Shown here in pieces: positions 1-64,000 of a DNA stretch of 64,000 nt. The DNA comes from Ostrea edulis (Eukaryota): the NCBI RefSeq assembly GCF_947568905.1, contig NC_079166.1, forward strand, positions 7,378,001 to 7,442,000, given 5' to 3'. Both the position numbers and the translations under genes were made by a program. Numbering within the stretch: position 1 is the first letter of the stretch; each line of letters opens with the position of its first letter. Below the pieces are notes generated by a model that made no database searches, had not been told where the DNA came from, and worked only from the letters and a program-made list of their open reading frames with translations.

Positions 1-404
1 CACAAGATTTGAAGCAGCAAAAGAAAAGAATTACATATGTATAACACACAAAAAAGAAGAAATTAATTCTCACCTGGCTGATATGAACTTTTTACTCCTT
101 TTTAGCTTCCTTTCACTGCATACCAGCCAATAACTAGCAGTCATTATATGCAGATCAGCCATTGTTATCAACCTGTGTATATATATGTTGAATAAAATAT
201 GAATGAAAATTGTTGTTCTTTGTTATTCGTTTTAATAAATATATATACTCAATAGTATATTTCCTTACACAGTACTGAATCAAAGGGGTAGGAGAGCAAA
301 TATATAATATATAACCTGGCTCATGTTCAGCTGGTTCCATTCTTGTATACAAGTGGTTTGAGTGGAAATGTACATTTCTGATATACATGCAAAGTACCTT
401 GATT

Positions 405-498
405 GCACAGGCAATATGCATCACTTGTGTTCGAATTTACTATTAAAGAGTACTCTTTAATAGTAAATTCGACCCCAAGCGATGCATATTGCCTGTGC
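405..498. repeat. Loopless 94-bp palindrome flanked by TTGATT direct repeats
   Basis: Arms centred on AAAGAG-TA-CTCTTT pair at 44 of 47 positions; TTGATT at 399-404 and 499-504. Confidence 0.9.
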
Positions 499-664
499 TT
501 GATTGGTATTAAAAGTTGGAGAAAAGATCAATGTTCTTTGATATAATTCAAAATTTTTCAGTGAATGAACCATCGGTATGGAGCTTGAATAAATGATCAT
601 GCAAATTCTAGTATAGATCCGTAGGGATATATCATCTGGTGTTCTCATATATTATTTAATTGGC

Positions 665-666
<2 letters not shown>

Positions 667-729
<63 letters not shown>
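667..729. repeat. (AT)n microsatellite
   Basis: Pure AT dinucleotide run. Confidence 0.99.
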
Positions 730-731
<2 letters not shown>

Positions 732-1445
732 CCCCCTCACTCCCTTGTAAAATTGCTTCGTAATGTTTATGAGCCTGAACCATAAGTTCATAATTGAAAT
801 TCTCTATTTAATGTCACATGAACACCGTTGTAAAATACATACACTGCTCAGATGTGGATGAGGGTACAAGTATACCTATTCTTAAGATTGACAAGATTTT
901 GCACAGTCTATATTATATTTTTAAGAGTCAGTACAAACCTCTTGGTTTTCCTAAAAGTTAATATAAGCAAACTGGCTAGAACAATGATGTTTCTTTGTTG
1001 GTTCAGCTTTCACGGAATGTAATAATCGCACTCAGTTTCGGCTGCTCGTGGTTTTCTACACAAATGACGCCATCGTTTCCTCTGCATGAACGCTTTTTCC
1101 GGGTTTGGGAAAAGGTAAACTTTGACATCTTCCCAAGTAAATACATATCCCTTGCTATCCTTTATCTGATTTGCGACAGTTTGTGCCGCAAAATCTATAT
1201 TTTGTCAAAAACAATTTTGTTACCAGTGTAAACAAAATTAACCGGAAGTACCCCTGTGGAACATTTTGCTCATATCACGTGACCGGCGTGGCTAAATACG
1301 AAAAATCCCGGGTGTTCCGGAGGAACTCGAAACACGGCTATTTGTTTTTTATTTTAATTTCTTTACTAATTTTACGTTTTTAAGTCAAATTAAAATTTTG
1401 TTTTAGATTATCCATTCTATGCATTGGTTAATTTTTTTTTCAACA

Positions 1446-1670
1446 TTTATATACACCGTACATGTACTGAACAACCAGGCTTGGTATGGGGACACATAAC
1501 CTTTATATACACCGTACATGTACTGTACAACCAGGCTTGGTATGGGGACAAACAACCTTTATATACACCGTACATGTACTGTACAACCAGGCTTGGTATG
1601 GGGACAAACAACCTTTATATACACCGTACGTGTACTATACAACCAGGCTTGGTATGGGGACACATAACCT
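1446..1670 (+). repeat. Minisatellite, 4 x 56 bp
   Basis: Unit TTTATATACACCGTACATGTACTGTACAACCAGGCTTGGTATGGGGACAAACAACC starts at 1446, 1502, 1558 and 1614. Confidence 0.97.
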
Positions 1671-2390
1671 TGACAACTCTAGAGACGGAACCATGTTTTT
1701 TTCTGGAGAAAATATAATATTGAACGTTACGCATTTAAAGGACACTATATTCAATGAAAATAAAACTTCATGTAATAAAAAAGACAACACTGGTGTCTTC
1801 ATCAAAATTAGACATTGTGTTCCGTAGATGAATAGGTGCGTTATTAGGAGTTAGTTTTCGTTGAGTTGAGTTCAGTTATAAGGATTATTTTCACCTTTTA
1901 ACAAGTTATCCGATACCACTACTTCTGCAACAGTTTATTAAAAAATAGCAAACGGCGTACCAAGCGTAACCAGTCCCAAACCGAGTTACGTCGGATAACC
2001 CGATAAAAGTGAAACCAATCCTTAAATCTATATATACTACGATATGATAATCAGATGCATAAGCTCCATTTTTTTGTCCTTTAATACTGGTAAATCAAGA
2101 GATATTTGTCGTTTGCTTTTGATATAATAACCAGTGTGCCTTACTGTAATTTTCATATTTGAACTTGTTTTCTATCTATTACAAATAATTCATTAATTGG
2201 CAAAAATGACAAAACAATTCGTAATTTTAAAACGAGATAACTTGAATTTTATTATGAGAGGAGTGAATCACGATCGGAAGAAACCACACAAATCAAACCC
2301 ATGTTCGTTATCTTTGCCTTTCATATTCACTTTATAATGGATTCGGAGTAGGACATACAAATTAATTTCAGCCCCCGTTTTCCTTATATC

Positions 2391-2784
2391 AGTTTTTAAA
2401 TCGAGGTAAGCTACTGACAAACAAGTTGATGGTACAGGGATTTCAACAGTCTCGATTGAAGTCAGCATTTCGCAAATTCTATGGTCGTTATAACGATCTA
2501 GTTCGTCAATACAACCTCGCATTGGGTCAAATGCTGTCTGACGTGTTTCATGCCGATTGTTAAGCCGTTCTTGGCACACTGATTTGACTGCGAATAACTC
2601 CGTTTACCTGATCAGGATATGGGGCTCACGGCGGGTGTGACCGGTCAACAGGGGATGCTTACTCCTCCTAGGCACCTGATCCCACCTCTGGTGTGTCCAG
2701 GGGTCCGTGTTTGCCCAACTATCTATTTTGTATTGCTTGTAGGAGTTATGAGATTGATCACTGTTCGTTATCTTCACCTTGCAT
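2391..2784 (+). mobile_element. 5'-truncated Penelope-like (Naiad-type) retroelement: RT C-terminus plus 3' end
   Basis: Encodes FLNRGKLLTNKLMVQGFQQSRLKSAFRKFYGRYNDLV...DC*, matching the RT ORF at 63287-63925, followed by the dispersed GGGGATGCTTACTCCTCCTAGGCACCTGATCCC...TAGGAGTTATGAGATTGATC tail. Confidence 0.8.
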
Positions 2785-4375
2785 CTTGGTCATTGCCAGT
2801 TTGCAGTATGGGAGTCCTTTATATCTCGGTCACTACCAGTTTGCAGTATGGGAGTCCTTTTCCCTATCTGTACTCAAAACCGTAACACATTTTTTGGCTT
2901 TTTGATACATGCCTTTTTCACTCTTTATCCACCCCCTCTCTAAATTTTAAGGGAATGCGGGTACAAACCCTGTTGTCCCTGAGGTCCAATACTCCTATCT
3001 CTAATGAAATTGCAGATACGTGGAGTTCAATTAGAGAAAGGTATTGATACTTTGTTAGTTGTGCAAAACAAATTCAAAGTTTAATCCAATACGCAACTTC
3101 AGAGATATCAGCTCTTTTGTGATAGAGGTACGTTCAGTGTTCTGTTGAACGCTTGGGTGGGTACACGGTGTATACATATACTATAGACTAGCTATGTTAA
3201 TACGAATAAAAGTAATGAAAGTGTAAATTCTGTTTATATCAGCTGTTGGTATACATTAAATTGACCATATCAAGAATAATATTTGATTGAATTAGGCCAT
3301 TAAATTAAATATAAAATTATTTTTTATTTCCTCTTCTGCGCGAGTGATATTTTAATAAAAGAAAATGGTGATTATCGATTTTTGTTTGAGCTATTTTATT
3401 ATCAAATGCTAATAAACTTACTAATATTGTGTGTCCCTGCAGTTTGGGTGGTTGCATGATGTCTGATAATCAGCGTTTAGGCAATATATCATTGCAGCAA
3501 TAAGCATTTGTACCCATCGCGTGTGGACGACAGTATGTTTCGCGTCTCACTGTGCGTAAGAGTTCCACAAAGGGAAAGAACTATTGGGCAACTCGGAAAT
3601 TGCGTATTACATGGATTTATAAATCTATCAAACCTATCTTTAATTTTCCACTATTTGAACTCATCTGTAATTGAATTGGACATATATAATTTACTTGATG
3701 CAATTTGATGTTTAATGAATTTGAGATTACATAATTAAAATTACATGTATCTTTAAATGAACTGAATTCATTTTTAATTACTTTTAATTATCTCCAATTA
3801 TCTAAATATGAGTTTAAGTCATAAAAACAATGATCAAATATTACAAAATATAGAATATTTCTAAATTCGAAATTCTCAAATGTTTGACACACTAAATCAA
3901 ATTACGAAAATGTTGAATTCCATTTAAAATGGGTCTATTTCAATGAAGATTTGGTATATTTCTAATCTAACTAGATCAATTCATATCTACTCGTATTTAC
4001 CTATCTTTAATTCGTTTAGTGACATGTTCAATAATTAGAAGAGAGGCTTAATATCAAAGAATACCTTAATGAAATTTCACTACTGTTTCACTTACAATGT
4101 ATAGGAGGCCCTCTTATACGGAGTCATCACATTTATGCAGTATTCATTCCAAAACTGTTACTTTCGTATAAAACAACAATTACAACAAACAACAAACACC
4201 CATAATAATTTTCAATCAAGCCTTCAAAACTTCCAAATCCATTACATTGTTTCTACCTGTGTATGCACGGGTTTATGTGTTGTATTATGTGAAATTGTGC
4301 AGTCCATCCGATGTGGGAAAGTCGGTAACCGAAACCGTACTCTATGAAAAACATTGTCTTCTAACCAGGTATCTA

Positions 4376-4532
4376 CCGTAAGTGCCACATAACCAATGAA
4401 ATCGGCCGTTAAGTGCCACATAACCAATGAAATCGCCCGTTAGGTGCCACATAACCAATGAAATCGCCCGTTAAGTGCCACATAACCAATGAAATCGCTC
4501 ACAAAGTGCCACATAACCAATGAAATCGCCCG
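4376..4532 (+). repeat. Minisatellite, ~5 x 31 bp
   Basis: Unit AGTGCCACATAACCAATGAAATCGCCCGTTA at 4381, 4412, 4443, 4474 and 4505; no unique spacers. Confidence 0.97.
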
Positions 4533-4659
4533 CCTAGTGTACAGTGATACATGTAGGAGGAGAAGCAGTTAATGATGACTACGATATCCAAATACAGCAC
4601 TGTGTCGAAAACATGACATTTTCATTTATTAGATATATGTTTGCTAGTTTTGCAAAATA

Positions 4660-5700
4660 CTGACTTTAAACGAGCCTGTTGAAACCCCTGAACCATTAAC
4701 TTGTTTATCAGTAGCCTGTATCGATTTAAAAACTCTATGGTTTGCCCAACTAACTATTTTGTATTGCTTATTATTTGTCGAAATGCGCATCTGGTGCATC
4801 AAAATTGGTACCGTATAAGTTTTACATTATAGGAGTTATGAGATTGATCATTCTTCGTTATCTTCGCCTTTCATATGTTGAGTAATATGTCATCTAGCCC
4901 CAAGACCATACACTGAGAATAGACTTAAGTCAACATTTTGATTACTTATATCTTAAGATTTATCTAGGAGTTATGAGATTGATCACTTGCATTTAACCAT
5001 CGAGTTTGTATCTCTGCTGGTGGACAGTCTGTCCCCGAGGATACTTGTCGCTCGATATATGTTCCTTCATGAATATATAGGAGTTATGAGATTGATCACT
5101 GTTCGTTATCTTCACCTTGCATCTAGCACAGATGTTTAAAAAACAGGTTTATAAAAAAAGAAATCAAATGCAAACATACACTAAAAATTTTAGATGTTAA
5201 TGAAAATTCTTTCAAACGTTAGCTGGATTTGAGATTTAGACTTAAGATTATTATCAGTTTATGGTCTTGAGGCCTGAACTTTGATGAGCAGATCGATGAA
5301 TGCTCTATTCATAAAAGAAGGAAAGAAATCCGATACCTTGATTAACCGTTATCTTTAGTCATTGAAATAAACCATGTATGTGTAGTTTCCTATTTACAGA
5401 AGATATCCATATAAAACACATAAAAACACATAATATCACACGTGCAATTACATCGTTATAACGACTATAGAATTACGAAATGCTGGCTTTAAACGAGCCT
5501 GTTGAAACTCCTGTACCATCAACTTATTTCTCAATAGCCTGCTTCGATTTCACAACTGATCATACGAAGACGAAACTCATGCGTATTGAATCAGTTGAGA
5601 AACACCATATATATTTGAAGTTGACGATGGAGAAGCTGAAATCATCCCGTTTGTTATGAAGTTGAGTTGTTAGTTTCCCGTTAATATATATTTCTAATAA
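4660..5700. mobile_element. Patchwork of Penelope-like fragments in both orientations
   Basis: Minus-strand RT pieces at ~4670-4720, ~5490-5540 and ~5616-5690 (YDKRDDFSFSIVN region). Plus-strand 3'-tail pieces at 4741-4871, 4964-4990 and 5078-5123. A partial hammerhead-repeat piece at 4771-4827. Confidence 0.75.
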
Positions 5701-6175
5701 AATATCTTAGTATAAAGCAGAAGGGAACGACTCTGTGGTGTCTTTTATTTCGAGTTCACATGGATATATCTAATCGAAATATGAATGACAATTATTATTC
5801 TTAATTAATAGAGGTTTTGGTATAATATTTGCTTCATTATTCTTTTCTTCTAAGAGGAAACAAAATCCACCTATGGCCATTAGAATCCCTGATATATTTG
5901 GAGATTATATGGAATGTTGCTAAAAACGTAACGATATTTTTATTTTGATTCAAACGAATTCTCCTCAGATCCATATTGGACTCACCTGAGACTATTGCTG
6001 TTCTACGACGGGTGAATCTTTGACATTTGGGACTTTATAGATTTATCTGTAGAATATTGTGTCACTTTGCTCACAAGTGAGATTTATTTCCGTAGGACTG
6101 ACCATTACATTGAAAAAAGATTTGAAGATGATGATGGTAATAGAGAACATGTCATTTAATTCTTTAGTAAAATCA

Positions 6176-8713
6176 TCAACCGACTAATCCTCCTCCACCC
6201 ATAGCTAGTTCAATCCTGTCAAATAAATACATAAACAAATTATATCATTTTAAAAATTACTTTCAGGGTATATATGCATATTCATATGATCCAATATTCA
6301 CTCCATTTTTTATATGAAAAATATCTAGTGTATAATTAATTTCATAAAAGACCTTACTCTTTTTCACAGATAAAGCCATATTTCCGATCACAATAATCAT
6401 CGTTCCAGTGGTGGTTTAAATTCCCCGCTAACGTCAGGCAAGCTGCACCTGCACCATTGGCTGGTTCTCCAGGGGACCACCCTAAGAATGTCAATGGGCG
6501 CTGATTGCCAACCCATATCCAATTGCCATCTGAGAATGCATCCGTGGCGCCTAACCAGTATGTATCTGTTAATTAAACGTTTGTACTACAATTAAACGAT
6601 CCCGTTGACTCGTGTTATAAATACGTTTATTACTGGTTGTAATTGTCTAGTGGAAAAAGGCGCTTTCTTTACAACAGGAGGGGCCTATGTTCCATCACTA
6701 ACGGTGGAATAAAAATTAAGACAATCAAAATGGGTAGCACCTATTCCATCGCCAAGTAAATGACACGAGTCATCAGATGTCATTAAAGTTATATCTTTAA
6801 AAGAACCAAGGTCCTATGATACAGTAAGTATTTTGACGATGATGAACCCTCACTGCTCCAGCCTTGAGCACCATTATGATTTATCAGTTAATATTGTGTC
6901 ATTTCGACTGAATTTGGTGACTTATAATTATGAGTAGGATCAACATGAAATATTCTTGAGTGGGACATACAACAAACACATTCATATTTCCTACCGTGAT
7001 TTGTTCCTATGTGGTTTCGTAAGAAGTCATTTTCATCCTTTGTATCAACCTCCACCAGGAAAGAACTGAACCTCTCGCAGAATGCCTGTGTTGAACATGC
7101 AACTCTTTTAAATGCAATACCTAATTAAGGAATATATAATGGAAATAGTGTAAAAACGTGTGTTTGTGGTACGGCATGCGCCCCATTCATGACCAAGTCA
7201 ATTCTGGCAATACTTTGACAACTGCTACATGAATATGGGAAATAGACGGCGGAAAAGTTGAAGTTTTGAGAAAGAGAGGTCAAATTGCCAATAATGTACA
7301 ATTTCAACCACAATTCCGATATGAGCTAATTGCTTACCCCTGCTTCGATCCAGTCGGTTTTGATATCTTTAACAAATCCATAACACGAGCGCCCATGTAA
7401 GTACCATGAGTCAGGACATGGATTAAATGATGCCCCATGAACTGTTGCAGTGGCTGAAAGGACTAAAAAAGAATTCATGTCCTGAAGAGTGCAGACGTCT
7501 AAATTCCGGAATAATAACCTGACACAGAACTGCGAGTATTACACCTACAGTGTGTGTGTTATTTGGAAAACAAAATAAAAAGTTATTTCTAAATGTAATT
7601 GTGAAGATATAGAAAAGCTCGAAATGAAATATTGATTTACTATGCCACATGGGAAGCTTTGACCAATAGTTAACCGTAAATATAATTTGATATACTAATG
7701 CTCAAGAAATAAACTTCATTTTTCAAATATATCAGGGCATGAACTATGATGCTTCATGCCGGCGTACTCCATGAAAATTATGTTGGCGTGAAGCATTGCA
7801 GTTCATTCGCTTTTGCATGTTCAAAAGTAAAATTTGTTTCTTACATTTACATTTTACTTTCATTTTTATCAGCATGTCCAGCCGTGGAAATAGACAAATT
7901 GTTTTAGCTATATTTATAAGCGTTTTGTTTATAGGTACAGTGTATTAATAAAAAATGATTATCATTACAGTTTGTATTGAAAATGTGAGCATAAACAAGT
8001 GAAGATAAGGCAAATTGATCAATTTCATAAATCCTTAATTACATAGGGTCTATCTTTTATATTAAAAATGAAATCACAATATTTTGCAAGATGAACTCCA
8101 AAAAGCAGATGTATATTATTTATTATCAGTTATCTATAGCTGCAGCGCTTTGAAATTGAAGTGCTTTTGACGTTTTAGTCCTTTATAAAATGTTTGTCTG
8201 GAGGACAATATATTAAACCGGTACCTCGCTGATTCGTGGCTACACACAAGCATAAGAGATACGAAGTCAATAGGGTACCAGTTTAGGAAAATGTGAACAG
8301 GGAATTATTTTGCAATTAGTATTGTATCATATGTTTTTGTAAATATTCTGAAAAACTTTTTGTGATTTTCTTGTTATGATCTTTAATTTCACCACCTTTT
8401 TGGAACATGCAAAATTTTACCAATGTCTTAGACCCTAGGCCTTTAAAAGATACAAAATTAACACGGACACAACTGAGTATGTATTAGGTGCCCAGGAGAA
8501 GCAAGCTTACATGTATCATATCATATTAACAAGGATACCACAATATGATTTGTATGAGGTACGCGTGCTCTTTTGTCGTCGGTAAAACAGTAAGGACACA
8601 CACGGACCAATGTCGACCTCCAATAATTGTCTGTTGAACTTTATATCATATTTGCTTTCCTTAGAGCACCGTTGTAAAACATTCTTACCGAATAACGAAG
8701 TTACAATATCCAT
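6176..8713 (-). CDS. Secreted C-type lectin A (perlucin-like), 5 exons, 162 aa
   Basis: Exons 8713-8689, 7462-7338 (alternative acceptor 7453), 7085-6995, 6565-6358, 6215-6176; GT-AG throughout and phases consistent. Protein MDIVTSLFVLSATATVHGASFNPCPDSW...CYGF...YWLGATD...WSPGEPANGAGAACL...HWNDDYC...FICEKEIELAMGGGGLVG*: signal peptide, six Cys, WLG and WND motifs. Confidence 0.9.
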
Positions 8714-10164
8714 GGTGTTGAAAACTTGTGGTTGAATTCGCCTACTACTCAGCGATAGTACAACAGCCTTATCGTTCTAATTTTGACCTGAATTCACTGT
8801 TGTACGTGTAGCCAAAACATTCCATAGTGACCTGTAGATTAACAATAACTCTAATCAAAAATTCATAACATTGACAACGAATAAATGTAGTAAACGTAAA
8901 TAATTCCAATAAAGCTTTGATTTCTTATGAAACATGTAAGATGAATTTTGATATCATCATTATCCATATTGAACACTTTGATATTATAGGTACATACTCA
9001 GTGTTGTAAAAATTCCGATAGTTCATCACTTAGATTCATTGTGGATAAAATGTTGGTACTTTGACTTTTTCAGTGTTTGAGTAAACAATCTTTGAATAAA
9101 TTGAATACGTTTAATGATAGTTTTGATAACTTAATATCCTGAACTAATGGTTTCATAAATACTTCCCACAATACACAAATTAAAAACATCATTTTAGTCG
9201 AGACAAAATTTTCATATATATCGATATACCGTAGTAAAAACGTAGTCAATATATGTATCTATAATGGTAAATCATTTCATACTACATGTATAAGGACGAA
9301 TGGTAAAAACTTACTACGGTACAATAAATATAATTAATATCTAGAGTTACTTTTACTATGGATATAGTTTATTTAAATATTTTTGTTAGAAGATATCAAT
9401 TTATCAAGATTAGTAATGTAATCTTTTAGACATCGTGTTACGTGTACAGAGTGTACGGTTTTACAGATATAAACTCATCTGTCAATCGCTTTACATTAAA
9501 AGAGTTTGTGTACAATTAGTTGTCATTTAAGAAGTCTTCATAATAGTATGTCTTATGAGCCGGTTATGCTGTCTTTTTATGAAAACATTTCAATATTATG
9601 CGTCTTAATTATGGCGTCATAATGTACCCCAGTTTACTTTATTTTGCAATTATTGTAAAATATTTAATTTCTGATATTTTCATTGCATAACTGTTGTCTT
9701 GTACCTTGTACATAAATATTGTAATAAAAAATGCTACCGTTCTTGCACATTATATCCTACAAATATTATGTAAGCTTTTTCTGATGAAACCTTATGATCA
9801 TCGATTTGATCAAGCTTGTTTTCCCTGCAAGCTCCAAGATCCCATGGTCAGATTTGCTCTTCAAGATTGTTGAGATAATTTTAGAAATTATAAAGTTTCC
9901 ATACATAACCCATGTGCCTAATCTAATAAAATTAATGGCATTGTATTAATCAGAAGAGCTTTGTTGAAAAGCGTATAAATTCCCCATACCTTTATAAATA
10001 TACCAATTATCAGGCATTGTTCGTTCATTATCTGCCAAACATTTCGAAGAATATATGCACTTTGATATACATTTAGTGTTATAAACTGTATACCCATCCC
10101 CTTTTTTTACTTTAAAAAGGGGTTAAGAAAGACATCCATCTACGATTGATGATTTTAGAAAATG

Positions 10165-10281
10165 TAGGGGATGCTTACTCCTCCTTGGCACCTGATCCCA
10201 CCTTTGGTATATCCATGATCCGTGTTGGCCCAACTCTCTATTTTGTATTCCTTATGGGAGTTATGAGATTGATCACTGTTC
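10165..10281 (+). mobile_element. Naiad-type 3'-end fragment downstream of MTase1
   Basis: GGGGATGCTTACTCCTCC...GATTGATCACTG; shared with the duplicate at ~61193-61322, so it predates the duplication. Confidence 0.8.
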
Positions 10282-10382
10282 ATTTGTAATTTCTCTAATA
10301 AATTGCAAACATCAAAGCAGAAAAATTATAAATCAACATGGCTTTTAAACTTTGAAAGCACCTTACAAGTTACAAATACATG

Positions 10383-13300
10383 TCATTTCATTGAATTTTT
10401 AAACACCAATCTAGAATATTGAGGGTCAACGGAGTTATTATCAATATTAAGAATAGTAAAACCATGTTCCGTGATAAAATTTCGTCTATCTTCCACTCCC
10501 CAGCCAGCCCCATGTCCAACAGCTGGACTCTTTGACATACTGTTTGGTAAACAGAAGAACACGCTGAATGGTAGATGAATCTTTGCAGCTTTGCTTCCAA
10601 TATTTGTAGAAATGTCAGAGGATATATTGGGATCAAATGTTACAATACATCCATCAGGTTTGAGGACTGTTCTTAACTCTGATAAAACTTGCCCTGGATC
10701 TGGAAGATCGTGTAGAACTTCCATCAATATGATGACATCAAATCTAATATTCAAAGTCGAAGATATGTCCTTACTACTTGTAAAATGCAGATTCGGACAC
10801 TTGTATGTTTTCTGGCAGTGACGAATGGATTGTTCGTCAATATCCACACCAGTGATATTGAAATATTGATATGTTTCTGCAAGTTGCTGAGAGAGTTTGC
10901 CGTATCCACAACCAAAGTCTAAAATGTCCTTTATTTGTTCTGCCAAGTAAAACAGTTTATAGAAAACATGCAGTATCATTATTACGAGAGTCTACTGTTA
11001 TTCGTATAGGAGTTATGAGATTGATCACTGTTCGTTATCTTCACCTTGCATCAGCCTATTGACAAGTTTTCCTCTTGTAATGATTTAGAAACTTTCTTGA
11101 TAGTATGCACTATTCTAATATCATGCATTGAATTGACTTCGCATCTGTAGTTGATTAAATGTCCTTCGGGGCTAAGGTGTTTATCGGTGATGTGAAAAAA
11201 TCGAAATGAAATATAAGAAGGAGAAGATAACAGAATGAAGCATAATTTAAAAAAATACAAATTTTGAAAGGTATAATGACACCTGTAATATTTTGTGTTT
11301 TACCACGCATGCTTGTATCTTTTCGCAAAAGCAGAAACCGTGCGCTAACTGTTCACTTCTTACATTTACATGGGGAAATTTGGCCGAATTATGACGTCAA
11401 ATAGAACATACATACATTATACCTGGATATCAATTGATCATGTACTTTGGAACCCTTGCACTTTCATATGAAAATGATTTTGAAATTACTATATATAAAT
11501 ACGGGAGCATTCGTACCTTGTTCATGGGTAAAATGATGTTGTTCTATCAATTACATATTAACACGCTCTACATTATTTGACAAATCAGTGTTTGACGTTT
11601 GATTGGTGTCTTCTCGTAAGTACAACAGTAAATAGATGAGTGTTTGCCCAACTCTTTATTTTGAATTACTTATACTAGTATTCAGATTGATCAATGTTCG
11701 GTATCTTCACCTTTCATTTGATAAAGTTTTCGTTTAATCGTCGCCTTTCTGATGTTTTATTTTAATTGAAGATTAAGTTATTCACAGCAAAATGCATTTA
11801 TATGAAAGATTAAGATAACGAACAGTGATCAATCTCATAACTCCCACAAGCAATTCAAAATAGACAGTTGGGCAAACACGGACCGCTGGACACACTGGAA
11901 GTGGGTTCAGGTGTTTAGGATGGGTAAACACCCCCTTTCGACTGGTCGCATTCGTTTTCTGCGTAAACCTGGACAATTTTCATCGGACAAGTACTAGGAT
12001 ATTAATAACTAGTATCAAATATAGTGAGTTCAGGCACAGTTTAGCGCCAATTTTAAAAGTTGAGGAGTAGGTAACAAAGGGTATTAACTTACAACATTCT
12101 GAAAAAACAACCTTCAAACCAGAGAGATATATTTGTACCAGGAATGTGTCGTCTTTAGCCATCACTATTTTGTATACAAGAGTTGCCCAAGTGACGTTTA
12201 TTTTCGTAACTTCTTTTTCTGCAGAGTTCCAACATTTTCTAGTTCGATATCCCGTATTTCAAACGTATTTCTGTAGTTTTTCTTTGTTTCGGTATAATAA
12301 ACAATTTACTGAATTAAATGAATATTCGGGAGATACGTGTATGAGGATCTATTTACGTTGCCCTAGGGGAATATGATTTTTTGTGAATAGATCTTCACAT
12401 CTTTCCTACTGTCATGCAATAAATGTACATTTCATTTAATATATGTTTCTATTGGCCCATAATTTGGAATGTTGTAAAATCACAGACCTACATGTATATC
12501 ATCAGTTCCTGTCTTTTTTCGCACTCTCTTTCACATCTGTTATTGTGGCTCGAATGTTCTTTGAAACGCGATTTAGTGACGGTTTTCCTTTCGTCAGTAA
12601 TTTGTATAAGGCCATGTCAATTTGTAATCTAGTTCGTCGGATTCGCCGCTTCTATTTGTAACAAATCCAAATTATAATATTATCAAAAAATAATATCCGC
12701 CCGCGTGTTCAAAAATATCCTTAAATATTTTTTTTTAGTTTTTACAACAAGCGCACAAATAACCTTGATGTATATGGTGACAAATGAGAGAAGCGCGGGC
12801 CCTCGAGAAATTTCCTAACAGTGTAATACGGTTAGGTTATTCATGATGTATATCTTAATATGTACGATACTTCATAACACTGGATTGGAAGTTGTTCCTT
12901 ATGCTGGAATCGAACTGGAAGCCGATGAAACTTTTGAAGCGCTATTCGATGCCACTATTTAGAGAACATTGATAGCGTATGATTGATTGTTTGATTAGCC
13001 TATATATTGACTGAAGTCTCTCTTGAGAATATTTCACTCACATGAAGACGTTACCATTGCCGGTGAAGGTCTGCAAAATTTGGGCCTATGCTCAGCGCTT
13101 ATGGCACTGAGGGATTTTTATCGTGCCACACCTGCTGTGACAAGGATCTCAGTTTTTGAAGTCCTATCTGAAGGACCGCCCCATTTATTCGCCTCTTACA
13201 ACAAGCAAGGGGTACTGATCGATGACTATTTTAAACCGGACCGACAGTTAATGACAAATTCACAAAAGGTTTGGTGATGTCATATCAAAATTCAAGAAAA

Positions 13301-14895
13301 TGCTCAAAGCGATGCAATGGATATTGCATTTGCAATGAATGTCAAAACTGGATGTGTCCCTAGCAATATGCATATCTCTGAATCGAAAGTTTGTAGAAAT
13401 GAAACTTAAATAAACTTCATCAAAAAGACCTTATCAGTTAATGTTGCAAAGTACATGTATTAGGTATAAAGAAAATAAGTCTTTGAAACCTGAAATACTT
13501 CTTATTTATTGTAAACTATATCAACAAAGTTGAAGAATATCAAGTTTATGTGGTAAACAAATGGTATCTGAAGATTTTAGATCTTTATTTTTAGGCGCCC
13601 GCTTTTTAAAATCACACTTAATTCAATTAAAAATATTTATATTTCTTGTATTCGCTCGCCTTATAATTTTTATCTCCAAAATTAAAAATAATATTTCTAA
13701 AATAATTTCGCCCTCTCGCCTCACTTTTTTTGTTTGAAAATCCGAAGAACTATTTTACAAAATTGGTGTGGCCTAATACCAAATTCAATGCGAACTTTTC
13801 AATCTCAATTTTGGACACAATCTCTTTCAAATGCGCTTCAGAACAGATTAATCCCACCGCTCATAGAGAACTAAAATTTCTAACAAATATATATTCATCA
13901 TTATTAGTTACCTTGCGAATCTTTGAAATGTCTTTTGAAAACTGTTCCTAAATTACTTTCCACCCAATGACTGTTAAACGTGTTTACTTCATTGAACTTC
14001 CCGAGCCATTCCAAATCTTTTTGTGGAAAAGGGTAACCTGATTAAATTCCAAAATGAAAAAAAATTATGGAACAAACATATTTGGCATTTCATTCATACA
14101 TTTCTGAAAAAGGTGAATAGAACGTTAGATGCTTGTTGTCTCATTTTGCAATACCTACCAGTGTTATGTTCCTTGTCTCGCATTGCAGGCTCCAATTTTA
14201 GCAGACAATCTGCAAACATTGGTAATACGGCGGACATGAGAACAGCCCTTTGAACTTGTTCAGAGCAGGGAAGGCTATATTTTTCATTGTCGTATCGGAT
14301 GATCCCCTTCGTTGTCATGCAGATCAACCATTCCTGTACATATCTAATTCAAATGCGCATTTTTACATTTAAACACAGCTTTCTCGAATCACAACAATAA
14401 AGGTAAATAGGAAAGAATAATGATAGCTCCTTTATAAACTACCAAACCAAATTTCTTCAGGTCAACGGTCATAAAATCCGAGTGTAGTTAATCAACGTTT
14501 GTCTAATATATAGTTAGTAACAGATGACAGCTGTCATTCTTGAAATATATTCCATTTCACACTTTTAAAAAACTATAAATGCGTTCTCATTATGCCTGTT
14601 TAACTTCAAACTTTAAAGATTGATTTTAATTTTAAGATAAACGTATGAAACGGTGAATATTCTAATAATAAACTAAGATACTGCACCTCAGGTTTAATCC
14701 GGCTTCATCGCTGATCTCTCTGTCTGTACAAGGGGTTTCCAGTCTGTACAATGCATCAACAATGCCCACTCTATAACCTAGGGCTAGCACCATCGCATGT
14801 AGTCCGTCTGCCACTGTGTCTTCAATAATTTTCTCAACAGTGTCTACTCCGTCGGAGGTTTGCTTGTTCTTTTCGTCTTTTTCAGAATTCTCCAT
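10383..14895 (-). CDS. Class I SAM-dependent methyltransferase 1 (Rv2258c-like, N-terminal winged-helix-like region), 4 exons, 358 aa
   Basis: Exons 14895-14687, 14343-14159, 14037-13912, 10939-10383; GT-AG and in frame. Motifs: EISDEAGLNLRYVQEWL, LDFGCGYG (motif I), GVDID, FDVIILMEVLHDLPDP, LKPDG, FCLPNSMS..GHGAGWG. No signal peptide. Confidence 0.9.
11805..11970 (-). mobile_element. Naiad-type 3'-end fragment in MTase1 intron 3 (shorter + strand pieces at 11004-11052 and 11640-11715)
   Basis: Reverse complement of the CCGTGTTTGCCCAAC...GGAGTTATGAGATTGATCACTGTTCGTTATC tail. Confidence 0.75.
13030..13218 (-). mobile_element. SINE body and 3' fragment (Deu/Nin-domain-like)
   Basis: Reverse strand reads TCAGTACCCCTTGCTTGTTGTAAGAGG...GTCACAGCAGGTGTGGCACGATAAAATCCCTC; shares segments with 47424-47547 and resembles 42080-42925. 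Confidence 0.6.
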
Positions 14896-17800
14896 CTTTT
14901 ACTGGAGTTTTATGTTGTAATAATTCATTATATCCGGAACGATTTGCAGAAGAAAAAAAACAATACAACAGTCACTTGCCAGATATGAAGTACATGTTCA
15001 CATGTTGATGCCTTCCACGAGTGTGTAAGGTACCTTGAAATGCCTTTTTGTATTACTGACAAAACACATTGGTCACAAAAATTGAATTTAATAATCTTGG
15101 TGGATCTTCAAAACTGAATTAATACAATGTATCTGTATGTTATAGTTGATTATTATGCAAAACAGTTCAATGTCCAATTATCTTGGCTGTGCCACATAAC
15201 CTCTCAGAGTTCTAACAAGTTCACCTTCACAGGTTCATTGACTTCTACTTTGCATCACTACTAAAAAATGAAATTATTGTTTGCTATATTTCAAGAATAA
15301 TTATTAATCATCGTTACATACGAAATTCAGAGCTTCTTTGTCCTCTGTGAATGAATTTCCTACTGGGATCCATCTCACCCATCCGAATGAATAATATCCA
15401 GTGTGTAAAATTCATAATGGTGTGCATCCATTGACTGAATTCGAAAGGGAGTAAATGCAGCGTTTGACGAAACCGATTTGTTTGTTCGTATATGTTGTTT
15501 TTAGAACTAGATTTTAAGTAGTGAGCTTCAAGTTTGATTAAACACAAACCGCGTGATGTTGCATTTGGACAATGCAATCAATCAAACCTTGCTGTATTTA
15601 TCAAAACTCAGAGTTGCAATGACCGACAAAGCACATATACGATACCTGTTTAAGTCTTGGTCTTTAAACATCCTACATGTCTACTTTACATGCTTATTTA
15701 AAATTTTGAACTTCATCACCGATTTTTCCATATCCAAGTAATTATTAAATAGATTATGTTTGGAGACACTCTAAATTCAATATTTCCTGAAATTTTACTC
15801 TCATTTTACTTCATCTTACAAACAACACGTGGGCATATCCGTGTTTACAGTATTCTAATCTTCACAATGGGAACTTTTTTCTCAATTTACATCTCAATCA
15901 AACAGGTATGGAATGTAGAATGTGCTTCCATACCAAGATTTACTATAATTTACACCTCAAACGCACAGGAATAATCATAATTATTACAGTTAAACACCGA
16001 AACAATACCACCCAAATATTTACTACGACTGAGCTATCATGCTTTTCCCACACGTCAACCTATCATTAAGTGACACTTTATTATTTGGATAACATAGGAT
16101 GTCCTACTTATAAGCAACAGGTCGAACTTTAAATGATCACTGTCAGCTTTATATTGTTGAAAATGGAAAAGACATGTCATATAAAAAAATCCCTGTTTTC
16201 TATCCTTTAGCAAAAGAACCAGATGCCATTTTGATGTTGATATTTCAAGAAGGTGACATGGTTAGTGCACGCACTTTTCTTCCCTGGGGCCTTCCATGTG
16301 CTACAGACAAATATGTATACAAACAATCATTTGAAACAGAGTCGCAAAAGCATGAACACAAAAGTTGGTAGCAAACTTCCATCTATATCACTTAATTTAA
16401 TTAAATATCAGTAACAATCGCAAAATCAAAAGACATAATATATAGATATTGTATACCAGAAGAAAAAGAGGCATGTTTGAATAGTGATGTGGCAGTTGAT
16501 AATTGATTCCTCTACATTATTTTAAGAGTCTGGTGAGACTGAGAGATCATTATGTGTAGAGTTAGTACAGTATATAGAAAATCATCAGCAAAATACAGGG
16601 TAGCCCGCGTTCCTATATATACAATTCTAATGGTATAGACGTCCGACGTTGCTCCAAAATGTACAGCAGTGCAGTAATGTAGGAATATATTTTGATTATA
16701 CAACTGTATATCAAAACTTGCATTACTGGCAGATACATCTTAAGCTGTTCACTGTTTATATGAGATGCTCTTATTCATGCTAGTGGGTTCATTTACAACC
16801 CGTCATATATGCAGATTAGGGGCGATTTCAAGGTCACAATATACACTGTCATATCAAAATTACTTTCATGCATACTACATATAGGTATTAAAACTTGAGA
16901 CTTACATGACACCAAAGAGAAACAACATATAACCGTTTGACAAGGATGTTTACATGTATACATCTTACCACTTGATGCTGGTAATAAATGATGACAAAAT
17001 ATCATGATATTTTTCCTGCAATAATACTACACAACTGTATGTCTTCACGTACTTTTTTAATTGTGACAGTATGAAGTGCATTGTGGAACAAGGATGCACT
17101 GTGACGTTTCTGGGGGAAGTCTTATCTAAGGTGCGAAAGAACACTTCAAGACGACGTTTTACTGTTAAATTGAAACATTCCAGGTTTGTGCAAACGAAAC
17201 ATTCTTTCAGGGAAAATAATTGCATAATATCATCAACGACCTTAAGTATTGATCTTGAGAAATCTGCCATAGTGACATAATGAGAATAAATCAAAACGAA
17301 ACAATTAAGTAAAAATCAAACTAATAATTGTAAGTGTAAGACTTTAATGATTTTTATCGAGAAATCTAAGAATATATTTGCATGTAAAATAGATATCAGA
17401 AACATTTCATACTGCATGTACATATCTACTTAACAGTCATTTAATTTAATGCATGATTGCATGTTGGCAAGGTGTGATCTGTTTCTAAAATGATCTTCCA
17501 AGCATCAATTTAAAAAGAGATTACCAGAGTTATCAAATACCTGATCATGAATATGAAACTATTATCAAACAGAATAGCACTTTTTCGACAATGTAACGTA
17601 TATGAACTATACTAAGCACCATACCTCTTCTAAATACTAACCGTCTGTCCCATTTCTTCTGTAAAATGAGAGTCAATGAGGCAAACAAATACTATACTTC
17701 TTTTGTCAAAACTAATGAAAAACATCCGTTCTTCTAAGCAATTGGTAAAGGTAATGTTTTTGAACAATATCGGATAGTACCTGACTTAGATGCACGGACT

Positions 17801-17955
17801 TTTTCATGGTTAGTGAACACATGTTGTTTATTGAAGTGTTCGTACGCACGAGTTTTACTGGCCAATACTCTTTGGAGTAAGAAGTGTAAAAGGTTTGTTT
17901 GGACACTATTCGTTAGGGAAAACACTTAAGTTTTGACAAAATTTACCCTTCTGTC

Positions 17956-19161
17956 ATGCCACGACTCAGCTGAAACCAACAGAATCGTGCTGTTAGGATG
18001 CTTCAAGCTGGAATGGCACAGCATATCATATCAAGACACTTTGGAGTTCATCGGAACACCATCCAGTCATTATGGAGACGTTTCCAACAATCTGGTAACA
18101 CTCGGGATCGACCACGTCCTGAGCGTCCTGGTGTGACGTCGCGTAGACAGGACAACCACATTAGACTTGTGCAACTGAGAAATCGTTTCCAGACAGCAAG
18201 TTTGATTGCTTGTAGCATTCCTGGACTTCGACTAATCAGTCCAAGAACTGTGCGTAATCGTCTGCGCGAGCACAACATCAGACTAAAACGTCCAGCCCAA
18301 TACTGCTTCAACTCATCGTGTCGCTAGACTAGCGTGGTGCAGACGACATCTGCGATTCAAGGGCCCGTTTTACAAAACAACTTACGACAAAATCGCAAGT
18401 CTTAAATTGTATTACACTGTTATTACTTTGAGTGAATGAAGTAAAACTTTCTGAGGCTTAGTTTTCAATATTTAAAAAAATATTTTGCATTTGGAGTGAA
18501 TGATCTTACAATAAACTAGAAAATTCCAGTATGTAAAATTGGTCGTAAGTCGTAAGTTCTTTTGTAAAATGCGCCCCTGAATACAGGACTGGGCCAATAT
18601 TCTGTTCACTGATGAATCCAGATTTCATTTGGATTGCAGTGATGGCCATTGTAGAGTGTATTGTCGGGTTGTGGTGTGGCACCAGGACTCTTGTGTTATG
18701 CAACGTCGACAATTCGGTGGAGATAGCGTTATGGTGTGGGGTGGAATAACAGCACGTGGAAGGACCCCTCTACAATTTGTCAATGGAAATCTCACCGGCG
18801 TACGCTATCGAGACGAAATTATTCAGCGCCATGTGATACCCTTCATACAGAGACAGCAAAATCACACCACTCTGCAGCAAGACAACGCAAGGCTGCATGT
18901 TGCACGTGTAGTCAGGGACTTTTTTGTTCAAAAGAATGTCGATGTCTTGCCTTGGCCAGCTGTTCCCCCGATTTATCGCCGATCGAGGACGTCTGGAATG
19001 AAATGGAACAACGTCTACGCCAGACATTGGCTGATTTCGGCCAGGCTTTAACCAACATCTGGAACAACATCCCTCAAGCATTTCTGAACAATTTAGTGGC
19101 ATCAATGAGGCAATGTTGTCAGGAATGAGTGAATGCAAATGGTGGTCACACGCGTTATTAA
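17956..19161 (+). pseudogene. Tc1/mariner (DD34E) transposase, disrupted
   Basis: MPRLS*NQQNRAVRMLQAG...FGVHRNTIQSLWRRF (paired-like HTH), LFTDESRF, VMVWGGI, LQQDNA, WPA/CSPDLSPIE with 34 residues between D and E. Early stop, frameshifts and a 218-bp insertion. Confidence 0.93.
18360..18577. mobile_element. MITE (PIF/Harbinger-like) inserted in the Tc1 ORF
   Basis: TIRs GGGCCCGTTTTACAAAACAACTTACGAC / GTCGTAAGTTCTTTTGTAAAATGCGCCCC; flanks TCA/TGA (imperfect TNA-type TSD). Confidence 0.75.
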
Positions 19162-19456
19162 CTTTGTTAATTCAAGTTTGAATACCAGTGTCTTTCGAGT
19201 GTGCTGAAATTGACGTTATTCGACGTTAACATTATGGATTATGAAATGTTGTAACAAATACATTTGTTAACAGTATTACAAAAAATAAAATTTGTTCATT
19301 GTTATGTTTTATTATCTTTTCATATAGTAAATAATGCAGTTTCTTTTTTTTTACGCTAACTAGTATATATGCAGTTTAACACTTGATAGTAGTAATAAAT
19401 GACGACAAATTATTATATATTCCTTTCCCGCGATACGACTTATGTAGACACTTATA

Positions 19457-19551
19457 GGGGTAATACGGAAATATATGGGATCCTTGAAAAAATTCATATT
19501 GGGAGACCAATTTTTTTTAAGGACACCATATATTCCCATCCGTATTACCCC
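19457..19551. repeat. 95-bp fold-back (MITE-like)
   Basis: GGGGTAATACGGA/TCCGTATTACCCC outer arms plus AATATATGG/CCATATATT and TCCTT.AAAAAA/TTTTTT.AAGGA inner arms. Confidence 0.8.
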
Positions 19552-20009
19552 CCACCCTTAATGTCTATATAACGAATTCATCAGGACTAATTCATTCGTG
19601 ATGTTTTAACAACGAATAATAATAATAGATGATTGCAAAGTACATATACGTATTTTTCAGATAGTTTATTAAACATACAACGTTGAAAAAATGACTGAAC
19701 CATTTAAACCAACAACAACGGGATAAAAACATTTTTTAAACAAACTGTAAATTCAAAAAGAATACATTTGTTTTCGTACTTTAAAATGTTCTTACCTATG
19801 ACGTCATGATATGCGCTGACTAATTTCTAAAGACGGAAATACGTATTCCCATAACGTCATAGTATACATGCGGGGTCAGTAAGGGCATATTGGCATAATA
19901 TATCTACAGCGTGACCGTGTTTGAGGGTGAAGCAAAAGGTATTGACATCAGTATCTATATACATAACCACTGGTATCAAACTGATCGTTACTATCATCCC
20001 AAGATGGCG

Positions 20010-20335
20010 GAAGGAAATTCCGGAAAGACCATGTTTACTTATTATATCTATTTGTACTGTTTATTTGCGAATGATATGTAGGTAAGAAATATCATACACT
20101 AGCAACAATTACGATCAGGTGTTATTTTATCTTTATACGGCTCATATGAACAGAAAATTCGTCGTTGAAAAAAACAGCGAGGATGATAGTAACAGAAATG
20201 AATGATGATAGCAACGTAAGAACTTTCGTACTAGAATTGTTGCTAGTTTATGATATTTCTTACTCACTTATCATTCGCAAATAAACAGTACAAATAGATA
20301 TAATAAGTAAACGTGGTCTTTCCGGAATTTCCTTC
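20010..20335. repeat. 67-bp inverted repeat with 192-bp spacer
   Basis: 20010-20076 and 20269-20335 are complementary at 66 of 67 positions. Confidence 0.92.
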
Positions 20336-21332
20336 AATTGCTTCAATTCGAGTAAAGAAAAACGACCGACTTCGAAATCGCATCACTAGGTATTTCATCA
20401 TCATTGTAAGTAAATTCCCATTACACGCAAAGCACAAGATTTGGAAATTGCAACACCATGTAACCTCGGTTTCTCCGTTAGCCTTTACACGTGAAAAATA
20501 TCTCTTTCCTTGCAAACGTGAAAACAGTTAATCAAAAATGTTCCAAATTCAGTTGAAACAAGATACATTGGTGCATGCACCAATTTATGGACCGGAAAGG
20601 GTTTGGGAAATGTAAGAAATAAAAATTTTATCTTCGCGTTTCAACTAAGGAACTTCTCAGGAAAGAATTCCTTCCTTCAAAAACGCAAAGGCGTGTGGAA
20701 TTTAGAGGAGTTTCGATCAAATGCGGAGATGAACAAAAAACTTAGTCGAATAAACCGTCTATTTAGCGCTATCGTAGAGATTGTATTTACATCATTTCCA
20801 TATCCGTGTTTATTCTGCATCTAGTCACTATTACGTCATATTTTTAGGCAAATTCATCGTTCATATACACAAGTGTATAGCATTTTAAAATGGATGCTGG
20901 TTCAATCCAAGTATCGAACTGAGGAAGTTTTTGTTATAGATGAGCGTTTCTTGTTCCTTTTCCCGTAAAAGTAACCTACAGGTTATGTTACAAGATTGGT
21001 ATGAATTTGGAAATCCTTTCTAAAAAAAAAAAATTAGTTTAGTCTATACATACTATTTTTTTTTTATCTTAAGCTCTTGAAAGTAAATCGTAGATCGGTA
21101 AAGAAATATTATTGAATTGTCGGAAATCATCAATAAAAATGTGGTAAAAATTCAAGACATACCAACTATTGAAAGTACGTCATGAATCAACTTTACAAAT
21201 ATTGGGCATCATTGGAATGAATGGCGACTTAAGAATTCCGAGGCATGCAGTAGAATCAGGATGGGGGGGTCCCCTTTTAACATCCATAATTTTCTATTAA
21301 TTTTACATACAAATAAAGATATATTTTGTGAC

Positions 21333-21477
21333 ATAGTCTGGATCATCCCGACGTTTGTGTATAAGCTGACTCCCATTTGCAATCTCTACCCAGAGTTACT
21401 TACGATAACTCTGGGTAGAGATTGTCCCATTTGTGGGGCGTCGGCGTATACACAAACGTTGGGATGATCCATACTAT
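21333..21477. repeat. 145-bp nested fold-back element
   Basis: Outer arms ATAGTCTGGATCATCCCGACGTTTGTGTATA / TATACACAAACGTTGGGATGATCCATACTAT; inner perfect 19-bp arms 21380-21398 / 21406-21424. Confidence 0.9.
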
Positions 21478-21663
21478 TTATGACACAACGCCCCTCCCCG
21501 ACTTTTTATGGCGACATAAGTGAATGGTACGGATGTAATTTCGAAGTTACTCGTATGAAGAGAATCCATGTGTTCTCCGCACGATTCAAATAATCGGAGT
21601 TTGGGGAAAGATTTCGGAGGCAATATATATATATATATATGATACGCTACTACTGCCAAACCA

Positions 21664-21801
21664 NNNNNNNNNNNNNNNNNNNNNNNNNNNNNNNNNNNNN
21701 NNNNNNNNNNNNNNNNNNNNNNNNNNNNNNNNNNNNNNNNNNNNNNNNNNNNNNNNNNNNNNNNNNNNNNNNNNNNNNNNNNNNNNNNNNNNNNNNNNNN
21801 N
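21664..21801. other. Assembly gap (138 N)
   Basis: Run of N. Confidence 1.
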
Positions 21802-21805
21802 AATT

Positions 21806-21875
21806 TGTAGACGTTACGTGACTAATATTTTCCTTAATGGTGTTGATGGAAAAAATTAGTCATGTAACGTCTACA
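21806..21875. repeat. 70-nt hairpin (28-bp stem, 14-nt loop)
   Basis: TGTAGACGTTACGTGACTAATATTTTCC / GGAAAAAATTAGTCATGTAACGTCTACA, 2 mismatches. Confidence 0.88.
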
Positions 21876-22741
21876 CGAAGAACATTATTAAATCACAGTT
21901 TCAGCTACATTGTAAATTGGAATAACAATTTCAGAAGTTTAGCTAAGTGAGAATGAATCATTAAATCATGAGACCGTAAGTAGCGTGAAATCTTAATTGA
22001 TAGATCCGAAATCTTCCACTTTAGTCTAAATTTTGCTGCTGTCATAGGCGAGCAACCACTCGGTGACCTCGACCGGTAATTGTCCGGGTAAAGCTAAACA
22101 AGTGAAAATGAGAGAACGATGACGTATATCTCTGTTTCTGTAAGAACCCGTGGCTTGACATTTGGCATGTAAGTAGTCAAAATATTACTCTATGCAAGGA
22201 CGCAAATTATGCAAATTACGCAATCGTTTATATTCTTTAGGCATTGAAGCGAATGGGTAGTTTTTCATCTGGATCAGAGTTAGGACCCTTTCTATATCTA
22301 TAGTATCAGAGAATTCGGGTCCAAAATAGGTTTAGTCCCTATGCATGGAACGTAAGAACTCGAAAATCCCCTATTGTGTTGTATTTCCCGCGTTCAACGA
22401 ATAGGCGGATCAAATATCTAAAGCTATGTAACAGGTGTTAGGCTCTCTTCTCAAACGTCGGGATATTTTGTCCTGTTATGGATAGTAGCAGTACTGTTTG
22501 CTTCGTCCTCAAACAAGGTCACACCGTAAGACATATGATTTAAACTACACATTTATTCATAAACAGCCTTCACTGCATGACAATAGTTAAAAGTATGACG
22601 GCGGCGAACGATATTATTTGAAAATAGAATACTTTGCATTACAATGTATTTATATACATTATCCTAACTCCTTAAACTAACCATGATTCATTTCATGAAT
22701 ATTTCACTTTTCTATCATGTATTGCACTGAAATCTTCCAGT

Positions 22742-25700
22742 CTAATGGCTTTCAATTAATACATCCAACTGTTCCTGCTTTGGTTCAGAGAGTTCTAGCA
22801 TACATGCTTTCAGTATGTGTTTACCAAGGCCAAGGTACAACCAATGTAAAATTCCTACTGGAATATCCCTATAGCATAAAAAACCCAGAGAATAACAAAC
22901 AAGTTATTTAATTAGGCATGATTTATTGTAACCCTTTGTAACTGTACAACCTGGGTTGGTCATTGTAATGTTAGCAATTAACACAGGTTATGTGATAAAT
23001 AAAATTATTTTATATTACAACTCATGAAAATTGCATTAATTAGAATTGATCGTGACAGTACATTTCCTATAATTCACGTTCTGCATAAAGCAACTCCAAA
23101 TTACATGCATATCAATCTGCAAGAGACAGCGTAATTAAGGAAGAAAAATTACCTGTGTGGATCAATAATATCCCAAAATGGATTTTCAGATGGTTTTAAT
23201 CCATGAGCCTGTCTCAACTCTCTGCTGTTGTTAATGGATAAGTGGTTTAGTATTCTTCTGGTATCTTCAGACTGTCTTACCATTCCTTTTGAAATGCAGG
23301 TTTCTTTATCAGCCTATAATTGAGTTTAATACTATCAAAATTCATAGTTTAATAGAATTCATATATGGACAGTTTAATCTACATTAAGGAAGTACATCAA
23401 CATTACCCTTAAAGATACCCACTTAAAGAAAATTGTTAAAGAAACAAAGTTTTCATTCCTACTAATGAAAGATTCCAAGGTTATTGTCTGGATCTGATCT
23501 TTATAAAGAACAAGAGGCCCAGGGGCCTTATAGGTCACCTGAGTATCATGTAACAACCTTCCAATGTTTGAATTAGGCTTGTGTTTATATATAAGAATTT
23601 TACTTTTGGATGGAAGAAACATTGAATAGCTATGTGGTCAGCCACGCCTTTGCACCAGAACCCCTGAAAAACTACTGTAAAAAGTAGACTTAAGAAAAGA
23701 AAAATTCACTAGGGGACATAACTTACATAACATCTAGGACAGAATTTTTTGGTGTTTGCTCCCATGTGGTTTGTGGCTTCTGCCATCATATTAAAATCAC
23801 AAACGCACACTGCAATGCAGTGAATAACAGTCACCTTCTCTCCTCTTTTGGCATCAAATGTTGACACACCTCTAGAAGTTGATTAGAAGTTCAGGCTAAT
23901 ATTTTAATAAGCTACATTTTAAGACCTCAATCATCAATTATTAACTAAAATAAAAGAATTTGTTCAATATTTAGAAATGCACTACTTCTTTACTGAGCAT
24001 TAATTATAATCTAAGCAAATTTTAAAATTGTTTTAAAAAGAGAATAAGTTTCTTAAACCTAGACAAGGACTTGCCTTTCTGATTCTTTTATGTCAGAAAT
24101 GACAGCACGGGCCATTTCAAGAATGGGCACATCAGTAGAAGCTGCTACAAATTTAATGGACTGTGGATTCTGCTTTAGATTTGTTGGAAGTCCAGCAAGT
24201 TGTAGTTGGAGACAGTGGAGAGGTTTCCATTTTTTGGATTTGTTGGCACTTGTGTCATCCATGAACAAATTAATTGGAATTGGAAATGAAGGAATGGATC
24301 TGTTTTGGACTCTTTTACCAATGATACTGGTTTTTTTCCTAAATGATTAAAAAGGTACTAGTGTATGTTTTATATTCTCATAACCAGTTCATAATGTAAT
24401 AAACAATGTGCACAATAGCTAGTACACAGAACAAAATCAATGTTTTCCAAATGATGTCGGAAGACCTTAATAACAATTTAAAGTTCACCATTAACACTCT
24501 CTATGATTATGCAGTAAAACATGCTTATAATTAAGTGCCAGGGATGGATGACATTACTTTGCTATCAGAGTGTACTTCGTTATATTCTTTAAGTTTACAA
24601 TATATTTTAAAGTCATGGGGAGAAATGAAAATCATTTCACTGAAAGCATCAAATCATTATAAGCGTGTTTGCTGCATGTTTTACTGTATACAAATCAAAA
24701 TATTATTTTCATCACATTGGGCTATAATGCCTGTAATTTATTTTCACTTAATTAGGATTGTGAAATGTTTTCTTGAAAATCATAAACAGAAGTGTAAGAG
24801 CATAATAAAAAAAAATTCATCAGAAAATAGTGTCTTTAAAAAATGCTTACAGTTTCTGTAAGAAGTATCACATTGTCATTGACTGTTTTGTAGAATGAAT
24901 AACTAGTGACATCTATCTGAGACAAGTTACAGATATTCCACCTCTTTTCTGTTTCCAAACAAACCAAACTACAAATAAAGTGTACATATATTGTCATTTT
25001 TCAATGAAGATTAAAATGACAAGTTCTGCCCTTTTATTCATGTCTCCTAATCTAATTTAACAAATTTCATTGGAGTATTTGAACTTATTTTAATACAAAC
25101 CTGTTTTCAGCAGCACTTTTCCTAAACATTTTCACTCTAGCATATGTAATGTCATACTGCAAAGTTCAAGATACTGTGGTTAATATCATAATGGTATTAA
25201 AGAAGGATATTCAAAGCTTTAAGCAGTGTGCAATTCATTTTTTAAGTGAATAATTGAAAAATAATAAAATTGAACCATTTAACATATTTTTTAAAAATCA
25301 ATATTGTATGAAATAGTGCTAAGTATGCAAAACTAATACTTGAATGTCTTGAAGGAATGAAGATATTTGTCCAATCTCTTGGTTGTCTGGATCATTTAGG
25401 TGAACAAAATCCCCTAAAATTAGAAAACTACAAATAACAGAATGTAAAATATCGATCTACATTTGGAAAATGTATAAAATTCAAAGACAGGTTCTAAGCT
25501 ATACATATAGACAAACAGATGAATAACTAACACATATGGTCAAAAAGCTTCTTGAATGTAAGCTGGTGAGCTAAAATATGAAACATAAATAGTTAAAAAA
25601 ATATTAATACACTTTCTCATTACAATATCATTGCATAAATTTACCTGAAAACAAAAGTGCCTGTCCGTTTCTGGCATACTGGGTATGAATGTCATGAACC

Positions 25701-28276
25701 CATTTAAATCCATCAGTCTGCTCTTGCAACAATGTTTGACCATCAGATGATATTCGACCATATCTTAAAGGAGAATGACATTTCAATGTGTACATGTTAA
25801 CTATAAGTAATGCCAATGCAAAAGCAGAACTCTTACAGCTTAAGGCACTATTTTTCAGGTGATAGTGGAAATTAAAGAAAAGACATATGCTTGCTCATCA
25901 GTGGCACATAGCGAGAACATGAACCTTTTAAAGTGCATCACAAAAGAAAAAGAAAAAAATTGAATTTGGCTTATTTGTATGTGCATGTGTACCTTAACAG
26001 GTTTGCAGCAGTTTCAGAATATGACAATGACATCTTCAACACTGCTGATGGCTTTATTATCCAAAAAGGATTTCCATCTGGACTTTCTTCCTACAACACA
26101 GAGTAGCTCCCTTAGCCATTTTATTACATCTTATTTCATTCAATGGAATTGCCCATATATTAAATCTAAAATCTTGAATATTTATAGATAAGACAGTCAC
26201 CTAAGGAAGCCTGACCGGTAAACAAATTATCACTAACTAGCAAAGTGTATAATTGTTATTGTGCATTGAATTACAATAATTATAATGCCCTGAACTACTT
26301 ACGTGAGACAGCATACTTTCTGGTGTCATATCACCACTTATTGTCAAATTCTTCACTGATGAAAAAGAAGGCATGTCTATGCCTCTTTCCTTCATGATAA
26401 ACCAAATGAACTTCGCTGTTTCATCACTCTAGAAATAAATTCATGTGCATTTGAACTTATTCATGTGTTTAATATTTCTTTGAGGTGAACACATATTGTG
26501 TGCAAGTGTCTCATAAGTTATTATAAACATGAACGATATATCTTGACAGATCCACGACAATTTTTAGTGAACTTTGTACTATTCTACCATGTCAGATCTA
26601 TAATTTTACAAATATTGCTTAAGACAATGAATACAAATTCACTTCATATGGTAATATGTTTTTTCTCTTTGACCTACTTTACTAAGAAAAAGGACTATCA
26701 CAAATATTTCGACTGTCCTTAGAGTTAAATTACAGGTGTATATGTATTTTGAGGTTGAATCATGATGTTGAATATTTTTTAACTTACGATCGTATGCGTT
26801 TTTGAATGTAATAAGATGTAAAGATACATCTGCAGCTTCGATGAAAATGGAAACCAATTAGAATTGTCATCTTCAATACCACATGTACTGGTGTCAGATG
26901 ATTCATAGGGAACATCTGAACTTTCCTGATCCGTGAACCCATTATTGGTTTCAAAGCTAGTGGTATTGGAAAAATCCTGAAAGAGTATTTCATAGTGCTT
27001 AAAAAATTAAAAATTATACTTTGTATTTAACAATCATGAACAATTGAAGACGTTAACTTAAATTGGGAATGCACATGTGCATGGGAGCCTTTGGTTCAGG
27101 TGACCTAAAAATATAAAGCCCTTTGAATATGTGTTCAGTTTAAATCAGAGATATTTCCTTTATTTAAAATGCAGTACCGGTACTGTAAAGTAAATTAATG
27201 TTAAATTTTTATGTTATCATCACTATATTTCCTGCAATGTATGTTATGTGATTTATAGTGACTTATGTTGCAGATTTACAGTATATGGTCATAAGTGAAA
27301 ATCATTTTTTTTCTAGGATAATAATTCATTAAAAATTGACTTTCTGAAGAAAAAAGTATTGCAGAGTTATTGTTAGATTTGTCAAGTTATTAGTCAATTT
27401 TATAAATATAGCATCTTGAAATGCAGATTTGTCCCATAATTCAAATTAAGGTAGTACTCTACATTGTCATAATGGCTGACTTCCTTTAAAAATATGGATG
27501 AAAAAATCTATATCAGCAAAATTCGACTTTTCATTTTCCACTTGAATACCTCGCCGAGTAGCTCAGTAGGTTAGAATACTGACTGCTGACCTGAAGGTTG
27601 CAGGTTTGAGTCCAGCAGGGTTTTAAATTTTTTTCAGATTACCTCCCACTAGAAACGGAATTTTTGACAAAATAAAGTAAGTTTGAAAATTTCCAACTTC
27701 TAAATATTGTTGGTATATACTAGTATCCTCCACTTTTCATCTACGTCAAATTTCTCTGGTGTAGCATACCTCCTTAAGTATAATTACATGTACAATGCAA
27801 CTTTAGGTCAATTTTAACAGACACCGTTTTTTTATGATTTTTACTATATTATTTTGAGACTAGATTTTTTCTACTTTATACGTTATACTGAAACGTCTTT
27901 TGGGGCGAACCATCCCGTTAACGGTTACCCTTACTAGGTAGTAGGCACTATCCTTAGGCCTAGGGTAAATTATGAGATTTTCTGATGTCATAATGAAATT
28001 ATGAAAACATTCCTTAGAATAAATTTACTTTGTGCATATTCATCACTTTTAACTGATGTACTGAAAACAAGCAGGATCTCTAACCTGAGTATGTACCGAC
28101 GATGCTGCTGACGGTTTGTTGGTACTGTCACATGTAAATGTCAGTCTCTCGCTGAGAGAAGCTATCTTGGTGTTTCTTACATGTTTTTCGGTGTCATTAT
28201 GTCTTAGTAAGTGGCTTTTCCGTCTTGTAGAAAAGTTACAAGGACTGCAAATTAGATCATCTGCTCGCCTCTTCAT
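22742..28276 (-). CDS. EnSpm/CMC-like transposase with N-terminal C2H2 zinc finger, 13 exons, 565 aa, probably C-terminally truncated
   Basis: Exons 28276-28085, 26976-26788, 26428-26303, 26090-25993, 25763-25645, 25413-25340, 25156-25101, 24968-24851, 24586-24558 (weakest), 24338-24075, 23871-23727, 23313-23153, 22868-22742; every phase joins. Motifs: CSPCNFSTRRKSHLLRHNDTEKH, WFPFSSK, LFMDDTSANKSKKW, VCDFNMMAEATNHMG...FCPRC, DPHRDIPVGILHWLYLGLGKH. Confidence 0.8.
27450..27773. mobile_element. Non-autonomous TTAA-flanked element (Kolobok-like) carrying a tRNA-like segment
   Basis: TTAA at 27446-27449 and 27774-27777; imperfect TIRs GGTAGTACTCTAC / GTAGCATACCTCC; A-box-like and B-box-like segment at 27553-27620. 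Confidence 0.6.
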
Positions 28277-28990
28277 TTCGATTCGCTTATTAGAGATACA
28301 TATCCATCGTGACAGATCGTCTGTTATTCTATAATTAGAAGTCGCGTCATCAAGATGTGGGTAGCACGTGACCTGTGTGTACACAATGATCGTCTGTAAG
28401 TTGAAGTATCGCGGGAAATATTGTCTATAATGCTAAAACGCGGATCAAAAGATCTGCGACCGTGTTCAGGTTTCTGGTTCAGTACCTTCTTTAAGAAATT
28501 CCTCAAAAAAGTTATATGATTCTTGTTTAATATGTCACAAACAGTTATAAAAAAAAGTTTGATGCCACTCTATCTACTATTAAGAGAGAAATCATGCAAA
28601 AATCGTTATCCGGGACTTTCGGCTTTCGGGTTTCGGCCGTACTAAATTTACCACTTGCCGGGAATAGTCCGAACGGGATTTGCGGAAATTGGTTCTTTTA
28701 TGAAATCATGAGACTCTTTAAAGACCTCACACATATTTTTTTAACCGTATATTATCTGTGCATTTAAAAAAGTGTTCCACATATAACTGGTAGTTGTGTA
28801 TTTCTAAAACTGATTTTTTTTAAATTGTAAAAAATCATATTGTAACAGGAATATGTGCTATTAACTTCCCCGTGTTTACATTATCCCTTCGGGTTTCAAT
28901 GTTGACGTATGACGTCACATATACCGTCACATAGCATCTGCTTCGAGGCGAGAAACGTCAAAACAGTGGCCAGACAAGAAATTCTTTGTA

Positions 28991-29389
28991 ATGGAAGGTG
29001 AAATGGATAGTCAACAATCAATTGATCTTTTCCGAGTAAGTATATGCCTACATTTCCTGTACCATGTATTATTTGTAAACCCAAGGGTCAAAAGTATTTC
29101 CTCACTTTTATTTTTAATTACTAGACAAACCTTTATGATATCTCATTCCTTTACAAACCTTCTATTTTAAAATTTTTATAGAACTGTTATCATTATGAAA
29201 TTTTCACAAGATACACAGAATTCCTTCAAAGATTTATGATAAAAGTCAATTTATCTGTTATTTCAGATATTTTTATAGTTAATGCTGCAGTAGAAATGTT
29301 TTAACATTAATGTTTTTAAAATCTGAAGTTTGTAATGAATTATATAGTTAAGATTAACAGTGAAGAAATACTTTTTGACCTTTGAGTGT

Positions 29390-29458
<69 letters not shown>

Positions 29459-31113
29459 TAGTATTTAATGTTTCCTTTAACAAATAATTTTCTTCGAAAT
29501 TTATATCCTAGTAATTTTCATACTAGAACAATTTATGAAATCATATATTGCCTGTATGAGCCCAGTGGGTGGTGGTGGTGGTGTGTATGCATGTTTTGGG
29601 GGAGGAGGTCTGATTGCTTTCCACATGAAAATGTATTTTTAATATATATTCTTATTTATTATACAAATAGGGTTCGCAGTCTGAAGATGCAGAGATTCGA
29701 GCAGAAGAAACAGAACTTCCAGTAATTAACAGACCGGCTCAGCCAACCATGAGATTATTATGTATGGACATTAATTTCATGCATAATATGTAAATAATGT
29801 GTGTGAGAGAGAAAGAGAGGCCCGGGAAGGGAGAAAGAAAATTTTAAATTTAATGTACTATGGTAATTAACATTTTAAACCCCTGCTGTTTACATATTTC
29901 ATGCACAATGTAGCTAGATCAATTATTTGATAGATGAAGAAATTTGCGCTTTGCGGCAAGAAGTTAAAGAACTGAGGAGAGAAATGAAGGAAATGAAGAG
30001 TGCACCGAAAAAAAGTTTTCAAGTGGATGGTTCTAATGTAAAGGTTAGTATAATACATGTATCAATTGAAGAGGAAAAAAATATCAAGATTCATTATATG
30101 TAATGGTACATGTGCAATTTTACAACATTTGTGATCCTAACGTTTTCTCATGCACTTCACCTCGCCTTTCTGGGTTTTTGAAAAAAGCTAGCTTGTACAA
30201 GCATAACCAGTATCAGGGAGAGGGCGTAACAGAACTTTAGCCCAATCCCTTTGTAATTAATAAAATTACAATAAAATATGTTAACATACTTTATTATACA
30301 TACATGTTGAAAAGCATCCCTTTTAAATCTATGAAAAAACTTATCTTTCTATTACAGTTCCATTTTGTAAACCTTGATATACTGTAAATGAAAACTATTG
30401 TGATCAATTACATGTATATTTAGGGTGACTCCACTTAGTGAAAATTTACTAAATCAGTTGCTAATGTACTATTTTTTTTAATTCAGACACCTTTAACAGC
30501 TCTTCTGAAAAGCTTCTTCTTCACAAACTCATGGATTAGAGAAGATGACGAGGATTTAAAGGTATACATATTTTATAAATAACAATCTGTCGGTTTTGCG
30601 GATCACCACACTGTGGTTTTCTTATTCCGTATCAGTATCCTCTGAAATGCAATCACAATGACGCTTGTGTGCAAAAATCATGTTTTATTTACAAATAATT
30701 AATGATTTGTTTTAAATGTTGATATTGCAGTTTTCACTTTCTTATTAATATGGGCCCCTCTGACTGAGACAAATTTTTTTTTGTATACATGTTTTTTTCC
30801 CCCAATTTCTAGTTCAGATAGTACAATATCACTTACCAGGTACATAGAAATTGTAAACAGATGCAGTACTTTTAGAACAGTGAATTTAATCCACACCAAT
30901 ATCAAGAAAACAAGTACATGTTAATCCTTTTACTTTTTATCCTCAGAGACAAATTACATCAGTTCTGGAGGGGTGTGGATGGGAGGCAGACAAAAATGTC
31001 ATCATCACATGTTTCTCATTTGCCTCCCATTCTTTCACCAACTGGAGGAACCAGGTTCGTCAAAAGGTACAGAATTTTACACTAAAAATTAAAATTTTGA
31101 CATATATATATAT

Positions 31114-31147
<34 letters not shown>

Positions 31148-34100
31148 CACATGTGAAATGCAAAATAATTTTAGAAGTTGCAGGAGCGTACAGTATGGCA
31201 AATAATTGTGATACATATTGTCTTAAGTGTCTGACATCTTTAAGATAATGGGGGGGGGGGGTGTTTTGCCCTCTCCCAACTCGGGATAAAAAAAATTTGG
31301 GTTGATAGGTAGGTGGAAAAAAATTCTAGAAAATTTCACGACCAAATTTTGAACTTTCAAAATCTAATAAAATTAAAGGTATAACTAGGATTAAAATCTT
31401 TGTTGACGGGAAGAGAAAATTATGGAATTAATTTAAAAAGTTATTGTTTCCTTGAGGTTAAAAAAGTTTTAAGTAGGGTCATTTTTTGCAAGTTGGTTGG
31501 GATAGGGCAACCAAATAATTTTTAAAGATGGCCTAGGTTTTAGTGTGTTATAAAAATTTGTCCAGTTTCCACAGTTGTCTGTGTTTTGACACATTGAACG
31601 TTCAAAATTTACAATGTAAAACTTCTATTTTCATTAATTTATTGTTTTCTTGATAGATTGATTAAATATCGCTTATTTGATGTAAATTATACACACCACA
31701 CTTATATAGATAAATCAAGGGAACAGCTGTTATTGTTCAACTTGAGCATGAATGTTTTGAATGCCAAAGTATTCAACAGAGTTTATAAGAAAAAATGCAG
31801 ATGGAATGTAAAGATAAGCTAGCCTAATGTAACATCCTACATTTCATTTCTCGAGTCTAAATAATATGAAACATTGTGGCGATATTTTCCTGTTGTTCAT
31901 GTATACATTAAATTTCAGCTAGTGACTCAAGATAAGCGGGTCGAGATGATGCCCATCAACAATCTTCAAAGGTACCTTTTCTCTGCCTTATGGGTGTCGC
32001 CATCTGAATCGGATGTGAAGATTAATTTCAGGGTGACCCTTGCACTGGTAAGGATTGAAATTGTTTTTTACATATGATGTGACTTGAATCACTCGGTTGA
32101 CCTATTGCTATTTGTTTTTGTCCTTCATAGTGTGATGAAAGCATCATAATGCATCCTTTAACATTTGAATATTTTCAACTTTCGCTTTGGAATGACTAAG
32201 CCATGTATATTGTTTCTGATATCTTTATACCCCCCGAACGAAGTTCCGGGGGGGGGGGGATATAGAGGAATCACTCTGTCTGTCTGTCTGTGCAGATTCG
32301 TGTCCGGGCCATAACTTCTTTGTTCTTTGACATAGGCATACCATATTTGGCACACAGGTGGATCACCATGAGACGATAGGTCCAGTACCTTCATGACCTC
32401 TATATGACCTTGACCCTCAAGGTCAAAATTAAAGGGTTTTTTTTTACAATGGATTTGTGTCGGGGTCATAACTTCTTTGTTCTTTGACATAGGCATACCA
32501 TGTTTGACACATGAGTGTATCACCATGAGACGATGTGTCGGTTACCTTCATGATCTCCATATGACCTTGACCTCAAGGTCAAAGTTAAAGGTTTTTACAA
32601 TGGATTCATGTCAGGGCCATGACTTCTTTGTTCTTTGACATAGGCATACCATATTTGACACATGAGTGTATCACCATGAAACGATGTGTCGGGTACCTTC
32701 ATGACCTCCATATGACCTTGATCTTTGACATCAAGGTCAAAATTGATTATAGGGTTTTGACATTGCCATGCTCACAATACCTCTTGTTTGAATATATTGA
32801 ACTTGTTATTTAATTGTATGATAAGAATCAGAGAACAGAAATGAAATATCAAAATCATGCCCAGTCTTATTATTTATATATATATATATTTTTCATTGTT
32901 TTACAGAGGGCTTTCGCAGATGGGCACAGGTTGTTCAAGAACCCAACCACAGCCATAGACTTCTGGCGTGCGTTTAGAAGGAACATTGACACAATGGTAG
33001 GCAATCTTTAAGAAATATCAGAATTATTAGTTTCTGCCCACCTCCCTCCAAAACCAAATTATAGGATGAATCAACTCTAGTATCCACTGTTACAAAAAGC
33101 AGCAACTTTACGGTATGTCTGTGCAAGTGTACCCAGACAGCAACTATATATTGTATTGAGGATATGTCATAATGTTAAACCAAGGTCATTAAGGCAAGTT
33201 CATTATTAGTCACAGAAAATGTTTACGTATAATTCATATACTGTCCATAACTCTCTGAGAAACATTAGAAGTTCCTGCTTTAAAAAAGATTACTTATGAC
33301 CTGGCATTGTGTCATGACCTTGTGTCAAGGTCATTTGTATTAAGTCAAGGCCAGTCTTAGCCTGTCAGGAAATTATGTAATTCCTGCCTTGAAAATTCTT
33401 GTAACAAATACGAATTGCATGCTCAAGGAAACAAATATAATTATATACATTTGTACCACTTGAAGGTAGATCATGACAGAAAAATTTAATGTAAATCTTA
33501 TCAATAACTATGTATGAGAGAAACATTAGATGCATGTACATTGTTGCTTATGACCTATGGTTTTGTAATTATTATCATTGAGCATCATTTAGGCAATATA
33601 AGGTCATTGGTAAAACTGTTCACTTCTTGTCTTTTCCATGACTTTATAACAGTGAAACATACACTGCAAGCCCAGACTTGATACAAAGAAGGGAACCATT
33701 ATTATCTGGGAGTGTCCTAAGTCAAGGTCAAGTACATAACTAGGTCTGACAGCAAAAAGTGTTATTTCTTTTCTAGGGCTTGAAAATTAGAAAGCCCATA
33801 GTAAGAAAACCTTTAAATACGATATGGCCTTATCCAATGGTCATTCAAACAAGGTTTAAGGAAGGAAAATTCTGAATTTCCATTTCAACAGAAAATTTCT
33901 TCAATGAAAGTATTCCATGTATAATGAAAGGATAATGAGCAATTTTGAAGGATTTAGATCAATATAAAAGTTTATTGTTATATAAATGATGAAAGTTGAA
34001 CAAAATGAAATTCACATGATTGGTAAATGATTAGAAGTTGACCTTTTTGCACTTAAGACTTTTTGGAAGAGTTGTCTGCCCTTTGTAAAAATAAGAAAAA

Positions 34101-34676
34101 TCTAATTTTCTAAAAATGTGTGTGGTCAATGATTAATTTTATCTCATATTTTCATAAAAAGAAAGTGCATGTAACTTTCTACCAGAGATTAGTATGAAAA
34201 TATAATTTGTTTTTAAAATATTGTAATAAAACAAGCTTTTCCCATATACTTCAATGTTAAATTATAGGTGAAATAAATCAAACAGTAAAAAAAAAATTGA
34301 AAATTCCTATGGTGGATTATTTTTATTTGATGAGCCCTTCAAAATGATACCATGATTACAAATATTCCACCATCCATTTATTAGATATGAGATATGTTCA
34401 TTATACATTGAATACCTTAACTATTCTGACATCTGTAGATATATTTGTGGAGATTGCTATTTCTAGTTATAAATGTACTTGTTCAGTTTCTAGTTCATCT
34501 TGATAAATTTAGAAAATATTGTTTTTGAAACTGCAGTTGAGCAATCATGTATTTCATTAAAATTATTTACAATTGGTTTTCTTTTCCTTTTGCAGATGAA
34601 ACAGACACCAGATAGATGGGTTGCCCTTGAACAGAGAATGAAAAAGAAAGTTGAACCTTACAATAAAGAAGATTAA
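28991..34676 (+). CDS. Uncharacterised 238-aa protein (putative transposon ORF2), 8 exons
   Basis: Exons 28991-29035, 29671-29721, 29918-30043, 30487-30561, 30947-31066, 31919-32047, 32907-32996, 34596-34676; all GT-AG, all phase 0, no internal stop. Acidic N-terminus, coiled-coil-like EEICALRQEVKELRREMKEMK, helical C-terminal half. Confidence 0.75.
29390..29455. repeat. (CA)n(TA)n microsatellite
   Basis: Direct reading; a further (TA)n run lies at ~31101-31146. Confidence 0.97.
32224..32788 (+). mobile_element. Helentron-associated non-autonomous element (pearl/HINE-like) with internal 151-157 bp tandem repeats
   Basis: 5' TTTATACCCCCCGAACGAAGTTCCGGGG hairpin, (CTGT)n microsatellite, monomers starting at 32310, 32467 and 32618, 3' CCTCTTGTT; lies in ORF2 intron 6. 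Confidence 0.75.
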
Positions 34677-35044
34677 GAAACAGAAAGTGTCCAGTTGTTT
34701 ATTAATCAAAAAAATACCTGGATAATCATACTTATAATGGTACTTCCTCAAAATCCGGGTTCAAATTAAGGAGTTTTAAATAATGAATTTAGATGTAATT
34801 CATTTGCTGCATGATTTTGAGATTGTACTTATTATATCTCTGTATGAATATCATTAACAGTGAAACCTTGATGATCAGTTGTAAATTTAATTATAGACAA
34901 AACTGTAGATATCTGTGAGGAACAAATTGCTGAGCAACACAGAATTTTATGAAACTTTTCATGAAGTTTTTATAAAAATTCAAAGTCCAATTCAAGTACT
35001 AGCATTGAAATGTATACATTACATGGATTTCATATGAAAATATA

Positions 35045-35280
35045 ATGATATTCGCATAATATTCGCATGAATATCGTGCGAAAAACCTTAATAGTAGGTA
35101 ACAATAATATTCGCATGAATATCGTGTGAATTATTTTTCATATGATAATCATGCGAAGTTCACATGAAAATCATATGATTTTTTCATGCGAATATCATGC
35201 GTGGTCCTTTTCGTCTCCTTTTCATGCGAAGAATTCGCATGATATTCATGCGAATTTCATGCGAGCCACTTTTCCCTGTG
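35045..35280 (-). repeat. CACTA-type subterminal repeat array and CACAG terminus
   Basis: More than 10 direct and inverted copies of TTCGCATGA/TCATGCGAA ending ...CACTTTTCCCTGTG; the next bases resume a Naiad-type 3' fragment. Confidence 0.8.
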
Positions 35281-35782
35281 TAGACCATTCTTGGTACACT
35301 GGTTTTGACTACGGATAACTCAACTATCTATTTTGTATTGCTTATAGGAGTCGTGCAGCATTTCCGAAAGATATGCGAGGGAGAGAAAAAAAAGAGCTTC
35401 TCTAATGTAAGTTGACGTCAGTTACAGTCATTTCTATAATGAAAATCTAAAAAAAAAAAATACAGAAACAATAATTTTGATTTAAAAATCATAAAAAGCA
35501 TACTCAACTTCCATGACGCAAGACAGGTTTATATCGAATAAATTAAGATCGCTCCACCCCCATGTGACTCATCGATGACGACGCTTGTTTTGGTGAAGCG
35601 GAGTCGTCGCTGGCAGGATACGTCCTCATTTGTTTAGGTAGAATCTTTGGTTAAACACATTGATGGTCATACACAGCGGTCTGCAGTAGCTGAATTTGGA
35701 ACTCCTGTGTTTGATGATGCTGGGGTGCGCAGGATTTCAAAGTGTGTTTGTATTAATAATAGATATTGAAATACGTGATATA

Positions 35783-36814
35783 GTGTAAACCAACATTTAA
35801 TTGCGGCTACTTTGCGCAGCAGGGTTAAGGTGTCCCGAGTAAAGTTAAAATAATCATCATAAAATGTACCTCGGTGCACTTCATACTATATGACGTCACA
35901 ATATAAAAGTACGTCACGACGTACAGGTATATAGTTGTATCACGGGTAAAATGTCATAATATTTTCTCGCTATTTATTGCCGTTATCTAGTGTTCAAGCT
36001 GTATGTGTTTTAATCTGTTTGTCAGATGATCCCCCCCCCTAAATTTCTTCAATAATATATGTCTCATATATTTATATATAATATGTGAACGAAAGACTTG
36101 TGACCTTGATATCGCCCCCGATGTGTATAGTCATTTAGAATAAAGAAAACCAACGCATGTACATATCGACTCGTTACAGGTGAAAGATGACGATATTTTA
36201 TTTCGACCTAGGCATATTCAGAAAGGTAACTAGTTGCAGATTTAGGATTTTGATACGGAAGGTACAATATTTTGCCTCCTTTAGATACGATTTGGATGTG
36301 AATGTGGAAAATGCCCAACATTTGAGTTGAGATTGTGGAAATTGCTATATTTGAGAGGATATTGTACCGATCCGTATCACTCTTTAAATTTACTATATTA
36401 ATGTCGACATATCAAGCCCAAGCTGCAAATGGTTTGAGTGCATCTTTCACCTGGAACGAGGTGATAAACAACTAAAAGTCTAGCGGATAAAAATAGCTCT
36501 ACGTCACTTGTATGACGACGTAATAGGTAAGCAAAGGATTTCCCCACGTGATACGATGTTTGTTAATGTATTGACAAACGATTTTTACTAAAAATATGAG
36601 ACGCTTGAAAGAATTTTACTTTTATATGAATATGCTGTTATTGCTTGTTATTTTACCCGGGACACCTTAACCCCGCTGTGTGGTTTGCGACGAGTAATTG
36701 TCGTGATTGAACCTTTCCCCAGCTTATGACATTCAAGGACTGGTTTGCAACGAGAAATATTCGCATCGATGAGGTTCGTGCGAATCTCGCACGCGAATAA
36801 AATTTGGTTTACAG
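35783..36814. mobile_element. TA-flanked MITE interrupted by an 838-bp TTAA-flanked element
   Basis: Outer TIRs TA-GTGTAAACCAACATTTAATTGCG / CGCGAATAAAATTTGGTTTACAG-TA. Confidence 0.7.
35829..36666. mobile_element. TTAA-flanked non-autonomous element (Kolobok-like GG...CC ends)
   Basis: TTAA-GGTGTCCCGAGTAAA ... TTTACCCGGGACACC-TTAA. Confidence 0.75.
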
Positions 36815-37516
36815 TAATGCTAGACAAAATAATTGTTTCATTATCATTGTTTGGAATGTTTTAAATGGGATGAGTGGTTGATTCGGCACTCCTGTGTGCT
36901 TGATTCGGTAAGTTGGGAAAAAGGTATTCCGTGACCTGAGAAAATATCAGGTTAGCTTGTCGCATTGGAATTGTCGTGCGCACATTTGCCGATGGTCAAT
37001 GGAATTACCATACACCGCTTTCATGTCAATTCCATTGTATTGGGACCTTCAGCAAGCACAAAGGAAAGAAAAGGGTATCATACTATCTTTTGATATCGTA
37101 ATAAGTGGTCAAAACTTAATGAGTGGTAGATACTCCGATTGGGAATTGACTAAGCATTGATAACGGTAGATAATTATGTATGACACTGAGATTTATTCCT
37201 ACATGTACTAGACTACGCTGTGTTTCAATATATATTTAATTTGAAGACAAATTTTAGTCGAAAGTATCTTACATATTAGTTGTGGGACCATTTTTCCCAC
37301 ATACACATGCAACAAATGAACAAGTGCATATAGGTCAAATATTTTACCAAATGGTGAATTCCATTGTTGTAAACTGGTAACATCATCAGGGTAAAACAAA
37401 ACTTCTTGGTTACATTGTAAGCGCATAGTACATTTTATTTTAGCACTTACAATATTATACAAATATGGTGCCACGAAAATCACCCGTTCTGTAGAAGTTG
37501 TAGATTGAAATTGAAA

Positions 37517-40500
37517 TTATCCGACGACGTCCGGACCGCCGCCAAGAGATCTGCATAAAAGAAACAAGAACAGGAGTCAGGATTATTGAACTATTGGGAG
37601 TATTCAGTTGAAAGTCATACTACATACCATTCAACTGTCTATTGAAATCTCCTCTAACCTAACTTAACCCCACTCTACTCCTCTCTAATGTTCAAATCTC
37701 TAAATTTCATGCAAATTGTGCAACTTGACAACAAATGTGTTCGTTTCCATGTCATGATTTTCCAATGACAAAACGGCTGAACCTCACCAGAGTGTATTTC
37801 TAATTAATTTTCGAAAAATAAGATATATCTTTCACTTAAAGAGCTAGTGTAGAATCATTTAAATTCGTGGTGGCCAATTTTCGTGGATTGCTGAATTTTG
37901 TTCGGGTTCGTGGGGACGTAATTTGATGGATTTATATATTTGTAAAAAAGATAACTCTGGAATGTAATTATGATTCTTTATTCGTTGAGGATGTAAATTC
38001 GTGGGTGAGGGGTACCCACGAATTCCACGAAAATTGTGCCAACACGAATTTTAATGATTCTACAGTATATATTATTTTTAGAGAGATATCTCTTTAAATA
38101 CAACCTATCACTGGGTCAAATGTTGTCTGACCTGTTTCATACCGATTGTTAAGCCGTTCTTGGCACACTGATTTTGACTGCGGATAACTCCGTTTACCTG
38201 ATCAGGATATGGGGCACACGACAGGTGTGACCGGTCGACAGGAGATGCTTACTCCTCCTAGGCACCTGATCCCACCTCTGGTATATACAGGGGTCCCTGT
38301 TTGCCCAACTGTCTAATTTGTATTGTTTATAGGAGTTATGAGATTAATCACTGTTCGTTATATTCACCTTCCATCTCTCTAAATGAAAGAGGTATCTCTT
38401 TTTTCGAGAAATATCTCTTACAACTAAAATATCTCTCATTTTCAATAGCTATCTCTTTATATAAGATATATCTTTGATGTAGAGGAAATTCGTACAGAGA
38501 TATCTCTTTAAATGAAGAAAATTACTAAAAGATATATTTCTAGAGTACAAGAGCTATATCTGTAAGTGAAAAAGATATTTCTCAAAATGAGAGAGATATC
38601 TCGTTTTAGAGATATATCTAATGAAATAAAGATGTCTCTGTCATTTTAAATCGATGTCTCTTTAAGAAAATATATATCTCTTTAATTTATAAGAATATCT
38701 TGCTTTTTTAATAAATAGTAAAAGGACTTGAATGTAATTCATCAAAGTAATTTTGCAGCATGTACTGAAATCCACCCAGAGTAACTTCGGTCCAACCCAG
38801 GTATATTTCCGTATACTCCTGTTAGACTTTGATAAGATAAATCTGCTACTTCTTAGCAGCCAAAATGATGAATTTTTCCCCCGGATATTGCATATTTCCC
38901 CAGTGATTTTCATTGTGAGCAAAGAAACAATGTGGGTCTAGCCAAAAGTCACTTGATATGGCAAATATTCTCCCCATCCAAAGACTTACAGTTTATATGC
39001 TAATGGATACAGCAAAAGTAAATGGATTTAGAATTCACAAGCATCGTGGTCTGCTATCACATGCTATACGTGACCACATTAAGCGAAGTATTGCGACATA
39101 ATGGAACACAGTGCTATAAAACTAGACATGGCATTACTCGGTCTCACAGATGAAATTGTACAGTGTGTGACATTCAGCGTCGTTCCAGTGGAAATGTAGA
39201 TGCGATCCAAGATGAGCACAATTTTCATTTATCCCTCCATTGGGTTCGTGTGAAGTAGCATACCAGTCAGTGAAGGTAAATTTTTGGTTTGTTGAAAGCC
39301 AGAACCAATTACCCTCAACCAACATGTCAGTTCCCCCTATCCAAAAGCTGCCATTTCCTGCAGGACCGCCTGCGTGAACTGTTATGAAATTAGAAAGAAC
39401 CAGAAATGAAGCTAAATATTGCAAATAGCTTTAATGCTGTTGAAACTATAGTGGGTTGATAACACAGTTCATTTACAACACATACTGATTATCATGACTG
39501 TACTGATGAGTTGAATATATACAAACCATACACACACACATACATAGTTATATATGTGCAAAGAACGAGTTTAAAAGAATCATAATAATCAACGATCAGT
39601 TCCTGCTAGTACTTTCGCCTTACGACTATATGGCCATTTTATCTTGATTTTTTTCATAGTTACATGGTAACGTTGAAAAGTAAACGTTCATTGTGACATC
39701 ATAATAACGTCGGGTAGCTGTAGAACGCAAAGTCAATTGGGTAAGGTATACATTGTGATATCAATCGGTCTTCTGGTATTCTTTTTTTCCCAAAATAGCT
39801 CTTAAAGTTTATTGTTATTTCGGATGTCAAACATTTCGGTTGAGCATCACTGAAGAGACATTATTTGTCGAAATGCGCATCTGGTGCATCAAAATTGGTA
39901 CCGTATAAGTTTTACATTTTACATATATAAATATAGGTAGGTATATATATATATATAGACAGATAGATATATAAACATATACAGATATAATAGGTATATC
40001 TGGATACCTAGACTGAATATATTCTGTCCCAATGGCATGAACAAACCCAATGACTTCACCAGAATGAATGTGGCCTAGCTTCACCTAGTTATTACTCGGT
40101 GTTGTTCTGTTTGTTTTACATTTTTTTTGCCCGCTAATTTTTGTTACAGCATCATCTTTAGCAGTCCGTTTTACATCTTTTTTATTCATTGTGTATTCAT
40201 TATTATTCAGTATCTATAGTATCCTTACTCAGTCCCCCTAATTATGTTTGTCTCGGTTTTTTTTTTTTTTTTTTTTTGGGGGGGGGGGTATTATTATTAT
40301 TATTTTTTTGCTGTATTCCAATATCAAATTGTATTGATTTATTATTCTATTCAATCTTTTCATATTATTTTCATCACAGTTCAACATTAGTCATTTAACA
40401 TTACACCTCCAGATACGAAATATCCATTATAAGCCGTCATTATAATATGTTAACATACCCTTTAGTTTACCGCTTAATTAACTCGTTCTTTGTTTTTGAC

Positions 40501-43400
40501 TTTATCCAGTGTAGGCCTTATTAGTTCAGTTCAGTCTTGAAGCTCGATTAGAACATACTTTTCTATTGTCACATATTACGCTCAATATTTTAATATTTAG
40601 ACATTTTGTTTGTTATCAGCTTTTGCAGTTTAGTTGTAGTGTTAGTTTGTTTTCCTATTTAGTTTTCTTTTCTGTGTAAACATTTTATCGTCCTAAGGAA
40701 GGGACAGGTTGTCCCGAAAATTTGACAATTCACTGTTGTTCTTGTATTAGAGCAGATACTAACTGTGTAGATGATTGGTGGCGTAATCTATGAGGAAATT
40801 GTTCTCCTGCTGTGATTGGATCTCCACAAGATATCCTCCAAGTTCAGTACACATTGACTGAAAAGAACAGCAACAAATTAAGTCAGCAGCTAGTTTTTGG
40901 GTGAGAAAATAAAGTTTAAACAGTTTAAACCTGAGGCTTCTTGTATTGTTAATTCCTTTGGAAATATACATGTACATGTAATTTCAAAATTGAGGAATCA
41001 TAAAACGAATACCAAAACGAATTGGCGTTGTAGTGCTTATAGATCTACAGTGTGACAATTTTGCAATGAAACTCTACATGTTCTTATGATCCAATAGTAT
41101 AAACCTGTTTTTTCGATTGTCGATTTGTATAAATTCAATATAAGCAACGCAAATCAGTTTATACAGTACATTAATACAAGCATATGCTTTCTAGTATTAC
41201 AGTACAGAATGTTTTAATCGGCATTTTTGCACGTAAAATACGCAAACAAGTCATCATATCGGAATTCAGAGTTTATATGAACAGCGTAGGGGTATTGCAA
41301 GTTTCTATTATTGCATAAAATTACATCTCATTGTCTTATAATTTCAGATGGAATATTAAGTCTGTTTATGGGGGTATTAATCCATTTTTGGTCGAGAAAC
41401 TAAATCTATACACAAGCATTGCGGTTAAATGAGATAGACCTTTTTATAAAGGCAATGTTTTGTTTGGGATAAAATATATCAACCGAATTCATTAATCCAC
41501 AGCACTCCAGTTAGTTACAGGGCTTCATTTTTCTACTATGAACTACAAAATTGAAATACATGTGTAAGGGATAAAACAATTGATAATATTTAGATAAAAT
41601 AGAAATGTTAAACTATGCATGTATAACTTTTTATCAAAAATCTTTCTATTGTTAAACTTACAGTATACTCATTTACACATTTTCTAAATTGCCTCAACTG
41701 AGTATTGTGGTCCATGTCAATGGTCTTTTTATCACATTGTTTACTTTTCGTTATTGGGAGGGGGGGTTATCATGACTTTCTTTCTATGACTGTTTAAATT
41801 ACCACACCCTGTAGGGCCTTACCACAGATTCAGCCCAGCTTTCCTTCATGTGAGTGACGAACAGGTAACAGGAGGCACCAGAGTTGACCCAGGGATTCCT
41901 ACACAATCCTCCAAATGCAGCGACCACAAGGCCTTAAGTATCAAGGTGTTATGTAATGTACATTACAAATGTGTCTCATAGATCATAAAGTGTTGGTTGG
42001 TTAGTTGTTTTACCTCCAGGATTTCCCACTCATATTAAGAAGTCACCAGCTGTAACTTTAGACCTAAGCTTATTCATGGCTCTAGCAGTGGAGGATCTCT
42101 AATATTTTGACATCGCCTGTCATGGCACGGGACATTCGTTGTTTTGTTTTTAAAAGATCCGAAAGACCCGTGATTCTCACTTCTCGCCGAGAGTTTAGCG
42201 AAGGATCAATCACTACAAGTCTATGTTTACGTCTCAGGTGTGGCGCGGTCATGGTATAAGCGGCGCTCCAACTCACGACCTCGCGGTTACGAAACGAAAT
42301 GTCCACTTGAGCTACTGACTAATACATACAATGTACAGCAACAGGATAGATACATGTACATATATCAATGAATAGATGCATTATATAAACATGGCATTAT
42401 TCAAATTCATACGTATCTCTAATTATTTAGGGTGATTTCCAGCACGAAATGAATTAACAATGAATAACACGCCAAAATGATGGTTGTCCAGATTTCGTTC
42501 CGTAGAATATGCAAACGACCTCTGGCGGAAGTTTACCAGTTTCGTTGTTTTAAATTCTCAAATCAAATAACAATACAATTAGTATCATTTTTTCGTCAGT
42601 ATCATCATTTAACTGAAAAGTACAATATCATATAATATTCGACTAGGTATTAGGACAGAGATAGTATTCCTGCACACACACGTGTACATGTACGTCACGG
42701 TAGCTCATTGGTAGAGCATTTACGTCATAAATCGGAAGTTGTGAGTTTCAGCCTCGCTCGTGCCACGGCAGCGTCAAACCTAAAACGTAAACATGGGTAG
42801 TGATTGCTACTTCGCCAAACGCTCGAAAATCAGAGATGAGAATGAAGAGTCTTTTGAATATGGCCTTTAAAAAGTCCCGTGTCGGGGCAGACATTCGCAA
42901 GTTAAAAAACCCTCACTGTTACACTATCCACGTTTTAAAAAAAGAAATTAAAAGAGTAAGACAAAGATTTCCCTCTGGAGTTTATTTTATTCTCGCAATT
43001 AATTGAAATGTGATTTTAATGTGAATAAGAATAATTCGGTTATCTAATTTTGTAAGAATGTTTTTACAACATTTATTAATTTGAGAAGTTTTAAAACTGT
43101 CTACATTGCAATATTTTTAGTGTTAGTCGTACGTTCTATTGTGAAACATGACCCAATCGCTAACGATAGGTCTATATTTGGTGTACTTTACCTGCAACTG
43201 GTGACGTCTCTATTTGAGTGAAGTATTCTCAAAGGTACGTAAAACAAACAAACGAAATCAAAACTAATGCATATGTACATGGAAAGTACATGAGTTCATA
43301 CCTAACACATTATTGGTAAATATTATCCATTGCTACAAAAGCTAGAATATTTATGATAGAAAGGTTACTTACCGAAAAATACTAAAAGACGAACCACCAT
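37517..43400 (-). CDS. Secreted C-type lectin B (perlucin-like, EPN/WND), 5 exons, 168 aa
   Basis: Exons 43400-43373, 41932-41823, 40857-40764, 39378-39138, 37550-37517; phases 1,0,1,2 as in lectin A. Protein MVVRLLVFFGLVVAAFGGLCRNPW...SCYLF...MCTELGGYLVEI...FWIGGTD...HEPNGGINENC...HWNDAEC...FICETESLGGGPDVVG*. Confidence 0.92.
37847..38065. mobile_element. TA-flanked MITE (Tc1/mariner-type)
   Basis: TIRs TA-GTGTAGAATCATTTAAATTCGTG / CACGAATTTTAATGATTCTACAG-TA. Confidence 0.85.
38106..38372 (+). mobile_element. Naiad-type 3'-end copy in the last intron of lectin B
   Basis: GGGTCAAATGTTGTCTGAC...GATGCTTACTCCTCCTAGGCACCTGATCCC...TTCACCTT. Confidence 0.85.
39844..39887 (+). ncRNA. Minimal type I hammerhead ribozyme in a Penelope-like pseudo-LTR repeat
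   Basis: GCATCA-CTGAAGA-GACA TTATT TGTC-GAA-ATGCGCAT-C-TGGTGC: complete core, helix II GACA/TGTC, palindromic helix III, AUC cleavage triplet, helix I GCATCA/TGGTGC. Confidence 0.8.
42080..42315 (-). mobile_element. tRNA-derived SINE
   Basis: Minus strand: TAGCTCAAGTGG (A box), GTCGTGAGTTGGAG (B-box-like), then a body shared with 42694-42925. Confidence 0.7.
42694..42925 (+). mobile_element. tRNA-derived SINE
   Basis: TAGCTCATTGGTAGAGCA (A box), GTGAGTTTCAGCC (B-box-like), body GTAGTGATTG..CTTCGCCAAAC...GTCCCGTGTC...AACCCTCACTG. Confidence 0.72.
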
Positions 43401-44705
43401 ATCCAATGTGTGACGAAAATGATATTTCGCAAGCTTACGATTACACACGACCCTTTAATGATAAGATATTTGTGTTATACACATTTGTCATCTCTCATGA
43501 TGAGCAGGCGCGGATCTAGATGTTACGGTGGATGAACCTCCCCGGTGAAAATGCCGGCAAAATATGTCTTTTTATGGCATTTAGTGATTAGCACTTGAGG
43601 GCAAAGGAGTGTCATGTGGGTCCACTTCGGATATCTCTTTGTTCTGCACCTCTTGTGTAATAACATGAAAACACCACTCTATATTCAATATGCACAATTG
43701 CAAAACCAAAATCAAAGTTGATTGACACACGTGTATTTATCCATCAATTTGAAAAGAATCAGTGCAATCTAAATCACAATGAATATCACGCAGGAGTAAC
43801 GGACGTTTTAACCTATATTCAGGTACTGAACTAATGAATTTTTACAACCTCAATGCGTCTAAATGTTTTGAACTTATATATGAATTTATTTGTTTAATTT
43901 AAATAATATACGTCATTGACAACACACTGAAAAACGTTGAATTTCAGCTTTAACAGTTGTCGATGATATTTAATCATCCGATATCAACGATTATCGTCCC
44001 CAATGCAACGCTATAGGCAACTGCTTTGATAAATTTATGATGTCCTTATGCTAAGGTGTGCACCTCCAATTCCCTAATTATCGCTGCTCCACTTTTAAAA
44101 GGATGGACATGGCACCGATCATGTAATTGAAAATATCACATCAGAGACTTCACATAACTTAGTGCGGCACCGACTGGGTACATGTTATGCGATATCACAG
44201 TGATTATGCCCTCAAATCCCGGAACATAAGAAAATCGATGCTGTCTGTATTTGTTTCTATTTTCAGCAAATCTTTCTGCCAAATTTGAAGCTGATGAAAT
44301 ATTCTGTAGAATTATCTTCCGTATATATTGATAAGCATTACAGGAATTGTTTTGATGAATATATAGTAGCGAGAGTGCACGAAGTTCAATGCCGCCTAGA
44401 TTAACAATGAGATCAGCCGTGACATACAACGAATATAGATAACATTTATTGAACATGTAAAGCTTATACGGGACCAATTTTAATGCACCAGGGCACCCAT
44501 TCACAAAATATCCTACGACTAAGATAAAAATTTATGAACACTGTAATTTTCTTATTTTTCATTTCTTGTAGATTTTCTCAATAAATATGTAAAGTACATC
44601 CATGGCTTATAAAACTTTAATACATACTTATGGCCTTCTGATCGGATTTGGTTATCAGACGGGATTATTTTTTCAGCTTAGTCGTAAGATGTTTTGTGAA
44701 TAGGG

Positions 44706-44775
44706 GCGCAGATGCACATTTCGACAAATAATGTCTCTTCAGTGATGCTCAACCGAAATTTTTGAAATCCGAAAT
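44706..44775 (-). ncRNA. Variant hammerhead-repeat copy (helix I weakened)
   Basis: Minus strand GAGCATCACTGAAGAGACATTATTTGTCGAAATGTGCATCTGCGC. Confidence 0.55.
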
Positions 44776-44914
44776 AACAGTAAACGTGTAGGTCCTAAGA
44801 GCCATGTTTCCAAAAACAAAATCATGTATACGTTTTCGTCTTCAAAGAATTTCAATGCAGAGTGGTATTTAACAAAGTAATCTTTTGGATTGTTGACGAT
44901 TGGCACATTAATCC

Positions 44915-45118
44915 TGACTACGGATAACTCCGTTTGACTGATCAAGATACAGGGTTCACGGCGGGTGTGAGCGGTCGTCAGGGGATGTTACTCCTCCACG
45001 GCACCTGATCCCACGTCTGGTGTGTTCAGGGGTCCGTGTCTGCCCAACTATCTATTTTGTATTACATATAGGATTTATGAGATTGATACGTGTAACTGTT
45101 CCTTATCGTCACCTTCCA
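44915..45118 (+). mobile_element. Naiad-type 3'-end copy between MTase2 and lectin B
   Basis: GACTACGGATAACTCCG...CACGGCGGGTGTG...GCACCTGATCCC...TATGAGATTGAT. Confidence 0.8.
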
Positions 45119-45286
45119 CTATATACAGTGTATTGCAAAATATTAATCAATAAGAAGTTCATTTGAATAGAAAAATGTGTTTTACAAAATGTTACAATAA
45201 TGTATAGTTATACGAATTTAGCTCCAGTTTTTGGCACTCTAGCTTTCCTTTTATTGTTTTTTTGAATTTCCAAAATTTCGGTTTGA

Positions 45287-45330
45287 GCATCACTGAAGAG
45301 ACATTATTTGTCGAAATGCGCATCTGGTGA
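45287..45330 (+). ncRNA. Minimal type I hammerhead ribozyme copy
   Basis: Same core as 39844-39887; last helix I base differs (TGGTGA). Confidence 0.75.
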
Positions 45331-45465
45331 ATCAAAATTGGCACCGTATAATCTTAACATATGTGATCCATTATACATGTATATTGCAAAGTAATAAGGA
45401 ATTGGTATATCATTTAATTAGGGAAATATATTTTGCAGGTACAAATTAAAACGTAATACATTAGT

Positions 45466-48400
45466 TCACTTTCTGAAAACAATCCTGTAATGGTGCGTAT
45501 CTACAGATCGGTCTTTGTCTTCGATATGTACGAAGCTATATCCATTGTCTGTAAGAAATTGTTTTCTGTCTTCGATTCCCCAACTAGCCCCGTGTCCCAC
45601 GGCAGGCTTTTTCGACAAACTATTCGGTAAGCAGAAAAATACGCTGTACGGTAGATGATTCTGCGGAGCCTTTTGACCAATATTTTCGGACATGTTTGAT
45701 GACACATTGGGGTCAAATGCTACGATATATCCACTTGGTTTTAGAATACTATCTACTTGCGAGAGAACTTCAACAGGATTTGGTAGGTCATGCAATACCT
45801 CCATCAAAATGACAATGTCAAATTTTTCCGACCAGCGAGATTTAATGTCATCATCAAATACGGCAAAATGTATATTAGGGTGTATCGACGAAGCATTGCA
45901 GTACTGAATTGCGTCTGCGTCAATGTCTGTGCCATATATGTCAAACTGAGGACAACAGTCGGCCAATTCCTTCCCAAGTTTTCCATAACCACAACCAAAG
46001 TCAAGAACACATGTAGGCGACTCTGTTGATTTAAAAAGTTAAAAAATGAATTTATTATTAATGACACTTTTAGCGATAATGTTGTGTTAAACAACCTGTT
46101 TGATCTCTATAGAAGAAAAAGAAGTAGGTCCGTGAAAATCAGACTTTAAGACCTTACTACGACCTTACTTTGCCTGCTGAATTCTTCTGTAACACATATG
46201 CCAACATAGCATTGGCTCTTTAATCCACTGAGTATGAAAAATTGCATACAACTAGTTTGATTGAAGATACTATTAATATACATAACTTTACTATCACCGT
46301 TGTGAAGTACAACATGAACAGATACACATAATGAAATATGCGAAATTTGGATTTGCAATTTTATGCATATCGACAAATTAATTTAATGCGAGGATAATTA
46401 GAAAATCCTGGGTAATGAAGTAAAAGACATTCATGACATCGCAATTAAGAACCTTACCAACAGCGTGTAAAATATCCAATACTTTGGTTGTGTAGTCCTC
46501 TTTTATTTCATAGAGGAATCGACTTAACCTACTGTTTTAGAATTGAAATGTTTTGAAGGGCGGATTTCGATAGTGATCGTATTTTATTCTTTACGTATAT
46601 ACAATCAACACATCCACATCAGCTTTACAGTAATACAAGCACACCATAAGCCATACGAATACTTACTTCTGGTTTCCATTTTATACTGAGATATTACTGG
46701 TTGTATGTTATCCAGAATCCACGATTGATTAATATGGCTTAATTCACTGTACTTCCCAAGCCATTCCAGTTCCATAGTCGGATATTGATACCCTAATAAC
46801 AAACAAGAAAAAACACCGAATCAGTAGTAGAAAACAGCATATGTAACGAACATCAAAAGAACGTCGTTTACTACATGTGTATAGAGGGGATATTTGGATT
46901 CACATTCAGCCCGTAATTTTTTTCTGCATGCAAAAATGCTAGAAATAAGATGAATAATTAACTATAATAGTTACCGTAGAGCAAACGTAATACAAAAAAC
47001 AATGTTTTTAAATCTCAACGCCACAAAACAATGATGACGTCACAAAGTCGTCATCAGTACAACGCAGATCATTCCTGCGTGAGTAAGATAGAGACAAGTC
47101 GTGGTTTACAAGAGTATATCATGTTAACTGACAACAAGGCTCATATGACAGACCGGGTATTATACGTTTTCTTCAGATTATTTTACTGTGTTCATTTTAT
47201 AGTCTTGCGTGTCACTTTTCCAGCACTGGATTAAAATTGGTACGAAAGTATATATAGAAAAAATCAGTGTTTTGCACCAAAAGTAGTGGAACCTCGGATA
47301 AGTTTAGAAAAACAACAGTTATGCAGCAGTTCATCGAAGAAAAGTTCATTATTGAAAATAAGTAGTTTATCCTATGACCACCTTCCAAAATAAATTCTCA
47401 GATCTGAAAATCTTGTCTCGTGAGGATATGGGTTAGAATAGGTCCTCAGTACCCCTTGCGTGTCGTAAGAGTCACATCATTACGAACATTCAGTCGCGTC
47501 TTACAATAAGCAAGGGGTACTGACGACCTATTCTAACCCGCATATCCACAGACTGAATTATATATATGGTGCGTACTTTTGTTTTCATAGGTGAAAATAA
47601 GGAACAGTGATCAATCTCATAACTCATCTAAGGAATGCAAAATAAAGAGTTCGGCAAACACTGACCCCTGGGCATACCAGAGGTCGTATTAGGCGCTTTA
47701 GAGGTGCAAACATCCCCTGTCGACCAGTCACACCCGCCGTGAGCCCTTGATCAGGTAAACGGTGTAATCCTTAGTGAAAATCAGTGTGTCAAGAACGACC
47801 TAACAATCGATATGAAATATATCAGACAGCATTTGACCATATGATAGGTTGTATTGCATGATTCGGAGAGACTATCATAAACGCTGCAGTACAACTCACC
47901 TGTGTTGGTGTTTTTATTCTTCATGGCTGTCTCGAGTTTTGAGAAGCAATCTGCAAACATTGGCAAAACAGCGGAGGTATGCACAGCTTTCCGAATCCGA
48001 TTTGAAGTCGGCATTCTGTATTTCCCGTTTTCATAATGTATGATGCATTTAGCAGACATGCACATAAGCCATTCTTCAACATATCTATTAATTTAAAAAT
48101 AACACAGTATAAGTTGTTTGTCTTACAGATAATAAATGGCGATGAAATATCTTAAGGGAGCATATTTGTCCACCTATTGTGCTTCAGAATTAAAGGAAAC
48201 GAGAAAAATACTTTTGCTGACATATTTCACGATAATGAGTTTCGAATGAAATGGTCGATTTCTTGTATTATAAAACATATTTATATACAATTATAATGTA
48301 TAAGCAATTATGATTACTGTATGAATTAAGTTGCACAGCCTGTGATAGTTTTATGCATTAGATATCAATAAAATATATATAATTCTGATGAGGTATGATA

Positions 48401-49712
48401 AAAGGATCATCAAATGCATTTTCAGTACATTTACACGCGACGGAGAAGTGAAGATAGTGGGGAATTGACTTTGAAGAAGATACACGATAAGTACAAGTTA
48501 CAATCAATGTAATGAAAGAATTATTTTGTTAAGGAGGGCATTACTCGCTACAACATTCATATATTGTATGTACAGATTTAAATGGTTTTGCTCTGTTCAT
48601 AGTTTCCGGTGAAGTTGTCATACTTCCTCACTAACACTTGTTTCATTTAGCTCTAGAATTAACTGTGTGAATTGTATATATCTAACATAATTCATAAACT
48701 ATACCTTAAGCCTCCGCAATATTGCAAAACCTCGTATCCTTCAATTCACCAATCAATTAAAAAGGTAGACATATTAATCGTTGCAAGAGACCATCACATA
48801 GTGTAACAGTTGTCTAATATTATCAGCCATTTCATGTAAATAATCAATATATCACACATCTACAGTTGAAGACACGCTAGATACAGAGGTTGATGGGAAC
48901 TTTTATTTTACTTTTATATTCGAATACCTAAATACATGTACCAGTACGTAGTTAAAGAAATAGGTATATTGTTTACATGTTACATATATATGTCGCAAAG
49001 GCGCCCAATATTTGTATTGTAAAATAACAAATCCATGTCAAGCTGAAAATCAGCAACTATTTGTAAATGTCAAGAAAATTAGGAGAATAAATCTAGAATA
49101 CAAATATACAAGTTATTAGCTTTAAAATGAATGCAATCATATGTTGTTGAGCTGCATGCACATGTATAATGTAATTTAGCGTGATTTCCAATAGTATCAC
49201 TGCACAGTGTCAATTGAAGCTGTAAAATTTATTTCATTTGACAAAAATATGCGATAACCATAACCCACGATGCAGAGATGATATAATTTGCAGTCCAGCT
49301 ATCTGAGGGTGACATCATAATTAAAATTTAAATTCATTGTCATCTCAGTCTTTCTTTCGGTGTTATTGTGTTGATATATTTTCCTTCTGTAGTAACATCC
49401 ATGGACATCGATTACAGGTATTTGTACCTTCAAACAATGCCATGACAGAAAAGAACATACAGATTCGTTTTGCGAAGTCAAAAAGAGTAAAGTAAATGAC
49501 ATATTAAAAGATCGGATATTATTACATTTAGGATATCAGTACCTTAAATTCAAATTAGCCTCCTCACTGATCTCTGCCGCTGTACAAGGTTTTGACAGGC
49601 AATCCATAGCGTCAACGATTCCGACCTTGTACCCGAGAGCCAGCACCATAGCGTGAAGCCCACTGTTCACAGTGTCCTCTATCACAAGTTCGTAGTTCGC
49701 TTCTTCTGTCAT
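45466..49712 (-). CDS. Class I SAM-dependent methyltransferase 2 (Rv2258c-like), 4 exons, 345 aa
   Basis: Exons 49712-49543, 48084-47900, 46792-46667, 46022-45466. Exons 2-4 have the same lengths as in MTase1 (185/126/557 nt). Motifs LDFGCGYG, GTDID, FDIVILMEVLHDLPNP, FCLPNSLS..GHGASWG. Confidence 0.92.
47424..47547. repeat. Fold-back made of two inverted SINE fragments
   Basis: GGATATGGGTTAGAATAGGTCCTCAGTACCCCTTGC..GTAAGA versus CTTACAATAAGCAAGGGGTACTGACGACCTATTCTAACCCGCATATCC, ~29-nt loop. Confidence 0.85.
47590..47790 (-). mobile_element. Naiad-type 3'-end copy in MTase2 intron 2
   Basis: Reverse complement of the CACGGCGGGTGTG...GAGTTATGAGATTGATCACTG tail. Confidence 0.8.
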
Positions 49713-50053
49713 TATCAGGGATTTGATGAAACTGACGTATTATCCCTTCTTCTCGTGTGGCAATTGCCCAAGGATTTTACTCGCGGACTGTAGGTTTTAT
49801 ATCAAATAAACTTGCATCTGTTTTAATTACACATCTCGGAAATGTACGGATATCCCATAAATGACTTATAAAACAAGGAAGTAGAAATACACATACACAG
49901 TATTCTGACCCGCCGTCTCCCAGTGAGATGCATTAATTTGTCAACAGATTATTTATGCTACCGTTTCTACTGGAGATGTCCTGTTATAATGTTTATAAAT
50001 TATTCTGCGATGTATATTTAATGGCTGTTATAAAATTTAGAAATTCATTTCAA

Positions 50054-50261
50054 AATTAAGGATTATCTCCCTCATGCATAGCTCTTATCCTTGGACGAAT
50101 TTGGCTCCACTTGTTTGGCACGCTGTTTTTGGCTATATTTAGATCTAAAACTTCATAGTTATTTCGGATTTCAAACATTTCGGTTGAGCATCACTGAAGA
50201 GACATTATTTGTCGAAATGCGCATCTGGTGCATCAAAATTGGTACCGTATAAGTTTTACAT
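50054..50261 (+). mobile_element. Penelope-like pseudo-LTR repeat containing a hammerhead ribozyme (50188-50231)
   Basis: AATTAAGGATTATCTCCC...GAGCATCACTGAAGAGAC...GTCGAAATGCGCATCTGGTGC...AAGTTTTACAT; matches 60089-60304. Confidence 0.8.
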
Positions 50262-53200
50262 AGGTATACGTTGGACTTATTGCGTTTCTTAAAGAAAATA
50301 CAACCGTTCTATGATCTTTTTAAGTTTGTTTCCCTGTTTGTTTATCTCTTTGTTTTACGTCACTTCGAGAATTTTTCTCTCATACGTCACAAGCGTCACA
50401 TACGTCATACGTCACAAGCTGTAGGTGAAGTACCGCGAATTTAGACCTTAGGATGCGGCTTTCAAGATCAAGTCGTCTATTGTTGTTTCCTGTCAACGTT
50501 TATTAGTTCGCATTTCCTCCACAGAGTTGACACATTTCTAAATGCGCTCCATTAAAGTTTTCAGAGTTTGTTTTTGACGATGGAGTATTTCCAGGAGATT
50601 TTCTGAATCCTTTGATAGGCGTCGAAATTTTCCGCAAAAAGCACAGCAATACATATTTGATAATTATATGTTTAGAAAACGTTTGATATTGATGTGTGTT
50701 CACAGAGAAATTTCACTATTGTACCCTGCCAAATTTTGGTGATATAGATTAGAACTTGTAATACAGAGACAATAACATTATGACCTATTACCGTTCAATA
50801 ATACAAAATGTATGCCGTAGTTCTTTTAATCCGAATGAAAATACCACTTTTATTTCATAAAGATTTCGAACTTCTTGAATACATGCTCGAAAACCATTCT
50901 CATTAATTGGTATTGTTAAACATATTGGCGTGTCATACGGGTATTTACTCAATTGATCTGTTCCTACCCATATCAAGACATGTCTATGGGGCCATATCTA
51001 TTATGTCAACACCTACCGTGACTCCACTTAAGGACATCTGACTTTCACTTTTAATGTTTGATGCGATACTGGGATGGTACAATCAACACTTGACCTCATG
51101 GATACGAAGCAAGCGTCCTAACAATTAAGCTTCGACGACCGGTATATCTACATTTTCATTTTCTCTCTATAATTGTACCACTATGTTGATTTTCATGAAA
51201 AGGTATCAAATATATGTGTATCGAATTTGTTTTTTATTTTAATCTCTTTACTAATTTTACGTTTTTAAGTCAAATTAAAATTTTGTTTTAGATTATCCAT
51301 TCTATGCATTGGTTAATTTTTCTTTCAACATTTATATACACCGTACATGTACTGAACAACCAGGCTTGGTATGGGGACACATAACCTTTATATACACCGT
51401 ACATGTACTGTACAACCAGGCTTGGTATGGGGACAAACAACCTTTATATACACCGTACATGTACTGTACAACCAGGCTTGGTATCGGGACAAACAACCTT
51501 TATATACACCGTACGTGTACTATACAACCAGGCTTGGTATGGGGACACATAACCTTGACAACTCTAGAGACGGAACCATGTTTTTTTTCTGGAGAAAATA
51601 TAATATTGAACGTTACGCATTTAAAGGACACTACATTCAATGAAAATAAAACTTCATGTAATAAAAAAGACAACACTAGTGTCTTCATCAAAATTAGACA
51701 TTGTGTTCCGTAGATGAATAGGTGCGTTATTAGGAGTTAGTTTTCGTTGAGTTGAGTTCAGTTATAAGGATTATTTTCACCTTTTAACAAGTTATCCGAT
51801 ACCACTACTTCTGCAACAGTTTATTAAAAAATAGCAAACGGCGTACCAAGCGTAACCAGTCCCAAACCGAGTTACGTCGGATAACCCGATAAAAGTGAAA
51901 CCAATCCTTAAATCTATATATACTACGATATGATAATCAGATGCATAAGCTCCATTTTTTTGTCCTTTAATACTGGTAAATCAAGAGATATTTGTCGTTT
52001 GCTTTTGATATAATAACCAGTGTGCCTTACTGTAATTTTCATATTTGAACTTGTTTTCTATCTATTACAAATAATTCATTAATTGGCAAAAATGACAAAA
52101 CAATTCGTAATTTTAAAACGAGATAACTTGAATTTTATTATGAGAGGAGTGAATCACGATCGGAAGAAACCACACAAATCAAACCCATGTTCGTTATCTT
52201 TGCCTTTCATATTCACTTTATAATGGATTCGGAGTAGGACATACAAATTAATCTCAGCCCCCGTTTTCCTTATATCAGTTTTTAAATCGAGGTAAGCTAC
52301 TGACAAACAAGTTGATGGTACAGGGATTTCAACAGTCTCGATTGAAGTCAGCATTTCGCAAATTCTATGGTCGTTATAACGATCTAGTTCGTCAATACAA
52401 CCTCGCATTGGGTCAAATGCTGTCTGACGTGTTTCATGCCGATTGTTAAGCCGTTCTTGGCACACTGATTTGACTGCGAATAACTCCGTTTACCTGATCA
52501 GGATATGGGGCTCACGGCGGGTGTGACCGGTCAACAGGGGATGCTTACTCCTCCTAGGCACCTGATCCCACCTCTGGTGTGTCCAGGGGTCCGTGTTTGC
52601 CCAACTATCTATTTTGTATTGCTTGTAGGAGTTATGAGATTGATCACTGTTCGTTATCTTCACCTTGCATCTTGGTCACTGCCAGTTTGCAGTATGGGAG
52701 TCCTTTATATCTCGGTCACTACCAGTTTGCAGTATGGGAGTCCTTTTCCCTATCTGTACTCAAAACCGTAACACATTTTTTGGCTTTTTGATACATGCCT
52801 TTTTCACTCTTTATCCACCCCCTCTCTAAATTTTAAGGGAATGCGGGTACAAACCCTGTTGTCCCTGAGGTCCAATACTCCTATCTCTAATGAAATTGCA
52901 GATACGTGGAGTTCAATTAGAGAAAGGTATTGATACTTTGTTAGTTGTGCAAAACAAATTCAAAGTTTAATCCAATACGCAACTTCAGAGATATCAGCTC
53001 TTTTGTGATAGAGGTACGTTCAGTGTTCAGTTGAACGCTTGGGTGGGTACACGGTGTATACATATACTATAGACTAGCTATGTTAATACGAATAAAAGTA
53101 ATGAAAGTGTAAATTCTGTTTATATCAGCTGTTGGTATACATTAAATTGACCATATCAAGAATAATATTTGATTGAATTAGGCCATTAAATTAAATATAA

Positions 53201-56061
53201 AATTATTTTTTATTTCCTCTTCTGCGCGAGTGATATTTTAATAAAAGAAAATGGTGATTATCGATTTTTGTTTGAGCTATTTTATTATCAAATGCTAATA
53301 AACTTACTAATATTGTGTGTCCCTGCAGTTTGGGTGGTTGCATGATGTCTGATAATCAGCGTTTAGGCAATATATCATTGCAGCAATAAGCATTTGTACC
53401 CATCGCGTGTGGACGACAGTATGTTTTGCGTCTCACTGTGCGTAAGAGTTCCACAATGGGAAAGAACTATTGGGCAACTCGGAAATTGCGTATTACATGG
53501 ATTTATAAATCTATCAAACCTATCTTTAATTTTCCACTATTTGAACTCATCTGTAATTGAATTGGACATATATAATTTACTTGATGCAATTTGATGTTTA
53601 ATGAATTTGAGATTACATAATTAAAATTACATGTATCTTTAAATGAACTGAATTCATTTTTAATTACTTTTAATTATCTCCAATTATCTAAATATGAGTT
53701 TAAGTCATAAAAACAATGATCAAATATTACAAAATATAGAATATTTCAAAATTCGAAATTCTCAAATGTTTGACACACTAAATCAAATTACGAAAATGTT
53801 GAATTCCATTTAAAATGGGTCTATTTCAATGAAGATTTGGTATATTTCTAATCTAACTAGATCAATTCATATCTACTCGTATTTACCTATCTTTAATTCG
53901 TTTAGTGACATGTTCAATAATTAGAAGAGAGGCTTAATATCAAAGAATACCTTAATGAAATTTCACTACTGTTTCACTTACAATGTATAGGAGGCCCTCT
54001 TATACGGAGTCATCACATTTATGCAGTATTCATTCCAAAACTGTTACTTTCGTATAAAACAACAATTACAACAAACAACAAACACCCATAATAATTTTCA
54101 ATCAAGCCTTCAAAACTTCCAAATCCATTACATTGTTTCTACCTGTGTATGCACGGGTTTATGTGTTGTATTATGTGAAATTGTGCAGTCCATCCGATGT
54201 GGGAAAGTCGGTAACCGAAACCGTACTCTATGAAAAACATTGTCTTCTAACCAGGTATCTACCGTAAGTGCCACATAACCAATGAAATCGGCCGTTAAGT
54301 GCCACATAACCAATGAAATCGCCCGTTAGGTGCCACATAACCAATGAAATCGCCCGTTAAGTGCCACATAACCAATGAAATCGCTCACAAAGTGCCACAT
54401 AACCAATGAAATCGCCCGCCTAGTGTACAGTGATACATGTAGGAGGAGAAGCAGTTAATGATGACTACGATATCCAAATACAGCACTGTGACGAAAACAT
54501 GACATTTTCATTTATTAGATATATGTTTGCTAGTTTTGCAAAATACTGACTTTAAACGAGCCTGTTGAAACCCCTGAACCATTAACTTGTTTATCAGTAG
54601 CCTGTATCGATTTAAAAACTCTATGGTTTGCCCAACTAACTATTTTGTATTGCTTATTATTTGTCGAAATGCGCATCTGGTGCATCAAAATTGGTACCGT
54701 ATAAGTTTTACATTATAGGAGTTATGAGATTGATCATTCTTCGTTATCTTCGCCTTTCATATGTTGAGTAATATGTCATCTAGCCCCAAGACCATACACT
54801 GAGAATAGACTTAAGTCAACATTTTGATTACTTATATCTTAAGATTTATCTAGGAGTTATGAGATTGATCACTTGCATTTAACCATCGAGTTTGTATCTC
54901 TGCTGGTGGACAGTCTGTCCCCGAGGATACTTGTCGCTCGATATATGTTCCTTCATGAATATATAGGAGTTATGAGATTGATCACTGTTCGTTATCTTCA
55001 CCTTGCATCTAGCACAGATGTTTAAAAAACAGGTTTATAAAAAAAGAAATCAAATGCAAACATACACTAAAAAATTTAGATGTTAATGAAAATTCTTTCA
55101 AACGTTAGCTGGATTTGAGATTTAGACTTAAGATTATTATCAGTTTATGGTATTGAGGCCTGAACTTTGATGAGCAGATCGATGAATGCTCTATTCATAA
55201 AAGAAGGAAAGAAATCCGATACCTTGATTAACCGTTATCTTTAGTCATTGAAATAAACCATGTATGTGTAGTTTCCTATTTACAGAAGATATCCATATAA
55301 AACACATACAAACACATAATATCACACGTGCAATTACATCGTTATAACGACTATAGAATTACGAAATGCTGGCTTTAAACGAGCCTGTTGAAACTCCTGT
55401 ACCATCAACTTGTTTCTCAATAGCCTGCTTCGATTTCACAACTGATCATACGGAGACGAAACTCATGCGTATTGAATCAGTTGAGAAACACCATATATAT
55501 TTGAAGTTGACGATGGAGAAGCTGAAATACTCCCGTTTGTTATGAAGTTGAGTTGTTAGTTTCCCGTTAATATATATTTCTAATAAAATATCTTAGTATA
55601 AAGCAGAAGGGAACGACTCTGTGGTGTCTTTTATTTCGAGTTCACATGGATATATCTAATCGAAATATGAATGACAATTATTATTCTTAATTAATAGAGG
55701 TTTTGGTATAATATTTGCTTCATTATTCTTTTCTTCTAAGAGGAAACAAAATCCACCTATGGCCATTAGAATCCCTGATATATTTGGAGATTATATGGAA
55801 TGTTGCTAAAAACGTAACGATATTTTTATTTTGATTCAAACGAATTCTCCTCAGATCCATATTGGACTCACCTGAGACTATTTTTGTTCTACGACGGGTG
55901 AATCTTTGACATTTGGGACTTTATAGATTTATCTGTAGAATATTGTGTCACTTTGCTCACAAGTGAGATTTATTTCCGTAGGACTGACCATTACATTGAA
56001 AAAAGATTTGAAGATGATGATGGTAATAGAGAACATGTCATTTAATTCTTTAGTAAAATCA

Positions 56062-59000
56062 TCAACCGACTAATCCTCCTCCACCCATAGCTAGTTCAAT
56101 CCTGTCAAATAAATACATAAACAAATTATATCATTTTAAAAATTACTTTCAGGGTATATATGCATATTCATATGATCCAATATTCACTCCATTTTTTATA
56201 TGAAAAATATCTAGTGTATAATTAATTTCATAAAAGACCTTACTCTTTTTCACAGATAAAGCCATATTTCCGATCACAATAATCATCGTTCCAGTGGTGG
56301 TTTAAATTCCCCGCTAACGTCAGGCAAGCTGCACCTGCACCATTGGCTGGTTCTCCAGGGGACCACCCTAAGAATGTCATTGGGCGCTGATTGCCAACCC
56401 ATATCCAATTGCCATCTGAGAATGCATCCGTGGCGCCTAACCAGTATGTATCTGTTAATTAAACGTTTGTACTACAATTAAACGATCCCGTTGACTCGTG
56501 TTATAAATACGTTTATTACTGGTTGTAATTGTCTAGTGGAAAAAGGCGCTTTCTTTACAACAGGAGGGGCCTATGTTCCATCACTAACGGTGGAATAAAA
56601 ATTAAGACAATCAAAATGGGTAGCACCTATTCCATCGCCAAGTAAATGACACGAGTCATCAGATGTCATTAAAGTTATATCTTTAAAAGAATCAAGGTCC
56701 TATGATACAGTAAGTATTTTGACGATGATGAACCCTCACTGCTCCAGCCTTGAGCACCATTATGATTTATCAGTTAATATTGTGTCATTTCGACTGAATT
56801 TGGTGACTTATAATTATGAGTAGGATCAACATGAAATATTCTTGAGTGGGACATACAACAAACACATTCATATTTCCTACCGTGATTTGTTCCTATGTGG
56901 TTTCGTAAGAAGTCATTTTCATCCTTTGTATCAACCTCCACCAGGAAAGAACTGAACCTCTCGCAGAATGCCTGTGTTGAACATGCAACTCTTTTAAATG
57001 CAATACCTAATTAAGGAATATATAATGGAAATAGTGTAAAAACGTGTGTTTGTGGTACGGCATGCGCCCCGATCATGACCAAGTCAATTCTGGCAATACT
57101 TTGACAACTGCTATATGAATGTGGGAAATAGACGGCGGAAAAGTTGAAGTTTTGAGAAAGAGAGGTCAAATTGCCAATAATGTACAATTTCAACCACAAT
57201 TCCGATATGAGCTAATTGCTTACCCCTGCTTCGATCCAGTCGGTTTTGATATCTTTAACAAATCCATAACACGAGCGCCCATGTAAGTACCATGAGTCAG
57301 GACATGGATTAAATGATGCCCCATGAACTGTTGCAGTGGCTGAAAGGACTAAAAAAGAATTCATGTCCTGAAGAGTGCAGACGTCTAAATTCCGGAATAA
57401 TAACCTGACACAGAACTGCGAGTATTACACCTACAGTGTGTGTGTTATTTGGAAAACAAAATAAAAAGTTATTTCTAAATGTAATTGTGAAGATATAGAA
57501 AAGCTCGAAATGAAATATTGATTTACTATGCCACATGGGAAGCTTTGACCAATAGTTAACCGTAAATATAATTTGATATACTAATGCTCAAGAAATAAAC
57601 TTCATTTTTCAAATATATCAGGGCATGAACTATGATGCTTCATGCCGGCGTACTCCATGAAAATTATGTTGGCGTGAAGCATTGCAGTTCATTCGCTTTT
57701 GCATGTTCAAAAGTAAAATTTGTTTCTTACATTTACATTTTACTAAATTGTTTTAGCTATATTTATAAGCGTTTTGTTTATAGGTACAGTGTATTAATAA
57801 AAAATGATTATCATTACAGTTTGTATTGAAAATGTGAGCATAAACAAGTGAAGATAAGGCAAATTGATCAATTTCATAAATCCTTAATTACATAGGGTCT
57901 ATCTTTTATATTAAAAATGAAATCACAATATTTTGCAAGATGAACTCCAAAAAGCAAATGTATATTATTTATTATGAGTTATATATAGTTGCAGCGCTTT
58001 GAAATTGAAGTCCTTTTGACGTTTTAGTCCTTTATAAAATGTTTCTCTGGAGGACAATATATTAAACTGGTACCCCGCTGATTAGTGGCTACACACAAGC
58101 ATAGGACGCAGCTGTGTTAAGTAGGTCCATAGAAATATATCAGGAAAAAAAGCATTAATAAACAGATCAATTTGTGACAAATTCTGTAAACACAACCCTT
58201 TTATACAAAAACAATATGTATATATCATTAAGTGCATATTGACCTCTTATACATGTTTCACCAGACCGACAGTCTCAACATCAACTCTCTATCACGTGAT
58301 CAAATGTCAAGATAAAAACGTATCGTGTATGTATGAATCGTAGAATTGGCACGATATTCAGATATCAATGCAAGTTTAAGTTAATATAACTTCAAAGCAT
58401 ATTAATTTCTTAATTTGAAAAGTGCTGAGAGGAAACTTATTGTGCCTTGTAACATGTCTAATTTTTGCATTGAATATGCAAGATGCAGCGATTTTTGCAC
58501 ATACGAAGTTGAATCTAGCCTGAAAAACATATTTTCTGTTGAAGCCAGAACTTGCTCCCCTAACTTTCCTTTGGCACTGAAGTTCACATGTCACATAAAT
58601 GAAACATCTTTCACTTAAAAACCTCGGGGTGTCGTGCCAATGATGAAATTTTTATGTACGGAAACCCTGTTTATGCAAATGAGTCCATTGTTAAAGTAAC
58701 TATACGTGTAGATTAGGGGTGATATCAATATCACAATATAATATGGGTATTGCTTTAGCATGTATGCTATATAAAGATGAAATTGAAACTTTTTCAATAT
58801 CAAAGAGAATTAATATAACCCATTTGACAGAAACTTTTACGCGATTGCAGTTTACCGTTTGACAGCGGTGGTAAATAACGAAACAATATTTTGACATTTC
58901 CTACCACAAAAGGACTGTAGATATGTACGTCATGACCTTCGTCATGACGTAATTTTCATTGTGACGTCGTGCAATGTGCCAGTGCGGTAAAGTATATTTA

Positions 59001-59509
59001 TGTACAGCACTGGTATTAAAAATTTTATGGAAAAAGCCTTAACTCAACCGCGGAGATACGAAGTCAATAGGTACCAGTTTAGGAAAATGTGAACAGGGAA
59101 TTTTTTTGTAATTAGTATTGTATCATATGTTTTTGTAAATATTCTGAAAAACTTTTTGTGATTTTCTTGTTATGATCTTTAATTTCACCACCTTTTTGGA
59201 ACATGCAAAATTTTACCAATGTCTTAGACCCTACGCCTTTAAAAGATACAAAATTAACACGGACACAACTGAGTATGCATTAGGTGCCCAGGAGAAGCAA
59301 GCTTACATGTATCATATCATATTAACAAGGATACCACAATATGATTTGTATGAGGTACGCGTGCTCTTTTGTCGTCGGTAGAACAGTAAGGACACACACG
59401 GACCAATGTCGACCTCCAATAATTGTCTGCTGAACTTTATATCATATTTGCTTTCCTTAGAGCACCGTTGTAAAACATTCTTACCGAATAACGAAGTTAC
59501 AATATCCAT
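56062..59509 (-). CDS. Secreted C-type lectin A' (near-identical duplicate of lectin A)
   Basis: Exons 59509-59485, 57348-57224, 56971-56881, 56451-56244, 56101-56062. The only coding difference seen is TTG(Leu) to ATG(Met) at 56380 versus 6494. Confidence 0.9.
58104..59052. mobile_element. ~950-bp insertion in lectin A' intron 1, absent from lectin A
   Basis: Alignment break against ~8254; imperfect inverted ends CGCAGCTGTGTTAAG / CTTAACTCAACCGCG. Confidence 0.6.
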
Positions 59510-60088
59510 GGTGTTGAAAACTTGTGGTGCAATTCGCCTACTACTCAGCGATAGTACAACAGCCTTATCGTTCTAATTTTGACCTGAATTCACTGTTGTA
59601 CGTGTAGCCAAAACATTCCATAGTGACCTGTAGATTAGCAATATCTCTAATCAAAAATTTAAAACACTTACAACGAATAAATGTAGTAAACGTGAATTTA
59701 CTATTGTTTAATCTAATTCCAATACAGCTTTGATTTCCTATGAAATATTTAAGATCAATTTTGATATCATCGTTATCCATATTGAATACTTTGATAGTAT
59801 AGGTACGTACTCAATTCCGATAGTTCATCACTTGGATTCAATATGGATAATATGTTGGTTATTGACTTTTTCAGTATTTCAGTAAACAATTTTTGAATAG
59901 ATTAAATACGTTTAATGATAGTTTTAATAACTTAATATCCTAAATTAATGGTTTCGTAAACACTCCATACAATACACAAATTAAAAACATCATTTTAGTT
60001 GATCCAAAATTTTCATATATATCGATATACCGTAGTAAAAACAAAGTTAATATATGTATCTATAATGGTAAATTATTTGATACTACAT

Positions 60089-60304
60089 TTTAATTTTGAA
60101 TTAAGGATTATCTCCCTCATGCATAACTCTTATCCTTAGACGAATTTGACTCCACTTGGCACGCTGTTTTTTTTGGCTACAATAGCTCTAAAACTTCATT
60201 GTTATTTTGGATTTCAAACATTTCGGTTGAGCATCACTGAAGAGACATTATTTGTCGAAATGCGCATCTGGTGCATCAAAATTGGTACCGCGTAAGTTTT
60301 ACAT
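60089..60304 (+). mobile_element. Penelope-like pseudo-LTR insertion with hammerhead ribozyme (60231-60274), absent from copy 1
   Basis: Empty site at ~9280 reads CATACTACATGTATAAGG; the filled site has TACAT on both sides. Confidence 0.82.
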
Positions 60305-61504
60305 GTATAAGGACGTATGGTAAAAACTCACTACGGTCCATAATAATTGATATCTAGAGTTAGTTTTACTGTGGATATAACTTATTTCAATATTTTTGTT
60401 AGAGGATATCAATTTATCAAGTAACATAATCTTTTAGACTTCATGCAAGGTGAAGATAACGAACAATGATCAATCTCATAACTCCTATAAGCAATACAAA
60501 ATAGATATGCATTCGTTACTGTACAGAGTGCACCGTTTTACAGATTTAAACTCATCTCTCAATCACTTTATATTAAAACAGTTTATGTACAATTAGTTGT
60601 CATTTAACAAGTCTTCAGAATAGTATGTCTTATGAGCCGGTTATGCTGTCTTTTATGAACACATTTCAATATTATGCGTCTTAATTATGGCGTCATAATG
60701 TACCCCAGTTTACTTTATTTTGCAATTAATGTGATATATCTAATTTGTTATATTTTCATGGCATAACTGTTGTCTTGTTCATAGATATTGTAATAAAGAA
60801 TGGTATCGATCTTGCGCAATCAATCATACAAATATTATGTAAGCTTTTTCTGATCAAGTTTGTTTTCCCTGCAAGCTCCAAGATCGCATGGTCAGATTTG
60901 TTCTTAAAGATTGTTTAGATAATTTTAGAAATTATAAAGTTTCCATACATAACCCATGTGCCTAATCTAATAAAATTCATAGCATTGTATTAATCAGTAG
61001 AGCTTTGTTCCATACACGTTTATAGATATACCAATCATCAGGCATTGTCTGTCCATTATCTGCTAAACATTTCGAACAATAAATGCACTTTTATATACAT
61101 TTAGTGTTATAAACTGTATGCCTTTCCCCGTTTTTACTTTAAAAAGGCGTTTAAAAAGACATACATCTACGATTGGCGATTTTAGAAATTGTAGGGGATG
61201 TTTACTCCTCCTAGGCACCTGATCCCACCTTGGTATATCCAGGGTCCGTGTTTGCCCAATTCTCTATTTGTATTGCTTATGGGAATTATGAGATTGATCC
61301 CTGTTCGTTATCTTCACCTTTGATATAAAAGTTCACCAAATTATAAATTTGAGATGTAAACATTGCTTTCCGATAAAACTAAATGATAGTCTGTATTTTA
61401 TTTACATTCTTTACATTGGTAACTTTTCTAATCAATTAAAAGCAGAAAAATTATAAATCAACATGGCATTAAAAGATTGAAATCACTTTGCAAGAAACAA
61501 ATAT

Positions 61505-62062
61505 TTCTCATTACATTGATTTTTAAACACCAATCTAGAATATTGAGGGTCAAAGGAATTATTATCAATATCAAGAATAGTAAAACCATGTTCTGTGATA
61601 AAATTTCGTCGATCTTCAACTCCCCAGCCAGCCCCATATCCAACAGCTGGACTCTTTGACATACTGTTTGGTAAACAGAAGAACACGCTGAATGGTAAAT
61701 GAATCTTTGCAGCTTTGCTTCCAATATTTGTCGAAATGTCAGAGGATATATTGCGATCAAATGTTACAATATATCCATCAGGTTTGAGGACTGTTCTTAA
61801 CTCTGATAAAACTTGCCCTGGATCTGGAAGATCGTGTAGAACTTTCATCAATATGATGACATCAAATCTATATTCAAAATCGAAGATATGTCTTTACTAC
61901 TTGTAAAATGAATGTTTGGACACTTGTATGTTTTCTGGCAGTGACGAATGGATTGTTTGTCGATATCCACACCAGTGATATTGAAATCTTGATATATTTC
62001 TGCAGGTTGCTAACAGAGTCTTCCGTATCTACAACCAAAGTCTAAAATGTCCTTTATTTGTT
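61505..62062 (-). pseudogene. Methyltransferase 3 last exon, disrupted copy of MTase1 exon 4
   Basis: Acceptor retained; motif I changed to GCRYG; TAG stop at 62010-62012; 1-bp deletion before the FDVII region; further frameshift near the end. Confidence 0.9.
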
Positions 62063-62077
62063 CTGCCAAGTAAATTA

Positions 62078-62290
62078 CAGTAAAATAATCTGTATCTCGA
62101 ATATGGTTTATCGCGAATACCCTGCTTGAGTCGAAGTCGACCGCCGGTCCCGGCCGTTTTCCCCATATAAATGATTATAAAAAACTTCTGATATTTCGAA
62201 CACGGTAATCTCGAATATTCCGCTTATATCGAAGTATTTCCAAGGTCCCATACCCTAAATTCACCCGGTTTATCTCGAAATGCAGTCAAT
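62078..62290 (+). mobile_element. TA-CAGTAAAA-type DNA element end marking the right edge of the duplication
   Basis: TACAGTAAAATAATCTGTATCTCGAA with repeated TATCTCGAA/TATCGAAGT motifs; begins about 15 bp from the MTase3 acceptor; partner end not confidently found. Confidence 0.5.
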
Positions 62291-63276
62291 TTTCCGCTCT
62301 GCTTCCCATATCAGGCGTCGTTAAGACACACATTCACACCCGCGGATACATCAATTATAATTAATGACCGCTAATCCAAGCTCGCCTTTTCCGAGTAGAC
62401 TCAGGTCGCCATAAATGGTTCAACAGCTTGGGTGATTAGTGCAGCCGTCCAACATTACAGCTAAAGTTCACCACCAATTATGAACTAACACACCCGATTC
62501 CAAAGATGGTGTTTTGAATGACACACGCTCTATCATTAACATGTGGGTTAGATAAACGCACAAAATCGTCGAAGTACGCTTGAAGGTAATGCTCTTAATA
62601 AGGATAATGCATTTAATAATACACACTTCATCATTAACTCTAGTACAGAGAAAACACAAACAATTATTTAATAAACATTTAAAAGTGGTTTTTTTAATCC
62701 GTCTTTTTTTGTTTGTTTTTTTATTACAACGCATTACATTACATTACAACTACATCCCAGTCGAGCCTGGATATCAGTAAACTTAAAGTAAGCATACAGG
62801 CACGATCATCTTAATTTTGAAACACATTGTGAATTCAATTGGATGTTTATATATATTAAAAATCCGAAATGTAACCGGTCGACAGGGGATATTTACTCCT
62901 TCTAGGCACTTGACCCCACCTCCGGTGTGTCCAGGGGTCCGTGTTTGCCCAACTATTTATTTTGTATTCCTTATATGTAAAACATAGATCACTTTCCTTA
63001 TCTTGACATTTCATACAATTTATGATATTAGGCATCTTTATCCTGATCCATCCGATTTGCAATCTCAATAATGTTTCTCAATAATCGAAAACGTTCCTAA
63101 CTAAGGGGAGTAACATGTACCCCGGCGTTGATATTTTATACTGTAAATACTTAAGCAGGTGACGTTACTGTTTCTTTCAGATGGATCAAAGATGTCAGGG
63201 ATACTGAAAGCACAGCATTTTGGTCTTAGTATTCGGTCAGTTGAAATACAAAAAATTTCCTAGCGGCCCTCATTGA

Positions 63277-64000
63277 CAATATCGTCGTGGTCTTTGGTGA
63301 TCAGGTCTTCCGACAGTCTGTTGGAATTCCCATGGTCACGAATTGTGCTCCTTTGTTAGCTGACCTGTTTGTATATTCATATGAAGCATCATTTATTCAA
63401 AAATTTCTACATGAGAAGACAAAATATTTCGCTATGGCCTTCAATTCGACATTTCGATATATCGATGACGTTTTGTCTATTAACAATAATAACATTCATT
63501 CACATGTCGATTCAATATATCCCTGTGAGCTCGAAATAAAGAACACCACAGAGTCGTCCACTTCTGCTTCAGACTTAGATATTTTATTGAAAGTAGACAT
63601 TAACGGCAAACTGACAACTCAACTGTATGACAAACGGGATGATTTCAGCTTCTCCATCGTCAACTTTCCATATTTATGTAACAATAGTCCATTATCACCT
63701 GCACATGGTGTATATATATCTCAACTGATTCGAAAAGCAAGAGCTTGTTCTGCATATGGTAAGTTTTTAAACCGAGGCAAATTACTGACAAACAAGTTGA
63801 TGGTACAGGAGTTTCAACAGTCTCCATTAAAGTCAGCATTTATCAAATCCCATGGTCGTTGTAACGATCTAGCTTGCCAATCATTGGGTCAAATGCTATC
63901 TGACGTGTTTCATATTGAATGTTAGGCCGTTCTTGGCACGCTGATTTTGACTGCGAATAGCTTGGTTTATCTAATCAGCATATATGGTACACGGTGGGTG
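63277..64000 (+). mobile_element. Penelope-like (Naiad-type) reverse transcriptase fragment, degenerate
   Basis: ORF 63287-63925: GIPMVTNCAPLLADLF, RYIDD, LDILL, LYDKRDDFSFSIVNFP, GVYISQLIR. No C-terminal GIY-YIG; followed by the family 3' tail. Confidence 0.85.

What the first reader, a model, noticed from the sequence alone, without database searches (positions are those of the whole stretch)
6176..62062. Repeated co-oriented methyltransferase plus secreted C-type lectin module (three units)
Seen: each methyltransferase (or its last exon) is followed on the same strand by a lectin start codon, at 1670 bp (10383 to 8713), 2066 bp (45466 to 43400) and ~2.0 kb (61505 to 59509). Units 1 and 2 are old paralogs: by eye the MTases are about half identical, the lectins less so, and the spacers do not align, yet order, strand, spacing and exon phases are kept. 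Known: Rv2258c-like class I MTases are cytosolic enzymes of poorly defined substrate; perlucin-like CTLs act in mollusc immunity and shell formation; molluscs carry O-methylated glycans. Inference: this may be an undescribed functional pair (co-regulated defence, or methylation plus recognition) rather than chance neighbours. Passive co-duplication is the null hypothesis.
Basis: partly seen in the sequence, partly recalled or inferred. Interest (0 to 1): 0.85.

Follow-up and report, generated by a model that had tools for sequence, protein, structure and literature searches.

The report
Oyster methyltransferase–lectin gene pair, co-duplicated
In the flat oyster a cytosolic methyltransferase gene and a secreted C-type lectin gene sit head-to-tail as a block that was copied once in the oyster ancestor and again recently, but nothing yet shows that the two genes work together rather than simply travelling together.

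Summary
The window is Ostrea edulis OX387706.1, about 7.378–7.442 Mb. The coordinates are right. Two intact co-oriented pairs exist: MTase1 (14895–10383) followed by CTL1 (8713–6176), and MTase2 (49712–45466) followed by CTL2 (43400–37517). Exon phases are identical in both pairs. Protein identity is 55% for the MTases and 39% for the lectins.

"Unit 3" is not an independent unit. It belongs to a recent segmental duplication of at least 21 kb (86–99.6% identity to unit 1). Its MTase part is an exon-4 relic with one nonsense codon and two 1-bp deletions. The intact MTase of that copy lies outside the window, 12.3 kb upstream of CTL3, with a C1q gene between them.

Both pair types are also found in Saccostrea echinata and S. 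cucullata, in the same order and on the same strand. The MTase tree places the block duplication in the ostreid ancestor. Mytilus homologues, an older O. edulis paralogue and one further species have no lectin within 10 kb. The adjacency therefore arose once.

The spacers share only a dispersed repeat. One annotated S. echinata isoform fuses MTase exons 1–2 to the lectin, which hints at read-through transcription.

Passive co-duplication plus conserved linkage remains the best reading. Functional coupling is neither shown nor excluded.

The parts
10383..14895 (-). MTase1. An Rv2258c-like class I SAM methyltransferase of 358 aa (P0178, XP_048771390.2). Exons: 14895-14687, 14343-14159, 14037-13912, 10939-10383.
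   Evidence: An exact splice model that reproduces P0178 comes. Pfam finds WHD_Rv2258c plus Methyltransf domains. The PDB match to 5F8C has E=1.3e-26.
8714..10382 (-). Spacer 1 (1669 bp, 30% GC) between the MTase1 stop codon and the CTL1 start codon. It holds a dispersed repeat at 10166-10284.
   Evidence: The only similarity to spacer 2 is the repeat. No block is conserved with Saccostrea above shuffled controls.
6176..8713 (-). CTL1. A secreted single-domain C-type lectin of 162 aa. Exons: 8713-8689 (signal-peptide mini-exon), 7462-7338, 7085-6995, 6565-6358, 6215-6176 (Gly-rich tail). It carries an EPA motif (not EPN) and a WND motif.
   Evidence: The annotated range, length and Lectin_C hit come. 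The splice model with GT/AG sites that gives 162 aa comes.
45466..49712 (-). MTase2. The type-2 paralogue, 345 aa (P0180, XP_056015832.1). Exons: 49712-49543, 48084-47900, 46792-46667, 46022-45466.
   Evidence: It is 55% identical to MTase1.
43401..45465 (-). Spacer 2 (2065 bp) between the MTase2 stop codon and the CTL2 start codon. A copy of the same dispersed repeat lies at 44980-45087.
37517..43400 (-). CTL2. The type-2 C-type lectin, 168 aa. Exons: 43400-43373, 41932-41823, 40857-40764, 39378-39138, 37550-37517. It carries the canonical EPN and WND motifs.
   Evidence: The annotated range comes and the splice model. EPN and WND align to a solved mosquito C-type lectin.
61486..62074 (-). 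Pseudo-MTase3. A relic of exon 4 only. It has a nonsense codon at 62012-62010, 1-bp deletions near 61870 and 61519, the SAM motif changed from GCGYG to GCRYG, and the original stop codon lost. It is not annotated.
   Evidence: No exons 1-3 lie upstream. Nothing is called there.
56062..59509 (-). CTL3. A recent copy of CTL1 (162 aa, one amino-acid difference, dS = 0).
1340..22739 (.). Copy I of a recent segmental duplication. Its partner is 51225-62074 inside the window, continuing outside to window-equivalent 70401-83870. Copy II carries an extra 8.3 kb segment (62074-70401) that holds a C1q gene.
   Evidence: Self-blastn and blastn of L005 against the window. Identity is 99.57% over 1340-7858, 86-97.5% over 7896-10951 and 96-98% over 9607-22739.
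51225..62074 (.). Copy II of the segmental duplication (the part that lies inside the window).
21664..21801 (.). Assembly gap. It lies between unit 1 and unit 2 and is not in any exon of the module.
   Evidence: run of N. One search shows both flanks collinear with the paralogous copy. The letters were not read.

Best explanation
An Rv2258c-like cytosolic methyltransferase gene and a secreted perlucin-type C-type lectin gene became co-oriented neighbours once. This happened after the oyster-mussel split. The two-gene block was duplicated as a whole in the ostreid ancestor, giving type 1 and type 2. It has stayed linked since then in Ostrea and Saccostrea. In O. edulis the region was duplicated again recently, as a segment of at least 21 kb. 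Local breakage during that event left an exon-4 relic next to CTL3. The two genes are most likely separate transcription units. The repeated pattern reflects block duplication and slow rearrangement inside a birth-and-death immune-gene cluster, not a demonstrated joint function. What is shown: the gene models, the duplication structure, the relic, the orthology and the synteny. What is inferred: independent transcription and the absence of functional coupling.
For: Units 1 and 3 belong to one recent duplication. The unit-3 MTase is a broken exon-4 relic.

The MTase tree shows a type-1 clade and a type-2 clade. Each contains Ostrea, Saccostrea and Crassostrea, and together they are sister to Mytilus.

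Type-1 MTases sit beside type-1 lectins and type-2 beside type-2 in Saccostrea as well, so the block was copied as a unit.

No lectin lies within 10 kb of the homologues in M. coruscus, M. edulis and GCA_033119305.1, or of the older O. edulis paralogue. This holds both in the annotation and in an HMM search of six-frame translations.

The spacers share only a dispersed repeat and show no conserved block with Saccostrea above shuffled controls.

Spacing is not kept. It is 7.6 kb to the first recognisable lectin exon in S. cucullata and more than 10 kb in S. echinata type 2.

In copy II an 8.3 kb insertion with a C1q gene separates the intact MTase4 from CTL3, and both ORFs are still intact.

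S. cucullata has lectin genes on both sides of the MTase, so the MTases are embedded in a lectin array.

Tandem duplication is the documented route of immune-gene expansion in oysters (PMC4346834).
Against: Both genes of both paralogous blocks have been kept intact and linked, in the same order and on the same strand, across lineages whose synonymous sites are saturated (dS about 1.8). Independent gene loss or rearrangement could easily have undone this.

The distance from the MTase 3' end to the lectin start codon is about 1.7-2.1 kb in three O. edulis units. It is probably also about 2.06 kb after the MTase relic in S. echinata.

S. echinata has an annotated chimeric isoform (P0185) that joins MTase exons 1-2 in frame to the lectin's leader and its whole coding region. 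Its type-1 lectin model starts 642 bp after the MTase stop codon. Both hint at transcription running from the MTase into the lectin.

No expression data could be examined.
Confidence: 0.65

Rival explanations
1. Regulatory coupling. The MTase and the lectin share a regulatory domain, or form a conjoined (read-through) transcription unit. They are therefore co-expressed, for example in defence, and selection keeps them adjacent and co-oriented.
For: Order and strand are conserved in both paralogous units in Ostrea and Saccostrea. The stop-to-start distance is similar, about 1.7-2.1 kb, in several units. S. echinata has the annotated chimera P0185, made of MTase exons 1-2, the lectin leader and the full lectin. 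The S. echinata type-1 lectin model begins 642 bp after the MTase stop codon. Both genes were co-retained after the block duplication.
Against: No conserved non-coding block is found in the spacers. The spacing is not kept in the Saccostrea type-2 units. The recent O. edulis copy tolerates an 8.3 kb insertion with another gene between the MTase and the lectin. The chimera is a single computed gene model in one species; its product would bury the signal peptide internally, which is typical of read-through noise. The adjacency has a single evolutionary origin.
Confidence: 0.2
2. Biochemical coupling. The MTase makes a methylated ligand, such as O-methylated sugars on glycans, that the neighbouring lectin recognises or must avoid.
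For: This rests only on context. Molluscs carry O-methylated glycans (general knowledge, not tested here). The substrate of the Rv2258c family is undefined (one search shows only structural entries). CTL1 has a non-canonical EPA motif where CTL2 has EPN.
Against: By eye the MTase has an acidic, hydrophilic N-terminus followed by a winged-helix dimerisation domain. No signal peptide or membrane anchor is visible. This suggests a cytosolic enzyme, whereas glycan methylation takes place in the secretory pathway. Its nearest solved relatives are small-molecule methyltransferases, Rv2258c and TnmJ. Mussel homologues and the older oyster paralogue have no lectin partner.
Confidence: 0.04
3. Units 1 and 3 are not two loci. 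They would be two haplotypes of one locus placed in tandem by the assembler, that is, a false duplication next to a gap.
For: Identity is 99.57% over 6.5 kb, and CTL1 and CTL3 have dS = 0. An assembly gap lies inside copy I. Oysters are highly heterozygous (general knowledge).
Against: About 28 kb of unique sequence, including unit 2, separates the copies. Other parts differ by 2-14% and by an 8.3 kb insertion and a relic exon. MTase1 and MTase4 differ at dS 0.06 with dN/dS 0.24. Both flanks of the gap are collinear with the other copy. The public annotation lists further near-identical family members, P0179 and a second accession for P0162, which suggests a true multi-copy array.
Confidence: 0.1

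Closest known systems
Rv2258c of Mycobacterium tuberculosis (PDB 5F8C/5F8E/5F8F), a class I SAM-dependent methyltransferase with an N-terminal winged-helix domain
   Same: The domain order is the same: WHD_Rv2258c (PF21320) followed by a class I methyltransferase domain. The match is full-length (residues 31-339 against 39-353, E=1.3e-26). Motif I, DFGCGYG, is intact in MTase1 and MTase2.
   Different: These are animal genes with three introns, and they are under purifying selection (dN/dS 0.10-0.24). The substrate is unknown in both the bacterial and the oyster proteins. In oysters the gene sits next to a lectin gene.
Perlucin-type or CD209-like secreted single-domain C-type lectins of molluscs. 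The closest solved relative by sequence is mosquito mosGCTL-1 (PDB 9T9Z).
   Same: There is one Lectin_C domain behind a short hydrophobic N-terminal leader read by eye as a signal peptide. CTL2 carries EPN and WND in the aligned positions.
   Different: CTL1 and CTL3 carry EPA in place of EPN. All copies end in a separate, conserved Gly-rich mini-exon (sequence ending in VG). The signal peptide is split by a phase-1 intron.
Tandem birth-and-death clusters of innate-immunity genes in oysters (Zhang et al. 2015, PMC4346834)
   Same: The features match: local block duplication, relic fragments, near-identical recent copies, and lectin and C1q genes interleaved.
   Different: Here a non-immune-type enzyme gene is carried along in each repeat, and it has stayed intact in both old paralogous blocks.
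Conjoined (read-through) genes of animals
   Same: The neighbours are co-oriented and about 2 kb apart. One annotated isoform in S. echinata splices exon 2 of the upstream gene to the leader of the downstream gene.
   Different: No transcript evidence is available for O. edulis. The chimera is a single computed model, and in that species the lectin lies more than 10 kb downstream.

Membership tests
Rv2258c-like class I SAM methyltransferase | N-terminal winged-helix domain (PF21320) followed by a class I methyltransferase domain | tested here: met
   Pfam families are listed for P0178 and P0180. Methyltransf_31/12/11/25 hit exon 4.
Rv2258c-like class I SAM methyltransferase | Glycine-rich SAM-binding motif I | tested here: met
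   DFGCGYG is present in MTase1 and MTase2. In the unit-3 relic it is changed to GCRYG.
Rv2258c-like class I SAM methyltransferase | Full-length sequence similarity to the solved Rv2258c protein | tested here: met
   5F8C matches with E=1.3e-26, residues 31-339 against 39-353.
Rv2258c-like class I SAM methyltransferase | Methyl transfer to a defined substrate | not testable with these tools
   This needs an enzyme assay.
C-type lectin (Lectin_C, PF00059) | Lectin_C domain with the conserved cysteines and a WND motif | tested here: met
   Lectin_C hits the three annotated products. The models are and the alignment to solved lectins.
C-type lectin (Lectin_C, PF00059) | Canonical sugar and Ca2+ tripeptide (EPN or QPD) | tested here: inconclusive
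   CTL2 has EPN aligned to the EPN of mosGCTL-1. CTL1 and CTL3 have EPA, so binding may be altered.
C-type lectin (Lectin_C, PF00059) | Secretion signal | tested here: inconclusive
   Hydrophobic N-termini of 18 residues in all three models were read by eye. No signal-peptide predictor was available.
Functionally coupled gene pair (co-regulated module) | Adjacency, order and strand conserved across species | tested here: met
   The feature is met within Ostreidae: S. echinata type 1 and S. cucullata type 2. It is absent in Mytilus and in GCA_033119305.1.
Functionally coupled gene pair (co-regulated module) | The adjacency arose or was kept independently more than once | tested here: not met
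   There was a single origin followed by block duplication (tree). The older paralogue has Ig and TPR neighbours.
Functionally coupled gene pair (co-regulated module) | Conserved non-coding element between the genes | tested here: not met
   Only a dispersed repeat is shared. The best matches to the Saccostrea spacers score 27-37 bits, against 27-31 bits for the best shuffled matches.
Functionally coupled gene pair (co-regulated module) | Correlated expression | not testable with these tools
   No expression data are available. No paper names these loci.
Conjoined (read-through) gene | A transcript that joins exons of both genes | tested here: inconclusive
   One annotated S. echinata isoform (P0185) joins MTase exons 1-2 to the lectin. 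Its read support could not be checked, and none is known for O. edulis.

The most novel reading that the evidence does not exclude
In true oysters the Rv2258c-like methyltransferase and the downstream C-type lectin would form one conserved transcription unit, or at least a tightly co-regulated one. Transcription from the MTase promoter would run into the lectin, as the S. echinata chimeric model suggests. Selection for this arrangement would explain why both paralogous blocks have kept gene order, strand and a stop-to-start distance of about 2 kb since the ostreid ancestor.
Probability: 0.12. Interest if true: 0.6.

Novelty: new member of a known kind. Interest (0 to 1): 0.3.

Why it matters
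If the linkage is only passive, this is an ordinary example of block duplication in an oyster immune-gene cluster. Its value is then mainly for annotation. It identifies a relic exon, a recent segmental duplication that could be mistaken for independent units, and a probably mis-set lectin start codon in S. echinata.

If the pair proved to be co-regulated or co-transcribed, two things would follow. It would give a first functional context to an animal branch of the Rv2258c methyltransferase family, whose substrate is unknown. It would also be a conserved enzyme-plus-lectin module in mollusc defence or shell biology. Public RNA-seq data could test this directly.

Tried and rejected
- I first modelled CTL1 with an in-exon start codon at 7478 and a stop codon at 6354. 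I dropped this model once the annotated range and length, and the parallel with CTL2, showed an upstream phase-1 signal-peptide mini-exon at 8713 and a terminal mini-exon ending at 6176.
- I looked for MTase exons 1-3 upstream of the unit-3 relic and found none, inside the window or in the 9.7 kb beyond it.
- I looked for extra lectin or MTase relics elsewhere in the window and found none.
- I looked for conserved non-coding blocks in the spacers, within and between species, and found none above shuffled controls (an earlier attempt, timed out).
- Poly(A) and TATA motif scans of the spacers were uninformative in this AT-rich DNA.
- Literature searches for Rv2258c in oysters, for the gene identifiers, and for methylated-glycan lectin/methyltransferase links found nothing on this pair.
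- The Bonamia-resilience region paper uses another assembly and could not be tied to this locus.
- The context of the Crassostrea virginica orthologues could not be retrieved, because no contig is on record.
- The S. cucullata isoform P0003 was not on record.
- The location of the second O. edulis type-2 copy (P0179) was not looked up, because the look-ups were exhausted.

Full report
**Origin of the window.** The last 2186 bases of the window (61815-64000) are identical to the end of locus L005. L005 was fetched from Ostrea edulis GCA_947568905.1, record OX387706.1. The record ranges of L007 and L008 place the window at about 7,378,001-7,442,000 of that record. G+C content is 30-39% throughout, with no long prokaryote-type ORFs.

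**Gene models.** I used a Saccostrea echinata homologue (P0013) for tblastn. I then used the exact O. edulis proteins P0178 and P0180 to derive splice models that reproduce the annotated proteins.
- MTase1: exons 14895-14687, 14343-14159, 14037-13912, 10939-10383.
- MTase2: exons 49712-49543, 48084-47900, 46792-46667, 46022-45466.
- Exon lengths are 209 or 170, then 185, 126 and 557 nt, so the intron phases are identical.
- The public CDS ranges give lectins of 162 aa (8713-6176), 168 aa (43400-37517) and 162 aa (59509-56062), each with a Lectin_C hit.
- GT/AG models of five coding exons reproduce these lengths, with phases 1, 0, 1, 2 in all three.
- My first CTL1 model, with a start codon at 7478, was wrong.
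- In each lectin a 25-28 nt first exon encodes the start of an apparent signal peptide (judged by eye), and a last mini-exon encodes a Gly-rich tail that ends in VG.

**The observation.** The distances from stop to start codon (1670, 2066 and about 2000 bp), the common strand and the conserved phases are confirmed. MTase1 and MTase2 are 55% identical. CTL1 and CTL2 are 39% identical. The spacers share only a 109-bp copy of a dispersed repeat that occurs about ten times in the window.

**Unit 3 is not an independent unit.**
- Self-comparison shows 1340-7858 = 51225-57744 at 99.57%, 7896-8254 = 57745-58103 at 97.5%, 8256-9287 = 59053-60088 at 92.4%, 9437-10281 = 60515-61306 at 85.9%, and 10314-10951 = 61439-62074 at 93.3%.
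- L005 extends 21 kb past the right end of the window. Window-equivalent 70401-83870 duplicates window 9607-22739 at 96-98%. This stretch includes a fourth, intact methyltransferase, MTase4 (P0162, 357 aa, window-equivalent 75136-71815).
- Copy II therefore reads: MTase4, then an extra 8.3 kb with a co-oriented C1q gene (window-equivalent 65917-64689), then a second copy of part of the spacer plus exon 4, then CTL3.
- That second exon 4 (62074-61486) has a nonsense codon at 62012-62010, 1-bp deletions near 61870 and 61519, and GCGYG changed to GCRYG. No exons 1-3 precede it. It is a relic.
- CTL3 differs from CTL1 by one residue, with dS = 0. MTase1 and MTase4 differ at dS 0.06 with dN/dS 0.24.
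- The uneven identity suggests gene conversion or a layered history. A haplotype placed in tandem cannot be fully excluded.

**The assembly gap.** The run of N at 21664-21801 lies 6.8 kb upstream of the MTase1 start codon and outside every exon of the module. Its flanks (17240-21663 and 21802-22739) align in the same order and orientation to copy II, about 100 bp apart. This supports the join. I did not read or use the letters at the corresponding place.

**What the proteins are.**
- The methyltransferases carry WHD_Rv2258c plus class I methyltransferase domains. They match Rv2258c (5F8C) over their full length at E=1.3e-26, followed by the small-molecule enzyme TnmJ.
- Their N-termini are acidic and hydrophilic, with no signal peptide visible by eye.
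- They are under purifying selection (dN/dS 0.10-0.24).
- The lectins are single-domain C-type lectins. CTL2 has EPN and WND aligned to a solved mosquito lectin. CTL1 and CTL3 have EPA.

**Other species.**
- In S. echinata the type-1 orthologue P0013 is followed, on the same strand, by a decayed MTase relic (L002 16453-17448). After that comes the first body exon of a CTL1-type lectin at 20142.
- The annotated start of that lectin lies 642 bp after the MTase stop codon. A more convincing signal-peptide mini-exon lies at L002 19507-19534, about 2.06 kb after the relic.
- In S. cucullata the type-2 orthologue P0167 has a CTL2-type lectin (81% identical in exon 3) 7.6 kb downstream. It also has another lectin upstream and a third starting further downstream.
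- In S. echinata the type-2 MTase P0168 lies about 50 kb from the type-1 gene on the same scaffold. Its lectin starts more than 10 kb downstream.
- An annotated isoform there (P0185, 301 aa) joins MTase exons 1-2 in frame to 17 codons of lectin leader and then to the whole lectin.

**Age of the duplication.** A maximum-likelihood tree of 25 homologues gives a type-1 clade and a type-2 clade. Each contains Ostrea, Saccostrea and Crassostrea, and the two together are sister to Mytilus (99/97 support). The block was therefore duplicated in the ostreid ancestor.

**Outside that clade the pairing is absent.** M. coruscus has two MTase genes in tandem and no lectin. M. edulis has none. GCA_033119305.1 has a sugar-transporter fragment as neighbour. 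The older O. edulis paralogue on another chromosome has Ig and TPR neighbours. A profile built from lectin exon 3 found no hidden lectin exon in any of these loci.

**Reading.**
- The repeated pattern rests on one ancestral adjacency that was copied as a block and then retained. That is what passive co-duplication predicts, and oyster immune genes are known to expand in this way (PMC4346834).
- Further points for the passive reading: no conserved spacer element, variable spacing in Saccostrea, an insertion tolerated in copy II, and lectins on both sides of the MTase in S. cucullata.
- Points that keep a regulatory link alive: both genes were co-retained in both old blocks across lineages with saturated synonymous divergence; the stop-to-start distance of about 2 kb recurs; and the S. 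echinata gene models suggest read-through.
- A direct biochemical link (methylated ligand plus its lectin) is unlikely for an enzyme that appears cytosolic and is of the small-molecule type.

**Verdict.** There are two old pairs plus one recent partial copy. The functional interpretation is untested, and the null hypothesis is preferred at about 0.65. Interest is modest.

Noticed in passing
Just beyond the right end of the window (L005 10001-13322 and 19220-20448; window-equivalent 75136-71815 and 65917-64689): A fourth, intact type-1 methyltransferase lies here (P0162, 97% identical to MTase1), with a co-oriented C1q-domain gene between it and the exon-4 relic. The array therefore continues outside the window.
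   Followed up: partly
window 1340-7858 versus 51225-57744: This 6.5 kb tract covers the CTL1/CTL3 gene bodies and 4.8 kb downstream of them. It is 99.57% identical between the copies, while the adjoining duplicated DNA is only 86-98% identical. This suggests recent gene conversion, a layered duplication, or haplotype mis-assembly.
   Followed up: partly
window 2508-2786, 10166-10284, 11802-11950, 38097-38376, 44900-45118, 47589-47856, 52394-52672, 61193-61320, 62870-63014, 63762-64000: A dispersed repeat family of about 120-280 bp (78-91% identity, both orientations) is also present in the Saccostrea loci. Copies sit in both MTase-lectin spacers, and they are the only similarity between the spacers.
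   Followed up: partly
window 6215-6176, 37550-37517, 56101-56062: All three lectins end in a separate short exon that encodes a Gly-rich tail ending in VG. The tail is conserved between the two old lectin types and in the S. echinata protein P0185. Its function is unknown.
   Followed up: no
L002 13944 and L002 19507-19534 (Saccostrea echinata): The annotated start codon of the type-1 lectin (peptide MTFED..., 642 bp after the MTase stop codon) does not give a signal peptide. A phase-1 mini-exon at 19507 gives a hydrophobic leader. The public model may be built on a read-through transcript, or it may be mis-set.
   Followed up: partly
L002 16453-17448 (Saccostrea echinata): A decayed methyltransferase relic (exons 3-4, with stops and frameshifts) lies between the intact type-1 MTase and the lectin. 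It parallels the O. edulis exon-4 relic but is much more diverged, so it is probably an independent event.
   Followed up: partly
window 22739-22742: Similarity between the two copies of the segmental duplication ends at 22739. That is within 3 bp of the 22742 end of the gene another finding calls a transposase. An annotated 206-aa product without Pfam hits occupies 24262-22742.
   Followed up: no
window 1441-1671 and 4376-4532 (also 51326-51556 and 54262-54415): Short tandem repeats, with periods of about 56 bp and about 30 bp, lie in the duplicated DNA downstream of the lectin.
   Followed up: no
L001 (Mytilus coruscus): Two Rv2258c-like methyltransferase genes lie in tandem. The second has an in-frame stop in its last exon in the tblastn alignment, so the family also duplicates locally in mussels, without any lectin.
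   Followed up: no
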